Positions 1 to 64,000 are shown, counted from the first letter of the stretch. The stretch is DNA of 64,000 nt from Candidatus Latescibacterota bacterium (GCA_965215195.1 CBDCDC010000002.1:2144001-2208000); one strand, 5' to 3'. Program-made: numbers and translations. The notes: generated by a model not told the origin, from the letters alone.

Positions 1-266
1 ATCTGAGGGTGACCGTCGACTCGGACGGAGAGGAGCACGTCGATGTCCGGGTGCCGCTGGCACTGATCAAGGCCGGAGTCAAGCTGCGCACCCTGCTTCC
101 AGAGCAGGCGGCGCAGGGAATCAATACGGCTCTACAGGACAACGGCATCAACGTTGACATTCACAACCTGCGAACCGAGGATCTAGAGCAGCTCGTAGAT
201 GCACTGAGCGAGGTCGAGGTCAACGTCCACGACGCGGAAAACAAGGTCCGAGTTTACTGTGAGTAG
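1..266 (+). CDS. 3' part of a hypothetical protein (DUF2089/SHOCT-associated-like), probably truncated by the window start
   Basis: Frame is open from base 3 (LRVTVDS...VDVRVPLALIKAG...KVRVYCE*); resembles the 'V.V.VPL.L' C-terminal domains of such proteins. Confidence 0.5.
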   Translation, partial: LRVTVDSDGEEHVDVRVPLALIKAGVKLRTLLPEQAAQGINTALQDNGINVDIHNLRTEDLEQLVDALSEVEVNVHDAENKVRVYCE

Positions 267-395
267 GGAATAACGATCGTTACGCGCCACCCGTTTTCAC
301 GGGCGCAGGCTTTTAGGCGTGAACAGCCTCTCCGGCTCCTATCGACAACGCGGAACGTCAAGGTGTTAATGCGTATCAGGCGGTGTCCTCCCAGC

Positions 396-1742
396 TCAGT
401 CCACCTCGACTAATTGCCGCGCCAGCGATCCCTCGCGCGTCAGGGCGTACACCAAGAGATTCACCCCTAAATTATACACCAACGGCTCCTCGGCACTGGC
501 CAGAATCGAGTGGTTGATGACGCCATTCGCCGAAGACCAATCCATCAACTCCCGACCGATGCCCGCCCAGAAATCGGCATAGCCGCGCATTGAATACACC
601 CCCACCAACTGCTCCCCAACTACGATGCCCTCCAAATAGTCCGGGGTACGGGGCGGGTAGTCTTGTCCGTCAACGACAAAGTTCATATCGCGCATCCCCC
701 GCGGCAGGCTGTTTACATCGTAGAAGCAATGATAGAGCGGATGGGTTAGCTCTAGGCGAGTAAACTTCCAGTCCTTCCATTCTTGATAACCCACCGCTTG
801 GAAGCTGGCGCGAATGAGGGAACGCACCGCCGGAATATCCAATTCGTCATCGCTGTAATTGGGCCACAAAAAGCGCACAATGTCCGCAAACAGGAAGCCG
901 CCGCCGGTCAAATACGTCCCTAAATTGGCCGCCTCGCTGTCCGTAAACTCAAAGGGGGTATCGACGGTCAGGAGGACGAAGGGGACTTGCAAAAGCTGCG
1001 GATCGTCGAGCCGAACCGCGTCGCGCACCTCAACGTGAACCTGCGTCGTGGCGGTCATTTTATCGGCCAACCCTTGCAGCATCCGCCGTTCTACCATCTG
1101 GCGCGGCATCTGGTGATACCAGCGCACTTGTATGTTTTCGGCCTGTTCACTGTATTCCGCCCGTTCGATGGAAGGGCTATAAAGGCCGGACATATAAAGG
1201 AAGCCCTTGAGCTTGCGCCGATCTTTGGGATCAACCACCACCATTGCCCGGTGCCGACCCGTATCCAGCGCCTGCACATCCATCAGTTCCAACGCCAAGT
1301 CAATCTCGTCGGCCCCCTGCCGCGTCCCTTCCAGTGCCCCAGCCTGCATCTGCGGACCAATGTGCCGAGCGGGAAAATCCGGCACCGGCAGCACCAGCCG
1401 ATCCGGCAGCGATGCCGACGGCAGCCGCAGAGCCGATGTTTTGAATACCGGCAGGGGGCGCGATGCCGACGGTGCCGGCCGCATCGCCACGACCGGGGCC
1501 GCTTGCAGGGCGGGGCGGCGCACCAACGGGCGCTGTTGCGGTCGTTGCCGACGGGCGAGGGTGCGTGGCAGCGGGCGCTTCTTGGTAAACTTCACCATGA
1601 TCGGCGGTTGCACGGGAAAGTGCGTGACCCGCTCATGGCGCGGAATTCCGAAGATCACCAGCAGATGCAAGGCCAGCGACACCGCCAAGCAGCTTTGCAG
1701 CTTTCTATTGCTTCGGAATGGGACTTTCCACGGTCGTTTCAT
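396..1742 (-). CDS. DUF4159-domain protein with N-terminal TM anchor and Pro/Arg-rich linker (copy 1 of 4)
   Basis: 448 aa; motifs [43 protein letters not shown] typical of DUF4159; N-terminal [10 protein letters not shown]. Confidence 0.8.
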   Translation of the reverse strand: MKRPWKVPFRSNRKLQSCLAVSLALHLLVIFGIPRHERVTHFPVQPPIMVKFTKKRPLPRTLARRQRPQQRPLVRRPALQAAPVVAMRPAPSASRPLPVFKTSALRLPSASLPDRLVLPVPDFPARHIGPQMQAGALEGTRQGADEIDLALELMDVQALDTGRHRAMVVVDPKDRRKLKGFLYMSGLYSPSIERAEYSEQAENIQVRWYHQMPRQMVERRMLQGLADKMTATTQVHVEVRDAVRLDDPQLLQVPFVLLTVDTPFEFTDSEAANLGTYLTGGGFLFADIVRFLWPNYSDDELDIPAVRSLIRASFQAVGYQEWKDWKFTRLELTHPLYHCFYDVNSLPRGMRDMNFVVDGQDYPPRTPDYLEGIVVGEQLVGVYSMRGYADFWAGIGRELMDWSSANGVINHSILASAEEPLVYNLGVNLLVYALTREGSLARQLVEVD

Positions 1743-1763
1743 CGGCTCACGTCCCTTCGCAAG

Positions 1764-2080
1764 GCAGGATTAAACCGGCGTAAATCCAGTATAATGGATG
1801 CTTGGGCGGTCCCATGCCGTCTTATCCTCGTTTGCGTCAAATAGCTCAACGCAATGGCCTCTTAGAAGCGGTCCTAAGTACGCGACCCTTACTTTGAGTA
1901 CGCATTTTCTGCTGTGTCCGATGGGTCCGGGATCGAGGGCAAGATGCCCTCGCACCCAAGCCTCTGCTGTTTCCGAGGTGTCTAGGATCGAGGGCGTCCC
2001 GCCCTCGCACCCAAGCCTCTGGGGCCACAGAGGACGGTTTGGCACACCTCTTCACCGCGCCTGGTGAAGCAGACAACTCC
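1764..2080. repeat. Dispersed intergenic block (copy 1): 5' remnant of the FMN-binding gene plus REP-like palindromes
   Basis: Near-identical to 23079-23323, 25428-25665, 27226-27495 and partly 4277-4500; contains GAGGGCGTCCCGCCCTC and GAGGGCAAGATGCCCTC hairpins. Confidence 0.85.
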
Positions 2081-4210
2081 TTACGGCAGCTTCGTCGTCT
2101 TTTTCGCTTCCACCCGCCCATCCACTTCGACCTGATAGACGTACACCCCAGCGGCCACATCCTTGCCCGTCGCGTCGCGGCCATCCCACACGAACCGATG
2201 ACTGCCCGCCTGAAGCGGCCCCTGCCACAACTGGCGCACCCGACGACCCAACACGTCGTACACCGCCAGCGACACCTCTGCTGCGTCCTTTGCCAAGTCA
2301 AGGGGCAGCACCACGGCCGGATTGAACGGATTGGGATAGCTGTCGCCGAGCCGATGTTGCACGGGTCGCGCTATCGCTGGCGTCATCACCGCCGTCGCCT
2401 GCTCGGCCAGCGAACTCTTGAGCACATGTACCCCACCCAAGATCGGATCTAACACGACCAAATCGAGGTCGCCGTCCCCATCCATATCCCCGGACAGCAC
2501 GGTGGTCGCACTGCCCTCCAGCCGATGCCGCTCCCCGGCTTGGGTAGGATTGACACGCCCACCCCATTCGACAAAGACCCCAAAGCCCGAAGCGCGGTCT
2601 CCGCCGATAAACACCCAGTCGTCCACCCCATCGGCGTTGAGGTCGCGCACCAGCATCGGCGAGCGCAGAAACAGCCGATCATCATACAGCACTGCCGCTT
2701 CGAGGCGGTCGCCGGTCCCCTTTCTCTGCAAGACGATCCCCTTGCTCCCTTCTATTAGATCGGAGGTGAACTCGGTGAGGAAATCCACCTGTCCATCGCC
2801 ATCAAAATCGCCCACCCCTAACAGCCGCTTCCCTTCGTCGAATTCAAAGGGCTCGCCGCGTGGAAGCTCCTCGCCCAAGGCCCCCACAATCCACGTGTTC
2901 ACCCGCCCGGCGATCGGTACCCACAACACATCTAGTACTCTATCGCCGGTAAAGTCGCCGATATGAGCGGGCGCATGGTTTTGGGACATCCCCACCTCCT
3001 CGGAAGTCCACACGTCCTGCTCTACATCCCAGACTTCTAACGTGCTTCCTTCAAACGTAACATCCCGTACAAATAGTTCGCTCCGGCCGTCACCATCCCA
3101 ATCCGCTGCATCCGCGATCCATCGGTCCTCGATCTGCACGAGCACCTCGACTTGGAGTTCCGGCCCGATAGACCACACTTCGGTCACCTGCCCACTGTTG
3201 CTTTGAGATATCGCGATTTCGTCTTGCCCATCGCCGGTTAAATCAGCCCCCATCGCCTCTAAGACCACCCCGGCGGTGGTCGTCCGACCCGTTGCCGCAT
3301 CGGTACTAGTCTCCCCGGCGGCCGTTACTGCTTCTATGCGCCTCAATTCCAAGGCCCCCTGCCCGTCATTGAGGGCCATCAGCCAGCCCGCTATAGACCC
3401 CCACACCTCCCTTTTTTCCTGGTGCTCATAGAGAGCGAACAGGTCTAAGTCGCCATCGCCCTCCAAGTCCGTCAACACGCCAGCCCCTCTAATCTCCGCC
3501 CCTATGCCCGGGGCAATCGGATAGAACACCGGCCGCGCAAAAAGCCCCTCATCAAAGCGAAAGTACTCCACCTGCGGCGGGGACAGTTCCCCCTCTAATA
3601 ACTCCTCCACGCCGGTCAACTCGATCCAATCAACCTCAAACCACGCCACCACATCGGATGCCGGCGGCTCTTGCTCTGTATCCAGTAGAAAAATGAGTTG
3701 AATATCTTTTAACAGGCCGTCCCATATCTTCTCGTCGTGACCCGCCAAGGAGATCGTTACTTCCTGCCACTGGGTGGTATAGGTTGTAGCTTGTGGAAGA
3801 ATGCCAAACCGGCTTCCAGACGGCGGGTCTTCGGGATCCCAACCGGAAGACCGGGCGTTGTGCTCGTTGGTCCACTCCATTGAAACATTACCCTCCGTAG
3901 GGCGATGGTGGACGGTGCGGCAGCGGATGCGGACGTGGTCGAACAGAGCCGAATCGTACCCGATGGTCGAAGAAATCAATTCGACACTCGGCTTGGGATA
4001 ATGACTTTTGACGACCGAGGGTGCGACCGTGATCCGCCACACGCCGTCTTCGACCACACTTGGGAACAGGTGCAATTCGCGCTTCCCACCCCATATAAGC
4101 GCTTCTTTGGCAGACCACCCTTGCGTCGTCCCATCGTCGAAATCCCACTTGATCGCCTCGGCGGGGACGCTCCACAGCACAAGCCATACAACAACGGCAA
4201 ATCGCAACAT
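2081..4210 (-). CDS. Secreted FG-GAP/VCBS-repeat protein with C-terminal FlgD-Ig (T9SS-CTD-like) domain, paralog 1
   Basis: 709 aa; signal peptide ending AEA; DxDGDGxxD repeats; C-terminal YPNPFNP...YDVLGRRVR...WDGRD...GVYVY...KKTTKLP. Confidence 0.85.
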   Translation of the reverse strand: MLRFAVVVWLVLWSVPAEAIKWDFDDGTTQGWSAKEALIWGGKRELHLFPSVVEDGVWRITVAPSVVKSHYPKPSVELISSTIGYDSALFDHVRIRCRTVHHRPTEGNVSMEWTNEHNARSSGWDPEDPPSGSRFGILPQATTYTTQWQEVTISLAGHDEKIWDGLLKDIQLIFLLDTEQEPPASDVVAWFEVDWIELTGVEELLEGELSPPQVEYFRFDEGLFARPVFYPIAPGIGAEIRGAGVLTDLEGDGDLDLFALYEHQEKREVWGSIAGWLMALNDGQGALELRRIEAVTAAGETSTDAATGRTTTAGVVLEAMGADLTGDGQDEIAISQSNSGQVTEVWSIGPELQVEVLVQIEDRWIADAADWDGDGRSELFVRDVTFEGSTLEVWDVEQDVWTSEEVGMSQNHAPAHIGDFTGDRVLDVLWVPIAGRVNTWIVGALGEELPRGEPFEFDEGKRLLGVGDFDGDGQVDFLTEFTSDLIEGSKGIVLQRKGTGDRLEAAVLYDDRLFLRSPMLVRDLNADGVDDWVFIGGDRASGFGVFVEWGGRVNPTQAGERHRLEGSATTVLSGDMDGDGDLDLVVLDPILGGVHVLKSSLAEQATAVMTPAIARPVQHRLGDSYPNPFNPAVVLPLDLAKDAAEVSLAVYDVLGRRVRQLWQGPLQAGSHRFVWDGRDATGKDVAAGVYVYQVEVDGRVEAKKTTKLP

Positions 4211-4222
4211 GATACCACCTCC

Positions 4223-4276
4223 TCACGGCAGCTTCGTCGTCTTTTTCGCTTCCACCTGTCCGTCGATTTCGACCTG
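4223..4276 (-). pseudogene. Orphan 3' fragment of an FlgD-CTD gene
   Basis: Encodes only [17 protein letters not shown]; retains the downstream GAGGAGG SD of the next gene. Confidence 0.75.
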
Positions 4277-4500
4277 AAGTACGCGACCCTTACTTTGAGT
4301 ACGCATTTTCTGCTGTGTCCGATGTGTCCAGGATCGAGGGCGTCCCGCCCTCAACGCCCCTCGCACCCAAGCCTCTGCGGTTTCCGATGGGTCCGGGATC
4401 GAGGGCGTCCCGCCCTCGCCCCCAAGCCTCTGGGGCCGCAGAGGACAGCACGAGGAGTTTGTCACGCCTCTTCACCGCGCCTGGTGTAGCAGACAACTCC
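4277..4500. repeat. REP-like intergenic block (copy 2)
   Basis: Two GATCGAGGGCGTCCCGCCCTC units plus the shared AAGTACGCGACCCTTACTTTGAGTACGC segment. Confidence 0.8.
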
Positions 4501-6729
4501 TCACGGCAGCTTCGTCGTCTTTTTCGCTTCCACCCGCCCATCAATTTCAACCTGATAGACATACACCCCGGCGGCCACCGCCTTGCCCCCCTCGTCGCGC
4601 CCATCCCACACAAACCGATGGCTACCCGCCGCCAGCGACCCGTCCCATACCTGCCGCACCCGACGACCCAACACATCGTACACCGTCAGCGACACTCCCG
4701 CCGCGTCCGTCGCCAAATCGAGGGGCAGCACCACCGCTGGATTAAACGGATTGGGATAGCTGTCGCCCAACCGATGTTGCACCGGCCGCGCTGCCGCTGG
4801 CGTCTGCACCGCTGTCGCCTGACCGCCCAGCGAACTCTTGAGTACATGCACCCCGCCCAAGATCGGATCTAACACCACCAAATCGAGATCGCCGTCGTTA
4901 TCCATATCCCCGCAGAGCACGTCTCGCCCTGTGCCCTCCAGCCGATGCCGCTCCCCGGCTTGAGTAGGATTGACACGCCCGCCCCATTCGACAAACACCC
5001 CAAAGCCCGAAGCGCGATCTCCGCCGATAAATACCCAGTCGTCCACCCCATCGGCATTCAGATCGCGCACCACCACCGGCGAGCGTCGCAACAGCCGATC
5101 ATCATACAGCACCGCCGCTTCGAGGCGGTCCCCGGCTCCCTTTCTCTGCAAAACCAGCCCCTTGCTACCTTCTATATCGACTGTGAATTCGGTGAAGAAA
5201 TCCACCTGCCCATCGCCATCAAAGGGTGTGAACAAGGATGTGAACTCGGTGAGGAAATCCACCTGTCCATCGCCATCAAAATCGCCCACCCCTAACGGCC
5301 TCACCCCTTCATCGAATTCAAAGATCTCGCCGCTCGGAAACGCCGCGGTCTCGCTTGTCTGCAACGCCTCGCTCAAGTCCCCCACAATCCACGTGCTCGC
5401 CCGCCCGGGGATCAGCGCCCACAACGCGTTGAGGACCCCATCGCCGGTAAAGTCGCCGATATAAGGGGGGGTATAGTCTTGGACCGCGGCTACCTCCTCG
5501 GACGTCCACACGCCCTGTTCTACATCCCACACCGCTAACGTGCTAAAGAACGTCACCGTACCCGCGATCGCCTCCTCTAAAGTGCCTTCATACGTAGTCC
5601 TCCCGACAAACAACTCAACCCTCCCGTCGCCATCCCAATCGGCCACACTACGGACCAATCGGTCGATCTGCACCAGCACCTCGACTTGGAGGTCCGGCCC
5701 AATAGACCACACTTCGGTCCCGTGCCCCCAGTTGCTTTGAGATATCGCGATTTCGTCTTGCCCATCGCCGGTCAAATCCGCACCAAGCACTCTTGAGACC
5801 ACTCCACCTTCAGCTATTTCCTCTATAACAGGCCCCCGTTCCAAGACCCCGCGCCCGTCATTGACGGCCATCAGCCAGCCCGCTTTAGTCTGAGGAGGCC
5901 CATACTTATCCTCTGTTTGCGTTTCCCACAGGCCAAACAGGTCTAAGTCGCCATCGCCATCCAAGTCCGTCAACACACCGCCCCCCCTATCCCCTAGATA
6001 CCTACCTCCAATAGGTGCTTCCCCTAGGCCCGGCGCAATCGGATAGAACACCGGCGGCGCAAACAGGCCGGTCCCCGCAAAGCGAAAGTAGGACGCTACC
6101 GGCGGCGGCGGCCGTTCCCCCTGGAGCATCTCTTCCACGCCGGTCAACTCGATCCAGTCGATCTCAAACGCCTCAACCACCCCAGGCTTGGTATCCGAAT
6201 CAAAATCCAGTATAAAACTGAGCTTGATATTTTTTAACAGGCCCTCCCATCCCCTGTGCCCATCCAACGAGACCACCACTTCCTGCCACTCGGTCGTATA
6301 GACGATTTGTTGGATGAGGTCGCGGTCTTCTTCGGCTGCTTCTAGCTCAGAACCGACATCAAAAAAACCAAAACCTGAAGAGCTTTTCCACTCGATCCAA
6401 AAAGTACCCTCCGTAGGGCGGTCATGGACGCTGCGGAACCGGACGCGGACTTGGTCGAACAGAGCCGAATCGTACCCGATGGTCGAAGAAACCACTTCGA
6501 CACCCGGACGGGAGGCGTACAAACTATTGGTGACGGCGGGATCGACCCGGATCCGCCACACGCCCTCGTCGACCTCTCCGGGGAACTGGTTAAATTCACG
6601 CGTACCCCCCCATACAAGTGCTTCTTTGGGCGTCCACCCTTGCGTCGTCCCATCGTCGAAATCCCATTTGATCGCCTCGGCGAGGCTGCTCCACAGCATA
6701 ACGCAGATAACAACGGCCAATAGCAACAT
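4501..6729 (-). CDS. FG-GAP/FlgD-CTD secreted protein, paralog 2
   Basis: 742 aa; same architecture; internal duplication of FDGDGQVDF(L/F)TEFT. Confidence 0.85.
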   Translation of the reverse strand: MLLLAVVICVMLWSSLAEAIKWDFDDGTTQGWTPKEALVWGGTREFNQFPGEVDEGVWRIRVDPAVTNSLYASRPGVEVVSSTIGYDSALFDQVRVRFRSVHDRPTEGTFWIEWKSSSGFGFFDVGSELEAAEEDRDLIQQIVYTTEWQEVVVSLDGHRGWEGLLKNIKLSFILDFDSDTKPGVVEAFEIDWIELTGVEEMLQGERPPPPVASYFRFAGTGLFAPPVFYPIAPGLGEAPIGGRYLGDRGGGVLTDLDGDGDLDLFGLWETQTEDKYGPPQTKAGWLMAVNDGRGVLERGPVIEEIAEGGVVSRVLGADLTGDGQDEIAISQSNWGHGTEVWSIGPDLQVEVLVQIDRLVRSVADWDGDGRVELFVGRTTYEGTLEEAIAGTVTFFSTLAVWDVEQGVWTSEEVAAVQDYTPPYIGDFTGDGVLNALWALIPGRASTWIVGDLSEALQTSETAAFPSGEIFEFDEGVRPLGVGDFDGDGQVDFLTEFTSLFTPFDGDGQVDFFTEFTVDIEGSKGLVLQRKGAGDRLEAAVLYDDRLLRRSPVVVRDLNADGVDDWVFIGGDRASGFGVFVEWGGRVNPTQAGERHRLEGTGRDVLCGDMDNDGDLDLVVLDPILGGVHVLKSSLGGQATAVQTPAAARPVQHRLGDSYPNPFNPAVVLPLDLATDAAGVSLTVYDVLGRRVRQVWDGSLAAGSHRFVWDGRDEGGKAVAAGVYVYQVEIDGRVEAKKTTKLP

Positions 6730-6741
6730 GATACCACCTCC

Positions 6742-7509
6742 TTACGGCAGCTTCGTCGTCTTTTTCGCTTGCACCTGTCCACCTATGTTGACCTTATAGA
6801 CATACACCCCGGCGGCCACGTCTCTGCCCGCCGCGTCGCGCCCATCCCACACAAACCGATGGCTCCCCGCCGCCAGCGGCCCCTGCCACACCTGCCGCAC
6901 CCGACGACCCAACACGTCGTAGAGTGCCAAGTGGACCCGTGCCTCGTCCGTCGCCAACGCAAGGGGAATCACCATCGCCGGATTAAACGGATTGGGATAG
7001 GCATTGCCCAGCCGATGTTGCGCCGGCCGCGCTGCCGCCGACGTCTGCACGGCGGTCGCGGTCGGTTGCTCCGCTTCCGAACAGGGCGTGGAGGAACACG
7101 CGCATTGCCAATAATCAAGGTCACCGTCCGCGTCATAGTAAAAAGTGCAGTACCGGTACGGCTTGGTCGAGTTAGAAGACCTCGCGCAACCACCAAAGTA
7201 GCTGCACTCCGTCTTTGGAGGGGGGCCGAGGAAAGCGCCGGCCTGCTCGGCCTCCGAGCGGGAGATGCAGTGGTACTCAAAGCTGCAGTCAAGGTGCTCT
7301 GTGCGGCACCGGATCGGCGTGTTCTCGTTCCGAGACTCGCATGAAACGTTGTACTCGCAGTCTTCATAAGCACTATCCCCGCACTTGTCGGCTTGGGCTT
7401 CCTTGTCCCCGAGCAGGACCACAAGCCCCGCAAGGGCGATGATAACCCACCCCTGCCGCATTGGGGCCAAGCCACTGGACGAGCCGATAAATTCACGCAA
7501 ACTGTTCAT
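6742..7509 (-). CDS. Cys-rich secreted protein with conserved SLREF..SSSG-LAP leader and FlgD-CTD
   Basis: 255 aa; leader MNSLREFIGSSSGLAPMRQG plus hydrophobic stretch; 12 Cys in two modules; YPNPFNP CTD; SD GGAGG. Confidence 0.85.
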   Translation of the reverse strand: MNSLREFIGSSSGLAPMRQGWVIIALAGLVVLLGDKEAQADKCGDSAYEDCEYNVSCESRNENTPIRCRTEHLDCSFEYHCISRSEAEQAGAFLGPPPKTECSYFGGCARSSNSTKPYRYCTFYYDADGDLDYWQCACSSTPCSEAEQPTATAVQTSAAARPAQHRLGNAYPNPFNPAMVIPLALATDEARVHLALYDVLGRRVRQVWQGPLAAGSHRFVWDGRDAAGRDVAAGVYVYKVNIGGQVQAKKTTKLP

Positions 7510-7527
7510 AATTCACCTCCCCTTCCC

Positions 7528-8334
7528 TCACGGCAGCTTCGTCGTCTTCTTGGCTTCTACCCATCTGTCGATTTCGACCTTGTAGATATACACCCCGGCG
7601 GCCACGTCTCTGCCCGCCGCGTCGCGACCATCCCACACAAACCGATGGCTCCCCGCCGCCAGCGGACCGTCCCAGACCTGCCGCACCCGACGACCCAACA
7701 CGTCGTAGAGTGCCAAGTGGACCCGTGCCTCGTCCGTTGCCAACGCAAGGGGAATCACCATCGCCGGATTAAACGGATTGGGATAGCTGTCGCCCAGCCG
7801 ATGCTGCACCGGCCGGCCCGCTGCCGACGTCAGAACCGCGGTCGGCGTTGGCACGGCCTCCGAACAGGGCGTGGACGAGCAGAGGCAACTTTCCCAAGTG
7901 TCGTTGTTAAAATGGTACGTGGTGCAGTGCCGGTACGGCTCGGTTGAGTTAAACTCCGCGCACTCGTCGTAATATCTGCAATAAGTCGTTTGGTCGGTTG
8001 CGGTCGTCGGCACGGCCTCCGAACAGGGCGTGGACGAGTACCAGCAATCTACTATGCCGAAGTCGCAGAGCATGTCCAAGGCATAGGTGCAGTAGAGGTA
8101 TTTCGCCTCCGGCTCGGCTGGATCTGCATCCGCCCGCGCACAAATTGGATGCTCGGAGTTGAAGCTACAGTCGAAACAATGGGTCCAGCTATCGTCACAG
8201 TAGGTCCGGGCGGGGTCGGCGTCGGCTCTGTTGATCCCGAACAGGACCACAAGCCCCGGGAGGGCGATTGCGACCCACTTCCGTAGCGGAGCCAAGCCGC
8301 TGGACGAGCCAATAAATGCACGCAACCTGTTCAT
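7528..8334 (-). CDS. Cys-rich secreted protein with conserved leader and FlgD-CTD
   Basis: 268 aa; MNRLRAFIGSSSGLAP leader; 14 Cys; two modules each ending SSTPCSEAVPT. Confidence 0.85.
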   Translation of the reverse strand: MNRLRAFIGSSSGLAPLRKWVAIALPGLVVLFGINRADADPARTYCDDSWTHCFDCSFNSEHPICARADADPAEPEAKYLYCTYALDMLCDFGIVDCWYSSTPCSEAVPTTATDQTTYCRYYDECAEFNSTEPYRHCTTYHFNNDTWESCLCSSTPCSEAVPTPTAVLTSAAGRPVQHRLGDSYPNPFNPAMVIPLALATDEARVHLALYDVLGRRVRQVWDGPLAAGSHRFVWDGRDAAGRDVAAGVYIYKVEIDRWVEAKKTTKLP

Positions 8335-8346
8335 GGCTTCGTCTCC

Positions 8347-9375
8347 TTAATTGCCAGTCTGCTCTTGCAAATGGCGCTTGATCTGCCCCCACGAGGGCTC
8401 GGCCACGGCGGTCGGCTCCTCGCCGATATAAGACGCGAGGTCCCAGAACCGCACCAAGTAGGAGTGACTCGTGGCACTCGCCAGCGTACCTCCATCCGGC
8501 GAATACGCCACATCCGAGACGACATCCGTGTGCCCTTCGAGCGTGGTGAGCAGTTCCCCTGTCGCTACATCCCAAAGACGTATCGCGTTGCCATGCGCAC
8601 TAGCCAACGTGTGCCCATCCGGTGAATACGCCAAACCACCACCGCATCTACCTAGTCGTCCTTCAAGCGTGTTGGAGACTTCACCGGTCTCCACATCCCA
8701 AAGACGTATCGTTTGATCCCGACTCCCACTGACCAACGTGCGACCATCCGGTGAATACGATACATGAACGACCCCATCCGCGTGCCCTTCGAGCGTGGTG
8801 AGCAGTTCACCGGTCGCCGCGTCCCAAAGACGTATCGTCCGGTCGAAGCCCCCACTGGCCAGCGTACTGCCATCCGGTGAATACGATACATGAATGATAC
8901 CCTCCGTATGCCCTGTGAGTGTGTTGAGATGTTCACCCGTCGCCACATCCCAAAGGCGAATCGTTTGATCCCGACTCGCACTGGCTACCGCAGCCCCATC
9001 CGGTGAATACGAGACGCTAAAGACATCCTCCCTGTGCCCTCTCAGCGTAGTGCGGACTTCACCTGTGGTCGCGTCCCAAAGACGCACGGTTTCGTCGAAA
9101 CTCCCACTGGCCAGCGTGCGACCATCCGGTGAATACGCCACATCCCAGACCAGATCCGTGTGCCCTACGAGCGTGGTGCGGACTTTACCTGTCGCTGCAT
9201 CCCAAAGACGCACGGTTTCGTCGAAACTCGCACTGGCTACCGCGGCCCCGTCCGGCGAATACGCCACACTAGTAGTCCAGCTCGGTGCCCGGGCATAGCT
9301 GCCATCCGGCAAGCCCAAAGCGATCAAGCAGGCGACTAACACGAGACGGAATTGATGTACAACTCGCGTTTTCAT
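8347..9375 (-). CDS. Secreted WD40 beta-propeller protein with C-terminal 'TAV.EPSWGQIK' motif
   Basis: About 7 repeats GH...VAYSPDG.TLASGS.D.T(V/I)RLWD; ATG at 9375 preceded by AAGGAG (alternative start 9420); signal peptide ending SYA. Confidence 0.85.
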   Translation of the reverse strand: MKTRVVHQFRLVLVACLIALGLPDGSYARAPSWTTSVAYSPDGAAVASASFDETVRLWDAATGKVRTTLVGHTDLVWDVAYSPDGRTLASGSFDETVRLWDATTGEVRTTLRGHREDVFSVSYSPDGAAVASASRDQTIRLWDVATGEHLNTLTGHTEGIIHVSYSPDGSTLASGGFDRTIRLWDAATGELLTTLEGHADGVVHVSYSPDGRTLVSGSRDQTIRLWDVETGEVSNTLEGRLGRCGGGLAYSPDGHTLASAHGNAIRLWDVATGELLTTLEGHTDVVSDVAYSPDGGTLASATSHSYLVRFWDLASYIGEEPTAVAEPSWGQIKRHLQEQTGN

Positions 9376-9433
9376 AAGAAACTCCTTTCGGTGCGTTTTG
9401 AGGACTTTTTCACACGCCATTTTCAAACACTCC

Positions 9434-11611
9434 TTACGGCAGCTTCGTCGTCTTTTTCGCTTCCACCCGCCCATCCACTTCGACCTGATAGACATACACC
9501 CCGGCGGCCACCGCCTTGCCCGCCGCGTCGCGGCCATCCCACACAAACCGATGACTCCCCGCCCCCAACGGCCCCTGCCACACCTGCCGCACCCGACGAC
9601 CCAACACATCGTACACCGTCAGCGACACTCCCGCCGCGTCCGTTGCCAAGTCGAGGGGGATCACGACCGCCGGATTAAACGGATTGGGATAGCTGTCGCC
9701 CAGCCGATACTGCGCCGGCCGCCCGGCTGCGGTCGTCATCACCGCGGTCGCCTGCTCGCCCAACGAACTCTTGAGCAGATGCACCCCGCCCAAGATCGGA
9801 TCTAACACGACCAAATCGAGATCGCCATCGTTATCCATATCCCCGGACAGCACGTATCGCCCAGTACCCTCCAGACGATGCTTCTCTCCTTCTTGGGTAG
9901 GGTTGACACGCCCGCCCCATTCGACAAACACTCCAAAGCCCGAAGCGCGGTCTCCACCGATAAACACCCAGTCGTCCACCCCATCGGCGTTCAGATCGCG
10001 CATCAGCACCGGCGAGCGACGCAACAGCCGATCATCATACAGCACCTCCGCTTCTAAGCGGTCCCCGACGCTCTTCCGCTGCAAGACCAGCCCCTTGCTC
10101 CCTTCTATACCGACTGTGAGCTCGGTGAACAAATCCACCTGCCCATCGCCGTCAAAGGATGTGAGCTCGGTGAGGAAATCCACCTGCCCATCGCCATCAA
10201 AATCGCCCACCCCTAACAGCTTCACTCTCTCATCGAATTCAAAGATCTCGCCGCTCGGAACCTCGCCCAAGGCCCCCACAATCCACGTGCTCGCCCGCCC
10301 GGGGATCAGCCTCCACAACGCGTCAAGGACCCCATCGCCGGTAAAGTCGCCGATATGAGGGGGGGTATAGTCTTGGACTGCGGCTACCTCCTCAGAAGTC
10401 CACACGCCCTGTTCTACATCCCACACCGCTAACGTGCTAAAGAACGTCGCCGTACCCGCAATCGCCTCCTCGCGAGAGCCTTCAAACGTAGTCCTCCCGA
10501 CAAACAACTCAACCCGGCCATCGCCATCCCAATCCGCCACACTATGGATCGATCGGTCGATCTGCGCGAGCACCTCAACTTGGAGATCCGGCCCGATAGA
10601 CCACACTTCGGTCGAGGGCTCCCGGTTGCTTCTTGATAGCGCGATTTCGTCTTGCCCATCGCCCGTCAAATCAGCACCAAGCACCTTTAAGACCCCCCCT
10701 AAGACCCCCACTTCTTCTATAACAGGCCCGCGTTCCAAGGCCCCTCGTCCGTCATTGACGGCCATCAGCCAACCCGCTTTAGACTCACGCCCCTGCGGTA
10801 TTTCCGTTTCCGTTTTCCAGAGACCAAACAGGTCTAAGTCGCCATCGCCATCCAAGTCCGTCAACACGCCGCCCCCCCTATCCCCTAGATACCTATTCCC
10901 TCCAATAGGTGCTTCCCCTATCCCCGGCGCAATCGGATAGAACGCCGGCGGGGCAAAAAGGCCGGCTCCAGCAAAGCCAAAGTAAGACTCTACGGATGGC
11001 GGCGGCCGTTCCCCCTCAAGCATCTCTTCCACGCCGGTCAACTCGATCCAGTCAATCTCAAACGACTCGACCACCCTAGGCGCGGTATCCTTACCAAAAT
11101 CCAGTACAAAACCTAGCCGCATATTTTTTAACAGGCCCTCCCATCTGCTGTGACCCGCCAAGGACAGCACCATTTCCTGCCACTCGGTGGTATAGACTAG
11201 TTGTTTTATGGTGTTTTCTTCTGTATCAAGATCAGTAGCAATATTAAGATAAAAACCTGAAGCGTTCTCCCACTCAATGGAAAAAACACCTTCTGTCGGG
11301 CGGTCATGGATGGTGCGGAACCGGACGCGGACTTGATCGAACAGACCCGAATCGTACCCGATGGTCGAAGAAACCACCTCGACACCCGGACTGGAGGCGT
11401 ACAAACTATTAGTGACGGCGGGATCGACCCGGATCCGCCACACGCCGTCTTCAACCACCCCCGGAAACTGGTGAAATTCACGCGTACCACCCCATATAAG
11501 AGCTTCTTTAGTGGTCCACCCTTGCGTCGTCCCATCGTCGAAATCCCACCGGATCGCCTCGGCGGAACCGCTCCATAGCACAACGCCTGCAACAACGGCG
11601 AACCTCAGCAT
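9434..11611 (-). CDS. FG-GAP/FlgD-CTD secreted protein, paralog 3
   Basis: 725 aa; same framework motifs as paralog 1. Confidence 0.85.
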   Translation of the reverse strand: MLRFAVVAGVVLWSGSAEAIRWDFDDGTTQGWTTKEALIWGGTREFHQFPGVVEDGVWRIRVDPAVTNSLYASSPGVEVVSSTIGYDSGLFDQVRVRFRTIHDRPTEGVFSIEWENASGFYLNIATDLDTEENTIKQLVYTTEWQEMVLSLAGHSRWEGLLKNMRLGFVLDFGKDTAPRVVESFEIDWIELTGVEEMLEGERPPPSVESYFGFAGAGLFAPPAFYPIAPGIGEAPIGGNRYLGDRGGGVLTDLDGDGDLDLFGLWKTETEIPQGRESKAGWLMAVNDGRGALERGPVIEEVGVLGGVLKVLGADLTGDGQDEIALSRSNREPSTEVWSIGPDLQVEVLAQIDRSIHSVADWDGDGRVELFVGRTTFEGSREEAIAGTATFFSTLAVWDVEQGVWTSEEVAAVQDYTPPHIGDFTGDGVLDALWRLIPGRASTWIVGALGEVPSGEIFEFDERVKLLGVGDFDGDGQVDFLTELTSFDGDGQVDLFTELTVGIEGSKGLVLQRKSVGDRLEAEVLYDDRLLRRSPVLMRDLNADGVDDWVFIGGDRASGFGVFVEWGGRVNPTQEGEKHRLEGTGRYVLSGDMDNDGDLDLVVLDPILGGVHLLKSSLGEQATAVMTTAAGRPAQYRLGDSYPNPFNPAVVIPLDLATDAAGVSLTVYDVLGRRVRQVWQGPLGAGSHRFVWDGRDAAGKAVAAGVYVYQVEVDGRVEAKKTTKLP

Positions 11612-11623
11612 GATACCACCTCC

Positions 11624-13795
11624 TCACGGCAGCTTCGTCGTCTTTTTCGCTTCCACCTGCCCATCCACTTCGACCTTATAGACATACACCCCAGCGGCCA
11701 CGTCTCTGCCCACCGCGTCGCGACCATCCCACACAAACCGATGACTGCCCGCCGCCAGCGGCCCCCGCCACACCTGCCGCACCCGACGACCCAACACGTC
11801 GTACACCGTCAGCGACACCTCTGCCGCGTCCGTCGCCAAATCGAGGGGCAGCACCACCGCCGGATTGAACGGATTGGGATAGCTGTCGCCCAGCCGATGT
11901 TGCACCGGCCGCGCTGCCGCTGGCGTCATCACCGCCGTCGCCTGCTCGCCCAGCGAACTCTTGAGCAGATGCACTCCACCCAAGATCGGATCCAACACCA
12001 CCAAGTCGAGATCGCCGTCGCCATCCATATCCCCGCAGAGCACGTATCGCCCAGTACCCTCCAGCCGATGCCGCTCCCCGGCTTGAGTAGGATTGACACG
12101 CCCGCCCCATTCGACAAACACCCCAAAGCCTGAGACGCGATCCCCACCGATAAACACCCAGTCGTCCACCCCATCGGCGTTGAGGTCGCGCACCAGCACC
12201 GGCGAGCGCCGCAACAGCCGATCATCATACAGCACCTCCGCTTCGAGGCGGTCCCCGACGCTCTTCCGCTGCAAGACCAGCCCCTTGCTCCCTTCGATTA
12301 GATGTGGATCTGATATGAACTCCGTGAGGAAATCCACCTGCCCATCGCCGTCAAAATCGCCCACCTCTAACAGCTTCGGCTCCCCCCCTTCATCGAACTC
12401 AAACAGCTCGCCGCTCTGCAACTCCCCACCCAAGGCCCCCACAATCCACCTATCATTCGCCCACCTTCCGAGCGACTTCCATAACACGTCTAAGGTCCCA
12501 TCCCCAGTAAAGTCGCCGATGTGACGGGGCGTATAGTCTTTGGAAGCCGCCACCTCCTCGGCGGTCCACATGCCCTGTTTGACCTCCCAGACCACTAACG
12601 TGCTTGAAAGCTCCGCCGTACCCGCGATCATGTCCTCGAAAGAGCCTTCATGCGTAACCCCCCCGACAAATAATTCGACCCGGCCATCACCATCCCAATC
12701 CGCCACACTATGGACCGCTTTATCGATCTGCACGAGTACCTCGACTTGGAGGTCCGGCCCGATAGACCAAATCTCCGTCAAGTGGTGGCCTCTTGATATT
12801 GCGATCTCGTCTTTACCATCGCCGGTCAAATCAGCACCCATCACCGATAAAACCACCCCTGGGACGATCGTCCTGCCAGTTTCCGAATCTGTACTAGACC
12901 CCTCTGGGGGAGCTACCACCTCTAGGCGTCTCAGTTCCAAGGCCCCGCGCCCGTCATTGAGGGCCATCAGCCAGCCCACCACGTCAGCCCGCCCCAACTC
13001 GTCTGTGTCTGGAGCGTACTCCCAGAGGCCAAAAAGGTCTAAGTCGCTATCGCCATCCAAGTCCGTCAACACGTGGCCCCCGACCTCCCCTAGATACCCT
13101 GCTCTACGAGTTTCCCCGATCCCCGGCGCAATCGGATAGAACACCGGCCGGGCAAAAAGGCCGGCCCCAGCAAAGCTGAAGTAGTACTCTACCGGCGGCG
13201 GCGGCCGTTCCCCCGCTATCATCTCTTCCACGCCGGTCAACTCGATCCAGTCGATCTCAAACCACTCAACCATCTCGGTATCCAAATCAAAACCGAGTAC
13301 AAAACCGAGCTGAATGTTTTTTAACAGGCCCTCCCAGCCGTCTTGACCCGTCAAGGAGAACCCCACTTCCTGCCATTTGGTGGTATAGATTATTTTTTGG
13401 GGGAACACTTTAAATAAATTTTCTGGATCATCGGGATCGAAATAGGAAGAGTTTTCCCAATTGATCACAAAATTACCATACGTAGGGCGGTCATGGACGG
13501 TACGGAACCGAATGCGGACGTGGTCGAACAGAGCCGAATCGTACCCGATGGGAGAAGAAACCACTTCGACACTCGGCATGGAATGACGACTTTTGGTGAC
13601 GGAGGGAGAGACTGTGATCCGCCACACACCGTCTTCGACCACCCCCGGAAACTGGTGAAATTCACGCGTACCTCCCCATATAGTAGCTTCTTTAGCGGTC
13701 CACCCTTGCGTCGTCCCATCGTCGAAATCCCACTTGATCGCCTCGGCGGGGACGCTCCATAGCACAACGCCTGCAACAACGGCGAACCTCAGCAT
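11624..13795 (-). CDS. FG-GAP/FlgD-CTD secreted protein, paralog 4
   Basis: 723 aa; same framework. Confidence 0.85.
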   Translation of the reverse strand: MLRFAVVAGVVLWSVPAEAIKWDFDDGTTQGWTAKEATIWGGTREFHQFPGVVEDGVWRITVSPSVTKSRHSMPSVEVVSSPIGYDSALFDHVRIRFRTVHDRPTYGNFVINWENSSYFDPDDPENLFKVFPQKIIYTTKWQEVGFSLTGQDGWEGLLKNIQLGFVLGFDLDTEMVEWFEIDWIELTGVEEMIAGERPPPPVEYYFSFAGAGLFARPVFYPIAPGIGETRRAGYLGEVGGHVLTDLDGDSDLDLFGLWEYAPDTDELGRADVVGWLMALNDGRGALELRRLEVVAPPEGSSTDSETGRTIVPGVVLSVMGADLTGDGKDEIAISRGHHLTEIWSIGPDLQVEVLVQIDKAVHSVADWDGDGRVELFVGGVTHEGSFEDMIAGTAELSSTLVVWEVKQGMWTAEEVAASKDYTPRHIGDFTGDGTLDVLWKSLGRWANDRWIVGALGGELQSGELFEFDEGGEPKLLEVGDFDGDGQVDFLTEFISDPHLIEGSKGLVLQRKSVGDRLEAEVLYDDRLLRRSPVLVRDLNADGVDDWVFIGGDRVSGFGVFVEWGGRVNPTQAGERHRLEGTGRYVLCGDMDGDGDLDLVVLDPILGGVHLLKSSLGEQATAVMTPAAARPVQHRLGDSYPNPFNPAVVLPLDLATDAAEVSLTVYDVLGRRVRQVWRGPLAAGSHRFVWDGRDAVGRDVAAGVYVYKVEVDGQVEAKKTTKLP

Positions 13796-13807
13796 GATAC
13801 CACCTCC

Positions 13808-16015
13808 TCAAGGCAGCTTCGTCGTCTTCTTCGCTTCCACTCGCCCATCCACTTCGACCCGATAGACATACACCCCAGCGGCCACGTCTCTGCCCGCCGC
13901 GTCGCGGCCATCCCACACGAACCGATGGCTCCCCGCGCGCAGCGGCCCCTGCCACACCGGCCGCACCCGACGACCTAACACGTCGTACACCGTCAGCGAC
14001 ACCCCGGCCGCGTCCGTCGCCAAGTCGAGGGGCAGCACCACCGCCGGATTAAACGGATTGGGATAGCTGTCGCCCAGCCAATGTCGCGCCGGCCGCGCTG
14101 CCGCTGGCGTCATCACCGCGGTCCTCTGCTCGTCCAGCGAACTCTTGAGCAGATGCACTCCACCCAAGATCGGATCCAACACCACCAAATCGAGATCGCC
14201 GTCGCCATCCATATCCCCGCAGAGCACGTCTCGCCCTGTGCCCGCCAGCCGATGCCGCTCTCCTCCTTGGGTCGGGTTGACACGCCCACCCCATTCGACG
14301 AACACCCCAAAGCCCGAAACGCGGTCCCCGCCGATAAACACCCAGTCGTCCACCCCATCGGCATTCAGATCGCGCACCACCAACGGCGAGCGTCGCAACA
14401 GCCGATCATCATACAGCACCTCCGCTTCTAAGCGGTCCCCGGTCCCCTTTCTCTGCAAGACGATCCCCTTGCTCCCTTCGATCAGATCAGATGCGAACTC
14501 GGTGAGGAAATCCACCTGTCCATCGCCGTCAAAATCGCCCACCCCTAACGGCTTCATCCCTTCGTCGAATTCAAAGGGCTCGCCGCTCGGAAACGCCGCG
14601 GTCTCGCTTGTCTGCAACGCCTTGCTCAAGTCCCCCACAATCCACCCTTTCGCCAGATCTCGGATCGGCGTCCAGAACACGTCTAAGGTCCCATCGCCGG
14701 TAAAGTCGCCGATATGAAGGGGCACATAGTCTTTGGAAGCCGCCATCTCCTCAGAAGTCCACACGCCCTGTTCGACCTCCCACATCGCTAACGTGCTTGA
14801 AAGCACCGCCGTACCCGCGATCATCTCCTCTAAAGTGCCTTCATACCTAGCCCCCCCGACAAATAATTCGACCCGGCCATCGCCATCCCAATCCGCCACA
14901 CTATGGACCGCTTTATCGATCTGCACGAGCACCTCGATTTGGAGATCCGCATCGATAGACCATACTTCGGTCGTGGGCTCCCGGTTGCTTCTTGATAGCG
15001 CGATCTCGTCTTGACCATCGCCGGTAAAATCAGCACTCATCGCCTCTAATCTCAACCGTGGGATGATAGCGGTACTACTCTCTGTGGGGGCTACTTCCTC
15101 TATGATAGGTCCCCGTTCCAAGGCCCCGCGCCCGTCATTGACGGCCATCAGCCAGCCACTTTTAGGCTCAAGCCCACGTTTCGTGCGCGTGTACGTATCC
15201 CAGAGGCCGAAAAGATCCAAGTCGCCATCGCCATCCAAATCCGTCAACGTGCTGCCCTCCCGCTCCCCTAGATACCCTCCGCCGAATCCTGCGGCGGCGG
15301 CTTCCCCTAAGCCCGGCGCAATCGGATAGAACACCGGCGGCGCAAACAGGCCAGTCGACTCAAAGCCAAAGTAGTACTCGACCAGCGGCGGCCGTTCTCC
15401 CTGGAGCATCTCCTCCACGCCGGTCAACTCGATCCAGTCGATCTCAAACCACTCGACAACCCCAGACTCGGTCGCCGGATCAATACCCAGATAAAAATCT
15501 AGCCGAATATTTTTTAACTGGCCTTCCCATCTCCTATGATCAGCCAAGGAGACCACCATTTCCTGCCACTCGGTGGTATAGACTATTCGTTGGATGAGCA
15601 TTTCTTCTGAATCAGTATCATCATCAAGATTAGAATAAAAACCTGAAGCGTTTTCCCACTCGATCCAAAGAGAACCCTCCGTAGGGCGATCATGGACGGT
15701 GCGAAACCGGATGCGGATGTGGTCGAACAAGCTCGAATCGTACCCGATGGTCGAAGAAACCAATCCGACACTCGAATTAGAGGACAAACTCTTGGTGACG
15801 GCGGGAGAGACCGCGATTCGCCACACGCCGTCTTCAACTACCCCTAAGAACTGGTTAAACTCACGCGTACGACCCCTTGTATTCGTTTCTTTGGTGGTCC
15901 ATCCCTGCGTCGTCCCATCGTCGAAATCCCACTTGATCGCCTCGGCGGGATCGCCCCATAGCACCACGCATACAATAACGGCTAGCTTCAACATGAGACC
16001 ACATCTCCTGTCCAA
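13808..16015 (-). CDS. FG-GAP/FlgD-CTD secreted protein, paralog 5
   Basis: 735 aa ORF (true start may be the internal MLKLAV); its 5' end is near-identical to that of 38862-41066. Confidence 0.85.
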
Positions 16016-16109
16016 CAGGTAAAATTCCGACCGACCGCGTACTATCCGTGCAGAAAAAAAAGAGCACCGGCTTAATCACTGACGTTACGCAGTTTTCCAG
16101 AAAATGCTG

Positions 16110-16225
16110 CCTTTCGTCCAAAAAGAGGGTGCCGCCATCAGCCAGTTCAAAGCACCCGATCTGGCGGGTCGTTGCGCTGGTAAAAGCCCCTTTCTTGTGG
16201 CCGAACAATTCGCTCTCGAATGTAA
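16110..16225 (-). pseudogene. Fragment of a sigma54-activator AAA+ domain
   Basis: Translates [36 protein letters not shown], homologous to the same segment of 42088-45252; abuts a truncated MITE end at 16079-16105. Confidence 0.8.
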
Positions 16226-16228
16226 ACC

Positions 16229-17578
16229 TCACTCCGCATCAACTAATTGCCGTGCCAGCGATCCCTCCCGCGTCAGGGCGTACACCAAGAGATTCACCCC
16301 TAAATTATACACCAACGGCTCCTCGGCACCGGCCAGAATCGAGTGGTTGCTCGCGCCATACCTCAAAGACCAATTCATCATCTCCTGACCGATACCCGCC
16401 CAAAAATCCGCATAGCCGCGCATCGAATACACTCCCACCAACTGATCCCCAACGACGATGCCCTCCAAATAGTCCGGGGTACGGGGCGGGTAGTCTTGTC
16501 CGCCATTTACAAAGTGCATATCGCGGGCCCCCCGCGGCAGGCTGTTTATATCGTAGAAGCAGTGATAGAGCGGATGGCTTAGCTCCAGCCGGGTGAACCG
16601 CCAGTCCTTCCATTCTTGATAGCCCACCGCTTGCAAGCTGGCGCGAATGAGCGAACGCACCGTCGGCAGGTCTAATTCGGCGTCGCTGTAATCAGGCCGC
16701 AAGGGGCGGAGAATATCCACATACAGGAAGCCGCCGCCGGTCAAATACCCCCCTAAATTGGCCGCCTCGCTGTCGGTAAACTCAAAGGGGAGGTTGACGG
16801 TCAGCAGTACGAAAGGCACCTGCAAAAGCTGGGGATCATCCAGCGGAACCGCGTCGCGTACCTCAACGTGAACCTGCGTCTTGGCGATCATCTCATCGGC
16901 CAACCCTTGCAGCATCCGCCGCTCAACCATTTGGTGCGGCATCTGGTGATACCACCAGCGCACTTGCATATTTCTGGCCAGTCTGCTGTTTTCAGCTTGG
17001 TTGATGGACGGGCTGTAGAGGCCGGACATATAGAGGAACCCCTTGAGCTTGCGCCGGTCTTGGGGATCGACGACCACCATCGCCCGGTGCTGGCCGGTGT
17101 CCATCGCCTGCACATCCATCAGCTCCAACGCCAAGTCAATCTCATCGGCCCCTTGCCGCGTCCCTTCCAACGCCCCAGCCTGCATCTGCGGACCAATGTG
17201 CCGAGCGGGGAAGTCCGGCACGGGCAGCACCAGCCGATCCGGCAGCGATGCCGACGGCAGCCGCAGAGCCGATGTTTTGAACACCGGCAGGGGACGCGAT
17301 GCCGAGGGGGCCGGCCGCATCGCTACGACCGGAGCCGCTTGCAGGGCGGCGCGGCGCACCAACGGACGCTGTTGGGGCCGCTGCCGCCGGGCGAGGGTGC
17401 GTGGCAGCGGGCGCTTCTTGGTAAACTTCACCATGATCGGCGGTTGCACGGGAAAGTGAGTGACCCGCTCATGGCGTGGGAGTCCGAAGATCACCAGCAG
17501 ATGCAAGGCCAGCGACAAGGCCAAGCAGCTTTGCAGCTTTCTATTTCTTTGGAATGGGACTTTCCACGGCCGTTTCAT
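16229..17578 (-). CDS. DUF4159-domain protein (copy 2)
   Basis: 449 aa; paralog of 396-1742; start overlaps the GT2 stop (ATGA). Confidence 0.8.
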
Positions 17579-18651
17579 CGGCTCCCGTCCTTTCGCAAAG
17601 GATGGAGATCGAGCATTAACGTCCGCTCCGCCATTTCTTCGCTCGAAATGGTCTGATGCGTTTCGTGAAACGCCATCAGGCTAGGGAGGCGCATCTCCTC
17701 TGGAATCAGGCGGTCCGGCCATATAGAGGCAAACCAAAATTCAATCAGGTATAGTCGCGGATCCTCGTTCTTCTCCACCATGTGGGCGATAGCCCTACGC
17801 CGTTTTTGCGATTCTGCGAACGCATTTTGGGGGCTAAAAAAATCGTGATGATGATACAGGTGATAGCTCTGCGCCTTGGTGGCAAAGCGCATGTTGCAGC
17901 CATTCCGCATGAGGCGATAGGCCAAATCCCATCCTTCAGAATGGAGCATCTCTTCGTCAAACCCACCGACCTCCTCAAGAGCAACACGCGGAGCCGAAGC
18001 ATTGTGCGGATAAAAACTGATCCAACCGATCGGCGAATCAGGCACTTGGTTAAAGAGCAGTTGTACTTGGTCTTGCATTAGTTTTAATTCTGGGAAGGGA
18101 TATCCTCCCTCTTCGGCTAGTGGATCAATCGCGCCGAAATCAGACTGTACCATGGTCTCTGACACCCGAAATTCGTCTGGGTGCGTCCGCATAATCTGAG
18201 CAACCGAGGCCGGAACGTCCTCCCAAGGAAGGCCACTGTGCGGGTCTTGGACGTATTCCAAGCGGGGCAAGCAATACTGGAACCCGCTCGTTACGCCGGT
18301 GTAGCGCTGAAATAGGTGCCAATGTTGGGCTAACCAATCGGGACCCGGTAGCGCGTCGCCATCCAAGAAAGCAACTATGTCTCCCCGCGCTTCCGCTATA
18401 CCGATATTCCGCGCTCGACAGCGTCCGACATTCGTATGCAAGGGAATGACTTTTATGGGCATGTGCTCATACTCACGCAGAAAGTCCCCTGTTCCGTCCG
18501 TGCTGCCATCGTCCACCACGATAACCTCAAACGGGCCGGAGAATGTCTGAACAGCCAAGCCGCTTAAAACAAGCCGCAACCGATCGCGCTGATTGTGTGC
18601 GGCGATGACGACAGAAATATCCATTGAACTAGCTCCCTTATATACATTCAA
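17575..18651 (-). CDS. Glycosyltransferase family 2 (copy 2)
   Basis: ISVVIAAHN, EVIVVDDGSTDGT, ARNIG, FLDGD, VGGFDE motifs. Confidence 0.9.
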   Translation of the reverse strand: MNVYKGASSMDISVVIAAHNQRDRLRLVLSGLAVQTFSGPFEVIVVDDGSTDGTGDFLREYEHMPIKVIPLHTNVGRCRARNIGIAEARGDIVAFLDGDALPGPDWLAQHWHLFQRYTGVTSGFQYCLPRLEYVQDPHSGLPWEDVPASVAQIMRTHPDEFRVSETMVQSDFGAIDPLAEEGGYPFPELKLMQDQVQLLFNQVPDSPIGWISFYPHNASAPRVALEEVGGFDEEMLHSEGWDLAYRLMRNGCNMRFATKAQSYHLYHHHDFFSPQNAFAESQKRRRAIAHMVEKNEDPRLYLIEFWFASIWPDRLIPEEMRLPSLMAFHETHQTISSEEMAERTLMLDLHPLRKDGSR

Positions 18652-18831
18652 AAATTAAGCGGCACTCTTCTCTCAGAGAGTCCGGTCGATGAATGTGGGG
18701 AAGCCCACTATCCGTCTCTTCATACACCATGGCTTGTGGCACTTCCTTGACAGCGTTGGAGCATACAATGTGGAAGCAGTCCAAGTGGCCAAAGAAAAAG
18801 TCAAAAATAATGGATGCTTAGGCTATCCCAT
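18638..18831 (-). pseudogene. Deletion scar: first codons of the FMN-binding gene fused to the 3' end of the GT-transglutaminase gene
   Basis: ATG GGA TAG CCT AAG CAT CCA (cf. MGQPKHP at 37880), followed by FDFFFGHLDCFHIVCSN...RLIFECI*, matching the end of 30089-32563. Confidence 0.85.
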
Positions 18832-18877
18832 GCCGTCTTATCCTCGTTCGAGTCAAATAGCTCAAAAGAATGTCCTC

Positions 18878-21004
18878 TTACGGCAGCTTGGTCGTCTTTT
18901 TTGTTTGCACCTGTCCGTCGATGTCGACCCGATAGACATACACCCCGGCGGCCACGTCTTTGCCCGCCGCGTCGCGGCCATCCCATACAAACCGATGACT
19001 CCCCGCCCCCAGCGGACCGTCCCATACCTGCCGCACCCGACGACCCAACACATCGTACACCGTCAGCGACACCTCCGCCGCGTCCTTTGCCAAATCAAGG
19101 GGCAGCACCACCGCTGGATTAAACGGATTGGGATAGCTGTCGCCCAGCCGATGTTGCACCGGCCGCGCTGCCGCAGGCGTCATCACCGCCGTCGCCTGCT
19201 CGTCCAGCGAATTCTTGAGCAGATGCACTCCACCCAAGATCGGATCTAACACGACCAAATCGAGATCGCCGTCGCCATCCATATCCCCCGACAGCACGTG
19301 GCTCCCACTGCCCTCCAAACGATGCCGCTCCCCGGCTTGAGTCGGGTTGACACTCCCTCCCCATTCGACAAACACCCCAAAGCCCGAAGCCCGGTCTCCG
19401 CCGATAAACACCCAGTCGTCCACCCCATCGGCGTTGAGGTCGCGCACCACCAACGGCGAGCGCAGAAACAGCCGATCATCATACAGCACCGCCGCTCCTA
19501 CGCGGTCCCCGGCCTTCTTGCTATACAAGGCTAGCCCTTTGCTCCCTTCGATTTGGTTATATATGAACTCGGTGAGAAAATCCACCTGTCCATCGCCATC
19601 AAAGTCGCCCACCCCTAACAGCCACCGCTTCCATTCATTGAATTCAAACATCTCGTTTCTCGGAAGGTCCTCGCCCAAGACGCCCACAGCCCACGTGTTC
19701 GCCCGCCCGAATATCGGCGTCCACACCACGTCGAGGATCCCATCGCCGGTAAAGTCGCCGATGGCGCGGGGCACATGGCGTTCGGCCGCTGCCACCTCCT
19801 CGGAGCTCCACACGCCCTGTTCGACATCCCAGACCGCTAACGTGCTTCCTTCTTCCAACGAAGACACTCCGACAAATAGTTCGACCCGGCCGTCGCCATC
19901 CCAATCCGCCACATCTCTGAGCCATCGGTTCTCAATCTGCACGAGCACCTCGACTTGAAGTTCCGGATCAATAGACCACACTTCTATCACCGTCTCAGCA
20001 CTGCTTACATACATCACGATTTCGTCTTGCCCATCGCCCGTCAAATCAGCCCCCATCGCCTCTAAGGTCACTGTTGGTCTAGTTGTGGCAACTACCTCCT
20101 CTATGCGCCCCAGTTCCAAGGTCCCGTGCCCGTCATTGAGGGCCACCAGCCAGCCCGCTATAGGCCCCCACACCTCCCTTTTTTGCAGGTGCTCATAGAG
20201 AGCGAACAGGTCTAAGTCGCCATCGCCCTCCAAGTCCGTCAACACGCCGGACCCAGCACTGGAGCGGATCCCTAAACCCGGGCTAATCGGATAGAACACC
20301 GGCGGCGCAAAAAGCCCGGCCCCCGCAAAGCCAAAGTACGCTACGTGCGGCGGGGGCAGTTCCCCCTCTAACAACTCTTCCACCCCGGTCAACTCGATCC
20401 AGTCCACCTCAAACCACCCCACCTCCTCGCCCGCCACCGGGGTTTCCTCTCGATCCAGTCCAAAATTGAGCTGAATATCTTTTAACAGGCCGTCCCATAT
20501 CTTCTCGTCTTGATCGGCCAAGGAGATCGTTACTTCCTGCCACTCGGTGGTATAGACTATGTCTTGGGAGAGAATGCCAAACCGGCTTCCAGACGGCGGC
20601 TCTTCGGGATCCCAACCGGAAGACAGGGCGTTGTGTTCATTGGTCCACTCCATCGAAAAAACGCCGACCGTAGGGCGATCATGGACGGTGCGGCAGCGGA
20701 TGCGGACGTGGTCGAACAGAGCCGAATCGTATCCAATGATCGAAGAAATCAATTCGACACTCGGCGTGAGATAATGACTTTTGACGACCGAGGGTGCAAC
20801 CGTGATCCGCCACACGCCGTCTTCGACCACACTTGGGAACAGGTATGCTTCACGCGGACCACCCCATATATAAGCTTCTTTGGCTGCCCACCCTTGCGTC
20901 GTCCCATCGTCGAAATCCCACTTGATCGCCTCGGCGGGGACGCTCCACAGCACAAGCCATACAACAACGGCGAATAGCAACATGAGATCACAGTTCCTTT
21001 CCAA
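18878..21004 (-). CDS. FG-GAP/FlgD-CTD secreted protein, paralog 6
   Basis: 708 aa; N-domain closest to paralog 1 (NEHNA.SSGWDPE.PPSGSRFGIL). Confidence 0.85.
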   Translation of the reverse strand: MERNCDLMLLFAVVVWLVLWSVPAEAIKWDFDDGTTQGWAAKEAYIWGGPREAYLFPSVVEDGVWRITVAPSVVKSHYLTPSVELISSIIGYDSALFDHVRIRCRTVHDRPTVGVFSMEWTNEHNALSSGWDPEEPPSGSRFGILSQDIVYTTEWQEVTISLADQDEKIWDGLLKDIQLNFGLDREETPVAGEEVGWFEVDWIELTGVEELLEGELPPPHVAYFGFAGAGLFAPPVFYPISPGLGIRSSAGSGVLTDLEGDGDLDLFALYEHLQKREVWGPIAGWLVALNDGHGTLELGRIEEVVATTRPTVTLEAMGADLTGDGQDEIVMYVSSAETVIEVWSIDPELQVEVLVQIENRWLRDVADWDGDGRVELFVGVSSLEEGSTLAVWDVEQGVWSSEEVAAAERHVPRAIGDFTGDGILDVVWTPIFGRANTWAVGVLGEDLPRNEMFEFNEWKRWLLGVGDFDGDGQVDFLTEFIYNQIEGSKGLALYSKKAGDRVGAAVLYDDRLFLRSPLVVRDLNADGVDDWVFIGGDRASGFGVFVEWGGSVNPTQAGERHRLEGSGSHVLSGDMDGDGDLDLVVLDPILGGVHLLKNSLDEQATAVMTPAAARPVQHRLGDSYPNPFNPAVVLPLDLAKDAAEVSLTVYDVLGRRVRQVWDGPLGAGSHRFVWDGRDAAGKDVAAGVYVYRVDIDGQVQTKKTTKLP

Positions 21005-21047
21005 CAGGTAAAATTCCGACCAGACCGTGTACTATCCGTGAAGTACG

Positions 21048-21094
21048 AAAGGAAAAGAGGGCCGGCTTAATCGCTATGATTAAACCGGCCTCTT
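21048..21094 (-). terminator. Intrinsic terminator/attenuator hairpin after the short Cys-rich gene
   Basis: Minus strand GAGGCCGGTTTAATC-ATAGC-GATTAAGCCGGCCCTC then TTTTCCTTT; related hairpins at about 41110-41260 (MITE-split) and 49241-49286. Confidence 0.65.
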
Positions 21095-21102
21095 ACACCT
21101 TA

Positions 21103-21247
21103 GAAGCTGTCTGAAAACCCCCGTCAGGCAACCTCAAGGGGCGTCAAGTGGCCTTCGCATCAAGCGTTTTTCATAGGGCGAGACGCTCTTGATCCTAGGC
21201 CTTTTTCTTCGCGCAAAGGACAGCACCCGGAGTTTTCAGACAGCTTC
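21103..21247. mobile_element. 145-bp MITE
   Basis: 16-bp perfect TIR GAAGCTGTCTGAAAAC / GTTTTCAGACAGCTTC flanked by a TTA duplication; absent at the paralogous site near 41265. Confidence 0.85.
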
Positions 21248-21259
21248 TTAGAACGGTTC

Positions 21260-21547
21260 TTAGGGAACACACTCGCAACGCAAAAAGAATAAGCTACAGT
21301 CTTCAAACTGTTCGTAATAGCAGCACCGGTTTGGTGCGTCACGATTCTTCCTTGCACATCCTGAGTTGTAGGGGCAATCATCGCTAAAAATGCGATGGTC
21401 GCACTCGTGATCGTCAGCTTTGACTTGCTTCGCCCCGAGCAGGATGGCGACCCCGGTGAGGGCGCTGATGACCCACCCGAGCCCCAACCCCTGCCGCATC
21501 GGAGCCAAGCCGCTCGACGACGTGAAGAATTCCCTCAAGCTATCCAT
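21260..21547 (-). CDS. Small Cys-rich precursor (95 aa), conserved leader plus 8-Cys core, no CTD
   Basis: MDSLREFFTSSSGLAPMRQGLGLGWVISALTGVAILLGAKQVKA|DDHECDH...CECVP; SD AGGAGG; first clear gene after the sigma54 promoter. Confidence 0.85.
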   Translation of the reverse strand: MDSLREFFTSSSGLAPMRQGLGLGWVISALTGVAILLGAKQVKADDHECDHRIFSDDCPYNSGCARKNRDAPNRCCYYEQFEDCSLFFLRCECVP

Positions 21548-21690
21548 GCTTCTTTCCTCCTGATAACTCCAGTACCTCCGCGACCCCATGCCGCTACAAT
21601 ACTGGAAGTGAGCGTTGAGCAATGGCCGATACGAGTCCGTATTATCTCACCTCCTTTCGTCTGCATCGGCCTTGCCTTCGCGGAGTATAT

Positions 21691-21707
21691 ATGCAAGTTC
21701 CGTGCCA
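21691..21707 (-). promoter_or_regulatory. Sigma54 (-24/-12) promoter
   Basis: Minus strand TGGCACGGAACTTGCAT matches consensus TGGCACG-N4-TTGCW. Confidence 0.85.
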
Positions 21708-21830
21708 ACAAGCAGGCCACGCACAAAAAAATCCTTTAGGATGCACCTAAAGGATTGAAAAACATGATACTTAAAATTATGGAAAGGGTCTCTCTACGAT
21801 GCGCGGCCTCAGCCATTGGCGCAAGGCAGC

Positions 21831-21886
21831 ATACGATTTTCCGTATTTAATACGATTTTCCGTATCCTCAATACGATTTTCCGTAT
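21831..21886. promoter_or_regulatory. Three ATACG-N6-CGTAT palindromes; putative enhancer (UAS) for the sigma54 activator
   Basis: ATACGATTTTCCGTAT at 21831, 21850 and 21871, about 125-180 bp upstream of the -24 box. Confidence 0.7.
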
Positions 21887-21960
21887 GCGCTGAGGCCCCA
21901 CCATCCCACTTTCGCTCCACAGCATTGAGGCGGGCGGAAGAAGCCGCGGGATAAACTTAT

Positions 21961-23078
21961 GGAATCTCTGATTAAGTTTTCTGGCGTATTCTTCCCTGAG
22001 CGGCTATTGTCTAAGGCAACGGAGCCGATGCGATGCACCAACTCCGTTGTTCCGATGAAGCCTATCCCCCTAAGAAGAAGACCACCCGTAAAGAACGCTT
22101 TCTGTCGGAGATGCATGACCTGTTACCGTGGCACGCTCTGCTCCAACCGATTGAGCAGAAGTATCCGAAACCGGGTAGGGGTCGGCGTCCGATTCCGGCG
22201 GCGGTGATGGGGCGGATTTACTTCCTGCAACAGTGGTATGGCTTGAGTGATCCGGCGATGGAAGACAGTCTGTATGATGTCGAAACGATGCGCCGCTTCG
22301 CGGGGGTGACGCTTGACCGCATTCCGGATGAGACGACGATCTGCAAGTTCCGCCACTTCTTGGAGAAGCATCGTTTGACGGAGGCCTTGTTTCAGCGTAC
22401 CGCACAGTATCTGTCGGCACGGGGTATGCTCGTCCGCGCGTGGACCCTCGTGGACGCGACGATCGTCCACGCGCCCACGTCGACGAAGAACCAAGCCCAG
22501 GCTCGGGACCCGCAGATGGGGTCTACGAAGCAGGGGACGACGTGGTATTTTGGCCTCAAAGCGCATGTGGGTAGTGATCTTCAGGGGCGGGTGCCTCGCG
22601 TCGTGGTGCCCTCGGCCTCGGGGCATGATTCGACGGGGATGGACGAGTGTTTGCATGGCCAAGAACAGGTCATCTATGGCGACAAAGCCCATGCCCGTGC
22701 CCAACGCCAAGCCGCCGCCGAATCGGATAGTATTCAGTGGCGGGTGCTTCGCAAAGCCCGCCGCCGCAAGAAGCTGACCGGGGCCGATCGTGCGTTCAAC
22801 CCAAAGAGCAACCGCGTCCGAGCCCGGGTCGAACATGCCTTTGGGGTCATCAAGCACCTGTGGGGCTATCGCAAAGTGCACTATCGCGGGTTGGCCAATT
22901 TCTATCTGGCGCGTAGCGCATTGGCCGCGAGGTAGGCCGCCGTCGGTCCCGAGGGGGGGATCGGGACGAGGAACGGGGAGAAAAACACCGGAAAAATAGA
23001 GCCCGGTGCCCATGTGGTACGGAATATAACACTCAGAGGTGGCTGTTAAATAAAAAAACTGACTTGATCAGAGGTTCC
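21961..23078 (+). mobile_element. IS5-family insertion sequence, probably degenerate
   Basis: TIRs GGAATCTCTGATTAAGT / ACTTGATCAGAGGTTCC; flanks (TTAT vs TATA) do not form a target duplication. Confidence 0.85.
22033..22935 (+). CDS. IS5-family DDE transposase, possibly inactive
   Basis: KTTRKERFL.EM..LLPW, LQQWYGLSD..MED, PDETTI.KFR, VDATI, FGLKAHVG, GDKA, RARVEH motifs; C-terminus looks internally shortened. Confidence 0.85.
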   Translation: MHQLRCSDEAYPPKKKTTRKERFLSEMHDLLPWHALLQPIEQKYPKPGRGRRPIPAAVMGRIYFLQQWYGLSDPAMEDSLYDVETMRRFAGVTLDRIPDETTICKFRHFLEKHRLTEALFQRTAQYLSARGMLVRAWTLVDATIVHAPTSTKNQAQARDPQMGSTKQGTTWYFGLKAHVGSDLQGRVPRVVVPSASGHDSTGMDECLHGQEQVIYGDKAHARAQRQAAAESDSIQWRVLRKARRRKKLTGADRAFNPKSNRVRARVEHAFGVIKHLWGYRKVHYRGLANFYLARSALAAR

Positions 23079-23323
23079 TATAATGGATGCTTGGGCGGTC
23101 CCATGCTGTCTTATCCTCGTTCGAGTCAAACAGCTCAACGCAATGGCCTCTTAGAAGCGGTCCTAAGTACGCGACCCTTACTTTGAGTACGCATTTTCTG
23201 CTGTGTCCGATATGTCCAGGATCGAGGGCGTCTCGCCCTCGCACCCAAGCCTCTGGGGCCGCAGAGGCCGGCACGAGAGGTTTGTCACGCCTCTTCACCG
23301 CGCCTGGTGCAGCAGACAACTCC
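23079..23323. repeat. REP-like intergenic block (copy 3), cut by the IS5 right end
   Basis: Homologous to 1790-2080. Confidence 0.8.
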
Positions 23324-25414
23324 TCACGGCAGCTTCGTCGTCTTTTTCGCTTCCACTCGCCCATCCACTTCGACCCGATAGACATACACCCCGGCGGCCA
23401 CGTCTTTGCCCGCCGCGTCGCGGCCGTCCCACACAAACCGATGATTCCCCGCCCGCAGCGGACCATCCCACACCTGCCGCACCCGACGACCCAACACATC
23501 GTACACCGTCAGCGACACCCCCGCCGCGTCCGTCGCTAAATCAAGAGGGATCACCACCGCCGGATTGAACGGATTGGGATAGCTGTCGCCGAGCCGATGG
23601 CTCACCGGTCGGCCCGCTGCCGCTGGCGTCAGCACCGCGGTCATCTGTTCGCCCACCAGACTCTTGAGCACATGTACGCCGCCCAATACCGAATCCAACA
23701 CCACCAAGTCCAGATCGCCGTCGCCATCGACATCGCCGGAAAGCACCTGTACCCCATCGCCGGCCAAGCGATGGGTCTCTACTTCTTTAGTTGGGTTCGC
23801 ACCTCCGCCCCATTCGATAAACACGCCAAAACCCGAGGCGCGGTCCCCGCCGACAAACGCCCAATCATCTACCCCATCGGCGTCCAAGTCATGCACCATC
23901 ACCGGAGAGCGTAGAAACAGCCGTCCATCATACAGCACCTCCTCTTCTACACCGTCCCCAAGTCGATGGCTCCGCACAACGAGACCCTTGCGATGTTCGG
24001 GGCCTTCGTAGCGCAAGGCCGCCAGCAAATCGACTTGCCCATTGCCATCAAAATCGCCCGTTCGTAAAAAAGTGGCTGAATCGAGGCTCCGGGCGGGCTC
24101 GAAGACCAATAGGGAACCCTCCGTAAATTCACCTCTCAACCGAGACATAACCCATGTGTGGGCTTGGCCGAAGATGGGTGCCCACAGCACGTCCAACTCC
24201 CCATCGCCCGTAAGGTCGCCCACCTGAAAGGGACCATGATCCTCGGGGAGTGCCGCCAACCGCGAAGCAGTCCATACGCCACCCGCTACATCCCAGACTT
24301 CCAAATAGGAGTCGTCTTCAGAAAAAAGTTCGACATCGCCGTCGCCATCCCAATCCACGAGATCCACCATATAGCGATCGCTCATCTGCGCGAGCACCTC
24401 AATCTGGAGGGCTGGCCCCAGAGACCAAACCGCTGGTTTACCATTTATAACCAGCACAATCTCATCGGTCCCATCGCCGGTCAAGTCGCCCGCCTGCACA
24501 TTCAAGGAAGCCAATCCCGTCTCCTCGGTGAGGACGGATTCAAAGGCCCCTTCGCCATCGTTAAGGGCTATGACCCAACCGTCTGTGGACAATCCCTTGG
24601 GCGGGAAATGGTCCCAAACAGCAAAAAGGTCTAAGTCGCCATCGCCATCCAAATCCGTCAAGACGCCGGCCCTGCGGTCTCCTCTAACGAAGGAGTCCCC
24701 TAAACCTAGCACAATGGGATAGAAAACCGGCGGCGCAAAACGTCCAGCACCCTCAAAGTGAAAATACTCAGCTTGAGGAGGTGGCAATTCCCCCTGTAAG
24801 ATCTCTTCCACGCCGGCCAACTCAATCCAGTCGATCTCCAAGCCGCCCACCTTCGCCTCGGCCGGGCGCGGTACATTTATTTCGCCCTGATCCAAGTAAA
24901 AACTCAGCCGAATATCCCTCAACGCACCGTCCCATAGAATCTCATCCTGGTCTGCAATGGAGATTGCTACTTCTTGCCACTCGGTCGTGAAAACAAAATT
25001 CCGTGGACCCGGGATCCGAAAGCGTCGTTTAGTAGGAAACTCAGGATCGTGCCCCGGCAGCATGAGGTTGTGTTCATTGGTCCATTTGAAGTTAAAAAAA
25101 CCTAACGTGGGGATGTGATGGATCGTGCGGAACCGAATCTGCACCCGGTCGAAAAGGGCCGATTCGTAGCCTATCGTAGGAGAAATCACTTCGACACTCG
25201 GATTATCGTCATCCGAACGAAACGCCTCAATTGCCCACACGTCGTCTGCAACCACCCCAGACAATAGGTGAAACGAATGACGGCCGCCGGATGAAACGTC
25301 CTTTTTGGCGGACCACCCTTGGGTCGTCTCGCCATCGAAATCCCACCGAATCGCCTCAGTGGAGCTACCCCATAGCATCACGCATATAAAAACGAGGGGC
25401 TTCAACATAATCAC
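23324..25414 (-). CDS. FG-GAP/FlgD-CTD secreted protein, paralog 7 (most divergent)
   Basis: 696 aa; same framework with many substitutions, but the CTD is near-identical to the others. Confidence 0.85.
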   Translation of the reverse strand: MIMLKPLVFICVMLWGSSTEAIRWDFDGETTQGWSAKKDVSSGGRHSFHLLSGVVADDVWAIEAFRSDDDNPSVEVISPTIGYESALFDRVQIRFRTIHHIPTLGFFNFKWTNEHNLMLPGHDPEFPTKRRFRIPGPRNFVFTTEWQEVAISIADQDEILWDGALRDIRLSFYLDQGEINVPRPAEAKVGGLEIDWIELAGVEEILQGELPPPQAEYFHFEGAGRFAPPVFYPIVLGLGDSFVRGDRRAGVLTDLDGDGDLDLFAVWDHFPPKGLSTDGWVIALNDGEGAFESVLTEETGLASLNVQAGDLTGDGTDEIVLVINGKPAVWSLGPALQIEVLAQMSDRYMVDLVDWDGDGDVELFSEDDSYLEVWDVAGGVWTASRLAALPEDHGPFQVGDLTGDGELDVLWAPIFGQAHTWVMSRLRGEFTEGSLLVFEPARSLDSATFLRTGDFDGNGQVDLLAALRYEGPEHRKGLVVRSHRLGDGVEEEVLYDGRLFLRSPVMVHDLDADGVDDWAFVGGDRASGFGVFIEWGGGANPTKEVETHRLAGDGVQVLSGDVDGDGDLDLVVLDSVLGGVHVLKSLVGEQMTAVLTPAAAGRPVSHRLGDSYPNPFNPAVVIPLDLATDAAGVSLTVYDVLGRRVRQVWDGPLRAGNHRFVWDGRDAAGKDVAAGVYVYRVEVDGRVEAKKTTKLP

Positions 25415-25427
25415 TCACTTTCTCACA

Positions 25428-25665
25428 TGGATGCTTGGGCGGTCCCATGCCGTCTTATCCTCGTTTGCGTCAAATAGCTCAACGCAATGGCCTCTTAGAA
25501 GCGGTCCTAAGTACGCGACCCTCACTTTGAGTACGCATTTTCTGCTGTGTCCGATGGGTCCAGGATCGAGGGCGTCCCGCCCTCGACGAGGGCAAGATGC
25601 CCTCGCACCCAAGCCTCTGGGGTTTGTCACGCCTCTTCACCGCGCCTAGTGCAGCAGACAACTCC
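25428..25665. repeat. REP-like intergenic block (copy 4)
   Basis: Near-identical to 27258-27495. Confidence 0.8.
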
Positions 25666-25855
25666 TCACGGCAGCTTCGTCGTCTTTTTCGCTTCCACCC
25701 GCCCGTCGATTTCGACCCGATAGACATACACCCCAGCGGCCACCGCCTTACCTTCCCCGTCGCGCCCATCCCACACAAACCGATGGCTCCCCGCCGCCAG
25801 CGACCCGTCCCACACCTGCCGCACCCGACGACCCAACACTTCGTACACCGTCAAT
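25666..25855 (-). pseudogene. Orphan FlgD-CTD 3' fragment
   Basis: LTVYEVLGRRVR...KKTTKLP* starting just after the DUF4159 stop; lacks YPNPFNP and any N-terminal part. Confidence 0.75.
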
Positions 25856-25858
25856 CCC

Positions 25859-27205
25859 TCACTCCGCATCAACTAATTGCCGTGCCAGCGATCCCTCCCG
25901 CGTCAACGCATACACCACGACATTGACGCCCAAATTATACACCAACGGCTCCTCGGCACTGAAGAGAGACGAGTGGTTGATTACGTTATTCGCCAAAGAC
26001 CAATCCATCAACTCCCGACCGATGCCCGCCCAGAAATCGGCATAGCCGCGCATTGAATACACCCCCACCAACTGCTCCCCAACTACGATGCCCTCCAAAT
26101 AGTCCGGGGTACGGGGCGGGTAGTCTTGTCCGTCAACGACAAAGTTCATATCGCGCATCCCCCGCGGCAGACTGTTTACATCGTAGAAGCAATGATAGAG
26201 CGGATGGGTTAGCTCTAGGCGAGTAAACTTCCAGTCCTTCCATTCTTGATAGCCCACCGCTTGGAAGCTGGCGCGAATGAGGGAACGCACCGCCGGAATA
26301 TCCAATTCGTCATCGCTGTAATTGGGCCACAAAAAGCGCACAATGTCCGCAAACAGGAAGCCGCCGCCGGTCAAATACGTCCCTAAATTGGCCGCCTCGC
26401 TGTCCGTAAACTCAAAGGGGGTATCGGCGGTCAGGAGGACGAAGGGGACTTGCAAAAGCTGCGGATCGTCGAGCCGAACCGCGTCGCGCACCTCAACGTG
26501 AACCTGCGTTGTGGCGACCATCTTGTCGGCCAACCCTTGCAGCATCCGCCGTTCCACCAAGCGGCGCGGCATCTGGTGATACCAGCGCACTTGTCTGTTT
26601 TCGGCCTGTTCACTGTATTCAGCCCGTTCGATGGAAGGGCTGTAAATGCCGGACATATAGAGAAAGCCCTTGAGCTTGCGCCGGTCTTGGGGATCAACGA
26701 CCACCATCGCCCGGTGCTGACCCGTGTCCATCGCCTGCACATCCATCAGTTCCAACGCCAAGTCAATCTCGTCGGCCCCCTGCCGCACTCCTTCCAATGC
26801 CCCAACCCGTAGGGACGGACCAATGTGCCGAGCGGGGAAGTCCGGCACCGGCAGCACCAGCCGTGCCGGCAACGACGCCGTCGGCAGCCGGAGCGCCGAG
26901 GTCTGGAACAGGGGCAACGGCCGCGTCGCCGACGGTGCCGGCCGCATGGCCACCACCGGGGCCGCTTGCAGGGCGGAGCGGCGCACTAAGGGACGCTGTT
27001 GGGGCCTCTGCCGGCGGGCGAGGGTGCGTGGCAGCGGGCGCTTCTTGGTAAACTTCACCATGATCGGCGGTTGCACGGGAAAGTGAGTAGCCCGCTCATG
27101 GCGCGGAATTCCGAAGATCACCAGCAGATGCAAAGCCAGCGACAGCGCCAAGCAGCTTTGCAGCTTTCTATTTTTTCTGAATGGGACTTTCCACGGTCGT
27201 TTCAT
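25859..27205 (-). CDS. DUF4159-domain protein (copy 3)
   Basis: 448 aa; C-terminal half near-identical to 396-1742. Confidence 0.8.
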   Translation of the reverse strand: MKRPWKVPFRKNRKLQSCLALSLALHLLVIFGIPRHERATHFPVQPPIMVKFTKKRPLPRTLARRQRPQQRPLVRRSALQAAPVVAMRPAPSATRPLPLFQTSALRLPTASLPARLVLPVPDFPARHIGPSLRVGALEGVRQGADEIDLALELMDVQAMDTGQHRAMVVVDPQDRRKLKGFLYMSGIYSPSIERAEYSEQAENRQVRWYHQMPRRLVERRMLQGLADKMVATTQVHVEVRDAVRLDDPQLLQVPFVLLTADTPFEFTDSEAANLGTYLTGGGFLFADIVRFLWPNYSDDELDIPAVRSLIRASFQAVGYQEWKDWKFTRLELTHPLYHCFYDVNSLPRGMRDMNFVVDGQDYPPRTPDYLEGIVVGEQLVGVYSMRGYADFWAGIGRELMDWSLANNVINHSSLFSAEEPLVYNLGVNVVVYALTREGSLARQLVDAE

Positions 27206-27225
27206 CGGCTCACCTCCCTTCGCAA

Positions 27226-27495
27226 AGCAGGATTAAACCGGCGTAAATCCAGTATAATGGATGCTTGGGCGGTCTCATGCCGTCTTATCCTCGTTCGAGT
27301 CAAACAGCTCAACGCAATGGCCTCTTAGAAGCGGCCCTAAGTACGCGACCCTCACTTTGAGTACGCATTTTCTGCTGTGTCCGATGGGTCCGGGATCGAG
27401 GGCGTCCCGCCCTCGACGAGGGCAAGATGCCCTCGCACCCAAGCCTCTGGGGTTTGTCACACCTCTTCACCGCGCCTAGTGAAGCAGACAACTCC
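27226..27495. repeat. REP-like intergenic block (copy 5) with FMN-gene 5' remnant
   Basis: Same junction to the DUF4159 start as at 1745-1815. Confidence 0.8.
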
Positions 27496-27685
27496 TCACG
27501 GCAGCTTCGTCGTCTTTTTCGCTTCCACTCGCCCATCCACTTCGACCCGATAGACATACACCCCGGCGGCCACGTCTCTGCCCGCCGCGTCGCGGCCATC
27601 CCACACAAAACGATGGCTCCCCGCCCGCAGCGGCCCCTGCCACACTGGCCGCACCCGACGACCCAACACTTCGTACACCGTCAAT
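27496..27685 (-). pseudogene. Orphan FlgD-CTD 3' fragment
   Basis: Same breakpoint as 25666-25855. Confidence 0.75.
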
Positions 27686-27688
27686 CCC

Positions 27689-29026
27689 TCACTCCGCATC
27701 GACTAGTTGCCGTGCCAGTGATCCCTCGCGCGTCAGGGCATACACCAAGAGATTCACCCCCAAATCATACACCAACGGCTCTTCGGCACTAGCGAAAGAC
27801 GGGCTGTTCATTGCGTTCTCCGCCAAAGACCAATCCAGCAACTCCTTACCTTTTCCCCCAAAAAAATCGGCGTAGCCCTTCATCGAGTACACCCCGACCA
27901 ACTGCTCCCCAACTACGATGCCCTCCAAATAGTCCGGGGTGCGCGGCGGGTATTCTCCAACGGTAAAGTGCATATCGCGCATCCCGCGCGGCAGGCTATT
28001 TACATCGTAGAAGCAATGATAGAGCGGATGGGTTAGCCCCAAGCGGGTAAACTGCCAGTCCTTCCATTCTTGATAACCCACCGCTTGGAAGCTGGCGCGA
28101 ATGAGGGAACGCACCGCCGGAATGTCTAATTCATCGTCGCTGTATTTGGGTCGCAAAAAGCGCACAATCTCGGCAAACAGGAAGCCGCCGCTGGTCAAAT
28201 ACCCCCCTAAATTGGCTGCCTCGCTGTCCGTAAACTCAAAGGGGGTAGCGAAGGTCATGAGGACGAAGGGGACTTGCAAAAGCTGGGGATCGTCGAGCCG
28301 GACCGCGTCGCGCACTTCGACGTGAACCTGCGTCTTGGCGACCATCTTATCGGCCAACCCGTGCAGCATCCGCCGTTCTATCACTTGGCGCGGCATCTCA
28401 TAATAGAAGCGCCCTTGTGAGGAGTTGGTCTGTTCGGACTCAGCCCGTTCAATAGAAGGGCTATAAACACCGGACATATAGAGGAAGCCCTTGAGCTTGC
28501 GCCGGTCTTGGGGATCGACCACCACCATCGCCCGGTGCCGACCCGTGTCCATCGCCTGCACATCCAGCAACTCCAAGCCCAAGTCAATCTCATCGGCCCC
28601 TTGCCGCGTCCCTTCCAACGCTCCAGCCCGCAGTTGCGGACCAATGTGCCGCGCCGGGAAATCCGGCACCGGCAGCACCAGCCGATTCGGCAGCGATGCC
28701 GACGGCAGCCGAAGCGCCGATGTTTTGAACACCGGCAGGGGACGCGACGCCGACGGTGCCGGCCGCATGGCCACGACCGGGGCGGCTTGCAGGGCGGCGC
28801 GGCGCACCAACGGGCGCTCGCGGGGCCGTTGCCGCCGGCTGAGGGTGCGCGGCAGCGGCCGCTTCTTGGTAAACTTCACCATGATCGGCGGTTGCACGGG
28901 AAAGTGCGTGACCCGCTCATGGCGTGGGAGTCCGAAGATCACCAGCAGATGCAAAGCCAGCGACAACGCCAAGCAGCTTTGCAGCTTTCTATTGCTTCGG
29001 AACGGGACTTTCCACGGCCGTTTCAT
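27689..29026 (-). CDS. DUF4159-domain protein (copy 4, in the complete operon)
   Basis: 445 aa; translationally coupled to GT2 (ATGA overlap). Confidence 0.8.
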   Translation of the reverse strand: MKRPWKVPFRSNRKLQSCLALSLALHLLVIFGLPRHERVTHFPVQPPIMVKFTKKRPLPRTLSRRQRPRERPLVRRAALQAAPVVAMRPAPSASRPLPVFKTSALRLPSASLPNRLVLPVPDFPARHIGPQLRAGALEGTRQGADEIDLGLELLDVQAMDTGRHRAMVVVDPQDRRKLKGFLYMSGVYSPSIERAESEQTNSSQGRFYYEMPRQVIERRMLHGLADKMVAKTQVHVEVRDAVRLDDPQLLQVPFVLMTFATPFEFTDSEAANLGGYLTSGGFLFAEIVRFLRPKYSDDELDIPAVRSLIRASFQAVGYQEWKDWQFTRLGLTHPLYHCFYDVNSLPRGMRDMHFTVGEYPPRTPDYLEGIVVGEQLVGVYSMKGYADFFGGKGKELLDWSLAENAMNSPSFASAEEPLVYDLGVNLLVYALTREGSLARQLVDAE

Positions 29027-30102
29027 CGGCTCCCGTCCTTTCGCAAAGGATGGAGATCGAGCATTAACGTACGCTCCGCCATTTCGCCGCTCGATATGGT
29101 CTGATGCGTTTCGTGAAACGCCATCAGGCTAGGGAGGCGCATCTCCTCTGGAATTAGGCGATCCGGCCATAGAGCAGCGAGCCAAAATTCGATCAGGCAT
29201 AGCTTGGGATCCTCGTTCTTCTCCACCATGTGGGCTATAGATCTATGCCGTTTTTGCGATTCTGCGAACGCATTTTGGGGGCTGAAAAAGTCGTGGTGAT
29301 GATACAGGTGATAGCTCTGCGCCTTGGCTGCAAAGCGCATGTTGCAGCCATTCCGCATGAGGCGATAGGCCAAATCCCATCCCTCAGAGTGGGGCATCTC
29401 TTCGTCAAACCCACCGACTTCCTCAAGGGCGACGCGCGGGGCCGAAGCATTGTGTGGATAAAAACTGATCCAACCGATCGGCGAATCGGGCACGTTGTCA
29501 AAGAGTACTTGTACTTGGTCTTGCATTAATTTTATCTCCGGGAACGGATATATCCCTTCTCGGGCTAATGGGGTGATCGCAGCGAAATCGGACTGTATCA
29601 TCGCCTCGGTCACCCGAAATTTTTCTGGGTACATACGTATAATATGAGCAACCGATGCCGGAGCGTCCTCCCAAGGAAGGCCACTATGCGGGTCTTGGAC
29701 ATATTCCAAGCGAGGTAAGCAATAGTGGAATCCGCTCGTTACGCCGTTGTAGCGCTGAAATAGGTGCCAATGTTGGGCTAACCAATCGGGACCCGGTAGC
29801 GCGTCGCCATCTAAAAAGGCGACTACCTCTCCCCGCGCTTCCGCGATACCGATATTCCGCGCTCGACAGCGTCCTACATTGGTACGCAAGGGAATGACTT
29901 TTATGGGCATGTGCTCATACTCACGCAGAAAATCCCCTGTTCCGTCCGTGCTGCCATCGTCCACCACGATAACCTCAAACTGGCCTTCGGGGAGTGTTTG
30001 AACGGCCAAGCCGCTTAAAACAAGCCGCAACCGATCGCGCTGATTGTGTGCGGCAATGACGACAGAAATATCCATTTCGCTAGCTCCCTTATATACATTC
30101 AA
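29023..30102 (-). CDS. Glycosyltransferase family 2 (copy 1)
   Basis: DDGSTDGT, FLDGD, GGFDE motifs; paralog of 17575-18651. Confidence 0.9.
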   Translation of the reverse strand: MNVYKGASEMDISVVIAAHNQRDRLRLVLSGLAVQTLPEGQFEVIVVDDGSTDGTGDFLREYEHMPIKVIPLRTNVGRCRARNIGIAEARGEVVAFLDGDALPGPDWLAQHWHLFQRYNGVTSGFHYCLPRLEYVQDPHSGLPWEDAPASVAHIIRMYPEKFRVTEAMIQSDFAAITPLAREGIYPFPEIKLMQDQVQVLFDNVPDSPIGWISFYPHNASAPRVALEEVGGFDEEMPHSEGWDLAYRLMRNGCNMRFAAKAQSYHLYHHHDFFSPQNAFAESQKRHRSIAHMVEKNEDPKLCLIEFWLAALWPDRLIPEEMRLPSLMAFHETHQTISSGEMAERTLMLDLHPLRKDGSR

Positions 30103-32563
30103 AGACCAAGCGGCTCTCTTCCCTCAGAGAATCCGGCCAATGCATACGAGACAAGCCATTATCCGTTTCTTCATATACAATGGCTTGTGGCACTTCTTTG
30201 GCCGCAGTGTTTGAGCATACGATGTGAAAGCAGTCCAAATGACCAAAGAAAAAGTCAAAATAGGGCTCGCTATTCTCCAAGACCGTATGGCGCAACGCCT
30301 CACTTTGCACATTGGCCTCCGTTAGTGCTGGCGTACCAGTGCTGATACCGTGAAATTCCACGGGAATCCATCCGAGATCTGAGATGAAAATCTCAGCCCA
30401 TGTGTGCCCAAATACCACTTCATTATACATTCGGTTCTCGTATATACTCGGCCCCAGCGGATTGACCGCTATGGCTCCGGTCTGCTCACGGGCGGGTATT
30501 TTTTGCAGGCGACAAAGGGCAATAAAAGCACGAGCCAACGTAATACAATGTCCGCCGTCGTCCGTCAGTGCTTTTAGGGTGCTACACCGATAGCATTGGC
30601 AGCTATCTTTGGTTTTCTTGAAATGCTTGTTTCTGGCTAAATAGTAGTATAACGAACGAGCTTTTTCTACGTCGCTCGATCCTCGGTCTATGCCCGCATC
30701 CTCCCAACAACGGCGGACGAGTGAGTGTTCTACCAAGGATTCATCGACGGTAGTATAGCACTCGAATTGTTCGGGTGTGAGCACCTCTGTTGCTCGACCC
30801 ATCGCTCTCGCATAAACCGTCAATTCGCACACATAAGAAAACGTATATGCCTCATCGGAGCTAAAATCACAAACCGCAGGATAGCCATAGAAAAAACCCG
30901 CGTGTGGCAAAAAATAGCTCTGTATTTCCGCCGGGCTGCAAGACAGCAGCTTTATATCCTTCTGAAAGTCAGTGGATGTTGGGTACGGCAGAAATATCCG
31001 CGCATGGTGTGTTGTATCCTCGGCCGCAGACAGAGTGAAGGTATAAGTCAGCCGCAATCGCTGGCTTTCCGTAGCGGGACGAAGCGCACCATTTTTTTTA
31101 TTAATGAAGAACGAACGCATTTCCTCACGCGCCTCGTAATCACACTCAAAAAAGCGAGCGTCGTTGTCGTACAGCCAGTTCCACGAATCGAAACGATCGT
31201 ACCAGATGCCGTCTTGTCTCACTTCATGCGGCATCTGGTGCTTTCGCCCGTTTTCAAGCATCTCTTCAACCTGCTCGTCGCTGAGCACCGTACTCAACGA
31301 CAACTGCCGGGCAAAATCGCGGTGGCTCATCTCGTACTGCGGATCGAGCTGGTCTTCTTCAGCGCGATTCATCCAGTACCCATCAACTATATCCGCGACG
31401 CGATTCGCGCCCTGCCATTCCCGTATATCACCGGCGAAGGCGCGGCATCGTCTGGAGAACATCGCATAGTGATTTAGCAGTCCCTCGACACTTTGCACGA
31501 GAGACGTCGATCGGGTGAAGTCTCGGTAGCTCAACTTGAGACCCAGTCCCAAGGCTTGCAGGCGGTCGATGAAATGCTCTTGCGTACCATTCGTGGGCAG
31601 CCCGATAAGCGGTATACCCTTGAACAGAGCTTGGTAAAAGAAATCGTGATCTCCGCCGCCGGCAAAGACGGCCGCTTGGGAGGCGGCCTGCGGCAAAAAA
31701 TTAGGATCGACGAGCTCGCCGCACTCTATTAGGTCAATACGCACTCCAACAGGTGGAACCACCCACTGCCGAATCCCTTTCATCCCCAGCTTTTGCAGGG
31801 CCTCTTGAATGGAAGGCCAATCGGCTCCCAGCGTTCTGAGATCCCAGTACACCCCCTCCCGCTCCACCTCGCCTTGCGCCTCTGCATCAAGCCCCTCAAG
31901 CAGCGGTCCGACAAAGGAGTAGTTGGCAGGCATCTCCGGTCTCAGTGGATGAACCGCTGGAATATCGCAGAGCAGATACATCTCCCCAAATGTCGTCCCA
32001 CAAGTCCATTCTCGATGGGTGGTGCGTTCGATTATGTCATCCCAAGTACGCACAAGCTCAGGTGTGTGAATCGGGTAGGAGTATTCGGGCATAGTATAGG
32101 CCGATTTTATCCAAACCACATCAACCCCTTCCAACGCCGCCGTTAAGCACATCGTGGGACGGGAATCTACGATAGCGAGGTCGGGCTTCAAGCGGCCAAC
32201 CAGCGCCCGCTCGGCTTCCACGCTCTGATGGATCAACGAGTCGCAGTCCGCCTCATTCGTGCCAAAATCCAGTACTGCTCCCAAGTCTTGTATCGGCGTG
32301 GCGAGGTCGTGCAGTGGGAACTCCGCTTGCCGGACTGGGTCCGCAAACGAACCCGTGCCCGCAAACTCAACTGTGTATCCTCGACGGCGGAGCGTCGTAC
32401 CCACCACCAAAGCACGATGCACAGAAGCACCATCAAAGCCGTGAAAGAAGATCAGTATTGAAACTCGGTTTCGATCAAGCCGGTGCGAGCGTTCCTTTTC
32501 CTCAAGACGTCTGATGACCTTGAAGAGTCCGGCTACGGTCCGCTGTCGTATTGCGTTGAACAT
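30089..32563 (-). CDS. Fusion: N-terminal GT-B (GT1/GT28-like) glycosyltransferase-like domain plus C-terminal transglutaminase-like domain
   Basis: N: HRAL...RRRGYTVEFAG, KPDLAIVD, FVGPL, ALFKGIPLIGLP...Q; C: GHCITLARAFIALCR..KIPAR, HTWAEIFI..LGWIPVE. Confidence 0.75.
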   Translation of the reverse strand: MFNAIRQRTVAGLFKVIRRLEEKERSHRLDRNRVSILIFFHGFDGASVHRALVVGTTLRRRGYTVEFAGTGSFADPVRQAEFPLHDLATPIQDLGAVLDFGTNEADCDSLIHQSVEAERALVGRLKPDLAIVDSRPTMCLTAALEGVDVVWIKSAYTMPEYSYPIHTPELVRTWDDIIERTTHREWTCGTTFGEMYLLCDIPAVHPLRPEMPANYSFVGPLLEGLDAEAQGEVEREGVYWDLRTLGADWPSIQEALQKLGMKGIRQWVVPPVGVRIDLIECGELVDPNFLPQAASQAAVFAGGGDHDFFYQALFKGIPLIGLPTNGTQEHFIDRLQALGLGLKLSYRDFTRSTSLVQSVEGLLNHYAMFSRRCRAFAGDIREWQGANRVADIVDGYWMNRAEEDQLDPQYEMSHRDFARQLSLSTVLSDEQVEEMLENGRKHQMPHEVRQDGIWYDRFDSWNWLYDNDARFFECDYEAREEMRSFFINKKNGALRPATESQRLRLTYTFTLSAAEDTTHHARIFLPYPTSTDFQKDIKLLSCSPAEIQSYFLPHAGFFYGYPAVCDFSSDEAYTFSYVCELTVYARAMGRATEVLTPEQFECYTTVDESLVEHSLVRRCWEDAGIDRGSSDVEKARSLYYYLARNKHFKKTKDSCQCYRCSTLKALTDDGGHCITLARAFIALCRLQKIPAREQTGAIAVNPLGPSIYENRMYNEVVFGHTWAEIFISDLGWIPVEFHGISTGTPALTEANVQSEALRHTVLENSEPYFDFFFGHLDCFHIVCSNTAAKEVPQAIVYEETDNGLSRMHWPDSLREESRLVFECI

Positions 32564-32574
32564 CGTCCCCTCCT

Positions 32575-33780
32575 TTATATTCGGCCGCTCGTCCGCAGCA
32601 GCTCTTCTACGAACTCAACCTTGTCGTCTAGCTGAAGTTCGCGGTATAGTTCCAAGGCTTGCCGCCACTGAAGTACGGCATCAAAAGGAGCCTGATTCGA
32701 CGCATAGACCCGCCCCAAGCGAACTCTAACGTCGGCTACGGCCTCCAAGTCCGATACCTTCACAAACAATTGCACCGCCTGCCGATACGCTTCCTCGGCC
32801 GCCTTAAGGTTTTCAACGTCCATATAGTTATCGCCCAAAAGAGTCGCTTGTGCCGCCCGGCCTCTGTTGTCTCCAATCGCGTCAAACAGTTCTCTAGCCT
32901 GCTGGAACAACGCCGTGGCTTCTCGCGGGTCGCCTTTCTCTCGCAACACTTGCCCAAGACCGCTCACGGTGCGAGCCTCAAACTGTTTATTGCCTAATTT
33001 TCGTTGAATGGCCAGCGTCCGACAGTACATGGCTTCCGCCTCATCAAACTGACCCATCTGTCTATATACGCCGCCCAAGACGCTGTAATGATGAGCCAAT
33101 CCCTCGTCGCGCTGGAGCCGCTCCTCAATCGCAAGGCCTTTTTTGAGGATGGCTTCGGCGTCGGCTAAACGCTGCTGTCCAAGATAGACCATACCCAAGC
33201 CCTGATAATGGCCGGAAACACCTGGTAGATCGTCGAGTTCTTGACACACTTTTAGTCCCTGCTGGAAGTAGGCTTCGGCCTCTTCCGGTTTGTTCTGCTG
33301 GAGCGCCAACCGTCCCAAGTTGCCGCATTCTTCCGCCCAATAGGCCCTATTGCCCAACGCCTCGTGAAGTTGCTGAGCGCGGGTGTGCAGTTCTCGTGCC
33401 TCGGCGATTTTTCCTTGCAGATGAGCGACAAAGCCTCTGTTGCTATAGCTGACAGCCAGACGCTCCTCATCGCGGCGTTCATTATTGATCGCAAAGGCTT
33501 TATTGAGATAGTCAACCGCCTCGTCCATCCGTCCCATGACTTGGTACATCAGTCCCAAGCCGCTACACGCATCGGCTTCTAGCTCGTCATCTTGCCACTG
33601 CCGTCCCTTTTTAAGGACTCTTTTATACAGGGCTTCGGCTCTGTCGAGTTTCCCTTGTTCCTTGTAATAGCGCCCTAACAGGAGACAAGCCCTCACTTGG
33701 AGGCGCATATTGCGGTCTTGTACGGCCCACGCCCGCTGGATCGCAACGTCGCATTCGGGAATTAACGGAATGATTTCCAT
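32575..33780 (-). CDS. Tetratricopeptide-repeat protein
   Basis: About 9 repeats of roughly 40 aa, pattern LG..Y...G....A...Y..AL. Confidence 0.9.
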   Translation of the reverse strand: MEIIPLIPECDVAIQRAWAVQDRNMRLQVRACLLLGRYYKEQGKLDRAEALYKRVLKKGRQWQDDELEADACSGLGLMYQVMGRMDEAVDYLNKAFAINNERRDEERLAVSYSNRGFVAHLQGKIAEARELHTRAQQLHEALGNRAYWAEECGNLGRLALQQNKPEEAEAYFQQGLKVCQELDDLPGVSGHYQGLGMVYLGQQRLADAEAILKKGLAIEERLQRDEGLAHHYSVLGGVYRQMGQFDEAEAMYCRTLAIQRKLGNKQFEARTVSGLGQVLREKGDPREATALFQQARELFDAIGDNRGRAAQATLLGDNYMDVENLKAAEEAYRQAVQLFVKVSDLEAVADVRVRLGRVYASNQAPFDAVLQWRQALELYRELQLDDKVEFVEELLRTSGRI

Positions 33781-34090
33781 ACCTCGCAGTTCCCTCCTCG
33801 GTTACAGCTTTTGCACGGCTTCCCATACCGGCGGCATCCCGCGCGCAAAAGAAGCGATGGTTCCCTCCTCGCTGATCACGTAAAATTGCGGTACGCCCCC
33901 GATCTGATAGGCTTGGGCAACCGCACCGGCCGAATCGACCAAAACGGGTATGGCCAAGTCGTGGGTTTCGACGATTTGCTGCACTTGGCCTTTCGTGCCT
34001 TGGCTGACTAGTGTCTTTTGACAACTAAAGTTATGGATGCGATATTCATGTCGAATCTCCAGCGCGAACTGATACCTGAGGAGTCTAGAT

Positions 34091-34531
34091 ATGAAGAAAT
34101 ATATCGTGCGTCTCCCCGACGAAGCGCGTCAGCAGTTAGAAGCTCTGGTCAGCACAGGTCACGCCCCAGCCTACAAGATCAAACACGCGAATATACTTTT
34201 GAAAGCCGATGCAGCAGGGCCCTGCTGGACAGATAGGGCTATTGCGGAAGCATTCGCCTGCCATAGAGTCACCGTCGAAAACGTTCGGAAACGTTTTGTA
34301 GAGCACGGGATGCAGGCGGCCTTAGAACGTAAAAAGCGCGTACAGCCGCCCCGCGAGAAGATTCTGGATGGAGCCGGTGAAGCCCGTTTGATCGCGCTGG
34401 CTTGTAGCCATCCCCCCGAAGGACGCAACCGCTGGACATTGGAGTTACTGGCCGACACGTTGGTCGAACTCAACGTGGTGGACTCCATTTCGTATCGCAC
34501 GGTGGGACGGACGCTAAAAAAAACGAATTGA
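34091..34531 (+). CDS. IS630 transposase OrfA (HTH)
   Basis: ILLKAD, VENVRKRFVEHG, LIALACS.PPEGRNRWTL.LLAD; ends at an A8 slippery run (34516-34523). Confidence 0.85.
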   Translation: MKKYIVRLPDEARQQLEALVSTGHAPAYKIKHANILLKADAAGPCWTDRAIAEAFACHRVTVENVRKRFVEHGMQAALERKKRVQPPREKILDGAGEARLIALACSHPPEGRNRWTLELLADTLVELNVVDSISYRTVGRTLKKTN

Positions 34532-35214
34532 AGCCGCATCTGCGTACCTGTTGGGTGATTCCACCTGAACAAAATGCAGCCTTTGTAGCCTGCATGGAAG
34601 ATGTTCTGGATCTGTATCATCGGCCCTACGATCCGAAAAGGCCTTGGGTGTGCATGGATGAGCAGCCCATCCAGTTGATTGGAGAAACCCGTATCCCGCT
34701 GCCCGCACGGCCTGGACACCCCCAACGGTATGATTACGAATACGCGCACAATGGCACAGCGGTCAATTTTCTGTTTACAGACCCCTTGGCCGGTTGGCGC
34801 AAGGTCAATGTGCGCTCACGCAAGACCGCTGTGGACTGGGCTTTTGAAATCAAAGAGCTATTGGAGGTGGATTATCCAGATGCTGAAGTGGTCTTGGTGG
34901 TGTGTGATAATCTCAACACGCACACGATTGCCGCTTTGTATGAAGCGTTTGAACCGGCCCAAGCGCGCCGGTTAGTTAGACGACTTGAGTTGCATTACAC
35001 CCCCAAACATGGCAGTTGGCTCAATATCGCTGAAATTGAGTTGCGCATTTTGTCCCAGCAATGTCTAAATGCGCGCATACCCGATGAAGAGACCTTGAAG
35101 GCGGAAACCCACGCTTGGGAACAGGCACGCAACGAAAACCAGAAAGCCGTGGACTGGCGGTTTACCACCGATGATGCGCGCATTAAACTGAAACGGCTTT
35201 ACCCAAAATTTTAA
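34528..35214 (+). CDS. IS630 transposase OrfB (DDE), fused by -1 frameshift
   Basis: MEDVLDLY, CMDE, YDYEY..NG, DNLNTH, TPKHGSWLNIAEIE, RIKLKRLYP. Confidence 0.88.
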   Translation: MKPHLRTCWVIPPEQNAAFVACMEDVLDLYHRPYDPKRPWVCMDEQPIQLIGETRIPLPARPGHPQRYDYEYAHNGTAVNFLFTDPLAGWRKVNVRSRKTAVDWAFEIKELLEVDYPDAEVVLVVCDNLNTHTIAALYEAFEPAQARRLVRRLELHYTPKHGSWLNIAEIELRILSQQCLNARIPDEETLKAETHAWEQARNENQKAVDWRFTTDDARIKLKRLYPKF

Positions 35215-35548
35215 GTGTCAATAGATACTAGTAGTAAATGGATCTCTTGGGGAAGGTCGTACTCTACCAAGTGGCTTTCTAACTCGTTGCAATACGGGCA
35301 GGTAGGGGTTACAAAGATCAGCCCTACTCGCTGCCCCTTAAAACCGCTGAGTCTGACGGGGTCCCCTTGCACGGAGGGCAATTCAAAATCAGGGGCATCC
35401 GTTCCCTCAGACAGAGGCTCAGAACGCTTTGTATCCCCCTCGCTCCAGACGATCCCCACTGATTCCTCAGACTTCCCCTTAAAAATTAGCGCGAGCAACA
35501 AGACCACGCTGACAAGCCCGGCGATCTTCCAATGCTTTTGATCGGCCA

Positions 35549-36100
35549 TCATTGTGTCCTCTCTTCTTCTATTACTTTTTGCGCGGACTGCACGATGTTC
35601 TCAATCGGAAAGCCTGAACCCCGAACGGCCTCGACGATCCGCTGTTCCCCATCCACCAAAAGCGCGGTCGGGAAATTCGTGATGTTGAGATGCTCCATTG
35701 TCAGCAGCGTATCTACGGCAATGGGAAAGGCCAAGGCGTGTTCGGTGACCTTTTCCATCAATCCTTCCCGCGTGTTGGCAATCATCAAGATGGGAATATC
35801 GGTAGCCGCTTCCCCTATAATGGGGTACATGGTATCACAGGCATCACAACCTAACAGGGTGAAGACCAGCAAGTAAGAAGTACCTTGGTACAGGTAAGTA
35901 GAAATAGAGGCACCGTCTAACTGTTCGAGGTCGTATTCCGGGATGCGTTTCCCTAGCAGGTAGTCTAAGCCGGTAGCCACTGGGGCGATTGGCGGATTGT
36001 TGATTTTTGTCGCCAATAATATGCTAGTCCCCAAGAAGATGCCCAACACTGTTGACAGCAACAGCATCGTCGCTTGCGGTTTCGAGCGCGTAGCTTCCAT
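35549..36100 (-). CDS. Membrane-anchored thioredoxin-fold (TlpA/redoxin) protein, CDAC
   Basis: N-terminal TM; GKRIPEYDL, GCDAC, FPIAVD, NFPTALLVD. Confidence 0.8.
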   Translation of the reverse strand: MEATRSKPQATMLLLSTVLGIFLGTSILLATKINNPPIAPVATGLDYLLGKRIPEYDLEQLDGASISTYLYQGTSYLLVFTLLGCDACDTMYPIIGEAATDIPILMIANTREGLMEKVTEHALAFPIAVDTLLTMEHLNITNFPTALLVDGEQRIVEAVRGSGFPIENIVQSAQKVIEEERTQ

Positions 36101-36118
36101 CGTGTACCTTTCCTTTCC

Positions 36119-37276
36119 CTAAAGCGCATCGAACAACGGCTGAATCCACCGATTGGCCGGCCGGACGATACTGCCGGCCCATATCAGGGTTAGGCTGACG
36201 CCAACCATTAAGGCCGGCGCAAAAGGCAGCGACAGTTCAATCTCTACCTGATCATCCCATTCGCGAAACAACCCCTTCTTTTGTAAGTCTTTTAATTGGC
36301 GCACTTTCCTGATGGTCAACGGCTTTCCCTTTCGGCCTATTCGCTCTCGTGTATCTCTACTCTGCTCGCTGAATGCGACCACTTCGACTCGATCTTTGGC
36401 GGGGGTTTCATAAATCGACTGGTGTAATACCATGCCCGGTTGTAAGGCATCGATAGAGACCGGCTGTACAAACTTCTGGTAGTCGAGAGAATGGATATAC
36501 ACATAGACGTTCCGTATGCCCCACAGCACAGCCCAAAGCACCAGATAGATCAGATAGTTCCCGGTGCTAATGGCGCTAAAGATACCGATTACAAGCCCGG
36601 GAACGATCAAGATGATTTTATTGGGTGCCTTAGTCATATCTTCATGAATCAAATAGAGCACCGCTCCCACCACGATAGCCTCGGCAAGAGTCAACGTCAC
36701 ACCGACTAACGTCGTCCCCCCTAACACCAGTCCGCTCAGGCCGGCCGCCTCAACCCCAGAGCGCAACCAACCCCAACTCATGCCCTTTCTAGGCTCGCTT
36801 GCAGGGGTCTCGATGGATTTTGTGGGTTTATGGATGACCAGAAGGACTAAAAGAAAAACGGTATTGGTCAAAATGGTATTGACCAACAAGGCCCAAATAG
36901 GAGCATTCAGCGAAAAGAAGGCCAAGGAAAACGTCGGCCATTGCCCACCAAACAACGTACTCGGTATGGCCGCGACCATGGCCCAATACAGCTTGGCATC
37001 TCCCGCCCCCCAGAAGCCATACATAAACAACAGGTAGCCGACGACAAATCCCAACAGACAGGATAGACCGATCTGGACGAGTGTAACCTCGCCCAAGACC
37101 CACAATCCCATCTGTCCCATCAACCCAAGACCGAGCAAGATCCAAGTAGCCGAGTTGGGAATCTCTCTATGGCTGATGTCCGTATAGGTGGTGTAGGAGG
37201 CGACCACCATGATCGAGCACAGTAAGGCCCATTCTAACAAGAAGACGGCATTGACCTCATTCAGCAACACATTCAT
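36119..37276 (-). CDS. A24-family prepilin/preflagellin-type aspartic peptidase, long form
   Basis: YTDISHREIPN (Asp1), WGAGDAKL (GxGD Asp2), multiple TMs, soluble C-domain (LQPGMVL) and terminal LPFAPAL. Confidence 0.85.
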   Translation of the reverse strand: MNVLLNEVNAVFLLEWALLCSIMVVASYTTYTDISHREIPNSATWILLGLGLMGQMGLWVLGEVTLVQIGLSCLLGFVVGYLLFMYGFWGAGDAKLYWAMVAAIPSTLFGGQWPTFSLAFFSLNAPIWALLVNTILTNTVFLLVLLVIHKPTKSIETPASEPRKGMSWGWLRSGVEAAGLSGLVLGGTTLVGVTLTLAEAIVVGAVLYLIHEDMTKAPNKIILIVPGLVIGIFSAISTGNYLIYLVLWAVLWGIRNVYVYIHSLDYQKFVQPVSIDALQPGMVLHQSIYETPAKDRVEVVAFSEQSRDTRERIGRKGKPLTIRKVRQLKDLQKKGLFREWDDQVEIELSLPFAPALMVGVSLTLIWAGSIVRPANRWIQPLFDAL

Positions 37277-37289
37277 AGCCCAATACTCC

Positions 37290-37880
37290 TCAAAAGGTGA
37301 TTCCCGTGGACTCTGCTAGCCAAGTTCCGGCTTGGCTCCATTGAGTCACCAAGGCATTCACGGACCGGGTAGCTCCGGTTATTCCATCGATATCTCGGCC
37401 TACGACCAAAGGCTCCGAGAGTGCCCGCCCGCTCAGTTGGGCAAAGAAGGCGGTCGGATCGAAGGGGCCATCGGCCAGTTCCCAAGATTCCAAGGGCAAA
37501 ACAGCCGCAACGCGATCTTCTTTCGGCCCGATGAGGATGCCCGCTAGTAGATCGCGGCAGGTCGCACAGGCAATATCGTGGCGCACGACGACTAGCTTGT
37601 AGGCCAACGCCTCGTCGTTTGTAAGAACGCGATAGGCTGACAATACACCGGAACGCGGCGCGGGTGTGGCCTGATACACTTCTGTTAGGTAGAGAGCGCT
37701 CGCGGTGGAATCGAACTCAGCGAGACGAAGAAGCATGACTTCTTCTGGTGGAATAGACGGCAGGGGCGATTCGGGGCTGAGGCTCTTTTCATAAAGGCCC
37801 ATAAGCAGGATGATCGCAGGTATTAATAGCAGGATTAAACCGGAGTAAATCCAGTATAATGGATGCTTAGGCTGTCCCAT
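37290..37880 (-). CDS. Membrane-anchored FMN-binding (flavinylation-motif) protein with CxxC
   Basis: N-terminal TM; IDGITGATRS matches the D-x-x-[ST]GA[ST] motif; CATC. Confidence 0.75.
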   Translation of the reverse strand: MGQPKHPLYWIYSGLILLLIPAIILLMGLYEKSLSPESPLPSIPPEEVMLLRLAEFDSTASALYLTEVYQATPAPRSGVLSAYRVLTNDEALAYKLVVVRHDIACATCRDLLAGILIGPKEDRVAAVLPLESWELADGPFDPTAFFAQLSGRALSEPLVVGRDIDGITGATRSVNALVTQWSQAGTWLAESTGITF

Positions 37881-37926
37881 GCCGTCTTATCCTCGTTCGA
37901 GTCAAATAGCTTAAAAGAATGTCCTC

Positions 37927-38748
37927 TTACGGCAGCTTCGTCGTCTTTTTCGCTTCCACCCGCCCATCAATTTCGACCTGATAGACATACACCCCGGCGG
38001 CCACCGCATTGCCCACCTCGTCGCGGCCATCCCACACGAACCGATGACTCCCCGCCCGCAGCGACCCGTCCCACACCTGCCGCACCCGACGACCCAACAC
38101 GTCGTACAGAGCCAAGTGGACCCGATCTTCGTCGTTAGCGAGATCGAGGGGAATGACCATTGTGGGATTGAACGGATTGGGATAGGCATTGCCCAGCCGA
38201 TGCTGCGCCGGCCGCGCTGCCGCCGACATCTGCACCGCCGTCGCAGTCGGTTGCTCCGCTTCCGAACAGGGCGTGGACGAGCACTCGCAATCTAACCCAG
38301 CAATGTCGTCATCCACGTTATAGTACGTGGTGCAGTACCGGTATGGCGTGGTCGAGTTTCTCTCCGCGCACCCGTCGTGGTAGCGACACTCCGTCTTTGG
38401 GGGGGTGAGGCAAGGGGCGGTCGGCTGCTCAGCCTCCGAACAGGGGATGGAGGAGTACCAGCAATCTCCGGTTATGTAGAGGTTACACTGCAAGTCCAAG
38501 CCATAGGTGCAGTAGCGGTATTGCTCGGTCGAATCCGCCGGGGCCCTATCGAAGCAGGGGTGGGGGCTGGAACTGGAGCTACAGCCGATCCAAGTAGTAG
38601 TCCCACACCGCACCCTGTCGTCGTCGTCGGATTCCCTAGCACTGGCGAGGATCGCAAGCCCCGCAAGGGCGATGATAACCCACCCCAATCCCTGCCGAGC
38701 CGGGGCCAAGCCGCTGGATGAGCCGATAAATTCACGCAAACTGTTCAT
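37927..38748 (-). CDS. Cys-rich secreted protein with conserved leader and FlgD-CTD
   Basis: 273 aa; MNSLREFIGSSSGLAPARQG; 14 Cys; two modules ending PCSEAEQPTA. Confidence 0.85.
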   Translation of the reverse strand: MNSLREFIGSSSGLAPARQGLGWVIIALAGLAILASARESDDDDRVRCGTTTWIGCSSSSSPHPCFDRAPADSTEQYRYCTYGLDLQCNLYITGDCWYSSIPCSEAEQPTAPCLTPPKTECRYHDGCAERNSTTPYRYCTTYYNVDDDIAGLDCECSSTPCSEAEQPTATAVQMSAAARPAQHRLGNAYPNPFNPTMVIPLDLANDEDRVHLALYDVLGRRVRQVWDGSLRAGSHRFVWDGRDEVGNAVAAGVYVYQVEIDGRVEAKKTTKLP

Positions 38749-38861
38749 AGTTTACCTCTCCTTAGTTGCTCAGTACATCCGCGGCCGTGCCACTACGGTA
38801 CTCGAAGTGAGGATTGAGCAGTAGCCGACACTATCTCACGAAATGAATTCATCCCCATCCC

Positions 38862-41066
38862 TCAAGGCAGCTTCGTCATCTTTTTCGCTTCCACCCGCCC
38901 ATCAATTTCGACCTTATAGACATACACCCCGGCGGCCACCGCCTTGCCCGCCGCGTCGCGGCCATCCCACACAAACCGATGACTCCCCGCCCCCAGCGGC
39001 CCCTGCCACACCTGCCGCACCCGACGACCCAACACATCGTACACCGCCAGCGACACCTCCGCCGCGTCCGTCGCTAAATCAAGAGGGATCACAACTGCCG
39101 GATTAAACGGATTGGGATAGCTGTCGCCGAGCCGATGTTGCACCGGCCGCGCTGCCGCTGGCGTCATCACCGCCGTCGCCTGCTCTCCCAGCGAATTCTT
39201 GAGTACATGCACTCCACCCAAGATCGGATCCAACACCACCAAGTCGAGATCGCCGTCGTTATCCATATCCCCGGACAGCACGGATCGCCCATTGCCCTCC
39301 AGCCAATGCCGCTCCCCGGCTTGAGTCGGGTTGACACTCCCTCCCCATTCGACAAAGACCCCAAAGCCCGAAGCCCGATCCCCGCCGATAAACACCCAGT
39401 CGTCCACCCCATCGGCGTTGAGATCGCGCACCAGCACCTTCGAGCGCCGCAACAGCCGATCATCATACAGCACCTCGGCTTCTAAGCGGTCTCCGGCTTC
39501 CTTGCTCTGCAAGACGATGCCCTTGCTCCCTTCAACTTGATCGGATGCCACCTCCGTGAGGAAATCCACTTGCCCATCCCCATCAAAATCGCCCACCCCT
39601 AACGTCGATGTATGTTCATCGAATTCAAAGATCGCGCCGCTCTGAGGCTCTTCGCCCAAGGCCCCCACAAACCACCTGTAAATCCCCCTCGACTCCCCGC
39701 GGATCGGCGTCCAAAACACGTCAAGTGTCTCATCGCCCGTAAAGTCGCCAATATGATGGGGTACATCGGTTTCGGAATACGCCACCTCCTCGAAGGTCCA
39801 TACGCCCTGTTCTACATCCCATACCTCTAGCGTGCTATAAAACTCCGCCGTACCCGCTATCGCTTCGTCTAAAGTGCCTTCATACGTAGCCCCTCCTACA
39901 ATTAATTCGGCCTTCCCGTCGCCATCCCAATCCGCCACACTATGAACCCATCTATCGACCTGCACGAGCATCTCGACTTGGAGATCCGGCCCGATAGACC
40001 ACACTTCTGTGCGGAGCTCCCGGTTGCTTCGCGATATCGCGATTTCGTCTTGACCATCGCCCGTCAAATCAGCACCCATCGCCTCTAAGTTCACCCCTGA
40101 GAAGACTAGTACCGTTTCGCCACCAATAGTAACCTCCCTTGGTTCCTCTTCTTCCTGTATAACAGGCCCCCGTTCTAAGGTCCCTTGCCCGTCATTGAGG
40201 GCCATCAGCCAGCCACTTATAGGTCTAGGCCCCTCTGATTCCGTTTCCATTCCCGTTTCCCAGAGGCCAAAAAGGTCTAAGTCGCCATCGCCATCCAAGT
40301 CCGTCAACACGCCCCCTTCCCTGTCGCTTAGATAGCCTTTTCTATGTCCTCTAGCGCCTACTTCTCCTATGCCTAGCGCAATCGGATAGAACACTGGTGA
40401 GGCAAAAAGTCCAGCCCCCTCAGAACGAAAGTAGTACTCTACGTGCGGCGGCGGCAGTTCCCCCTCTATCTGCTCTTCCACGCCCGTCAACTCGATCCAG
40501 TCGATCTCAAACGACTCAACGGCACCCGAACCATCTAGAAAAAAACCGAGTCGAATATTTTTCAATAGGCCCTCCCAGTGGTCTTGATCCGCCAACAACA
40601 GCACCACTTCCTGCCACTCGGTGGTAAAGACTATTCGTTGTCGGGGTTCGGGGCTGTCCTCAAAAAGGCCAAGGCCTACATAGCCTGAAGAGTAGTTTTC
40701 CCAATACATCCAAACCACCCCTTCCGTAGCGCGGTCATGGACGGTGCGGCAGCGGATGCGGACTTGATCGAACAAGCCCGAATCATACCCAATGGTATAA
40801 GAAACCACTTCGACATTCGACTGCCCAGAGGTGGTCAAATTCTCGAGGACGGAGGGCGAGACCGTGATGCGCCACACGCCGTCTTCAACCACCCCCGGAA
40901 ACTGGCTAAATTCACGCGTACCACCCACTTTATGAGTTTCTTTAGGGGTCCACCCTTGCGTCGTCCCATCGTCGAAATCCCATTTGATCGCCTCGGCGGG
41001 ATCGCCCCATAACACCACGCATACAATAACGGCTAGCTTCAACATGAGACCACAGCTCCTTTCCAA
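38862..41066 (-). CDS. FG-GAP/FlgD-CTD secreted protein, paralog 8
   Basis: 734 aa; same framework. Confidence 0.85.
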   Translation of the reverse strand: MERSCGLMLKLAVIVCVVLWGDPAEAIKWDFDDGTTQGWTPKETHKVGGTREFSQFPGVVEDGVWRITVSPSVLENLTTSGQSNVEVVSYTIGYDSGLFDQVRIRCRTVHDRATEGVVWMYWENYSSGYVGLGLFEDSPEPRQRIVFTTEWQEVVLLLADQDHWEGLLKNIRLGFFLDGSGAVESFEIDWIELTGVEEQIEGELPPPHVEYYFRSEGAGLFASPVFYPIALGIGEVGARGHRKGYLSDREGGVLTDLDGDGDLDLFGLWETGMETESEGPRPISGWLMALNDGQGTLERGPVIQEEEEPREVTIGGETVLVFSGVNLEAMGADLTGDGQDEIAISRSNRELRTEVWSIGPDLQVEMLVQVDRWVHSVADWDGDGKAELIVGGATYEGTLDEAIAGTAEFYSTLEVWDVEQGVWTFEEVAYSETDVPHHIGDFTGDETLDVFWTPIRGESRGIYRWFVGALGEEPQSGAIFEFDEHTSTLGVGDFDGDGQVDFLTEVASDQVEGSKGIVLQSKEAGDRLEAEVLYDDRLLRRSKVLVRDLNADGVDDWVFIGGDRASGFGVFVEWGGSVNPTQAGERHWLEGNGRSVLSGDMDNDGDLDLVVLDPILGGVHVLKNSLGEQATAVMTPAAARPVQHRLGDSYPNPFNPAVVIPLDLATDAAEVSLAVYDVLGRRVRQVWQGPLGAGSHRFVWDGRDAAGKAVAAGVYVYKVEIDGRVEAKKMTKLP

Positions 41067-41129
41067 CAGGTAAAATTCCGACCGACCGCGTACTATCCGT
41101 GCAAAAAAAAAAGAGCACCGGCTTAATCA

Positions 41130-41232
41130 CTGACGTTACGCAGTTTTCCAGAAAATTCTCAATTTCACCCCAACATCTTGGGTCAACAGGCTTCGATAAA
41201 CCACAAGATAGAGAGCGACTGCGTAACGTCAG
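41130..41232. mobile_element. 103-bp MITE
   Basis: 15-bp perfect TIR CTGACGTTACGCAGT / ACTGCGTAACGTCAG with 7-bp duplication TTAATCA; empty site at about 21067; left end also present at 16079. Confidence 0.85.
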
Positions 41233-41288
41233 TTAATCACTACGATTAAACCGGCCTCTTACCCCTTAGAAGCGGCCTTGATCTCTCC

Positions 41289-41570
41289 CTATGGGCAAAC
41301 GCAGCACTCCCAATGAGAGCATTGTCTCCTGCAGTTCACATCCATCGAACATGTCCTACATTCGCACTCCTTTATCCCATTCGTGTGCACAGCGCAATCT
41401 GCGTTAGACCTACTCTGTGTCCGTGGGTCGGGCTCGCAGGCAGCAGCTTCTCGCGCCCCGAGCAGGATGGCGACCCCGGTGAGGGCACTGATGACCCACC
41501 CGAGCCCCAACCCCTGCCGCATCGGAGCCAAGCCGCTCGACGACGTGAAGAATTCCCTCAAGCTATCCAT
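41289..41570 (-). CDS. Small Cys-rich precursor (93 aa), conserved leader plus 10-Cys core
   Basis: Leader identical to that of 21260-21547 through ILLGA; core CEPDPRTQ...WECCVCP is unrelated at the sequence level. Confidence 0.85.
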   Translation of the reverse strand: MDSLREFFTSSSGLAPMRQGLGLGWVISALTGVAILLGAREAAACEPDPRTQSRSNADCAVHTNGIKECECRTCSMDVNCRRQCSHWECCVCP

Positions 41571-41713
41571 GCTTCTTTCCTCCTGATAACTCCAGTACCT
41601 CCGCGACCCCATGCCGCTACAATACTGGAAGTGAGCGTTGAGCAATGGCCGATACGAGTTTGTATTATCGCACCTCCTTTCGTCTGCATCGGCCTCGCCT
41701 TCGCGGAGTATAT

Positions 41714-41730
41714 ATGCAAGTTCCGTGCCA
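41714..41730 (-). promoter_or_regulatory. Sigma54 (-24/-12) promoter
   Basis: TGGCACGGAACTTGCAT on the minus strand; identical to 21691-21707. Confidence 0.85.
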
Positions 41731-41853
41731 ACAAGCAGGCCACGCACAAAAAAATCCTTTAGGAGGAACCTAAAGGATTGAAAAACATGATACTTAAAAT
41801 TATGGAAAGGGTCTCTCTACGATGCGCGGCCTCAGCCATTGGCGCAAGACAGC

Positions 41854-41945
41854 ATACGATTTTCCGTATTTAATACGATTTTCCGTATTTAATACGATTT
41901 TCCGTATTTAATACGATTTTCCGTATTTAATACGATTTTCCGTAT
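41854..41945. repeat. Five 19-bp tandem units containing the ATACG-N6-CGTAT palindrome; putative enhancer array
   Basis: (ATACGATTTTCCGTATTTA)n starting at 41854, 41873, 41892, 41911 and 41930. Confidence 0.85.
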
Positions 41946-42087
41946 GCACTGAGGCCCCACCATCCCACTTTCGCTCCACAGCATTGAGGCGGGCGAAAGA
42001 AGCCGCGGGATAGACTTAAAGTAAAGCGACCCGCTTTGAAGACTTGGCTTTTGAGTTAGCTCCGGGGCCCTTGTAAAACGTTGCCCT

Positions 42088-45000
42088 CTACTTGCCCGTG
42101 CCGGGCTTTTTCGGTCGGCTTAGTCCATAATGGCGCATGCGGGAGCGCAGCCGTTCCGGGTTCATATTCAACACTTTGGCCGCGCCGCGCTCGCCATAGA
42201 CCATCCAGTTGGTCGCTTGCAGGGCCGCCACAATCTGCTGCTTTTCGTCCATGCCTTCGGCCGGTCCCGTCGCTTCGTCCCCCTCCCCGGTTGGCCGTGC
42301 CGCCGGCGCGAGCAACTTCCTTTCGTCCGCGTCTCCGGCTTGTTGCGCAACCTCCAGCGGCACATCCACCACTCGGATCACGCCCCCCTCGCACAACAAG
42401 ACCGCCCGATGAATCACGTGCTCCAACTCGCGCACATTCCCCGGCCAAGCATACGTCTGCAAGTACGCGACCACCCCGTCGGCTATCGTCGGTGCCGGCC
42501 GCTTGAGCTCTTGGGCATACTGCTCGGCAAAGTGCGCCACGAGCGCCGGTAGATCCTCGGGCCGCTGCCGCAGCGACGGAAGCGTTAACGTGAAGGTGTC
42601 TAAGCGGTAGAACAGGTCTTCGCGGAACGTACGTTCGGCGATGGCCTGCCGCAGGTCGCGGTTGGTCGCCGCAATGACCCGCACATCCACGGGTATAGGC
42701 CGCTGGCCGCCGACGCGGGTCAGGGTCTTCTCCTCTAAGATGTTCAGCAGCACCCGCTGAGACTCCAACGGCAAATCGCCGATTTCGTCCAAAAAGAGGG
42801 TGCCGCCATCGGCCAGTTCAAAGCGGCCAAGCTGGCGAGCATGGGCACTGGTAAAGGCCCCTTTCTCGTGGCCGAACAGTTCGTTTTCGATCAGTCCTGC
42901 CGGGAACGCCCCGCAATTGACGTGGATGAAAGGACGATCTCGGCGGGGGCTGGTGGCGTGGATGGTCTGCGCCAGCACGCCCTTGCCCGTGCCGGTCTCG
43001 CCCAGCACCAGCACCGTCATATCGGTCTCAGCGACCTGCGAGACTTTTTTTAGCGCCTCGTGCATGGCCGGACTGTGGCTCGGCACAACATGCTCAGCCG
43101 CCCCGCCCAGTAGCTCTTCAAAGGCTCGGAGGCGTTCGGTTTTGCTATCCGGGTGGACTTGTATAGCCAAGCCGACCACCTCGGACCGCAGGCTATCGCG
43201 GTCTATGGCCTGCACCTCAAAGCGGTAGTCGCCCACCGGCAGGGCCTTGTACGCCACCGCATCCGCGGCCGTGAACGCGCTCCATGGTTCGGCGGGGCCG
43301 TACCCTACCAAGCGATGGCGATAGCGCATCTGACTCGCACCGCTGCGGAAACTGATGCCTTGGAAGTGAAGGCGGATTTCCGGGGTGTCCTCGGAGCAGG
43401 ATACAGCGTCGGGCATGGCCAAGCGGTGCCCGGCCAGCACCTCGCGGATCACCAACCGCGGCGGCGTGTCGCCCGGCTGGTAGGCCACCAGCCCCGCCCG
43501 CGTCCCAAACCACACCCGACCATCGCGGTCGCACAAAACCGCCTCGACGATGTTGCCGAGCGCAGACGGCCCCAAGCGGATGCTCTGGAAGGTCTCGCCG
43601 TCGTAGCGGAGCACACCCCCGCCGCTGGTCCCAATCCAAATATGGCCCTGCGAGTCGGCCGTCAGCGCCAAGATGCCGTTGGCCGACAGCCCGGAATTGG
43701 TGGTGGTAAAGTGGCGCACCTGCCCGGACGAGAGGTCGAAGGCGAAAAGCCCCTTCGCCGTGCCGACCCACAACGTATTTTGGTGCTCCCACAACACGTG
43801 GACGTAGGCCATCGCCACGGCCTCGGCCCTCGCCACGGGGCGGAATTGACCCTCCTTATAGCAATAGAGCGCTGGTACGCGGCCGAAGAAACCGATCCAG
43901 AACACGCCGTTTTGGTCTTGCAGCAGGGCGCGGCACTCGTCGCCCTCCCACGCGTCGAAGGGCGTGAAGCGGTTGTCTTCTATCCAGCCAAAGCGGCCCT
44001 GGAGCGTACCAAGCCATATACGCCCTTGCTCATCTTCGCACAGCCCGGTGATTTTTTCCGAGTAGGTTTCGCCATCCACCGCGATCGCGTGCGGCGTCTG
44101 ACCCTCCCACTGGTACACCCGGCCGCTCTCCCCCCCGCTCCACACCTGCCCCTCGCCATCCACCATCAGCGCCGAAACGGTTTCAACCTGATCGAGCGGA
44201 CGAATCCGACCGTTTTCCATGCAGGCCATGCCGCTCATCGTGCCAAGCCACAGCCGGCCGGCCGCGTCTTCGCCCAAGTGGAGCACCTCCCGGTCGGGCA
44301 AGCCATTGACTTCGGTGTAGTACTGGATGCTGACCGGATCGCAAAAGACCAGCCCGCCCCCCCAAAGCCCGATCCAGATATTGCCCTCGCGGTCTTCATA
44401 CGTCAGGCGCGTACTCGAAAAGTCAACGTCCAGCAAGTTCGTGGAGAAATGATGCCACGCCTGCCCGTCGTAGCAGATCACCCCTCGACGCGCCATCCAC
44501 AGCCAACCCCGAGCGTCAGCCCGCACGTGCCGCGTCCCCTGCTGCCCGGTGTGTGCGGCCTTACGGCCTACGTCAATGAAGGCCAACTGCTCAGCGTCCG
44601 GATCGTACCGGCCAATCAAGGCTTCGCTACCCGTATAGTGGAAGGCAATCCACAGCGAGCCGGCGGGGTCTTGGGCGAATTTCCACGGCCAGCGCACCGC
44701 CCGCTCGCTGGTATCCATGCGTCGCCCATCCAAGCTGAGGACGCCTCGGGTCCACGTCGCCAGCCACGTGGTGCCGCCCGCGTCCGTAGCCATATCGTAC
44801 ACCCGCCCCAGCGGTTGGCCGCCCACATGCGTTAGGCACTTTGTGCAGCGGCCATCGGCAAACCACGCCACGCCCGCGCCGGTCAGAGCCAACACCGAGC
44901 CATCCGGCTGGGCTTGCAGCCCCAAAATCTCGTTGGAAGGCAGCCCGTGCTCCGTGGTGTACACCTCAAAGCCGCGCCCGTCGTACGCGGCGATTCCCCC

Positions 45001-45252
45001 GCCCAACGTGCCGAACAGCAGCCGCCCGTCGGCTTCCTCGGCAATGGCCATGACCGTCAGATTCGGCAGGCCATCTTCGAGGCCAAAGCGATCGAATCGC
45101 GCACTGTCGAACCGGCTGACGCCGCCGTCGGCCGTGGCGATCCAGAGAAAGCCTTGGCGGTCTTGGTAGAGGTCTTCGACGTGCATCCCGCCCAGCCCGT
45201 CAAAGACGGTGTACTGGGTGCTTAACACATGCTCAAAGGATAGGGCGCTCAT
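42088..45252 (-). CDS. Sigma54-dependent activator with N-terminal two-component-regulator propeller and Y_Y_Y sensor domains
   Basis: Repeats D..G.LW(I/L)GT..G; Y_Y_Y (YRHRL...WS...[12 protein letters not shown]); [36 protein letters not shown]; C-terminal HTH. Confidence 0.9.
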
Positions 45253-45285
45253 ATTGTCCTTTCGGCGTTCGTTAGGGGGTAGGTC

Positions 45286-46862
45286 CTACATCCCCCACAC
45301 CTCAATCACCACCCCACTAGACGACGTCTGGCGGCAGTGGAACACCTTGTCGTCCCACCGCCGCCCTTCGCGCCGGTCGAATATCACCAGATGACCCGCC
45401 TCGGCCTCACAGCAATCCATGTAGGCCGCCGTCTGTTCCAATCCCTCGGCGATAGTCTGCTCCAAGCTCTGGTGCAGAATTTTGCATTCGATCACCACTT
45501 TAAGCATCCGCTCGCCCTGCGGCCACACGATCAGCAAATCCGTCCGCCGCCGACCCAATCCATATTCCCGCTCAATCCGACCGCCGCTGTTGACGATGCG
45601 CTGCAAAAACGCTTGGAGCAGCAACTGCGGCCCCGCTTCCTTGTACTGGAACCGCTCCACCCAAGGCTCCGAATGCTCGCGAAAAAACCCTTGGAACGCC
45701 GCCAGCAACTTGCCCATGTCCAAGCTCCCGTCGGCATCCACATACCACGTCATGTCTTGGGCTAACGTCGCTTGGGTGGTATAGGTCAGTTCCCGCGGAA
45801 TGACTTCGCGGTAAAGCGGATTGGCGATGCACATGGGGTCGTCCATGCTGATGAGGCCCAAATCGCGGACGTACATCAAGTCGTCCGGGGGCAGCGAGCG
45901 CACCTCGGTGCCGCTCAGCAGCGGCTCAACCACCCGCCGCACCCGCTCCTCTTGCAGCTTGTCGGCCAACTGATCCAAGTGCGTCTCGCGCCGCAGGATG
46001 AGCTGCTCTTGCGCGGCGCGGATCGCCTCGGCCGCGACCGGACGATGCCACGCCGCGGCAAATTCGCCGTGGAAACAGGCTTCGTCGGCCAGCGCGTTGA
46101 CCAGCCACGGCTGCCCTTGCGTCTGCGTCCAGACCACGTCCAGCGCCTCGGCGGTAAACTGTTGGCCCGTTTCTGCGGTGTGCTGACCCAGCAACGCCAG
46201 CACCTCCTCCCGCGAAAAATCCCCCAACCGCAGCGACCGCGCCTTGATGTTGAACGCACTGCCGCCAGTGATGATCGCGTTCTCGGCCGTCGATTGAATG
46301 CGGTAGTCGCGCACATCGCGCACCCCGCACAGCACCACGCTCTGCGGAAAGTCCTCGGGACGCAAATCGTAGCCGGCCCGCAATTGCCGCAGTACCGACA
46401 CGAGGGTGTCGCCGACCAGTGCGTCGATCTCGTCAATCAGCAGCACCAGCGGCGTCGGCTCGGCTCCCGCCCAGCGGCTGAGCACCTGCCGGAGGGCTCC
46501 ATCGGGACCGTACCGCTGCAACGCATCGAACCAGATTTCCTCGACAAACTCGTCTTGCAGGGCCTGCCGGGCGCGCAAGGCCAATTCGCCGAGGATCGCC
46601 CGCATGGCGCGCTGGGTATCTTCCCGGCCCGCCTGTCCGACCTCGACATTGACATAGGCGCAGCGGTAGGCCCCTTCGGCATTGAGCAGCTCGCGCAACG
46701 CCAGCGGGCCGAGGTCTTGCCCGTCTGACGCGGCGCGTACAGGACGAAGTACTTCTCGTCCCGCACCAGTGCAAGCACCTCGGCCAAGTTCAGCCGATCC
46801 AACGGCGCGATGTAGTAGTGCTTTGTGGGCTTGACCGGACCAGCCGTATTAAAAAAACGCAT
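45286..46862 (-). pseudogene. AAA-like ATPase with C-terminal PD-(D/E)XK-like domain, frameshifted near 46706
   Basis: MRFFNTAGP...APRQTGKTS (Walker A) in one frame; LLIDEID and REYGLGRRRTDL...IECK in another; one added base restores TSALLALRE. Confidence 0.8.
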
Positions 46863-47068
46863 CTCGTTTCTCTTGGGGAGCTACGTAAACGACACTAAGG
46901 GTTGCTAACACGTGCTCAAAGTTTACCGATATTCGTTTTAACTCAACAGCTTCTAATGGCGCGAGCGAGGCTAGCATAACTGACTTCACCCTGCCTTCGC
47001 AGGGGCAGGCTCTGCGAAGGCAGGGGGTGCGTAACATCAGTGAATAAACCTACCTGCCAAATGTCCCC

Positions 47069-49207
47069 TTACGGCAGCTTGGTCGTCTTTTTCGCTTCCA
47101 CCTGCCCATCCACCTTGACCTGATAGACGTACACCCCAGCGGCCACATCCTTGCCCACCTCATCGCGCCCATCCCACACAAACCGATGGCTGCCCGCCCC
47201 CAGCGGACCATCCCACACCGGCCGCACCCGACGACCCAACACATCGTACACCGTCAGCGACACCTCCGCCGCGTCCGTCGCCAAATCAAGGGGAAGCACC
47301 ACCGCCGGATTAAACGGATTGGGATAGCTTGCGCCCAGCCGATGTTGCACCGGCCGCGCTACTGCTGGCATCAGCACCGCGGTCGCCTGCTCGCTCAACG
47401 AACTCTTGAGCACATGCACCCCACCCAAGATCGGATCCAACACCACCAAGTCGAGATCGCCGTCGCCATCCATATCCCCGGACAGCACGTATCTCCCGGT
47501 TCCCGCCAGCCGATGCCGCTCCCCGGCTTGAGTCGGGTTGACACTTCCGCCCCATTCGACAAAGACCCCAAAGCCCGAAGCGCGGTCTCCGCCGATAAAC
47601 ACCCAGTCGTCCACCCCATCGGCGTTGAGGTCGCGCACCAGCACCGGCGAGCGTCGCAACAGCCGGTCATCGTATAGTACGTCTGCTTCTACGTTGTCTC
47701 CGCCGCGCTTTCTATACAAAACCAGCCCCTTGCTACCTTCTGTTTGATCGTGTATGAACTCCGTGAGGAAATCCACCTGCCCATCGCCGTCAAAATCGCC
47801 CACCCCCAACAGCCCTATCCTCTCATCGAATTCAAAGACCTCGCTCTCCTGAAACTCCGCATCCAAGGCCTGCACCCCCACAATCCACCTACTCTCCCGC
47901 CCGATGCCCTGCGTCCACAACACGTCGGGGCGTCCATCGCCGGTAAAGTCGCCGGCCTGAGCAAACGAATAGGTTTGGGAAATCGCCACCTCCGTGGCGG
48001 TCCACACGCCCTGTGCTACATCCCACACCGCTAACGAGCTAAAATACGTCGCCGTACCCGCCAGCGCTGCGTCTAAAGTGCCTTCAAACGTAGTCTCCCC
48101 GACAAATAACTCGACCCGGCCATCGCCATCCCAATCGCCCACCCCCTGAATCCAGCTATCGATCTGCGCGAGGACCTCGACTTGGAGTTCCTGATTGATA
48201 GACCACACTTCGGTCCGGGGCTCCCGGTTGCTGCGTGATAGCGCGATTTCGTCCTTACCATCGCCGGTCAAATCCGCACCCAGTGCGCTTAAGACCGCTC
48301 CACCTTCAGCTACTTCCTCTATAACAGGCCCCTGTTCCAAGACCCCTCGCCCGTCGTTGACGGCCATCAGCCAGCCACTTTTAGTCTCAAGAGGCCCATA
48401 CTTATTCTCTGTTCTCATTTCCCACAGGCCAAACAGGTCTAAGTCGCCATCGCCATCCAAGTCCGTCAACACGCCATCCGTATGATCCCTCTCCCCTATA
48501 TACGACCCTCCAATAGGGGCTTCCCCTAGGCCCGGGGCAATCGGATAGAACACCGGCGGCGCAAACAGGCCGGTCCCCGCAAAGTCAAAGTAGGACGCTA
48601 CCGGCGGCGGCGGCCGTTCTCCTTGGAGCATCTCTTCCACGCCGGTCAACTCGATCCAGTCAATCTCAAACGCCTCGACCACCCCAAGATCGGCATCCAA
48701 ACCAGAATTCAGACTAAAACTGAGCTGGATATTTTTTAACAGACCCTCCCATCCGTCTTGACCATCCAATGAGAGCACCGCTTCCTGCCACTCGGTGGTA
48801 TAGACTATGCCTTGTCCAACATAGCTCTCAAAAAAGAAAAAATCTCCAAGACCTGAAGATCTTTCCCACTCGATCCAAAAAGTACCCTCCGTAGAGCGGT
48901 CATGGACGGTGCGGAACCGGACGCGGACTTGATCAAACAGACCCGAATCATACCCGATGGGAGAAGAAACCACCGCGACCCCCGGCTGGGAGGTACGCAA
49001 ACTCTGGGTGACGGCGGGATCGACCCGGATCCGCCACACGCCATCGTCGACTACCCCTGGGAACTGGTGAAATTCACGCGTACCCCCCGATACAAGCGCT
49101 TCTTTGGGCGTCCACCCTTGCGTCGTCCCGTCGTCGAAATCCCACTTGATCGCTTCGGCAGGGCCGCTCCACAGCACAACGCCAGCAACAACAGCAAATT
49201 TCAGCAT
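47069..49207 (-). CDS. FG-GAP/FlgD-CTD secreted protein, paralog 9
   Basis: Likely start MLKFAVV at 49207 (ORF extends to 49261); same framework. Confidence 0.85.
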   Translation of the reverse strand: MLKFAVVAGVVLWSGPAEAIKWDFDDGTTQGWTPKEALVSGGTREFHQFPGVVDDGVWRIRVDPAVTQSLRTSQPGVAVVSSPIGYDSGLFDQVRVRFRTVHDRSTEGTFWIEWERSSGLGDFFFFESYVGQGIVYTTEWQEAVLSLDGQDGWEGLLKNIQLSFSLNSGLDADLGVVEAFEIDWIELTGVEEMLQGERPPPPVASYFDFAGTGLFAPPVFYPIAPGLGEAPIGGSYIGERDHTDGVLTDLDGDGDLDLFGLWEMRTENKYGPLETKSGWLMAVNDGRGVLEQGPVIEEVAEGGAVLSALGADLTGDGKDEIALSRSNREPRTEVWSINQELQVEVLAQIDSWIQGVGDWDGDGRVELFVGETTFEGTLDAALAGTATYFSSLAVWDVAQGVWTATEVAISQTYSFAQAGDFTGDGRPDVLWTQGIGRESRWIVGVQALDAEFQESEVFEFDERIGLLGVGDFDGDGQVDFLTEFIHDQTEGSKGLVLYRKRGGDNVEADVLYDDRLLRRSPVLVRDLNADGVDDWVFIGGDRASGFGVFVEWGGSVNPTQAGERHRLAGTGRYVLSGDMDGDGDLDLVVLDPILGGVHVLKSSLSEQATAVLMPAVARPVQHRLGASYPNPFNPAVVLPLDLATDAAEVSLTVYDVLGRRVRPVWDGPLGAGSHRFVWDGRDEVGKDVAAGVYVYQVKVDGQVEAKKTTKLP

Positions 49208-49240
49208 GATATCACCGATCCTTTCCAACCGTGTAGAATA

Positions 49241-49286
49241 AGGAAAAAGGGACTGGCTCAATCGCTACGATTAAGCCAGTCCCTTC
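49241..49286 (-). terminator. Terminator-like hairpin homologous to 21048-21094
   Basis: Minus strand AAGGGACTGGCTTAATCG-TAG-CGATTGAGCCAGTCCCTT then TTTCCTT. Confidence 0.65.
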
Positions 49287-49294
49287 ACTTAAGC

Positions 49295-49409
49295 ACCCGC
49301 ACCGACCCGTCCGGCTGCGCTTGCAGACCCAAAATCTCGTCGGACGGCAGCCCGTGCGCGGTGGTGTACACCTCAAAGCCGCGCCCGTCATACGCGGCGA
49401 TCCCCCGCC
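49295..49409 (-). pseudogene. Fragment of the propeller region of the sigma54 activator
   Basis: Matches about 44890-45003 ([33 protein letters not shown]). Confidence 0.75.
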
Positions 49410-49556
49410 GAAGTTATTCCCTACCTAGACGCACAAGGGTAACATCAATATGTAAGCCGCCCTAAGATACAACCGCCGACGCCCGTTTGTAGCCCGTGCG
49501 TTAGGCTGGATGTCACGCGCTCGTGAAACTCCTCGGCGCACCAGTCCTTCTTCATC

Positions 49557-50342
49557 TCACAGCAGTTCCGGCCGGAACTCCACGGCGTTGACGGCCTTTT
49601 TCCGGTCGCCATCGTCCTCAACCTCAAACTCGATGATCGCGCCGCGCACCTTGAGATGGGCAAAGTCCGCGTTGGACACCACCCCACCCCGCACCGTGCG
49701 CAGGTCGGTGATGTGCAGAAAAATATCTTCGCGTATGGTGTCCATCCCCAAGCCGGTCTGCACGGTCAAGAACCCGTAGCCCTTCTCCTCGTTGACCGCG
49801 TGTAGGATGCCGCGCAGGCGCTGAGTCGTACCGCGCTCGGAGAACAGAATGTCGGGCACCAAGTACCCAGAAAAGTGGTGATCTACCTCTTGGCGCAGGT
49901 CGGTGCTGGTGTTCATAAAAGACAGCAGATCGACCCGCTTGCCCCGGTTTTGCAGGGCGCGCACCAAGCGCACGAAATCGCCATCGCCGCTGCCCAACAG
50001 CACGTAGTCCAAATTCTCCGACTGCAACAGGGCATCTATCGCTAGCTCTAGGTCGGCGTCGGCCTTGACGATGGTGTCGCCTTCCGGAGTGAGATAGCGC
50101 CGCACTTCCTTGAGGATCAGGTGGTAGCCCTCCCGCCGCGCTCGAGTGCGATAAATTTCCCTCTTTTGGCGGTACTCTAAGTCCGTCTTTTCGCGCTCGC
50201 GGTCAATGGCCATATAGGCGTTGGCCCGCACCACGACCGCCCGCTGCGCCTCTACGAGGGCCTTGATCTGGCGAAACCGGATGGCGTAGCCGCCGCAGCG
50301 ATTGAGATTCTCCATATCGAGAAATATGCCTGCTTTTAGCAC
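49557..50342 (-). CDS. NYN-domain protein with C-terminal cold-shock (OB) domain
   Basis: GTG start with AGAAGGA SD; IFLDMEN, KADADLELAID, LGSGDGDF; KGYGFL...DIFLHIT...IEFEV. Confidence 0.85.
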   Translation of the reverse strand: MLKAGIFLDMENLNRCGGYAIRFRQIKALVEAQRAVVVRANAYMAIDREREKTDLEYRQKREIYRTRARREGYHLILKEVRRYLTPEGDTIVKADADLELAIDALLQSENLDYVLLGSGDGDFVRLVRALQNRGKRVDLLSFMNTSTDLRQEVDHHFSGYLVPDILFSERGTTQRLRGILHAVNEEKGYGFLTVQTGLGMDTIREDIFLHITDLRTVRGGVVSNADFAHLKVRGAIIEFEVEDDGDRKKAVNAVEFRPELL

Positions 50343-50404
50343 GTGTATCCTTCTTAGTTGGTAAGTGTAGGGGCACCCCTCGTGGGTGTCCTGTGGGGTG
50401 GGCG

Positions 50405-51481
50405 TCAAACGTGAAAAATGTACAGGTCGCGGGAAGGCAGCGGCAACTCTACCCAAGCACCGCCCGCACGATGGCTTTCGGCGACGGCGATGGTGGCTTC
50501 GGTGATGTGGTGGGTCACGTCGATGTGCCCACGCGTGGGGTGGCCGGATTCGCGCGCCGCTGCCAAATCCTCCAAGCAGCACTGGGTCGTACTGCGCGGC
50601 GTCACCGGACTGACGGGCACCTCTTCCCACAAGGTGCGCCGTCCTTGCGCAGCGCCGGGCCGGCGCAGCGAAACGTCGGCCCCGTTGTTGCACGAGCGGA
50701 TCGCGCCCTCCGAGCCGATGACCTCGAATTCCCACGGGGCCGCTGGAATGGACCACGCCTCAGCGCCGTTGGCAAAGCGCAGTTGATAGGTGGCGAGGGG
50801 ATCGGCCGGAATGTGATTGCCCTCAACTTGCAAGCCGCGGGGCAACAGCTCGCCGCGCACGGCGGCAATCGCCGGGTCGCCGATGAGATAGGACACCGTG
50901 TCGATCGAATGAATGTGCCCGTGCATCAGGCTGGAACTGGCGTAGTGAATCACGGCCCGCACCTCCCCGACCTGACCGGCCGCGACCGCATCCTTGACCG
51001 CCTCGTAGCGGTTGTCAAAGCGGCGCAGGACGCCCGTGTTAAAGAGCGCGTTGTTGCGCTTTACAGCATCGCGGATTTCGTCGGCGCGCTCCATCGAGCT
51101 GGCCATGGCCTTTTCGAGGTAGATCATCGGCACGCCCATATCGGCCACGGCCACTGCTAGGTCGGCGTGCGAGTCGCCGCGAAAACTCGCGTCCGGGGCT
51201 TCTCTAGCGGGCTTGGGCAAACAGGCCGCTGTGCAGATGGCCACGAGGTCGGGCTCTTCGCGGCGGATCATGTCGCGGAAGTCCTCGTACACGGCTGCTC
51301 CCCAGCGGCTTTGAAACGCATCGCGCTTCTCCGGCAAGATGTCCGCGCCGGCCACGAGCTCCAGCCGCTCGCTCGCCTTGGTGGCGGCCGCGACCGAATA
51401 GGGCACGTCGCCGTGGCCTTCGTCGTCAATGGTGCTGCCCATGCGCCCGAGGCCGATGATAGCTACTGTGTGTTTCTTCAC
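50405..51481 (-). CDS. Gfo/Idh/MocA oxidoreductase
   Basis: IIGLGRMG, PDLVAICT, YLEKAMA, HGHIHSID. Confidence 0.88.
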   Translation of the reverse strand: MKKHTVAIIGLGRMGSTIDDEGHGDVPYSVAAATKASERLELVAGADILPEKRDAFQSRWGAAVYEDFRDMIRREEPDLVAICTAACLPKPAREAPDASFRGDSHADLAVAVADMGVPMIYLEKAMASSMERADEIRDAVKRNNALFNTGVLRRFDNRYEAVKDAVAAGQVGEVRAVIHYASSSLMHGHIHSIDTVSYLIGDPAIAAVRGELLPRGLQVEGNHIPADPLATYQLRFANGAEAWSIPAAPWEFEVIGSEGAIRSCNNGADVSLRRPGAAQGRRTLWEEVPVSPVTPRSTTQCCLEDLAAARESGHPTRGHIDVTHHITEATIAVAESHRAGGAWVELPLPSRDLYIFHV

Positions 51482-51716
51482 AATGGCCCTCCTTTCTATG
51501 CCGCAGACAACCTACTCATCCCCGCAAAGTTTCGCCAGAGCCTGCCCGCTCAATTGGCGATGCCATCGCGCATACTCGAACCGCGAGGACCATTTTGCGA
51601 TCTCGCCGCAATTTTCCGCTGCCCGTACGGCTCACAGAACGGTAGCTCACCTTGACAGTCTTTTAAGCTATCGACTCTTTTTGCAGCCACCCAAGGCATA
51701 CCAGACCGGAGGCAGC

Positions 51717-52667
51717 ATGACCCAAGCGCAAGCCCCACCTCACCTAGACCCACGCAAGTTTCAAGACCCGGACGTCACCGCCGACGGAGAAGAACGAGCT
51801 AGGGTAGCGTTGACGCGGCTGGAGACCCTGTGGTTCAACACCGGCACCTTATGCAATCTGGAGTGCGCCAACTGCTACATTGAGTCGAGCCCGCACAACG
51901 ACCGCCTAGCGTACCTCACAGCGGCCGAGGTGGCGGCCTATCTCGACGAAATTGAGCGCGACCGGCTGGGCACGTGCGCGATCGGCTTCACCGGCGGCGA
52001 GCCTTTTATGAATCCCGAGATGCTCGATATGCTCGAAGACGTGCTGGAACGGGGTTTTGAGAGCTTGGTGCTGACCAACGCCATGCGGCCGATGATGAAG
52101 TGCGCCGATGGCCTGCTGCGGCTGCGCGAAACACACGGCGACCGGCTGACGATCCGCGTCTCCATCGACCACTACGAACCGGCCCGGCACGAGGCGGAGC
52201 GCGGCGAGCGCTCTTGGGTGCCGATGATCAAGGGCTTGCGCTGGCTTTCCGATTGCGGCTTCCGCCTAACAGCCGCTGGCCGCACGCTCTGGGGCGGCCA
52301 AGAGAGCGAGTTGCGCGCTGGCTTCGCCCGTCTCTTTGCCCATCTCGGCGTGCGCATTGACGCGACCGATCCCAGCCAGTTCGTGCTGTTCCCGGAAATG
52401 GATCCCTCCGTCGACGTGCCCGAAATCACCACCGGCTGCTGGGACATCCTCGGCCAGTCGCCCGACGACATCATGTGCGCTTCGTCGCGCATGGTCGTCA
52501 AGCGCAAGGGAGCCGATGCTCCAGTCGTGCTCTCCTGCACGCTGCTGGCCTATGACGAGGCTTTCGAGATGGGCCGGACTCTAGCCGAAGCTTGGAGTCC
52601 AGTGAAGCTCAACCACCCGCACTGCGCCCAATTCTGCGTCCTCGGCGGCGCTAGCTGCTCGGCCTGA
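51717..52667 (+). CDS. Radical SAM protein with Cys-rich C-terminus
   Basis: CNLECANC (CxxxCxxC), FTGGEPF, LTNA; ATG after GGAGG. Confidence 0.88.
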   Translation: MTQAQAPPHLDPRKFQDPDVTADGEERARVALTRLETLWFNTGTLCNLECANCYIESSPHNDRLAYLTAAEVAAYLDEIERDRLGTCAIGFTGGEPFMNPEMLDMLEDVLERGFESLVLTNAMRPMMKCADGLLRLRETHGDRLTIRVSIDHYEPARHEAERGERSWVPMIKGLRWLSDCGFRLTAAGRTLWGGQESELRAGFARLFAHLGVRIDATDPSQFVLFPEMDPSVDVPEITTGCWDILGQSPDDIMCASSRMVVKRKGADAPVVLSCTLLAYDEAFEMGRTLAEAWSPVKLNHPHCAQFCVLGGASCSA

Positions 52668-52792
52668 CTAACTTAGCAACTCGATCTGCCCGGACGCGCT
52701 CTGCCGCTGCACGCACAACAGCAGATCGCCGCGCCCGACCCGGATTTCGACCGGGTTGGAGATGCTGTCGCACACGTCCGGAATGAGGCTCT
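52668..52792 (-). pseudogene. Displaced duplicate of the thiN 3' end
   Basis: 52704-52792 matches 54829-54932 apart from a 15-bp deletion; reads ...GRGDLLLCVQRQSASGQIELLS*. Confidence 0.8.
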
Positions 52793-52921
52793 TGCTGGCT
52801 TAGGGTGGCAGGAAAACGCGGTAAAATGTTGGTGGGTTAGGGCGTCGGAGGTGCAGTCAGATGCTCCGGGTCGGCGATGCGGAGGATGGGGAGGTATGGT
52901 TCGTGGGATACACTAGGTCGC

Positions 52922-53296
52922 TTATTCCGGTTTGTACCCGTTGACCCACTCGGCCTTGCGAACGATCTGGTTTAGCCTTCCCTTGGTCTTTCTGCCCGTA
53001 ATAACGCAGTGCCCAAGGCCACCCGACGAGAAATCGCGAACTACCCCTAACCCCAACTCGCGTAGTACACCTACTCTTATAGACGCTAGATATTTCTCCG
53101 GGCCCTCATCCGCAACCGTAGCCGGATCGGTCTCCGAAATCAGATACACGGAGACGAGGCCATCAGGACCGTCCTGCTTGAACGCTTGAGTCGAAGGCCG
53201 AAGCCTTTGGATGTTTTGGTCGTCAGTAACGAAATTCTCAGCTACGCGGCGGAGCACGACTTCATCGTCGCTAATGCTGACGTCGTCGAATTCCAT
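52922..53296 (-). CDS. Hypothetical protein, possibly ADP-ribosyltransferase-like
   Basis: 124 aa; VLRRV...PSTQAF...VSVY...GHC pattern; third gene of the cassette. Confidence 0.6.
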   Translation of the reverse strand: MEFDDVSISDDEVVLRRVAENFVTDDQNIQRLRPSTQAFKQDGPDGLVSVYLISETDPATVADEGPEKYLASIRVGVLRELGLGVVRDFSSGGLGHCVITGRKTKGRLNQIVRKAEWVNGYKPE

Positions 53297-53317
53297 CGTT
53301 TGCCCGCGCAGTGAGTT

Positions 53318-53896
53318 CTAGCTTTCAATCACTGTCCGCGCATACTCAGACAATTGACTAAGATCGTCGCTGATTAGCCCCTCGCATTCTTCGGCAGGGC
53401 TCTTGAAGAAATACTCTATACCTCCCTCTGGAGCCACTTCGATCTCAAGGTCAATGCCGTTGCGATGCCATTCAACTTGTACGCCTCCATTCCAAGTAGG
53501 CACGACGGCGGGAGGCGGTGTCTGGCTATCGAGAACCTTAAGTAATATCTCCAACATATAGGCAATCGCCGCAGCTTGAGTGCGCGTAGCACCAGAACTC
53601 CAATTGTCCGTCCGCCACGGCAGAGCGGCTATCGCCTGTAGTGTGGGATAGAACCACTCCATCGCGTGTAGTTCTTGTCCCCTAATACGCCGCACCTCAT
53701 TTACAAATACCCTGTTGGCGTGGATATAAATCTCAATTGACCTGTTGGCGCTGACATAGATTTCAGGGTCGGGCGAGGAGAGTGTTTCACTCGTAGGCAC
53801 TGAAGGGGGGAACGCTAGAAAGTCATCGAAAGTAGCACTGTCGGAGAAGAGCCATTCCTGTGCTTGCGGGGTGGGGCTAAGTGCGATAGTTGTCAA
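53318..53896 (-). CDS. Hypothetical protein
   Basis: 192 aa; C-terminal NWSS.GA...PAVVPTWNGGVQVEW...LEIEV domain; overlaps the upstream stop. Confidence 0.65.
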   Translation of the reverse strand: MTTIALSPTPQAQEWLFSDSATFDDFLAFPPSVPTSETLSSPDPEIYVSANRSIEIYIHANRVFVNEVRRIRGQELHAMEWFYPTLQAIAALPWRTDNWSSGATRTQAAAIAYMLEILLKVLDSQTPPPAVVPTWNGGVQVEWHRNGIDLEIEVAPEGGIEYFFKSPAEECEGLISDDLSQLSEYARTVIES

Positions 53897-54750
53897 TTAG
53901 TCCTCCTCCAAACGCGATGCATCTCGCTCGAAGTTAGCGTTGCAAACCCTTGGACGATCCATTCATGCCCAAGGTTCATAGCCTTGATGATACCATCCGT
54001 GTCGTCGCCTTGGGGGGCACCTCGAAATGTGAGTTTCATCAGGTACATCGGCGTCTTGTCAGGCATGTGATGCATTGGTTCGACACTTACGTATAATCTG
54101 CCTTGAGGTCCATCACCCGCGCTGAGAATGACGTATTGAGAGACGTATCTCGTCTGCTCTGGCGGTGGCAGAAAGCCTTCGGTGAGGCGGGATGCGGCCG
54201 AAGGAATTACTCTTCCCAGCTCCGAATGACTGCTCCAGACATCTTCTTCGGGCAAGATGACGTTTACGTAGGTTACTTCGCACTGGACCGGGGATAGGTC
54301 TCCGCACCCTTCCGCGGAAAGAAATGTCTGGAAGTCGGCGAGTTCGTACTCGAAGTCGTTCCGTATTTTCTCATAGCGAGGGTACTCGTGTTGTGGTTGG
54401 AGCTTCCGCCAACTGTACCCGAATAGATCTTTCTGGATTTGCAATAGTTTTGTTTTGGAATTGCTCAGCATCAAAAGCCGTTGGGTAGGCGAAGTATCAC
54501 TGAACTGAATTTCGATCCGAGGCTCTTGTGGCCTCCCAAACGTCTCGATTGTTGGGGTCAGCGGGGCGGCCTCTTCACGCAGTGGGAACCGATCTCGAAC
54601 CTGACCCCATCTAAGCGCGATCAGTGTACCGTCGAGGATCGGCGCATCAAACTGCACCGAGACAGCGACTTCGACAACGGGCGGCTTTGCAAACTCTGGC
54701 AGCGACTTATTGCCTCCTTTCGTTTTACGGCTCTCGCATGTATCATTCAT
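53893..54750 (-). CDS. TIGR04255-like sporadically distributed protein
   Basis: LPEFAKPPVVEVAVSVQF, LLQIQ, YPRY, YVN, H.WIVQGF..LTS motifs. Confidence 0.7.
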   Translation of the reverse strand: MNDTCESRKTKGGNKSLPEFAKPPVVEVAVSVQFDAPILDGTLIALRWGQVRDRFPLREEAAPLTPTIETFGRPQEPRIEIQFSDTSPTQRLLMLSNSKTKLLQIQKDLFGYSWRKLQPQHEYPRYEKIRNDFEYELADFQTFLSAEGCGDLSPVQCEVTYVNVILPEEDVWSSHSELGRVIPSAASRLTEGFLPPPEQTRYVSQYVILSAGDGPQGRLYVSVEPMHHMPDKTPMYLMKLTFRGAPQGDDTDGIIKAMNLGHEWIVQGFATLTSSEMHRVWRRTN

Positions 54751-54795
54751 CGCACCTACCCTGAGTGGCTTTTACAATGCTTTTACGCAATATAA

Positions 54796-55461
54796 TCACT
54801 CCACGACCACCTTGCCGCAACCCTCCTCCCGCTGCACGCACAACAGCAGATCGCCGCGCCCGACCCGGATTTCGACCGGGTTGGCCACTACCTCGTTGGA
54901 GATGCCGTCGCGCACGCCCGGAATGAGGCTCTCGGACCGCAAGGGCCATTTTAATCCAAACGTCTCAATGCCCTCGGCCGCGCCATTGAGCGGGCACAGG
55001 GAAATTTTCTGGCCGAGGGCGGCGCGGAAGCGGATGCAGCGGTCGATGAGGCGGATGTCGCAGTAGTCGTCAATTATTCGCAAGGCGAGGCGGTCGGCAA
55101 AGGTCTTGAGCAGGCTCAGATTGCCCAGCAGGTGATCGGTGCGCCGTCCCGTAAAACCGAGGAGCACGGCTTGAGTAACGCCCAAGGCGAGGGCGTGGTT
55201 GAGGACTTTTTGGCCGTCCGTGCCCATATTGCCCTCGGGATCGACGAGGACGAGGCGGTCGGCGGCGAGGGCGGCCTTGCTTTGGCGGCTGACCGAATCG
55301 AGATCGCCGACGATGTAATCGGGCGCGTACCCATAGCACCGGGCGGTATTGGCCCCGCCATCGGCGCACAGGATCAGATCGGCTGCTCGGGCGCAAGCGG
55401 CGAATAATTCCCGCGCCGGCGGCTCGCCATTGCCGACGATCAGAGCAGACCGACCGCCCAC
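54796..55461 (-). CDS. thiN: Thiamine pyrophosphokinase
   Basis: LCADGGAN, PDYIVGDLDS, GRRTDHLLGN, GLKWPL, GISN; downstream of a TPP riboswitch. Confidence 0.9.
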   Translation of the reverse strand: MGGRSALIVGNGEPPARELFAACARAADLILCADGGANTARCYGYAPDYIVGDLDSVSRQSKAALAADRLVLVDPEGNMGTDGQKVLNHALALGVTQAVLLGFTGRRTDHLLGNLSLLKTFADRLALRIIDDYCDIRLIDRCIRFRAALGQKISLCPLNGAAEGIETFGLKWPLRSESLIPGVRDGISNEVVANPVEIRVGRGDLLLCVQREEGCGKVVVE

Positions 55462-55465
55462 GGCT

Positions 55466-57817
55466 TTAGTCTCCCAAGGCCGAGAACCGCGTCGTCAGGC
55501 GCACGCCGACTTGGCGCGGATCGCCGTAGGTTTTGTACAGCTTGTCGGCGTAATCGGGCGGCTCTAGGCCAAAGTAGAAGCCGCGCACCCCGTAGCGCTC
55601 GTCGAGCAAGTTGCGGCCCCATAGCTGCACGGACCATACATCCCACTCATAGGCAATGTGGGCGTTGACCAATTGGTACGGCTCTGAGACTTGGTCGTGG
55701 CCATCGGAAAAGAAGAATTGGTCCATACCGGTCAGGGCCAGCCGCGCCCCCAAGCCCGACCGATGGCGGTATTCGCCGCCCAAGCTAAAGGTGTAGTTGG
55801 GCGCGTGGGCTGCGGCCCGGTCCCCCAGCATTATTTCCCCGTCTTCTGTGGGGAAGGTGTACGTATCGACGTGAGTAGTGAGCAGGCCCAGCGAGCCGAA
55901 GAGTTCGACTTGGGGTACGAGGCCGACGGTCTGCTCCCACTCCAAGCCGCTGTTGCGGCCTTTGACGGCATTGGCCGTAAAGTAGAAAAAGCTGTTGGGG
56001 TCGCCCGGATCCTGTTGGCTCGACAGCTCGACCTGCTGGTCTGAGCGCAGGGCGTGGAACAGGGTCAGCCCGGTGGAATAACGCGGCCCACTGGCGCGCC
56101 AGCCAAGTTCAAAATTGACGATGTACTCGGGGTCGTAGGGGCGGTTCTCCGCGGCCAAGTACGGATGCTGGTTGACCCCGCCGGAGCGGTAGCCACGCGA
56201 GGCCGCAGCGTACAAAGTCTGGCCCGGACGCCAGTCGTAACTGAGGGCCGCTTTGCCACCGCCCAGCCATTGGTCGACGGCAAACGCGGTGCTGGTGCTA
56301 TCGGCTCCGTAATTCGTCGTCGTCCCCTCATAGGCCGTGTCGCTGCGGTCGAGCCGCGCATTGACTTCCAGCCGCAAGCCCTCGCCCAAGGCCAGCCCGT
56401 ACTGGCCGTAAAAGGCCAAATTATCGATCTCGTAGCGCCCGTTCAGGTCTGTGGCGTCGCCGCCGAACAAATAGCCCGCGGCATTGTCTTCCTCTTCGAG
56501 CCGCTTCCAATAAGCCCCCACGACCAGTTCCTCGACCAACAGCCGGGCCTCTTGGCTCAACACCGTGCGGTCGCGCACATTGCGGTCGAAAAAGTCGTAG
56601 GTCCACCCCTCGACGTCTGGATCGAAGTTGTACGGCGCTTGCAACCAGTACTCGTCGTTGCCCCAATCGCCGTCAAAGCTGTGCTCCAATTCGCTGCGCG
56701 AAAACGCAGTAATCGCCACCAGTTCGGCACCGCTCCCGCCCAGCCCCCAAGTGCTCTTGAGCGAGGCCCCGGTCGTCTGCTGGCGGTCCTTGCCCGGCTT
56801 GTCGGAATAGGTGGTCAAGTCCGCGTTGTTGTCGGGCACCCAAGCGTCGTACCCATTGTCCATATCGGCCCAGAACAACGTGCCCAACACCTCGGGGCCA
56901 GCCGCCGGGGTCCAGCCGACCTTGGCGCGCAGCAACTGCTCGCGCCGGCGGTTGGTATCGTCGGCCCCGAGGAAGGCGTTGGAGCGAAAGCCGTTGGAAC
57001 GGCCGTTTTCGTAGCCCACGCGCAGCGCCAAGTCGGTCCCTACCGGCACATTCACCGCCCCGGAAAAACGCCCTAAACCATCGCTGCCCATCTCGGCGCT
57101 GCCCGCTCCGGCAAACCCCGGCTGGGGATCGGCCGATTGCAAATTGATCAGACCGGCCAAGGCGTTGGGGCCAAAAATGGTCGATTGAGGACCTTTGAAG
57201 ACTTCGACCTGATCGACGTCAAAGAGCAAGCCGGCCGTGCCCATGCCGCTCAAGTCGACATCGTCCATGACGAATCCCACCGAAAAACTGGGCGGCCCTT
57301 CGCCGGCGTAATGGCTGCGCTCGCCAATGCCCCGGATCTGGAAATAGCGCGGCCGGGACGAGCCGCCGGCCCAATTCAAATTGGGCACCATAGCGGTCGC
57401 GTCCTGCAAGTGCCCGGCCCCGCTGGCCCGGGAACGGTCCCCATCTACCACCGTGACGCTGGCGGCCAAGCGGTCGAGCCGCCGACGCACCAAGCCGCCT
57501 TCCACCACCACCTCGGGCGCTTGCAAAACCGCGCGCTCCAAGGCCACGATTAGGGGCAAGACGACCGCTACTCGTACGCTCTCGTAGCCGATAAAGGAAA
57601 TGTCGAGAGAGTCGCCCGGGGCCGCCTCCACCCGGAACCGGCCCTCGGCGTCCGTAGTGGTAGCCCTATCCCCGGCCTGCACATTGGCCCCTTCCAAAGG
57701 GCGACCCGTGGCCGCATCCAACACTTGGCCGGGCACCTCCTCGGCTTGGGCCAAGGATAGTGCCGACAGCGTCAATAAACCGGCCAGCAAGCTGGCCGAC
57801 GGCAGTGAAATTTTCAT
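55466..57817 (-). CDS. TonB-dependent receptor, likely for thiamine uptake
   Basis: Signal peptide, N-terminal CarboxypepD-like domain, plug (FQIRGIG, VEVFKGPQST), GRNLLDERY; TPP-regulated; start MKISL. Confidence 0.88.
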   Translation of the reverse strand: MKISLPSASLLAGLLTLSALSLAQAEEVPGQVLDAATGRPLEGANVQAGDRATTTDAEGRFRVEAAPGDSLDISFIGYESVRVAVVLPLIVALERAVLQAPEVVVEGGLVRRRLDRLAASVTVVDGDRSRASGAGHLQDATAMVPNLNWAGGSSRPRYFQIRGIGERSHYAGEGPPSFSVGFVMDDVDLSGMGTAGLLFDVDQVEVFKGPQSTIFGPNALAGLINLQSADPQPGFAGAGSAEMGSDGLGRFSGAVNVPVGTDLALRVGYENGRSNGFRSNAFLGADDTNRRREQLLRAKVGWTPAAGPEVLGTLFWADMDNGYDAWVPDNNADLTTYSDKPGKDRQQTTGASLKSTWGLGGSGAELVAITAFSRSELEHSFDGDWGNDEYWLQAPYNFDPDVEGWTYDFFDRNVRDRTVLSQEARLLVEELVVGAYWKRLEEEDNAAGYLFGGDATDLNGRYEIDNLAFYGQYGLALGEGLRLEVNARLDRSDTAYEGTTTNYGADSTSTAFAVDQWLGGGKAALSYDWRPGQTLYAAASRGYRSGGVNQHPYLAAENRPYDPEYIVNFELGWRASGPRYSTGLTLFHALRSDQQVELSSQQDPGDPNSFFYFTANAVKGRNSGLEWEQTVGLVPQVELFGSLGLLTTHVDTYTFPTEDGEIMLGDRAAAHAPNYTFSLGGEYRHRSGLGARLALTGMDQFFFSDGHDQVSEPYQLVNAHIAYEWDVWSVQLWGRNLLDERYGVRGFYFGLEPPDYADKLYKTYGDPRQVGVRLTTRFSALGD

Positions 57818-57865
57818 GTCTGCTCCCTCGTTTCGGATTTGCGGAAAAATTCCGTCGAGAGCGCA

Positions 57866-57898
57866 CAAAAAAACCGCTCAACCCGGATGGGCCAGCGG
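57866..57898 (-). terminator. Riboswitch expression-platform terminator
   Basis: CCGCTGGCCC-ATCC-GGGTTGAGCGG followed by a T run on the minus strand. Confidence 0.75.
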
Positions 57899-57920
57899 CG
57901 CGTACGCGGTTCGTACGACA

Positions 57921-58002
57921 TCCGTTTCCCTACGCTGGCACGATCCAGTTCAGGTTCGAAGGGTCTCAATCTCAGGCCCGCGGCCGGGCCACCCCCAACG
58001 GA
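57921..58002 (-). ncRNA. TPP riboswitch (THI box)
   Basis: GGGGTG...CTGAGA...ACCCTTCGAACCTGAACTGGATCGTGCCAGCGTAGGGAA with P1 CCGTT/AACGG. Confidence 0.93.
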
Positions 58003-58198
58003 AGCTATATTCTCAATGTCTTTACAATATAGGCCAGGCCCTCACGCGGGGCAATGCGCGCCTATCGCATGATGAAGTAGCCGTCCTCTGCAAACTAACT
58101 TCGGTATTCAAGGTGAGATCGGTCATGGTTTTCTTTTTGATTCGACACAGGCGAAGCACTAAGGCAGCTTTTAGCGCTAGAACCCACAGAAGGACCTT

Positions 58199-59089
58199 TT
58201 ACCGCTCTTCTTTTTTCGCGGCCAACCACGCCTCGAATTCGGCTTGCAATTCGCTTTGTCGCTGACTTTTGGCCTGCGGTGTGTCGAGCGGTTCGGGTCC
58301 GTGGAAGACATCGTAGCGCAACATGGCCAAGCCCGCGTCGACCGATAGATGCTGGCCGGTGATATAACTGGCTTCGTCCGAGACCAAAAACAGCGCGGCC
58401 TGGGCAATGGCCATCGGGTCAGTCGGCACGGGCAGGGGCAAATGGCGCATCTGGCTGCCAAAGCGCACCTCGAATTCGGGCAAATACTCTTCGCCCAATT
58501 CGTCGATCACGGTCCAAGTCTTGCCCGCAGCACCGCCCGGACACACGGCGTTGACCCGCACCTTGTAGGGCCACAACTCCACCGCCATACTGCGCACCGC
58601 CCCCAATATGCCGGCCTTGGCCGCCCCGTAGGCCGGATGTCCGGGCACCCCCACTAGGGCCTGCACCGAGGAGGTGGCGACAATGGCGCCGGCACCAGCC
58701 TGCTGCATGTGGGGCAGGCAGTAGTGAGCCCCTTCCATCAGCGCCATGAGGTTGACCATCAGCAGCTTTTCGGCCCCGGCCCTGTCGAATTGGGCAATGG
58801 TGCCCGAGGCTCCAGCATTGGCATTGCTCGAGAATATATCGAGCCGCCCATAGGTCTCCACCGCTCGGTCGATGCTCTCACGCAGGCCCTGCGTAGTGCT
58901 GACATCGCCGGCGACCGCACAGGCCCGACCCCCAGCCGCTTCAATGAGCCGCACGGTTTCGCCACCGCCGACCTCGTCCGTATCGCCGATCACCACGGCC
59001 GCTCCCTCGCGCGCAAACAACCGGGCCATGGCCCGTCCGATATTGCTGCCGGCCCCAGTGATCAGGGCCACCTTGCCCTGCAAACGCAT
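58199..59089 (-). CDS. Short-chain dehydrogenase/reductase
   Basis: TGAGSNIG, YGAAK, VRVNAVCPG, ITGQHLSVDAG. Confidence 0.9.
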   Translation of the reverse strand: MRLQGKVALITGAGSNIGRAMARLFAREGAAVVIGDTDEVGGGETVRLIEAAGGRACAVAGDVSTTQGLRESIDRAVETYGRLDIFSSNANAGASGTIAQFDRAGAEKLLMVNLMALMEGAHYCLPHMQQAGAGAIVATSSVQALVGVPGHPAYGAAKAGILGAVRSMAVELWPYKVRVNAVCPGGAAGKTWTVIDELGEEYLPEFEVRFGSQMRHLPLPVPTDPMAIAQAALFLVSDEASYITGQHLSVDAGLAMLRYDVFHGPEPLDTPQAKSQRQSELQAEFEAWLAAKKEER

Positions 59090-59172
59090 GGCCTTGCTCC
59101 TTTGCTCAATGGACCGTCATCGCCGCATCCGGCAGCACCGGGCGGTGATAGCGGTACATCCAATGGACCATA

Positions 59173-60333
59173 TCAACTCCCCGGAAACGCGTACGTCTCC
59201 AATGCCCCCTCATCCACCTCAACGCCCAAACCCGGCCGATCTGTAACCTTGTAGTAGCCGTTTTCGGGTTCGTACGGCTCCTTGAGTATCCGACTCTTGA
59301 GCGCGTTGGCGCGATGGGCGTGCTCCATGATCATGAAGTTCGGACACGACGCCGACCACTCAACGGTCGCAGCAATCGCGAGGATCCCACCTCCTCCGAT
59401 ATGCGGCGCGACCGGAATGTTGTAGGTGTCGGCCAGCGTCGCAATCCGATGCCCCTCAGTAATCCCCGTCCGCGCAATGTCGTGCATCAAAATGTCGTAC
59501 GCCCGGCGCTCGAACTGCTCGCGCATTTCGTAGCGAGTGCGCGTCCACTCCCCTATCGCCACCGCCATATCCAGCGCCCGGGTGATCTCAGCCTGACCCG
59601 GAATATCCTCCGGTATTATCGGGGCCTCCAGCCAAGTGAAACGCAGCTTCTCGAGATCGCGACCCAGCAGGATCGAGCTTGAGACCGTCTGCCGCATGTG
59701 CGTATCGACCATCAGCATGATGCCCGGCCCAACGCGCTGCCGCACTGCGCGGCAAATCTCGGCGACGCCCTCCACATCCAACAACAAGTGCAACTTCAGG
59801 GCCTTGTACCCATAGCCCACGTGCTCCGCAGCCGCAGCCGCAACCTGCTCCGGGTCCGTGCCGCCGATCCCTGCGTAGAGCAAGATCTCATCTCGATAGC
59901 ACCCACCCGCAATTTTGTGGACCGGCTTTCCAATGGCCTTTCCCACGATATCCCACAACGCGATGTCAGCCCCGCCGATAGCGTCGATGTAGAAGCCCGT
60001 CGGATGTCCGCGCTCGCGCATCGCCCCGTAGTTGCGCGTCCAAATCGCCTCAATGTCGAACGGATCGCACCCTATCACCAACGGCCTAACCAATTCGCGC
60101 ACTATCGTCGCCGTAGTGTTCGGCGACACCGGCGACTGCGCCTCGCCCCACCCGACGATCCCGTTGTCCGTCTCAAGCCTGACAACTGTGGTCTCGTGAT
60201 GGGGCGCATAGATCGTCGTGGACCTCGAACGGTCCACATGGTAATCGCCGCCAGCGATCGTCGGCGGTTGCGCCGCCTCCTCGGCATGTTCACTGATCCG
60301 CAACGGGAACGCTCTAACATCAACTATTTTCAT
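59173..60333 (-). CDS. Mandelate racemase/muconate lactonizing enzyme family protein
   Basis: GWGE, DIALWDI.GK, K.LKL, LMVD, WLEAP, GE, APH, PGLGVE; likely start MKIVDV. Confidence 0.9.
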   Translation of the reverse strand: MKIVDVRAFPLRISEHAEEAAQPPTIAGGDYHVDRSRSTTIYAPHHETTVVRLETDNGIVGWGEAQSPVSPNTTATIVRELVRPLVIGCDPFDIEAIWTRNYGAMRERGHPTGFYIDAIGGADIALWDIVGKAIGKPVHKIAGGCYRDEILLYAGIGGTDPEQVAAAAAEHVGYGYKALKLHLLLDVEGVAEICRAVRQRVGPGIMLMVDTHMRQTVSSSILLGRDLEKLRFTWLEAPIIPEDIPGQAEITRALDMAVAIGEWTRTRYEMREQFERRAYDILMHDIARTGITEGHRIATLADTYNIPVAPHIGGGGILAIAATVEWSASCPNFMIMEHAHRANALKSRILKEPYEPENGYYKVTDRPGLGVEVDEGALETYAFPGS

Positions 60334-60442
60334 CGCTCTGCTCGGCCGTGTTTTGTCTTTGACGTTGTTGGGCTTGCAAAGGTACATACATAATCAGCAA
60401 TACGCGCATACCACCCGCTAAAGAACTGGCGATGAAATCCAT

Positions 60443-61126
60443 TCAAACGGCGATTTTCGACAGGGAAATATGGCCCTTGAAACAGTGGTCCACGTCAGTG
60501 CCGGGTTGTCGTCCGCGCTCTTGATAGATTCCAGTGTATAGAAAGCCGTCGCCGGTCCGCGAGAATGTGGTTCTGTGGGGGCTCGTGTCCACCGGGGCGC
60601 GTTTCGTTTCCAAGCGTACTCGGTTGTGCTCGGGATGGGGCAGATTCACGTTCAGAAAACATCCGCCTTCCTGCGTCTCGTTCAGCACCTTATCCAAAAT
60701 CGGTTGCAGCCGTTCGGCAGCCAGCGGCCAGTCAACCGACCGGCCTTTTACGGTATAGTGGGACAGGGCGATGGCCTTACAACCGTGAATAGCAGCCTCC
60801 CTAGCGGCGGCTACCGTGCCGGATTCGTACACATCCACCCCAAGGTTGCCGCCGTGATTGATACCGGAGAGCACCCAGTCACCGTCGGACGCTAGGCTGC
60901 TGAGCGCCAGACGAGTACAGTCGGCCGGCGTGCCCCATATCCTGTAGCGTTCTTCCGTCAGTTTATCCACGCGAATGGGCCTATGGGTTGTCAACTGATG
61001 TCCAACGCCAGACTGGGGCTCGGCCGGCGCGACGACGACGACCGCGCCCCACCGCGACGCCAGACGGACCAAGGTCTGTAGGCCCTCTGCTTCAATGCCG
61101 TCGTCGTTGGTAACGATTATTTTCAC
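60443..61126 (-). CDS. surE: 5'/3'-nucleotidase SurE
   Basis: TNDDGI, APAEPQSG, GTPADC, SGINHGGNLG, SGTVAAAREA. Confidence 0.93.
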   Translation of the reverse strand: MKIIVTNDDGIEAEGLQTLVRLASRWGAVVVVAPAEPQSGVGHQLTTHRPIRVDKLTEERYRIWGTPADCTRLALSSLASDGDWVLSGINHGGNLGVDVYESGTVAAAREAAIHGCKAIALSHYTVKGRSVDWPLAAERLQPILDKVLNETQEGGCFLNVNLPHPEHNRVRLETKRAPVDTSPHRTTFSRTGDGFLYTGIYQERGRQPGTDVDHCFKGHISLSKIAV

Positions 61127-61252
61127 TGCGGCCCCTTAGTACACATCAGCGGCCCCGCAGCCACAGCCGGATCAATCCCAAGATCGGCCAAGACTTCCCC
61201 TCGCGGAAGAGGGTGTATTCGTCAAGTAATTCTCCTGTTTCGCACATCTCAC

Positions 61253-62872
61253 CTAGCCGCCCGACGCCGGTGCCGTGCGCTGCCACTCCATCCACTCGCT
61301 AAGCTCGCGCTGGGTGGCGTTGAAGCGCGAGCGCACCTCCGGTGGGAACACGTAGTGATTCACATTCAAAGCGAACGTCTTCGTGGCCCAGTAATTGATG
61401 TGGTATAGCCCGTTGGAGGGATAGCTGTAGCCTCCGGCCCTGAAAGAATAGGGTACGAGGCCCGTGTAGTTTTTGGGCAGCACGAGACGATTGCCGTAGA
61501 CGAGGTCCCCCGCCTGCAGATCATCGTGTTGACCATCGTCGAACAGCGCGAGTTTCTTGACCGTGATCTCTTCTCCCCATGTCTTGTAGGACGACAAATC
61601 CGTGATGTATTCGACGATGACGGCCTGGGGGCTGCGCGAAGTGGCTCGAAACACCACGCCGCGATCATCGGCATCGGGCGAGGGAAACGGATCGGAGCAG
61701 TACAAGTCCGCTAGAAGATTCTTTTTGACAAAGGGGAAATCCGTCAGGAACGATCTCCTTGCCGCCAGAAAGCCTTTCAGACGCGAGATCGCAGCGTCAA
61801 ATTCGGCGTTGGTGCCAAGCTTGGCTCCGTCCAGATAAACGTCCGACTTGATCAACTCGTACGTTGAATCAATCTCGGCCTCCACGGCGGCGAATCCGTG
61901 CTCGATGACGACGCTGACCTTGCTCCAGAACGACTCGCGATAGGCGTCGTATTCCATCAACCTCTGAAATAGAAGATGGTGTTTCAGATGGTAGAGGTAG
62001 AGTATGGAGGCCGTTTCAAGGTCGGGCCGGTATTTTCCGGTCCATAAATTGCCGAAGGAAGCATCGTGATCCCAAGGTAAAATTTGATGCAAGCGCCCGC
62101 TCGGATCGAAATAGAGCAGCGTATTCTTCCCCACGGCGTCTTGACTGGAGATAGCATAGGCGATCGCGAAGTATTGAAGCACACTCTCCACATCCACCAG
62201 AAGGGAAATCCGCTCTGCAAAATCCTCATACGTCAGATAGAGAAGCTGATTGAATAGCCGCTGCCCATCGATATAGTCGGATTCACCTCCCACCTTCTTG
62301 TTCCACGAAGAAAAGTAGGTGTCGTAATCCAGCAATGGCGCTGTATTCCCACCGTGATTCTCGGCTTTGTAGAGACTTCCGAGCTCGTAGTCGTAGCGCC
62401 GAAGAAGATCCTGATCAGGCTCCTCTACTTGGACGAAGACGCCCATGAAGTCATCGTTGACCATCAGGCTGATGTGCGCGGTATTCGGCGCTGGATGACC
62501 GATGAACTGATACAACCTCATGGCCAGCGCGTTGCGCATCAACGAGAGATCTTCGTACTCCGCGTTGAGGTTGAGCTCCCTGACTCCAACCGGATTGGAT
62601 GGATCCTCAAACCAGACCTTCCAGCTTTTCTTTGGTTGCGAGCGGGCTACCTCGCCCCGGAATCGCACCTCGCACTCGAGAACCTCGCCCGCGAAGGAAA
62701 ATTGGGCGGGATAGCGGACATTGCTGAAGGGGGACTGGTAGAGGGCACTCAGGTCGGCGGGATCGACGGTCAGGTGATAGGTTGGAAGTTCGAGCCGTTG
62801 ATCTTGGGCATAGAGAGAAGGCACGTAGATGGACGCCGCAACGAAAACGAGCACTAGCTCCCTCATGGCCAC
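61253..62872 (-). CDS. CotH kinase-family secreted protein
   Basis: VRFRG, PKKSWKV, LNLNAEYEDLSLMRN, ILPWDHDASFG; C-terminal LFDDGQHDD..AGD.VYG motif. Confidence 0.85.
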   Translation of the reverse strand: MAMRELVLVFVAASIYVPSLYAQDQRLELPTYHLTVDPADLSALYQSPFSNVRYPAQFSFAGEVLECEVRFRGEVARSQPKKSWKVWFEDPSNPVGVRELNLNAEYEDLSLMRNALAMRLYQFIGHPAPNTAHISLMVNDDFMGVFVQVEEPDQDLLRRYDYELGSLYKAENHGGNTAPLLDYDTYFSSWNKKVGGESDYIDGQRLFNQLLYLTYEDFAERISLLVDVESVLQYFAIAYAISSQDAVGKNTLLYFDPSGRLHQILPWDHDASFGNLWTGKYRPDLETASILYLYHLKHHLLFQRLMEYDAYRESFWSKVSVVIEHGFAAVEAEIDSTYELIKSDVYLDGAKLGTNAEFDAAISRLKGFLAARRSFLTDFPFVKKNLLADLYCSDPFPSPDADDRGVVFRATSRSPQAVIVEYITDLSSYKTWGEEITVKKLALFDDGQHDDLQAGDLVYGNRLVLPKNYTGLVPYSFRAGGYSYPSNGLYHINYWATKTFALNVNHYVFPPEVRSRFNATQRELSEWMEWQRTAPASGG

Positions 62873-63065
62873 AAAGCCTTTTTACTCATCGTTTCACCTC
62901 TCAGAGAAAATGATATATTTCACGATATACGACCTTAGTGCATCCGTCAAGGATACAGTCTCGAGCAGTCCCCTTCGGCGGCAGACGGCCTTGTTAGACA
63001 CCGGCTTTGCCTCTATTCTTGGTGGTGTGTAGAGTTGGCGCGTCAACAGCTTCTAAGGGTAGAGC

Positions 63066-63842
63066 ATGACAGACGACGAAAAGTATTTCTTCGACCTCAA
63101 CGGCTATCTCATTCTCAGGGATGTCGTCGATCCGGACACCATCCGCCGCTGCAACGAGGCCATCGATCACTACGACGACCAAATCGAGGTTCACGAGCGC
63201 CGCTTTGAAGGCGAGTCCAAGGCCCTGACCAGCGATGTCCGTCAGCGCTGGAGCGATGAGATGGTCGCCTGGCAGCGACCCCACTGCGAGCCTTTCCGCC
63301 AGTTGATGGTGCATCCCCGTCTCAAACCCTACTTGCGCACAATAATCGGCGACTACCACATGATCGAGCGGCCGCGCTTGGTTGTGATGGACAAAGGCTG
63401 CGCCGGTCACTACCTCCACGGCGGCCAACCCGATCGGCGGTCCTATTCGCTGACCTATCACTGGAAATTCGGCAAGATCTACAACAGCCTGACCCTAGTG
63501 GAATTCCCGCTGGCCGACGAAGGCCCCGGCGACGGCGGCTTGGCCGTGGTCCCCGGCGGCCATAAAGCCAACTATTCGATCCCCGAAGCACTGCGCCATT
63601 ACGAGGCTTTCCAAGACGAAGTAGTCGAGATCAACGTGCGCGCCGGCGATGTCGTGATCTTCGCCGAAGCCACCATTCACGGCACCCTAGTGTGGCGAGC
63701 GGACCATCAGCGCCGCACCCTGCTCTACCCCTACTGCCCGCGCTACCAAGCCCGCGTCTCCTCCATGTACGAGGTATCGCATCCGCCCTACGTCCGCGAC
63801 ATGACGCCAGAGCAACAAGCCGTCCTCCAACCGCCACACTAA
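63066..63842 (+). CDS. Phytanoyl-CoA dioxygenase (PhyH) family protein
   Basis: EKYFFDLNGYL, LHGG, GGLAVVPGGHK, AGDVVIF.EATIHG, RRTL. Confidence 0.85.
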   Translation: MTDDEKYFFDLNGYLILRDVVDPDTIRRCNEAIDHYDDQIEVHERRFEGESKALTSDVRQRWSDEMVAWQRPHCEPFRQLMVHPRLKPYLRTIIGDYHMIERPRLVVMDKGCAGHYLHGGQPDRRSYSLTYHWKFGKIYNSLTLVEFPLADEGPGDGGLAVVPGGHKANYSIPEALRHYEAFQDEVVEINVRAGDVVIFAEATIHGTLVWRADHQRRTLLYPYCPRYQARVSSMYEVSHPPYVRDMTPEQQAVLQPPH

Positions 63843-63860
63843 AAGCGAACCCAAAGTCCT

Positions 63861-64000
63861 GTGAACGACGACGATAAATTCTTCTTCGACCTCAAAGGCT
63901 TCGTCCACCTCAAGGGGGTGCTGAACCAAGAGGAAGTGGACCGCTGCAACAGTGCCATCGACGCCCACGCCGAGCACTTTTTCCAGACCGAGCGCACCCT
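63861..64000 (+). CDS. Second tandem PhyH-family protein, runs off the window
   Basis: GTG NDDDKFFFDLKGFVHLKGVL...CNSAID, paralogous to the start of the preceding gene. Confidence 0.8.
   Translation, partial: MNDDDKFFFDLKGFVHLKGVLNQEEVDRCNSAIDAHAEHFFQTERT

Follow-up and report, generated by a model that had tools for sequence, protein, structure and literature searches.

The window, a stretch of 64,000 nucleotides from Candidatus Latescibacterota bacterium, contains two small cysteine-rich peptide genes, A and B. Both lie on the minus strand at the positions given in the preliminary description, and the open reading frames are real (Table 1). In peptide A, residues 1–39 and a c-region with an AxA-type site at its end form the leader, which is followed by a core of about 50 aa with an A/C-class cysteine framework and orthologues in other species. 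Peptide B has the same leader, while its core carries the B-class framework. The cysteine numbers and the CxCxP/CCxCP endings described before are borne out by the translations, as are the even counts (8, 10, 12, 14 and 14) of the five family members in the window. A strong Shine-Dalgarno site precedes each gene. Pfam and NCBIfam scans gave no precursor-model match for P0001 and P0002.

Table 1. Features of the peptide system and its surroundings in the window.
Feature	Position	Strand	Description
Long member	6742-7509	-	255 aa, 12 Cys, T9SS CTD; TIGR04183 29.9 bits (cut-off 23)
Long member	7528-8334	-	268 aa, 14 Cys, CTD-like end; FlgD_ig 40.7 bits, TIGR04183 22.8 bits, just under the cut-off of 23
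FG-GAP repeat protein	18878..21004	-	FlgD_ig/T9SS-type C-terminal domain; directly downstream of A
Terminator-like element	21057..21093	-	GC-rich hairpin then T-rich run; separates peptide A from the FG-GAP gene; read from sequence
Peptide A	21260..21547	-	95 aa, 8 Cys, C-terminal end CECVP; translation
Block copy A	21431..21964	-	Upstream repeats, palindrome, sigma-54 promoter, ~125-nt 5' UTR, Shine-Dalgarno, leader codons 1-39
Sigma-54 -24/-12 site of A	21692..21707	-	Exact TGGCAC-N5-TTGCA, 160 nt upstream of ATG
Three tandem 16-mers	21831..21886	-	ATACGGAAAATCGTAT, imperfect palindrome; candidate activator binding site
DDE_3 transposase gene	34528-35214	+	Truncates the TrxB-like gene
TrxB-like	35211..35552	-	Second thioredoxin-like gene, CPYC motif; cut off by transposase gene
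TrxA-like	35549..36100	-	TM-anchored thioredoxin-like (ResA-like), CxxC; NCBIfam ResA 7.5e-8, below cut-off
A24-family protease	36119..37276	-	Prepilin/preflagellin-peptidase-like polytopic aspartyl protease; Peptidase_A24 35 bits (cut-off 26.5, Pfam), FlaK_Arch 1.8e-7
FMN_bind-like protein	37290..37880	-	TM-anchored, CxxC and TGAT motifs; FMN_bind E 0.049, 14.7 bits (cut-off 22), below threshold
Long member	37927-38748	-	273 aa, 14 Cys in two modules, same leader type, T9SS type A sorting domain; TIGR04183 27.4 bits (cut-off 23)
FG-GAP/T9SS-CTD paralogue	38862..41066	-	Directly downstream of B
Peptide B	41289..41570	-	93 aa, 10 Cys, C-terminal end CCVCP; translation
Block copy B	41454..42023	-	Same elements as copy A and two extra upstream repeat units
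Sigma-54 -24/-12 site of B	41715..41730	-	Exact TGGCAC-N5-TTGCA, 160 nt upstream of ATG
Five tandem 16-mers	41854..41945	-	ATACGGAAAATCGTAT, upstream of B
Sigma-54 activator (bEBP)	42088..45252	-	Directly upstream of block B; Sigma54_activat 6.4e-68, Reg_prop 2e-41 (Pfam)

The near-identity of promoter, 5' leader and signal peptide DNA noted earlier holds over a longer block. Pairwise alignment of A and B gave 517 identical bases in 534 aligned and a shared block of about 534–570 nt, which therefore extends some 420–450 nt past the coordinates first reported. Identity amounts to 116 of 117 bases in leader codons 1–39, 159 of 163 in the 5' UTR and promoter, and 242 of 254 aligned bases farther upstream, where a 36-base indel corresponds to the two extra repeat units. 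The same alignment, proposed in the preliminary description as a check for the breakpoint, places the break exactly after ..LLGA. From there on, the core DNA shows 65 matches, 89 mismatches and 20 gaps, which we judge to be about chance level for the base composition. Homology returns 3' of the stop codon, where the terminator-like hairpin and then the next gene follow. The window contains exactly two sites matching a 47-nt leader probe, those of A and B, against 0 expected by chance. In its B copy, the hairpin is split by a small inverted-repeat insertion; an IS5-like transposase gene directly abuts block A, and MITE-like insertions lie in the 3' flanks of both genes.

Homology searches scored 8000 candidates, of which 390 proteins reached E<=0.01, and gave 149 matches with B alone as query and 95 representatives among 1.84 billion sequences; the A/B family matches neither a Pfam nor an NCBIfam model. 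The homologues, which carry the label Gemmatimonadota, are concentrated in one family of their phylum, at 0–20 copies per genome. By homology, A and B appear to be two paralogues within a large undescribed bacterial family of secreted mini-proteins.

The leader motif SxSG...RxG|LxLGW is near-invariant and leads into a hydrophobic helix of 20 residues and then the AxA site. In an alignment of 43 diverse members, F7, S10, S12, G13, G20 and G24 are at least 90% conserved; the G|LxLGW-like pattern is present in 281 of 300 family members, and 231 of the 300 have AxA within 12 residues ahead of the first cysteine. The leader has the marks of two signal types. On the one hand, it shows an n-region, an h-region (the hydrophobic segment covers residues 19–39) and small residues at -1/-3 (AxA) of a putative cleavage site, as in a Sec signal cut by signal peptidase I. 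On the other hand, a glycine at -1 stands right before the hydrophobic stretch with a polar/charged leader ahead of it, as in a class III signal, the long member at 7528-8334 being an exception without this glycine. Position +5 is Trp or Gly (LxLGW), with no glutamate. The median leader omega is 0.19, and none of 141 pairs lies above 1, substitution patterns that point to purifying selection.

The cores A and B represent two distinct conserved cysteine frameworks, each with orthologues in other species and the B-class with at least 41 homologues, while a six-Cys scaffold is almost invariant family-wide. By reading of the translations, core A is similar to the second cysteine module of the long members. 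AF2 models of the cores (pLDDT 82–91 for A, 82–87 for B) predict in both a strand, a short helix and then two or three strands. Fold searches gave no match with Z>=5 or E<=0.001; the best small-domain match for core A, laterosporulin (6lwy_A; VIA Z 3.4, rmsd 4.1 Å over 43 aligned residues; Foldseek best E 2.7, TMt 0.59), is far below significance. The two cores cannot be aligned. The description of the cores as unrelated is overstated in view of two conserved frameworks, the shared scaffold and the similar predicted folds. As for disulfide-bonded mini-proteins, that prediction gains support from an even cysteine count in 267 of 300 members, the adjacent thioredoxin-like genes and the core pLDDT values.

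For the cores, the median omega is 0.64, rising to 0.89 once cysteine columns are removed; values above 1 occur in 23 of 145 pairs, for the most part the youngest. Outside the cysteine columns the cores thus seem to evolve near neutrality, and the values would fit relaxed or episodic selection; with omega mostly below 1, relaxed constraint suffices as an explanation, so the diversifying selection suggested before finds some pairs in its favor but no proof. Leader dS is less than one third of core dS in 15 pairs and exceeds core dS more than threefold in 9. These discordant histories argue for recombination at the leader-core junction, and exchange or gene conversion there is supported by the substitution data. 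The earlier idea of cassette exchange stands to that extent, but not as allelic cassettes of one locus: P0100, an orthologue of A and its one near-identical strain copy, has a core identical at 56/56 residues and three leader changes. What remains of the original picture is that the small Cys-rich proteins are encoded by real, conserved genes and combine a constant export leader with a core that varies, and that conotoxin-like logic (one conserved leader, several discrete cysteine frameworks) extends across hundreds of homologues.

Regarding expression, the window-level count of sigma-54 sites with one mismatch allowed (2 found, 1.9 expected) is not above chance, and the assignment is drawn instead from the position of the sites and from the exact consensus, of which five of just 24 sites genome-wide (6.13 Mb) fall in the peptide system. 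Transcription of A and B is, on these grounds, probably sigma-54 driven. The 16-mer ATACGGAAAATCGTAT occurs at 8 sites in the window against 0.05 expected, and its repeats may be regulatory, as a candidate binding site for an activator. The bEBP encoded next to block B bears a Reg_prop/Y_Y_Y sensor at its N-terminus, and no transmembrane or hydrophobic segment was found in it.

The A24-family protease has only one further Peptidase_A24 match in the genome (two in total), and D33 and GAGD93 are invariant in 12 A24 sequences that include a 42%-identity paralogue. Among 24 other species in the genus, A24 is present in 13, all 13 with peptides, and all 8 congeneric species without peptides are also without A24; these related genomes are not independent, so such counts overstate the support. 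Three congeners (G011, G022 and G024, G022 being 94% complete) have long or degenerate members and no A24 match. In 9/9 genomes with both on one contig, no more than 3.1 kb separates the A24 copy at 80–88% identity from a subfamily-1 gene, and in 6/6 genomes the copy at 40% identity is found 1.9 kb upstream of a gene of subfamily 2. Four other genera, represented by five genomes, show 12 of 16 peptide matches within 5 kb of an A24 match, and 10 of 12 A24 matches (E<=1e-30) have a peptide within the same distance. Exceptions are G126, where 3/5 peptide matches and 2 A24 matches are non-adjacent, and G039, outside the genus, with an A24-like match and no peptide match. Each leader subfamily has its own A24 paralogue, a pattern seen across at least five genera. 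Structure prediction of A24 in complex with leader residues 1–50 scored 0.43 (best control 0.01), with runs agreeing in at least 74% of contacts and a partner pLDDT of at least 60. This lies in the weak band: of 80 solved complexes 58 attained the mark, as did 2 of 110 mismatched pairs, and passing scores of 0.60 or less came from just 7 of those 80 and from both passing mismatches.

The redox genes travel with the protease. At other syntenic loci, the TrxA-like and TrxB-like genes are each present in 11/11 and the FMN_bind-like gene in 10/11, and the same module is found in one genome of a different family.

From the observed anatomy, family size, synteny, co-occurrence and substitution patterns, we infer the biochemical steps and the role that follow. 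We consider it probable that A and B are exported disulfide-rich mini-proteins, switched on by sigma-54, exported through Sec, folded by a redox module and served by an A24 leader protease. The precursor divides into four segments: first a conserved cytoplasmic N-region bearing the motif SxSG...RxG, next a hydrophobic helix that starts LxLGW and runs for about 20 residues, then a conserved AxA of the signal-peptidase-I type, and last a core of 40–60 residues whose 4–12 Cys follow one framework out of a few discrete types. Transcription from the sigma-54 promoter would be controlled by the adjoining Reg_prop activator; the long hydrophobic leader would bring the precursor to the Sec machinery, the core would be freed at AxA, and the co-encoded thioredoxin-like and FMN_bind-like module would fold it oxidatively in the periplasm. 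The dedicated A24 protease, in turn, would recognise the invariant leader motif and cut at the glycine before the helix, either as precursor processing or to clear the spent leader. It is unusual for a leader to contain two cleavage sites, here AxA and G|L, and any order or purpose assigned to them is a guess. The long paralogues would take the same modules to the cell surface via their T9SS C-terminal domain. Leader constancy could be maintained by purifying selection together with within-genome gene conversion of the whole promoter-UTR-leader block, with cores that drift or diversify and enter new combinations with the leaders.

In an alternative that we regard as unlikely, the leader would be a genuine class III signal peptide that A24 cuts at RxG|L; the mature protein would retain its helix, and a variable Cys-rich head would be displayed membrane-anchored or polymerised. 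In type IV prepilins and archaellins, A24 peptidases (PilD, FlaK, PibD) cleave a class III signal peptide, and bacterial pilins have a glutamate at +5 of the mature protein. The A/B system shares with them a dedicated A24 aspartyl protease with both Asp motifs (the one here having FlaK-like and Arc_PepC-like features), a polar N-region whose final Gly abuts the roughly 20-residue hydrophobic helix, and a conserved N-terminus with a variable C-terminal head; AF2 models a helix plus small head, and with the helix included there are very weak archaeal pilin matches (6w8u_A, Z 2.4; 8fjs_A, Z 2.1). However, neither the assembly ATPase (T2SSE, PF00437) nor the platform (T2SSF, PF00482) has a match in the 95.2%-complete two-contig genome, control searches being positive in 13/14 control genomes; the genome thus appears to be without type IV filament machinery, an absence that such searches do not prove. 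The missing Glu also sets the family apart, as do the AxA conserved after the helix, the 4–12-Cys heads, the linked thiol-redox module and the T9SS domains of same-leader long members, domains that require soluble periplasmic cargo.

Equally improbable in our estimate is that the short peptides pair with the secreted product of the next gene downstream as its cognate subunits or ligands, exiting or acting with it. In this genome 6/7 short peptide genes directly precede an FG-GAP/CTD gene, the seventh FG-GAP gene being interrupted by an insertion; in other genera the peptide is followed by a different protein of 300–340 aa without a Pfam match, and a terminator-like hairpin stands between peptide and downstream gene. 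Yet just two of the 9 full-length FG-GAP paralogues in the window have a short peptide gene directly upstream, and the downstream gene varies among genera, being a MacB/FtsX-type permease in G115.

That the cores are enzymatically modified, with the leader guiding an enzyme such as the radical SAM protein encoded about 10 kb away (51429-52667), is far less probable still. RiPP families with many cores per leader include prochlorosins and those with Nif11 or nitrile-hydratase-type leaders, and A/B resemble these in their leader-plus-core architecture, with one leader type and many divergent Cys-rich cores per genome. But the A/B leader is a membrane-targeting signal with a TM helix and AxA, the cores are predicted as confident mini-domains with conserved cysteine scaffolds, and no known RiPP enzyme family, lanthipeptide synthetase included, was detected in the window genes scanned, the ±1.5-kb A24 loci and one other-genus neighbourhood, where Pfam and NCBIfam returned only A24, thioredoxin-like, FMN_bind-like, FG-GAP, GT2 and similar proteins. 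Disulfides are the sole modification implied, and the label RiPP-like given previously applies only in the sense of a dedicated leader protease. Finally, a recent segmental promoter duplication beside unrelated or spurious ORFs, with no functional leader-core system, could draw on the IS5-like gene and MITE-like insertions, but it is contradicted by the family data (the same architecture in hundreds of homologues across genera, purifying selection on the leader, each core class kept in other species) and deserves practically no credence.

The reading of A and B as exported, redox-folded mini-proteins has parallels elsewhere. Heat-stable enterotoxins are exported via MacAB-TolC. With these and laterosporulin, the proposed pathway shares the logic of Sec signal, periplasmic oxidation and export, and the permease in G115 offers an enterotoxin parallel; laterosporulin, a defensin-like bacteriocin (PDB 6lwy, 4ozk), is leaderless. 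Neither family shows sequence similarity to A/B, and neither is known to have an A24 protease or to form a hypervariable multigene family. As in T9SS type A cargo, a Por_Secre_tail/FlgD_ig domain closes the three long members and also the FG-GAP neighbours, with PorU (628.6 bits) and SprA (499.4 bits) among the T9SS components of the genome; unlike such cargo, A and B have no sorting domain, no Por_Secre_tail being found by NCBIfam scan, and both end at CxCxP. Conotoxin, animal and plant Cys-rich families share with A/B a highly conserved pre-region before a hypervariable mature peptide, few discrete cysteine frameworks, and a multigene organisation with variable copy number; the mussel MgCRP-I family (PMC4558851) is one animal example. 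Unlike these families, the A/B family is bacterial, has no sequence homology to them, lies in operon-like clusters with a dedicated protease and oxidoreductases, and preserves its leader within a genome as DNA sequence, jointly with the promoter.

As to their role, the peptides would most likely bind targets as antagonistic or recognition peptides. A further and more tentative proposal, to which we give less than even weight, is that stand-alone A24 proteases were co-opted as leader peptidases, each specific to one subfamily, for a conotoxin-like superfamily of secreted peptides that are hypervariable and rich in disulfides, with private periplasmic thiol-redox maturation, a sigma-54 switch and no filament machinery. 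In its boldest version, the invariant N-terminal fragment of 20–31 residues would be released to the cytoplasm and have a signalling function of its own, with the cytoplasmic Reg_prop activator as one conceivable recipient. If true, the proposed arrangement as a whole would define a new class of bacterial peptide-producing system.

Pairwise DNA alignment of the loci of the two small Cys-rich secreted-peptide genes, A and B, located the point at which their sequences part. Identity extends to 116 of 117 bases over leader codons 1-39, to 159 of 163 over the 5' UTR and promoter and, farther upstream, to 242 of 254 aligned bases with one 36-base indel. The shared block, with 517 of 534 aligned bases identical in total, reaches well past the coordinates first reported for the two genes. 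The core, starting right after ..LLGA, gives 65 matches, 89 mismatches and 20 gaps, which bears out the claim of the preliminary description that near-identical promoter and leader DNA breaks off abruptly after LLGA; the Cys counts it had assigned to three further members also hold (see table). Likeness resumes 3' of the stop codon with a terminator-like hairpin, followed by the next gene. In sliding 60-nt windows, identity is 97-100% in the block, 10-42% in the core and 25-97% in the downstream gene.

Features of the peptide system and its surroundings (window coordinates, or contig C2 where named)
Feature	Position	Strand	Remarks
Peptide A	21260-21547	minus	95 aa, 8 Cys, C-terminal end CECVP
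Peptide B	41289-41570	minus	93 aa, 10 Cys, C-terminal end CCVCP
Shared block, A	21431-21964		
Shared block, B	41454-42023		
Further family member	6742-7509		12 Cys
Further family member	7528-8334		14 Cys
Further family member	37927-38748		14 Cys
Third short gene	C2:464267-464542		subfamily 1
Long member L010	C2:2779125-2779991		subfamily 2, source genome (G000)
3' flank insertion, A	21094-21259		
3' flank insertion, B	41124-41236		
IS5-like DDE transposase gene	22033-22935	plus	
Palindrome, A	21730-21756		candidate operator
Palindrome, B	41753-41779		candidate operator
Palindrome, subfamily-2 cluster	C2:2362251 region		candidate operator
Shine-Dalgarno-like element, A	~21645-21656		
Shine-Dalgarno-like element, B	41668-41679		
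A24 protease gene	36119-37276	minus	
DDE_3 transposase gene	34528-35214	plus	
FG-GAP paralogue region	2081-49261		
NYN/cold-shock-domain gene	49557-50756	minus	
Radical SAM gene	51429-52667	plus	
TonB-dependent receptor gene	55466-57868		
TPP riboswitch	57910-58006	minus	70.6 bits
CotH kinase-like gene	61253-62872	minus	

The 3' flanks of both genes carry small MITE-style insertions with inverted-repeat ends. At A, an inverted repeat of ~21 nt surrounds ~110 nt between stop codon and terminator; at B, an insert with 14-nt inverted-repeat ends interrupts the terminator hairpin itself. On its upstream side, block A directly borders the IS5-like transposase gene.

The source genome (6.13 Mb, two contigs; the window is C2:2144001-2208000) encodes 12 family members with two leader types: three short (leader plus one core; A, B and the third short gene) and three long (two Cys modules) genes in subfamily 1, and four short and two long genes in subfamily 2, which has the longer leader. 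Of 8000 candidates scored with a profile of the seven short genes, 390 proteins reached E<=0.01; B as sole query gave 149 matches, and when 1.84 billion cluster representatives were searched exhaustively by profile, 95 came in at E<=0.001. A and B have no match in Pfam or NCBIfam, and the source names of the family proteins are only 'hypothetical protein', from Gemmatimonadetes or Gemmatimonadota MAGs. The distribution is patchy within the genus (16 of 24 other species, with 0-20 copies each), and in a sample of the phylum the family occurs in 36 of 168 genomes, nearly all in one taxonomic family (30/75 in f1, 3/31 in f2, 2/22 in f4, 0 in other families). Full-text literature searches, supplements excluded, found nothing on this bacterial Cys-rich peptide family, and passages of PMC8238504 and PMC12426817 do not mention it.

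Across 43 diverse members, the near-invariant columns are F7, S10, S12, G13, G20 and G24, together with six Cys. The leader motif reads SxSG...RxG, then LxLGW, a hydrophobic stretch of ~20 residues (residues 19-39) and AxA shortly before the first Cys; the G|LxLGW-like pattern is present in 281 of 300 members, and 231 of 300 have AxA no more than 12 residues from the first Cys. This conservation is far beyond the needs of an ordinary Sec signal. The two Cys modules of the long member L010 are separated by an incomplete extra leader consisting of h-region and AxA, a layout that suggests a fusion of tandem genes or a relic of a leader-core join.

The cores sort into discrete Cys frameworks: a B class of at least 41 sequences, with orthologues of exactly B's spacing in another species; an A/C class of ~50 sequences, among them A and the third short gene; a class with the C-terminal end CWCSSTPCP, which equals a module of the long members; and further classes with other frameworks. 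Of 300 members, 267 have an even Cys count; several of those with odd counts are visibly truncated. AlphaFold2 models of A and B, built with 45-47 homologues, present a disordered N-region, a helix at residues 23-45 and a confident core (pLDDT 82-87 for B, 82-91 for A), with a predicted topology of strand, short helix and then two or three strands. Searches of solved folds with both cores gave nothing at Z>=5 or Foldseek E<=0.001; the best small-domain match of core A, laterosporulin3, is not convincing (Z 3.4, rmsd 4.1 Å over 43 aligned residues, Foldseek E 2.7). The ESM Atlas held no usable match for core A and, for B, two unnamed clusters of ~90 aa whose scores of 0.84 and 0.83 fall short of the 0.9 taken as a lead.

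Substitution patterns, estimated by Nei-Gojobori for 47 genes with DNA (205 alignable pairs, not independent of one another, 145 of them with core dS 0.05-1.5), separate the two halves of the precursor. Median omega is 0.19 in the leader, with no value above 1 in 141 pairs and a pooled pN/pS of 0.28; in the core it is 0.64 (above 1 in 23 of 145 pairs, pooled pN/pS 0.76), rising to 0.89 when Cys columns are removed (59 of 145, pooled pN/pS 0.95). Values above 1 tend to fall in the youngest pairs; core dN exceeds dS in two tandem subfamily-2 copies (0.45 vs 0.24) and in two A-type orthologues (0.24 vs 0.16). Since synonymous positions of the leader differ from species to species (dS 0.2-0.8), the cross-species constancy of the leader reflects selection on the protein and not on the DNA.

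Leader and core have discordant histories. Leader dS is less than one third of core dS in 15 pairs and more than three times core dS in 9, and P0100, a near-identical strain copy of A, has the same core (56/56 residues) while its leader carries three differences; the A leader equals that of B. We interpret this discordance as conversion, within the genome, of the block that comprises promoter, UTR and leader and, in broader terms, as exchange where leader meets core. A DGR-type mechanism and allelic cassettes were both rejected, as every core class is represented by orthologues in other species and the scanned ORFs of the window include no reverse transcriptase. None of the 21 sequencing runs on record is marked as RNA. 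Among contigs assembled from such runs, one of run X1 is identical across 41206-41465, spanning the B core (minimum likeness 80); runs from three other studies have depth over the promoter and leader bins and about none over the B-core bins, and contigs of run X6 depart from the window sequence from 41455 onward. This pattern is unusable as allele evidence because paralogues exist.

Sites that match the sigma-54 consensus exactly precede A and B by 160 nt and the third short gene by 158 nt, and two more head the subfamily-2 clusters; only 24 such sites exist genome-wide, 5 of them in the peptide system. A Reg_prop/Y_Y_Y sigma-54 activator without TM segment adjoins block B. Just upstream of the A and B promoters stands a conserved palindrome, AATCCTTTAGG-N5-CCTAAAGGATT, a candidate operator that is also present upstream of a subfamily-2 cluster promoter. 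The long UTR carries, close to where it is predicted to begin, a Shine-Dalgarno-like GAAAGGAGGTG that also occurs in subfamily-2 5' UTRs and could serve to stabilise the mRNA or as a standby site. Rfam has no match in the shared 5' UTR, GAAAGGAGGTG included; its sole match in the window is the TPP riboswitch, directly upstream of the TonB-dependent receptor gene.

A genomic companion of the peptides is a polytopic, prepilin-peptidase-like aspartyl protease, A24 (Peptidase_A24, 35 bits vs a cut-off of 26.5; FlaK-like, 1.8e-7), with both Asp motifs invariant in alignment. Within the genus, the A24 gene occurs in 13 of 24 species, all with peptides; all 8 species without peptides also lack it, as do 3 species whose members are all long or degenerate. 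One A24 type (80-88% identity) is found no farther than 3.1 kb from subfamily-1 genes in 9/9 genomes with both on one contig; the other (40% identity) precedes a subfamily-2 gene by 1.9 kb in 6/6. In five genomes of four other genera, 12 of 16 peptide matches lie within 5 kb of an A24 match, and 10 of 12 A24 matches with E<=1e-30 within 5 kb of a peptide, one genome having four separate pairs; these counts overstate the support, as related genomes are not independent. The source genome has two Peptidase_A24 matches only, both of the peptide system, and searches for a T2SSE ATPase and a T2SSF platform, positive in 13 of 14 control genomes, yielded no match there. Modelled as a complex, A24 and leader residues 1-50 scored 0.43 vs 0.01 for the best control (at least 74% of contacts shared between runs, partner pLDDT at least 60), which is weak support. 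The mark, reached by 58/80 solved complexes and 2/110 mismatched pairs, was reached at scores of 0.60 or lower by only 7 of the 80 and by both mismatched pairs. In two predicted proteins, P0246 and P0249, a portion of an A24-like peptidase is joined to the leader or core of a peptide; they are probably products of deletions or assembly joins between adjacent genes.

A24 is flanked on one side by a TM-anchored FMN_bind-like protein with CxxC and TGAT motifs (E 0.049, below cut-off) and on the other by two TM-anchored thioredoxin-like proteins with CxxC motifs, TrxA-like and TrxB-like; both the FMN_bind and the ResA assignments are below threshold. The gene order recurs at 11 other loci (TrxA-like 11/11, TrxB-like 11/11, FMN_bind-like 10/11) and in one genome of another family. 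FMN-binding and thioredoxin-like electron-transfer modules of extracytosolic flavinylation are described in general terms, not for this cluster, in passages of PMC8238504. The TrxB-like gene of the window is truncated by the DDE_3 transposase gene, and that of genome L078 is split by a Mutator-family transposase gene.

In the source genome, each short gene is followed by a ~700-aa FG-GAP protein with a type IX-style (T9SS) C-terminal sorting domain (CTD), directly so in six of seven cases; the FG-GAP gene of the seventh is broken by an insertion. PorU and SprA are encoded in the same genome. The gene 3' of the peptide differs from FG-GAP in other genera; at four loci (L077, L079, L080, L081) it is replaced by a 300-340-aa protein without Pfam match, with the common N-terminal motif DRxYP..EL.DE....IDL.DG. 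The window holds nine full-length FG-GAP/T9SS-CTD paralogues of ~700 aa, with near-identical termini and variable middles, interspersed with DUF4159, GT2, transglutaminase-like, TPR and WD40 genes. Their CTD belongs to a 14-copy repeat family of ~300 nt to which the three long Cys-rich members and two copies of weaker match also belong. Radical SAM, NYN/cold-shock-domain and CotH kinase-like genes are also encoded, and ORF scans of the window revealed no conserved link between them and the peptide genes.

From the observed gene anatomy, family, synteny, co-occurrence and substitution patterns, we infer a series of biochemical steps leading from sigma-54 control to T9SS delivery. Mechanistically, the peptide genes would be expressed under sigma-54 control, and the long hydrophobic leader would target the precursor to Sec. 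The core would be released at AxA and folded oxidatively in the periplasm by the private Trx/FMN_bind-like module, while the dedicated A24 protease would cut or clear the leader at the conserved Gly; T9SS would bring the long forms to the cell surface. Candidate roles for the short peptides are an antagonistic peptide, a host or surface ligand, or a partner of the downstream protein.

The N-terminus of the system resembles class III signal peptide systems, and the system as a whole a conotoxin-type superfamily. Membership of the pilin family fails, as the +5 Glu is absent and assembly machinery was not found, and that of known RiPP classes fails on the modifying enzyme, none being seen among the neighbouring genes scanned. 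The leader motif beside an A24 gene and thioredoxin-like genes provides a genome-mining rule, which already gathers several hundred small, stable, naturally diversified scaffolds. The family would also offer a tractable case of gene conversion holding leader and promoter constant while cores diverge. If the proposed scheme is true, A24 peptidases would gain a role beyond pili, archaella and type II secretion, and the peptides would be a bacterial counterpart to the animal and plant scheme of a constant export leader with many fast-changing, cystine-stabilised cores.
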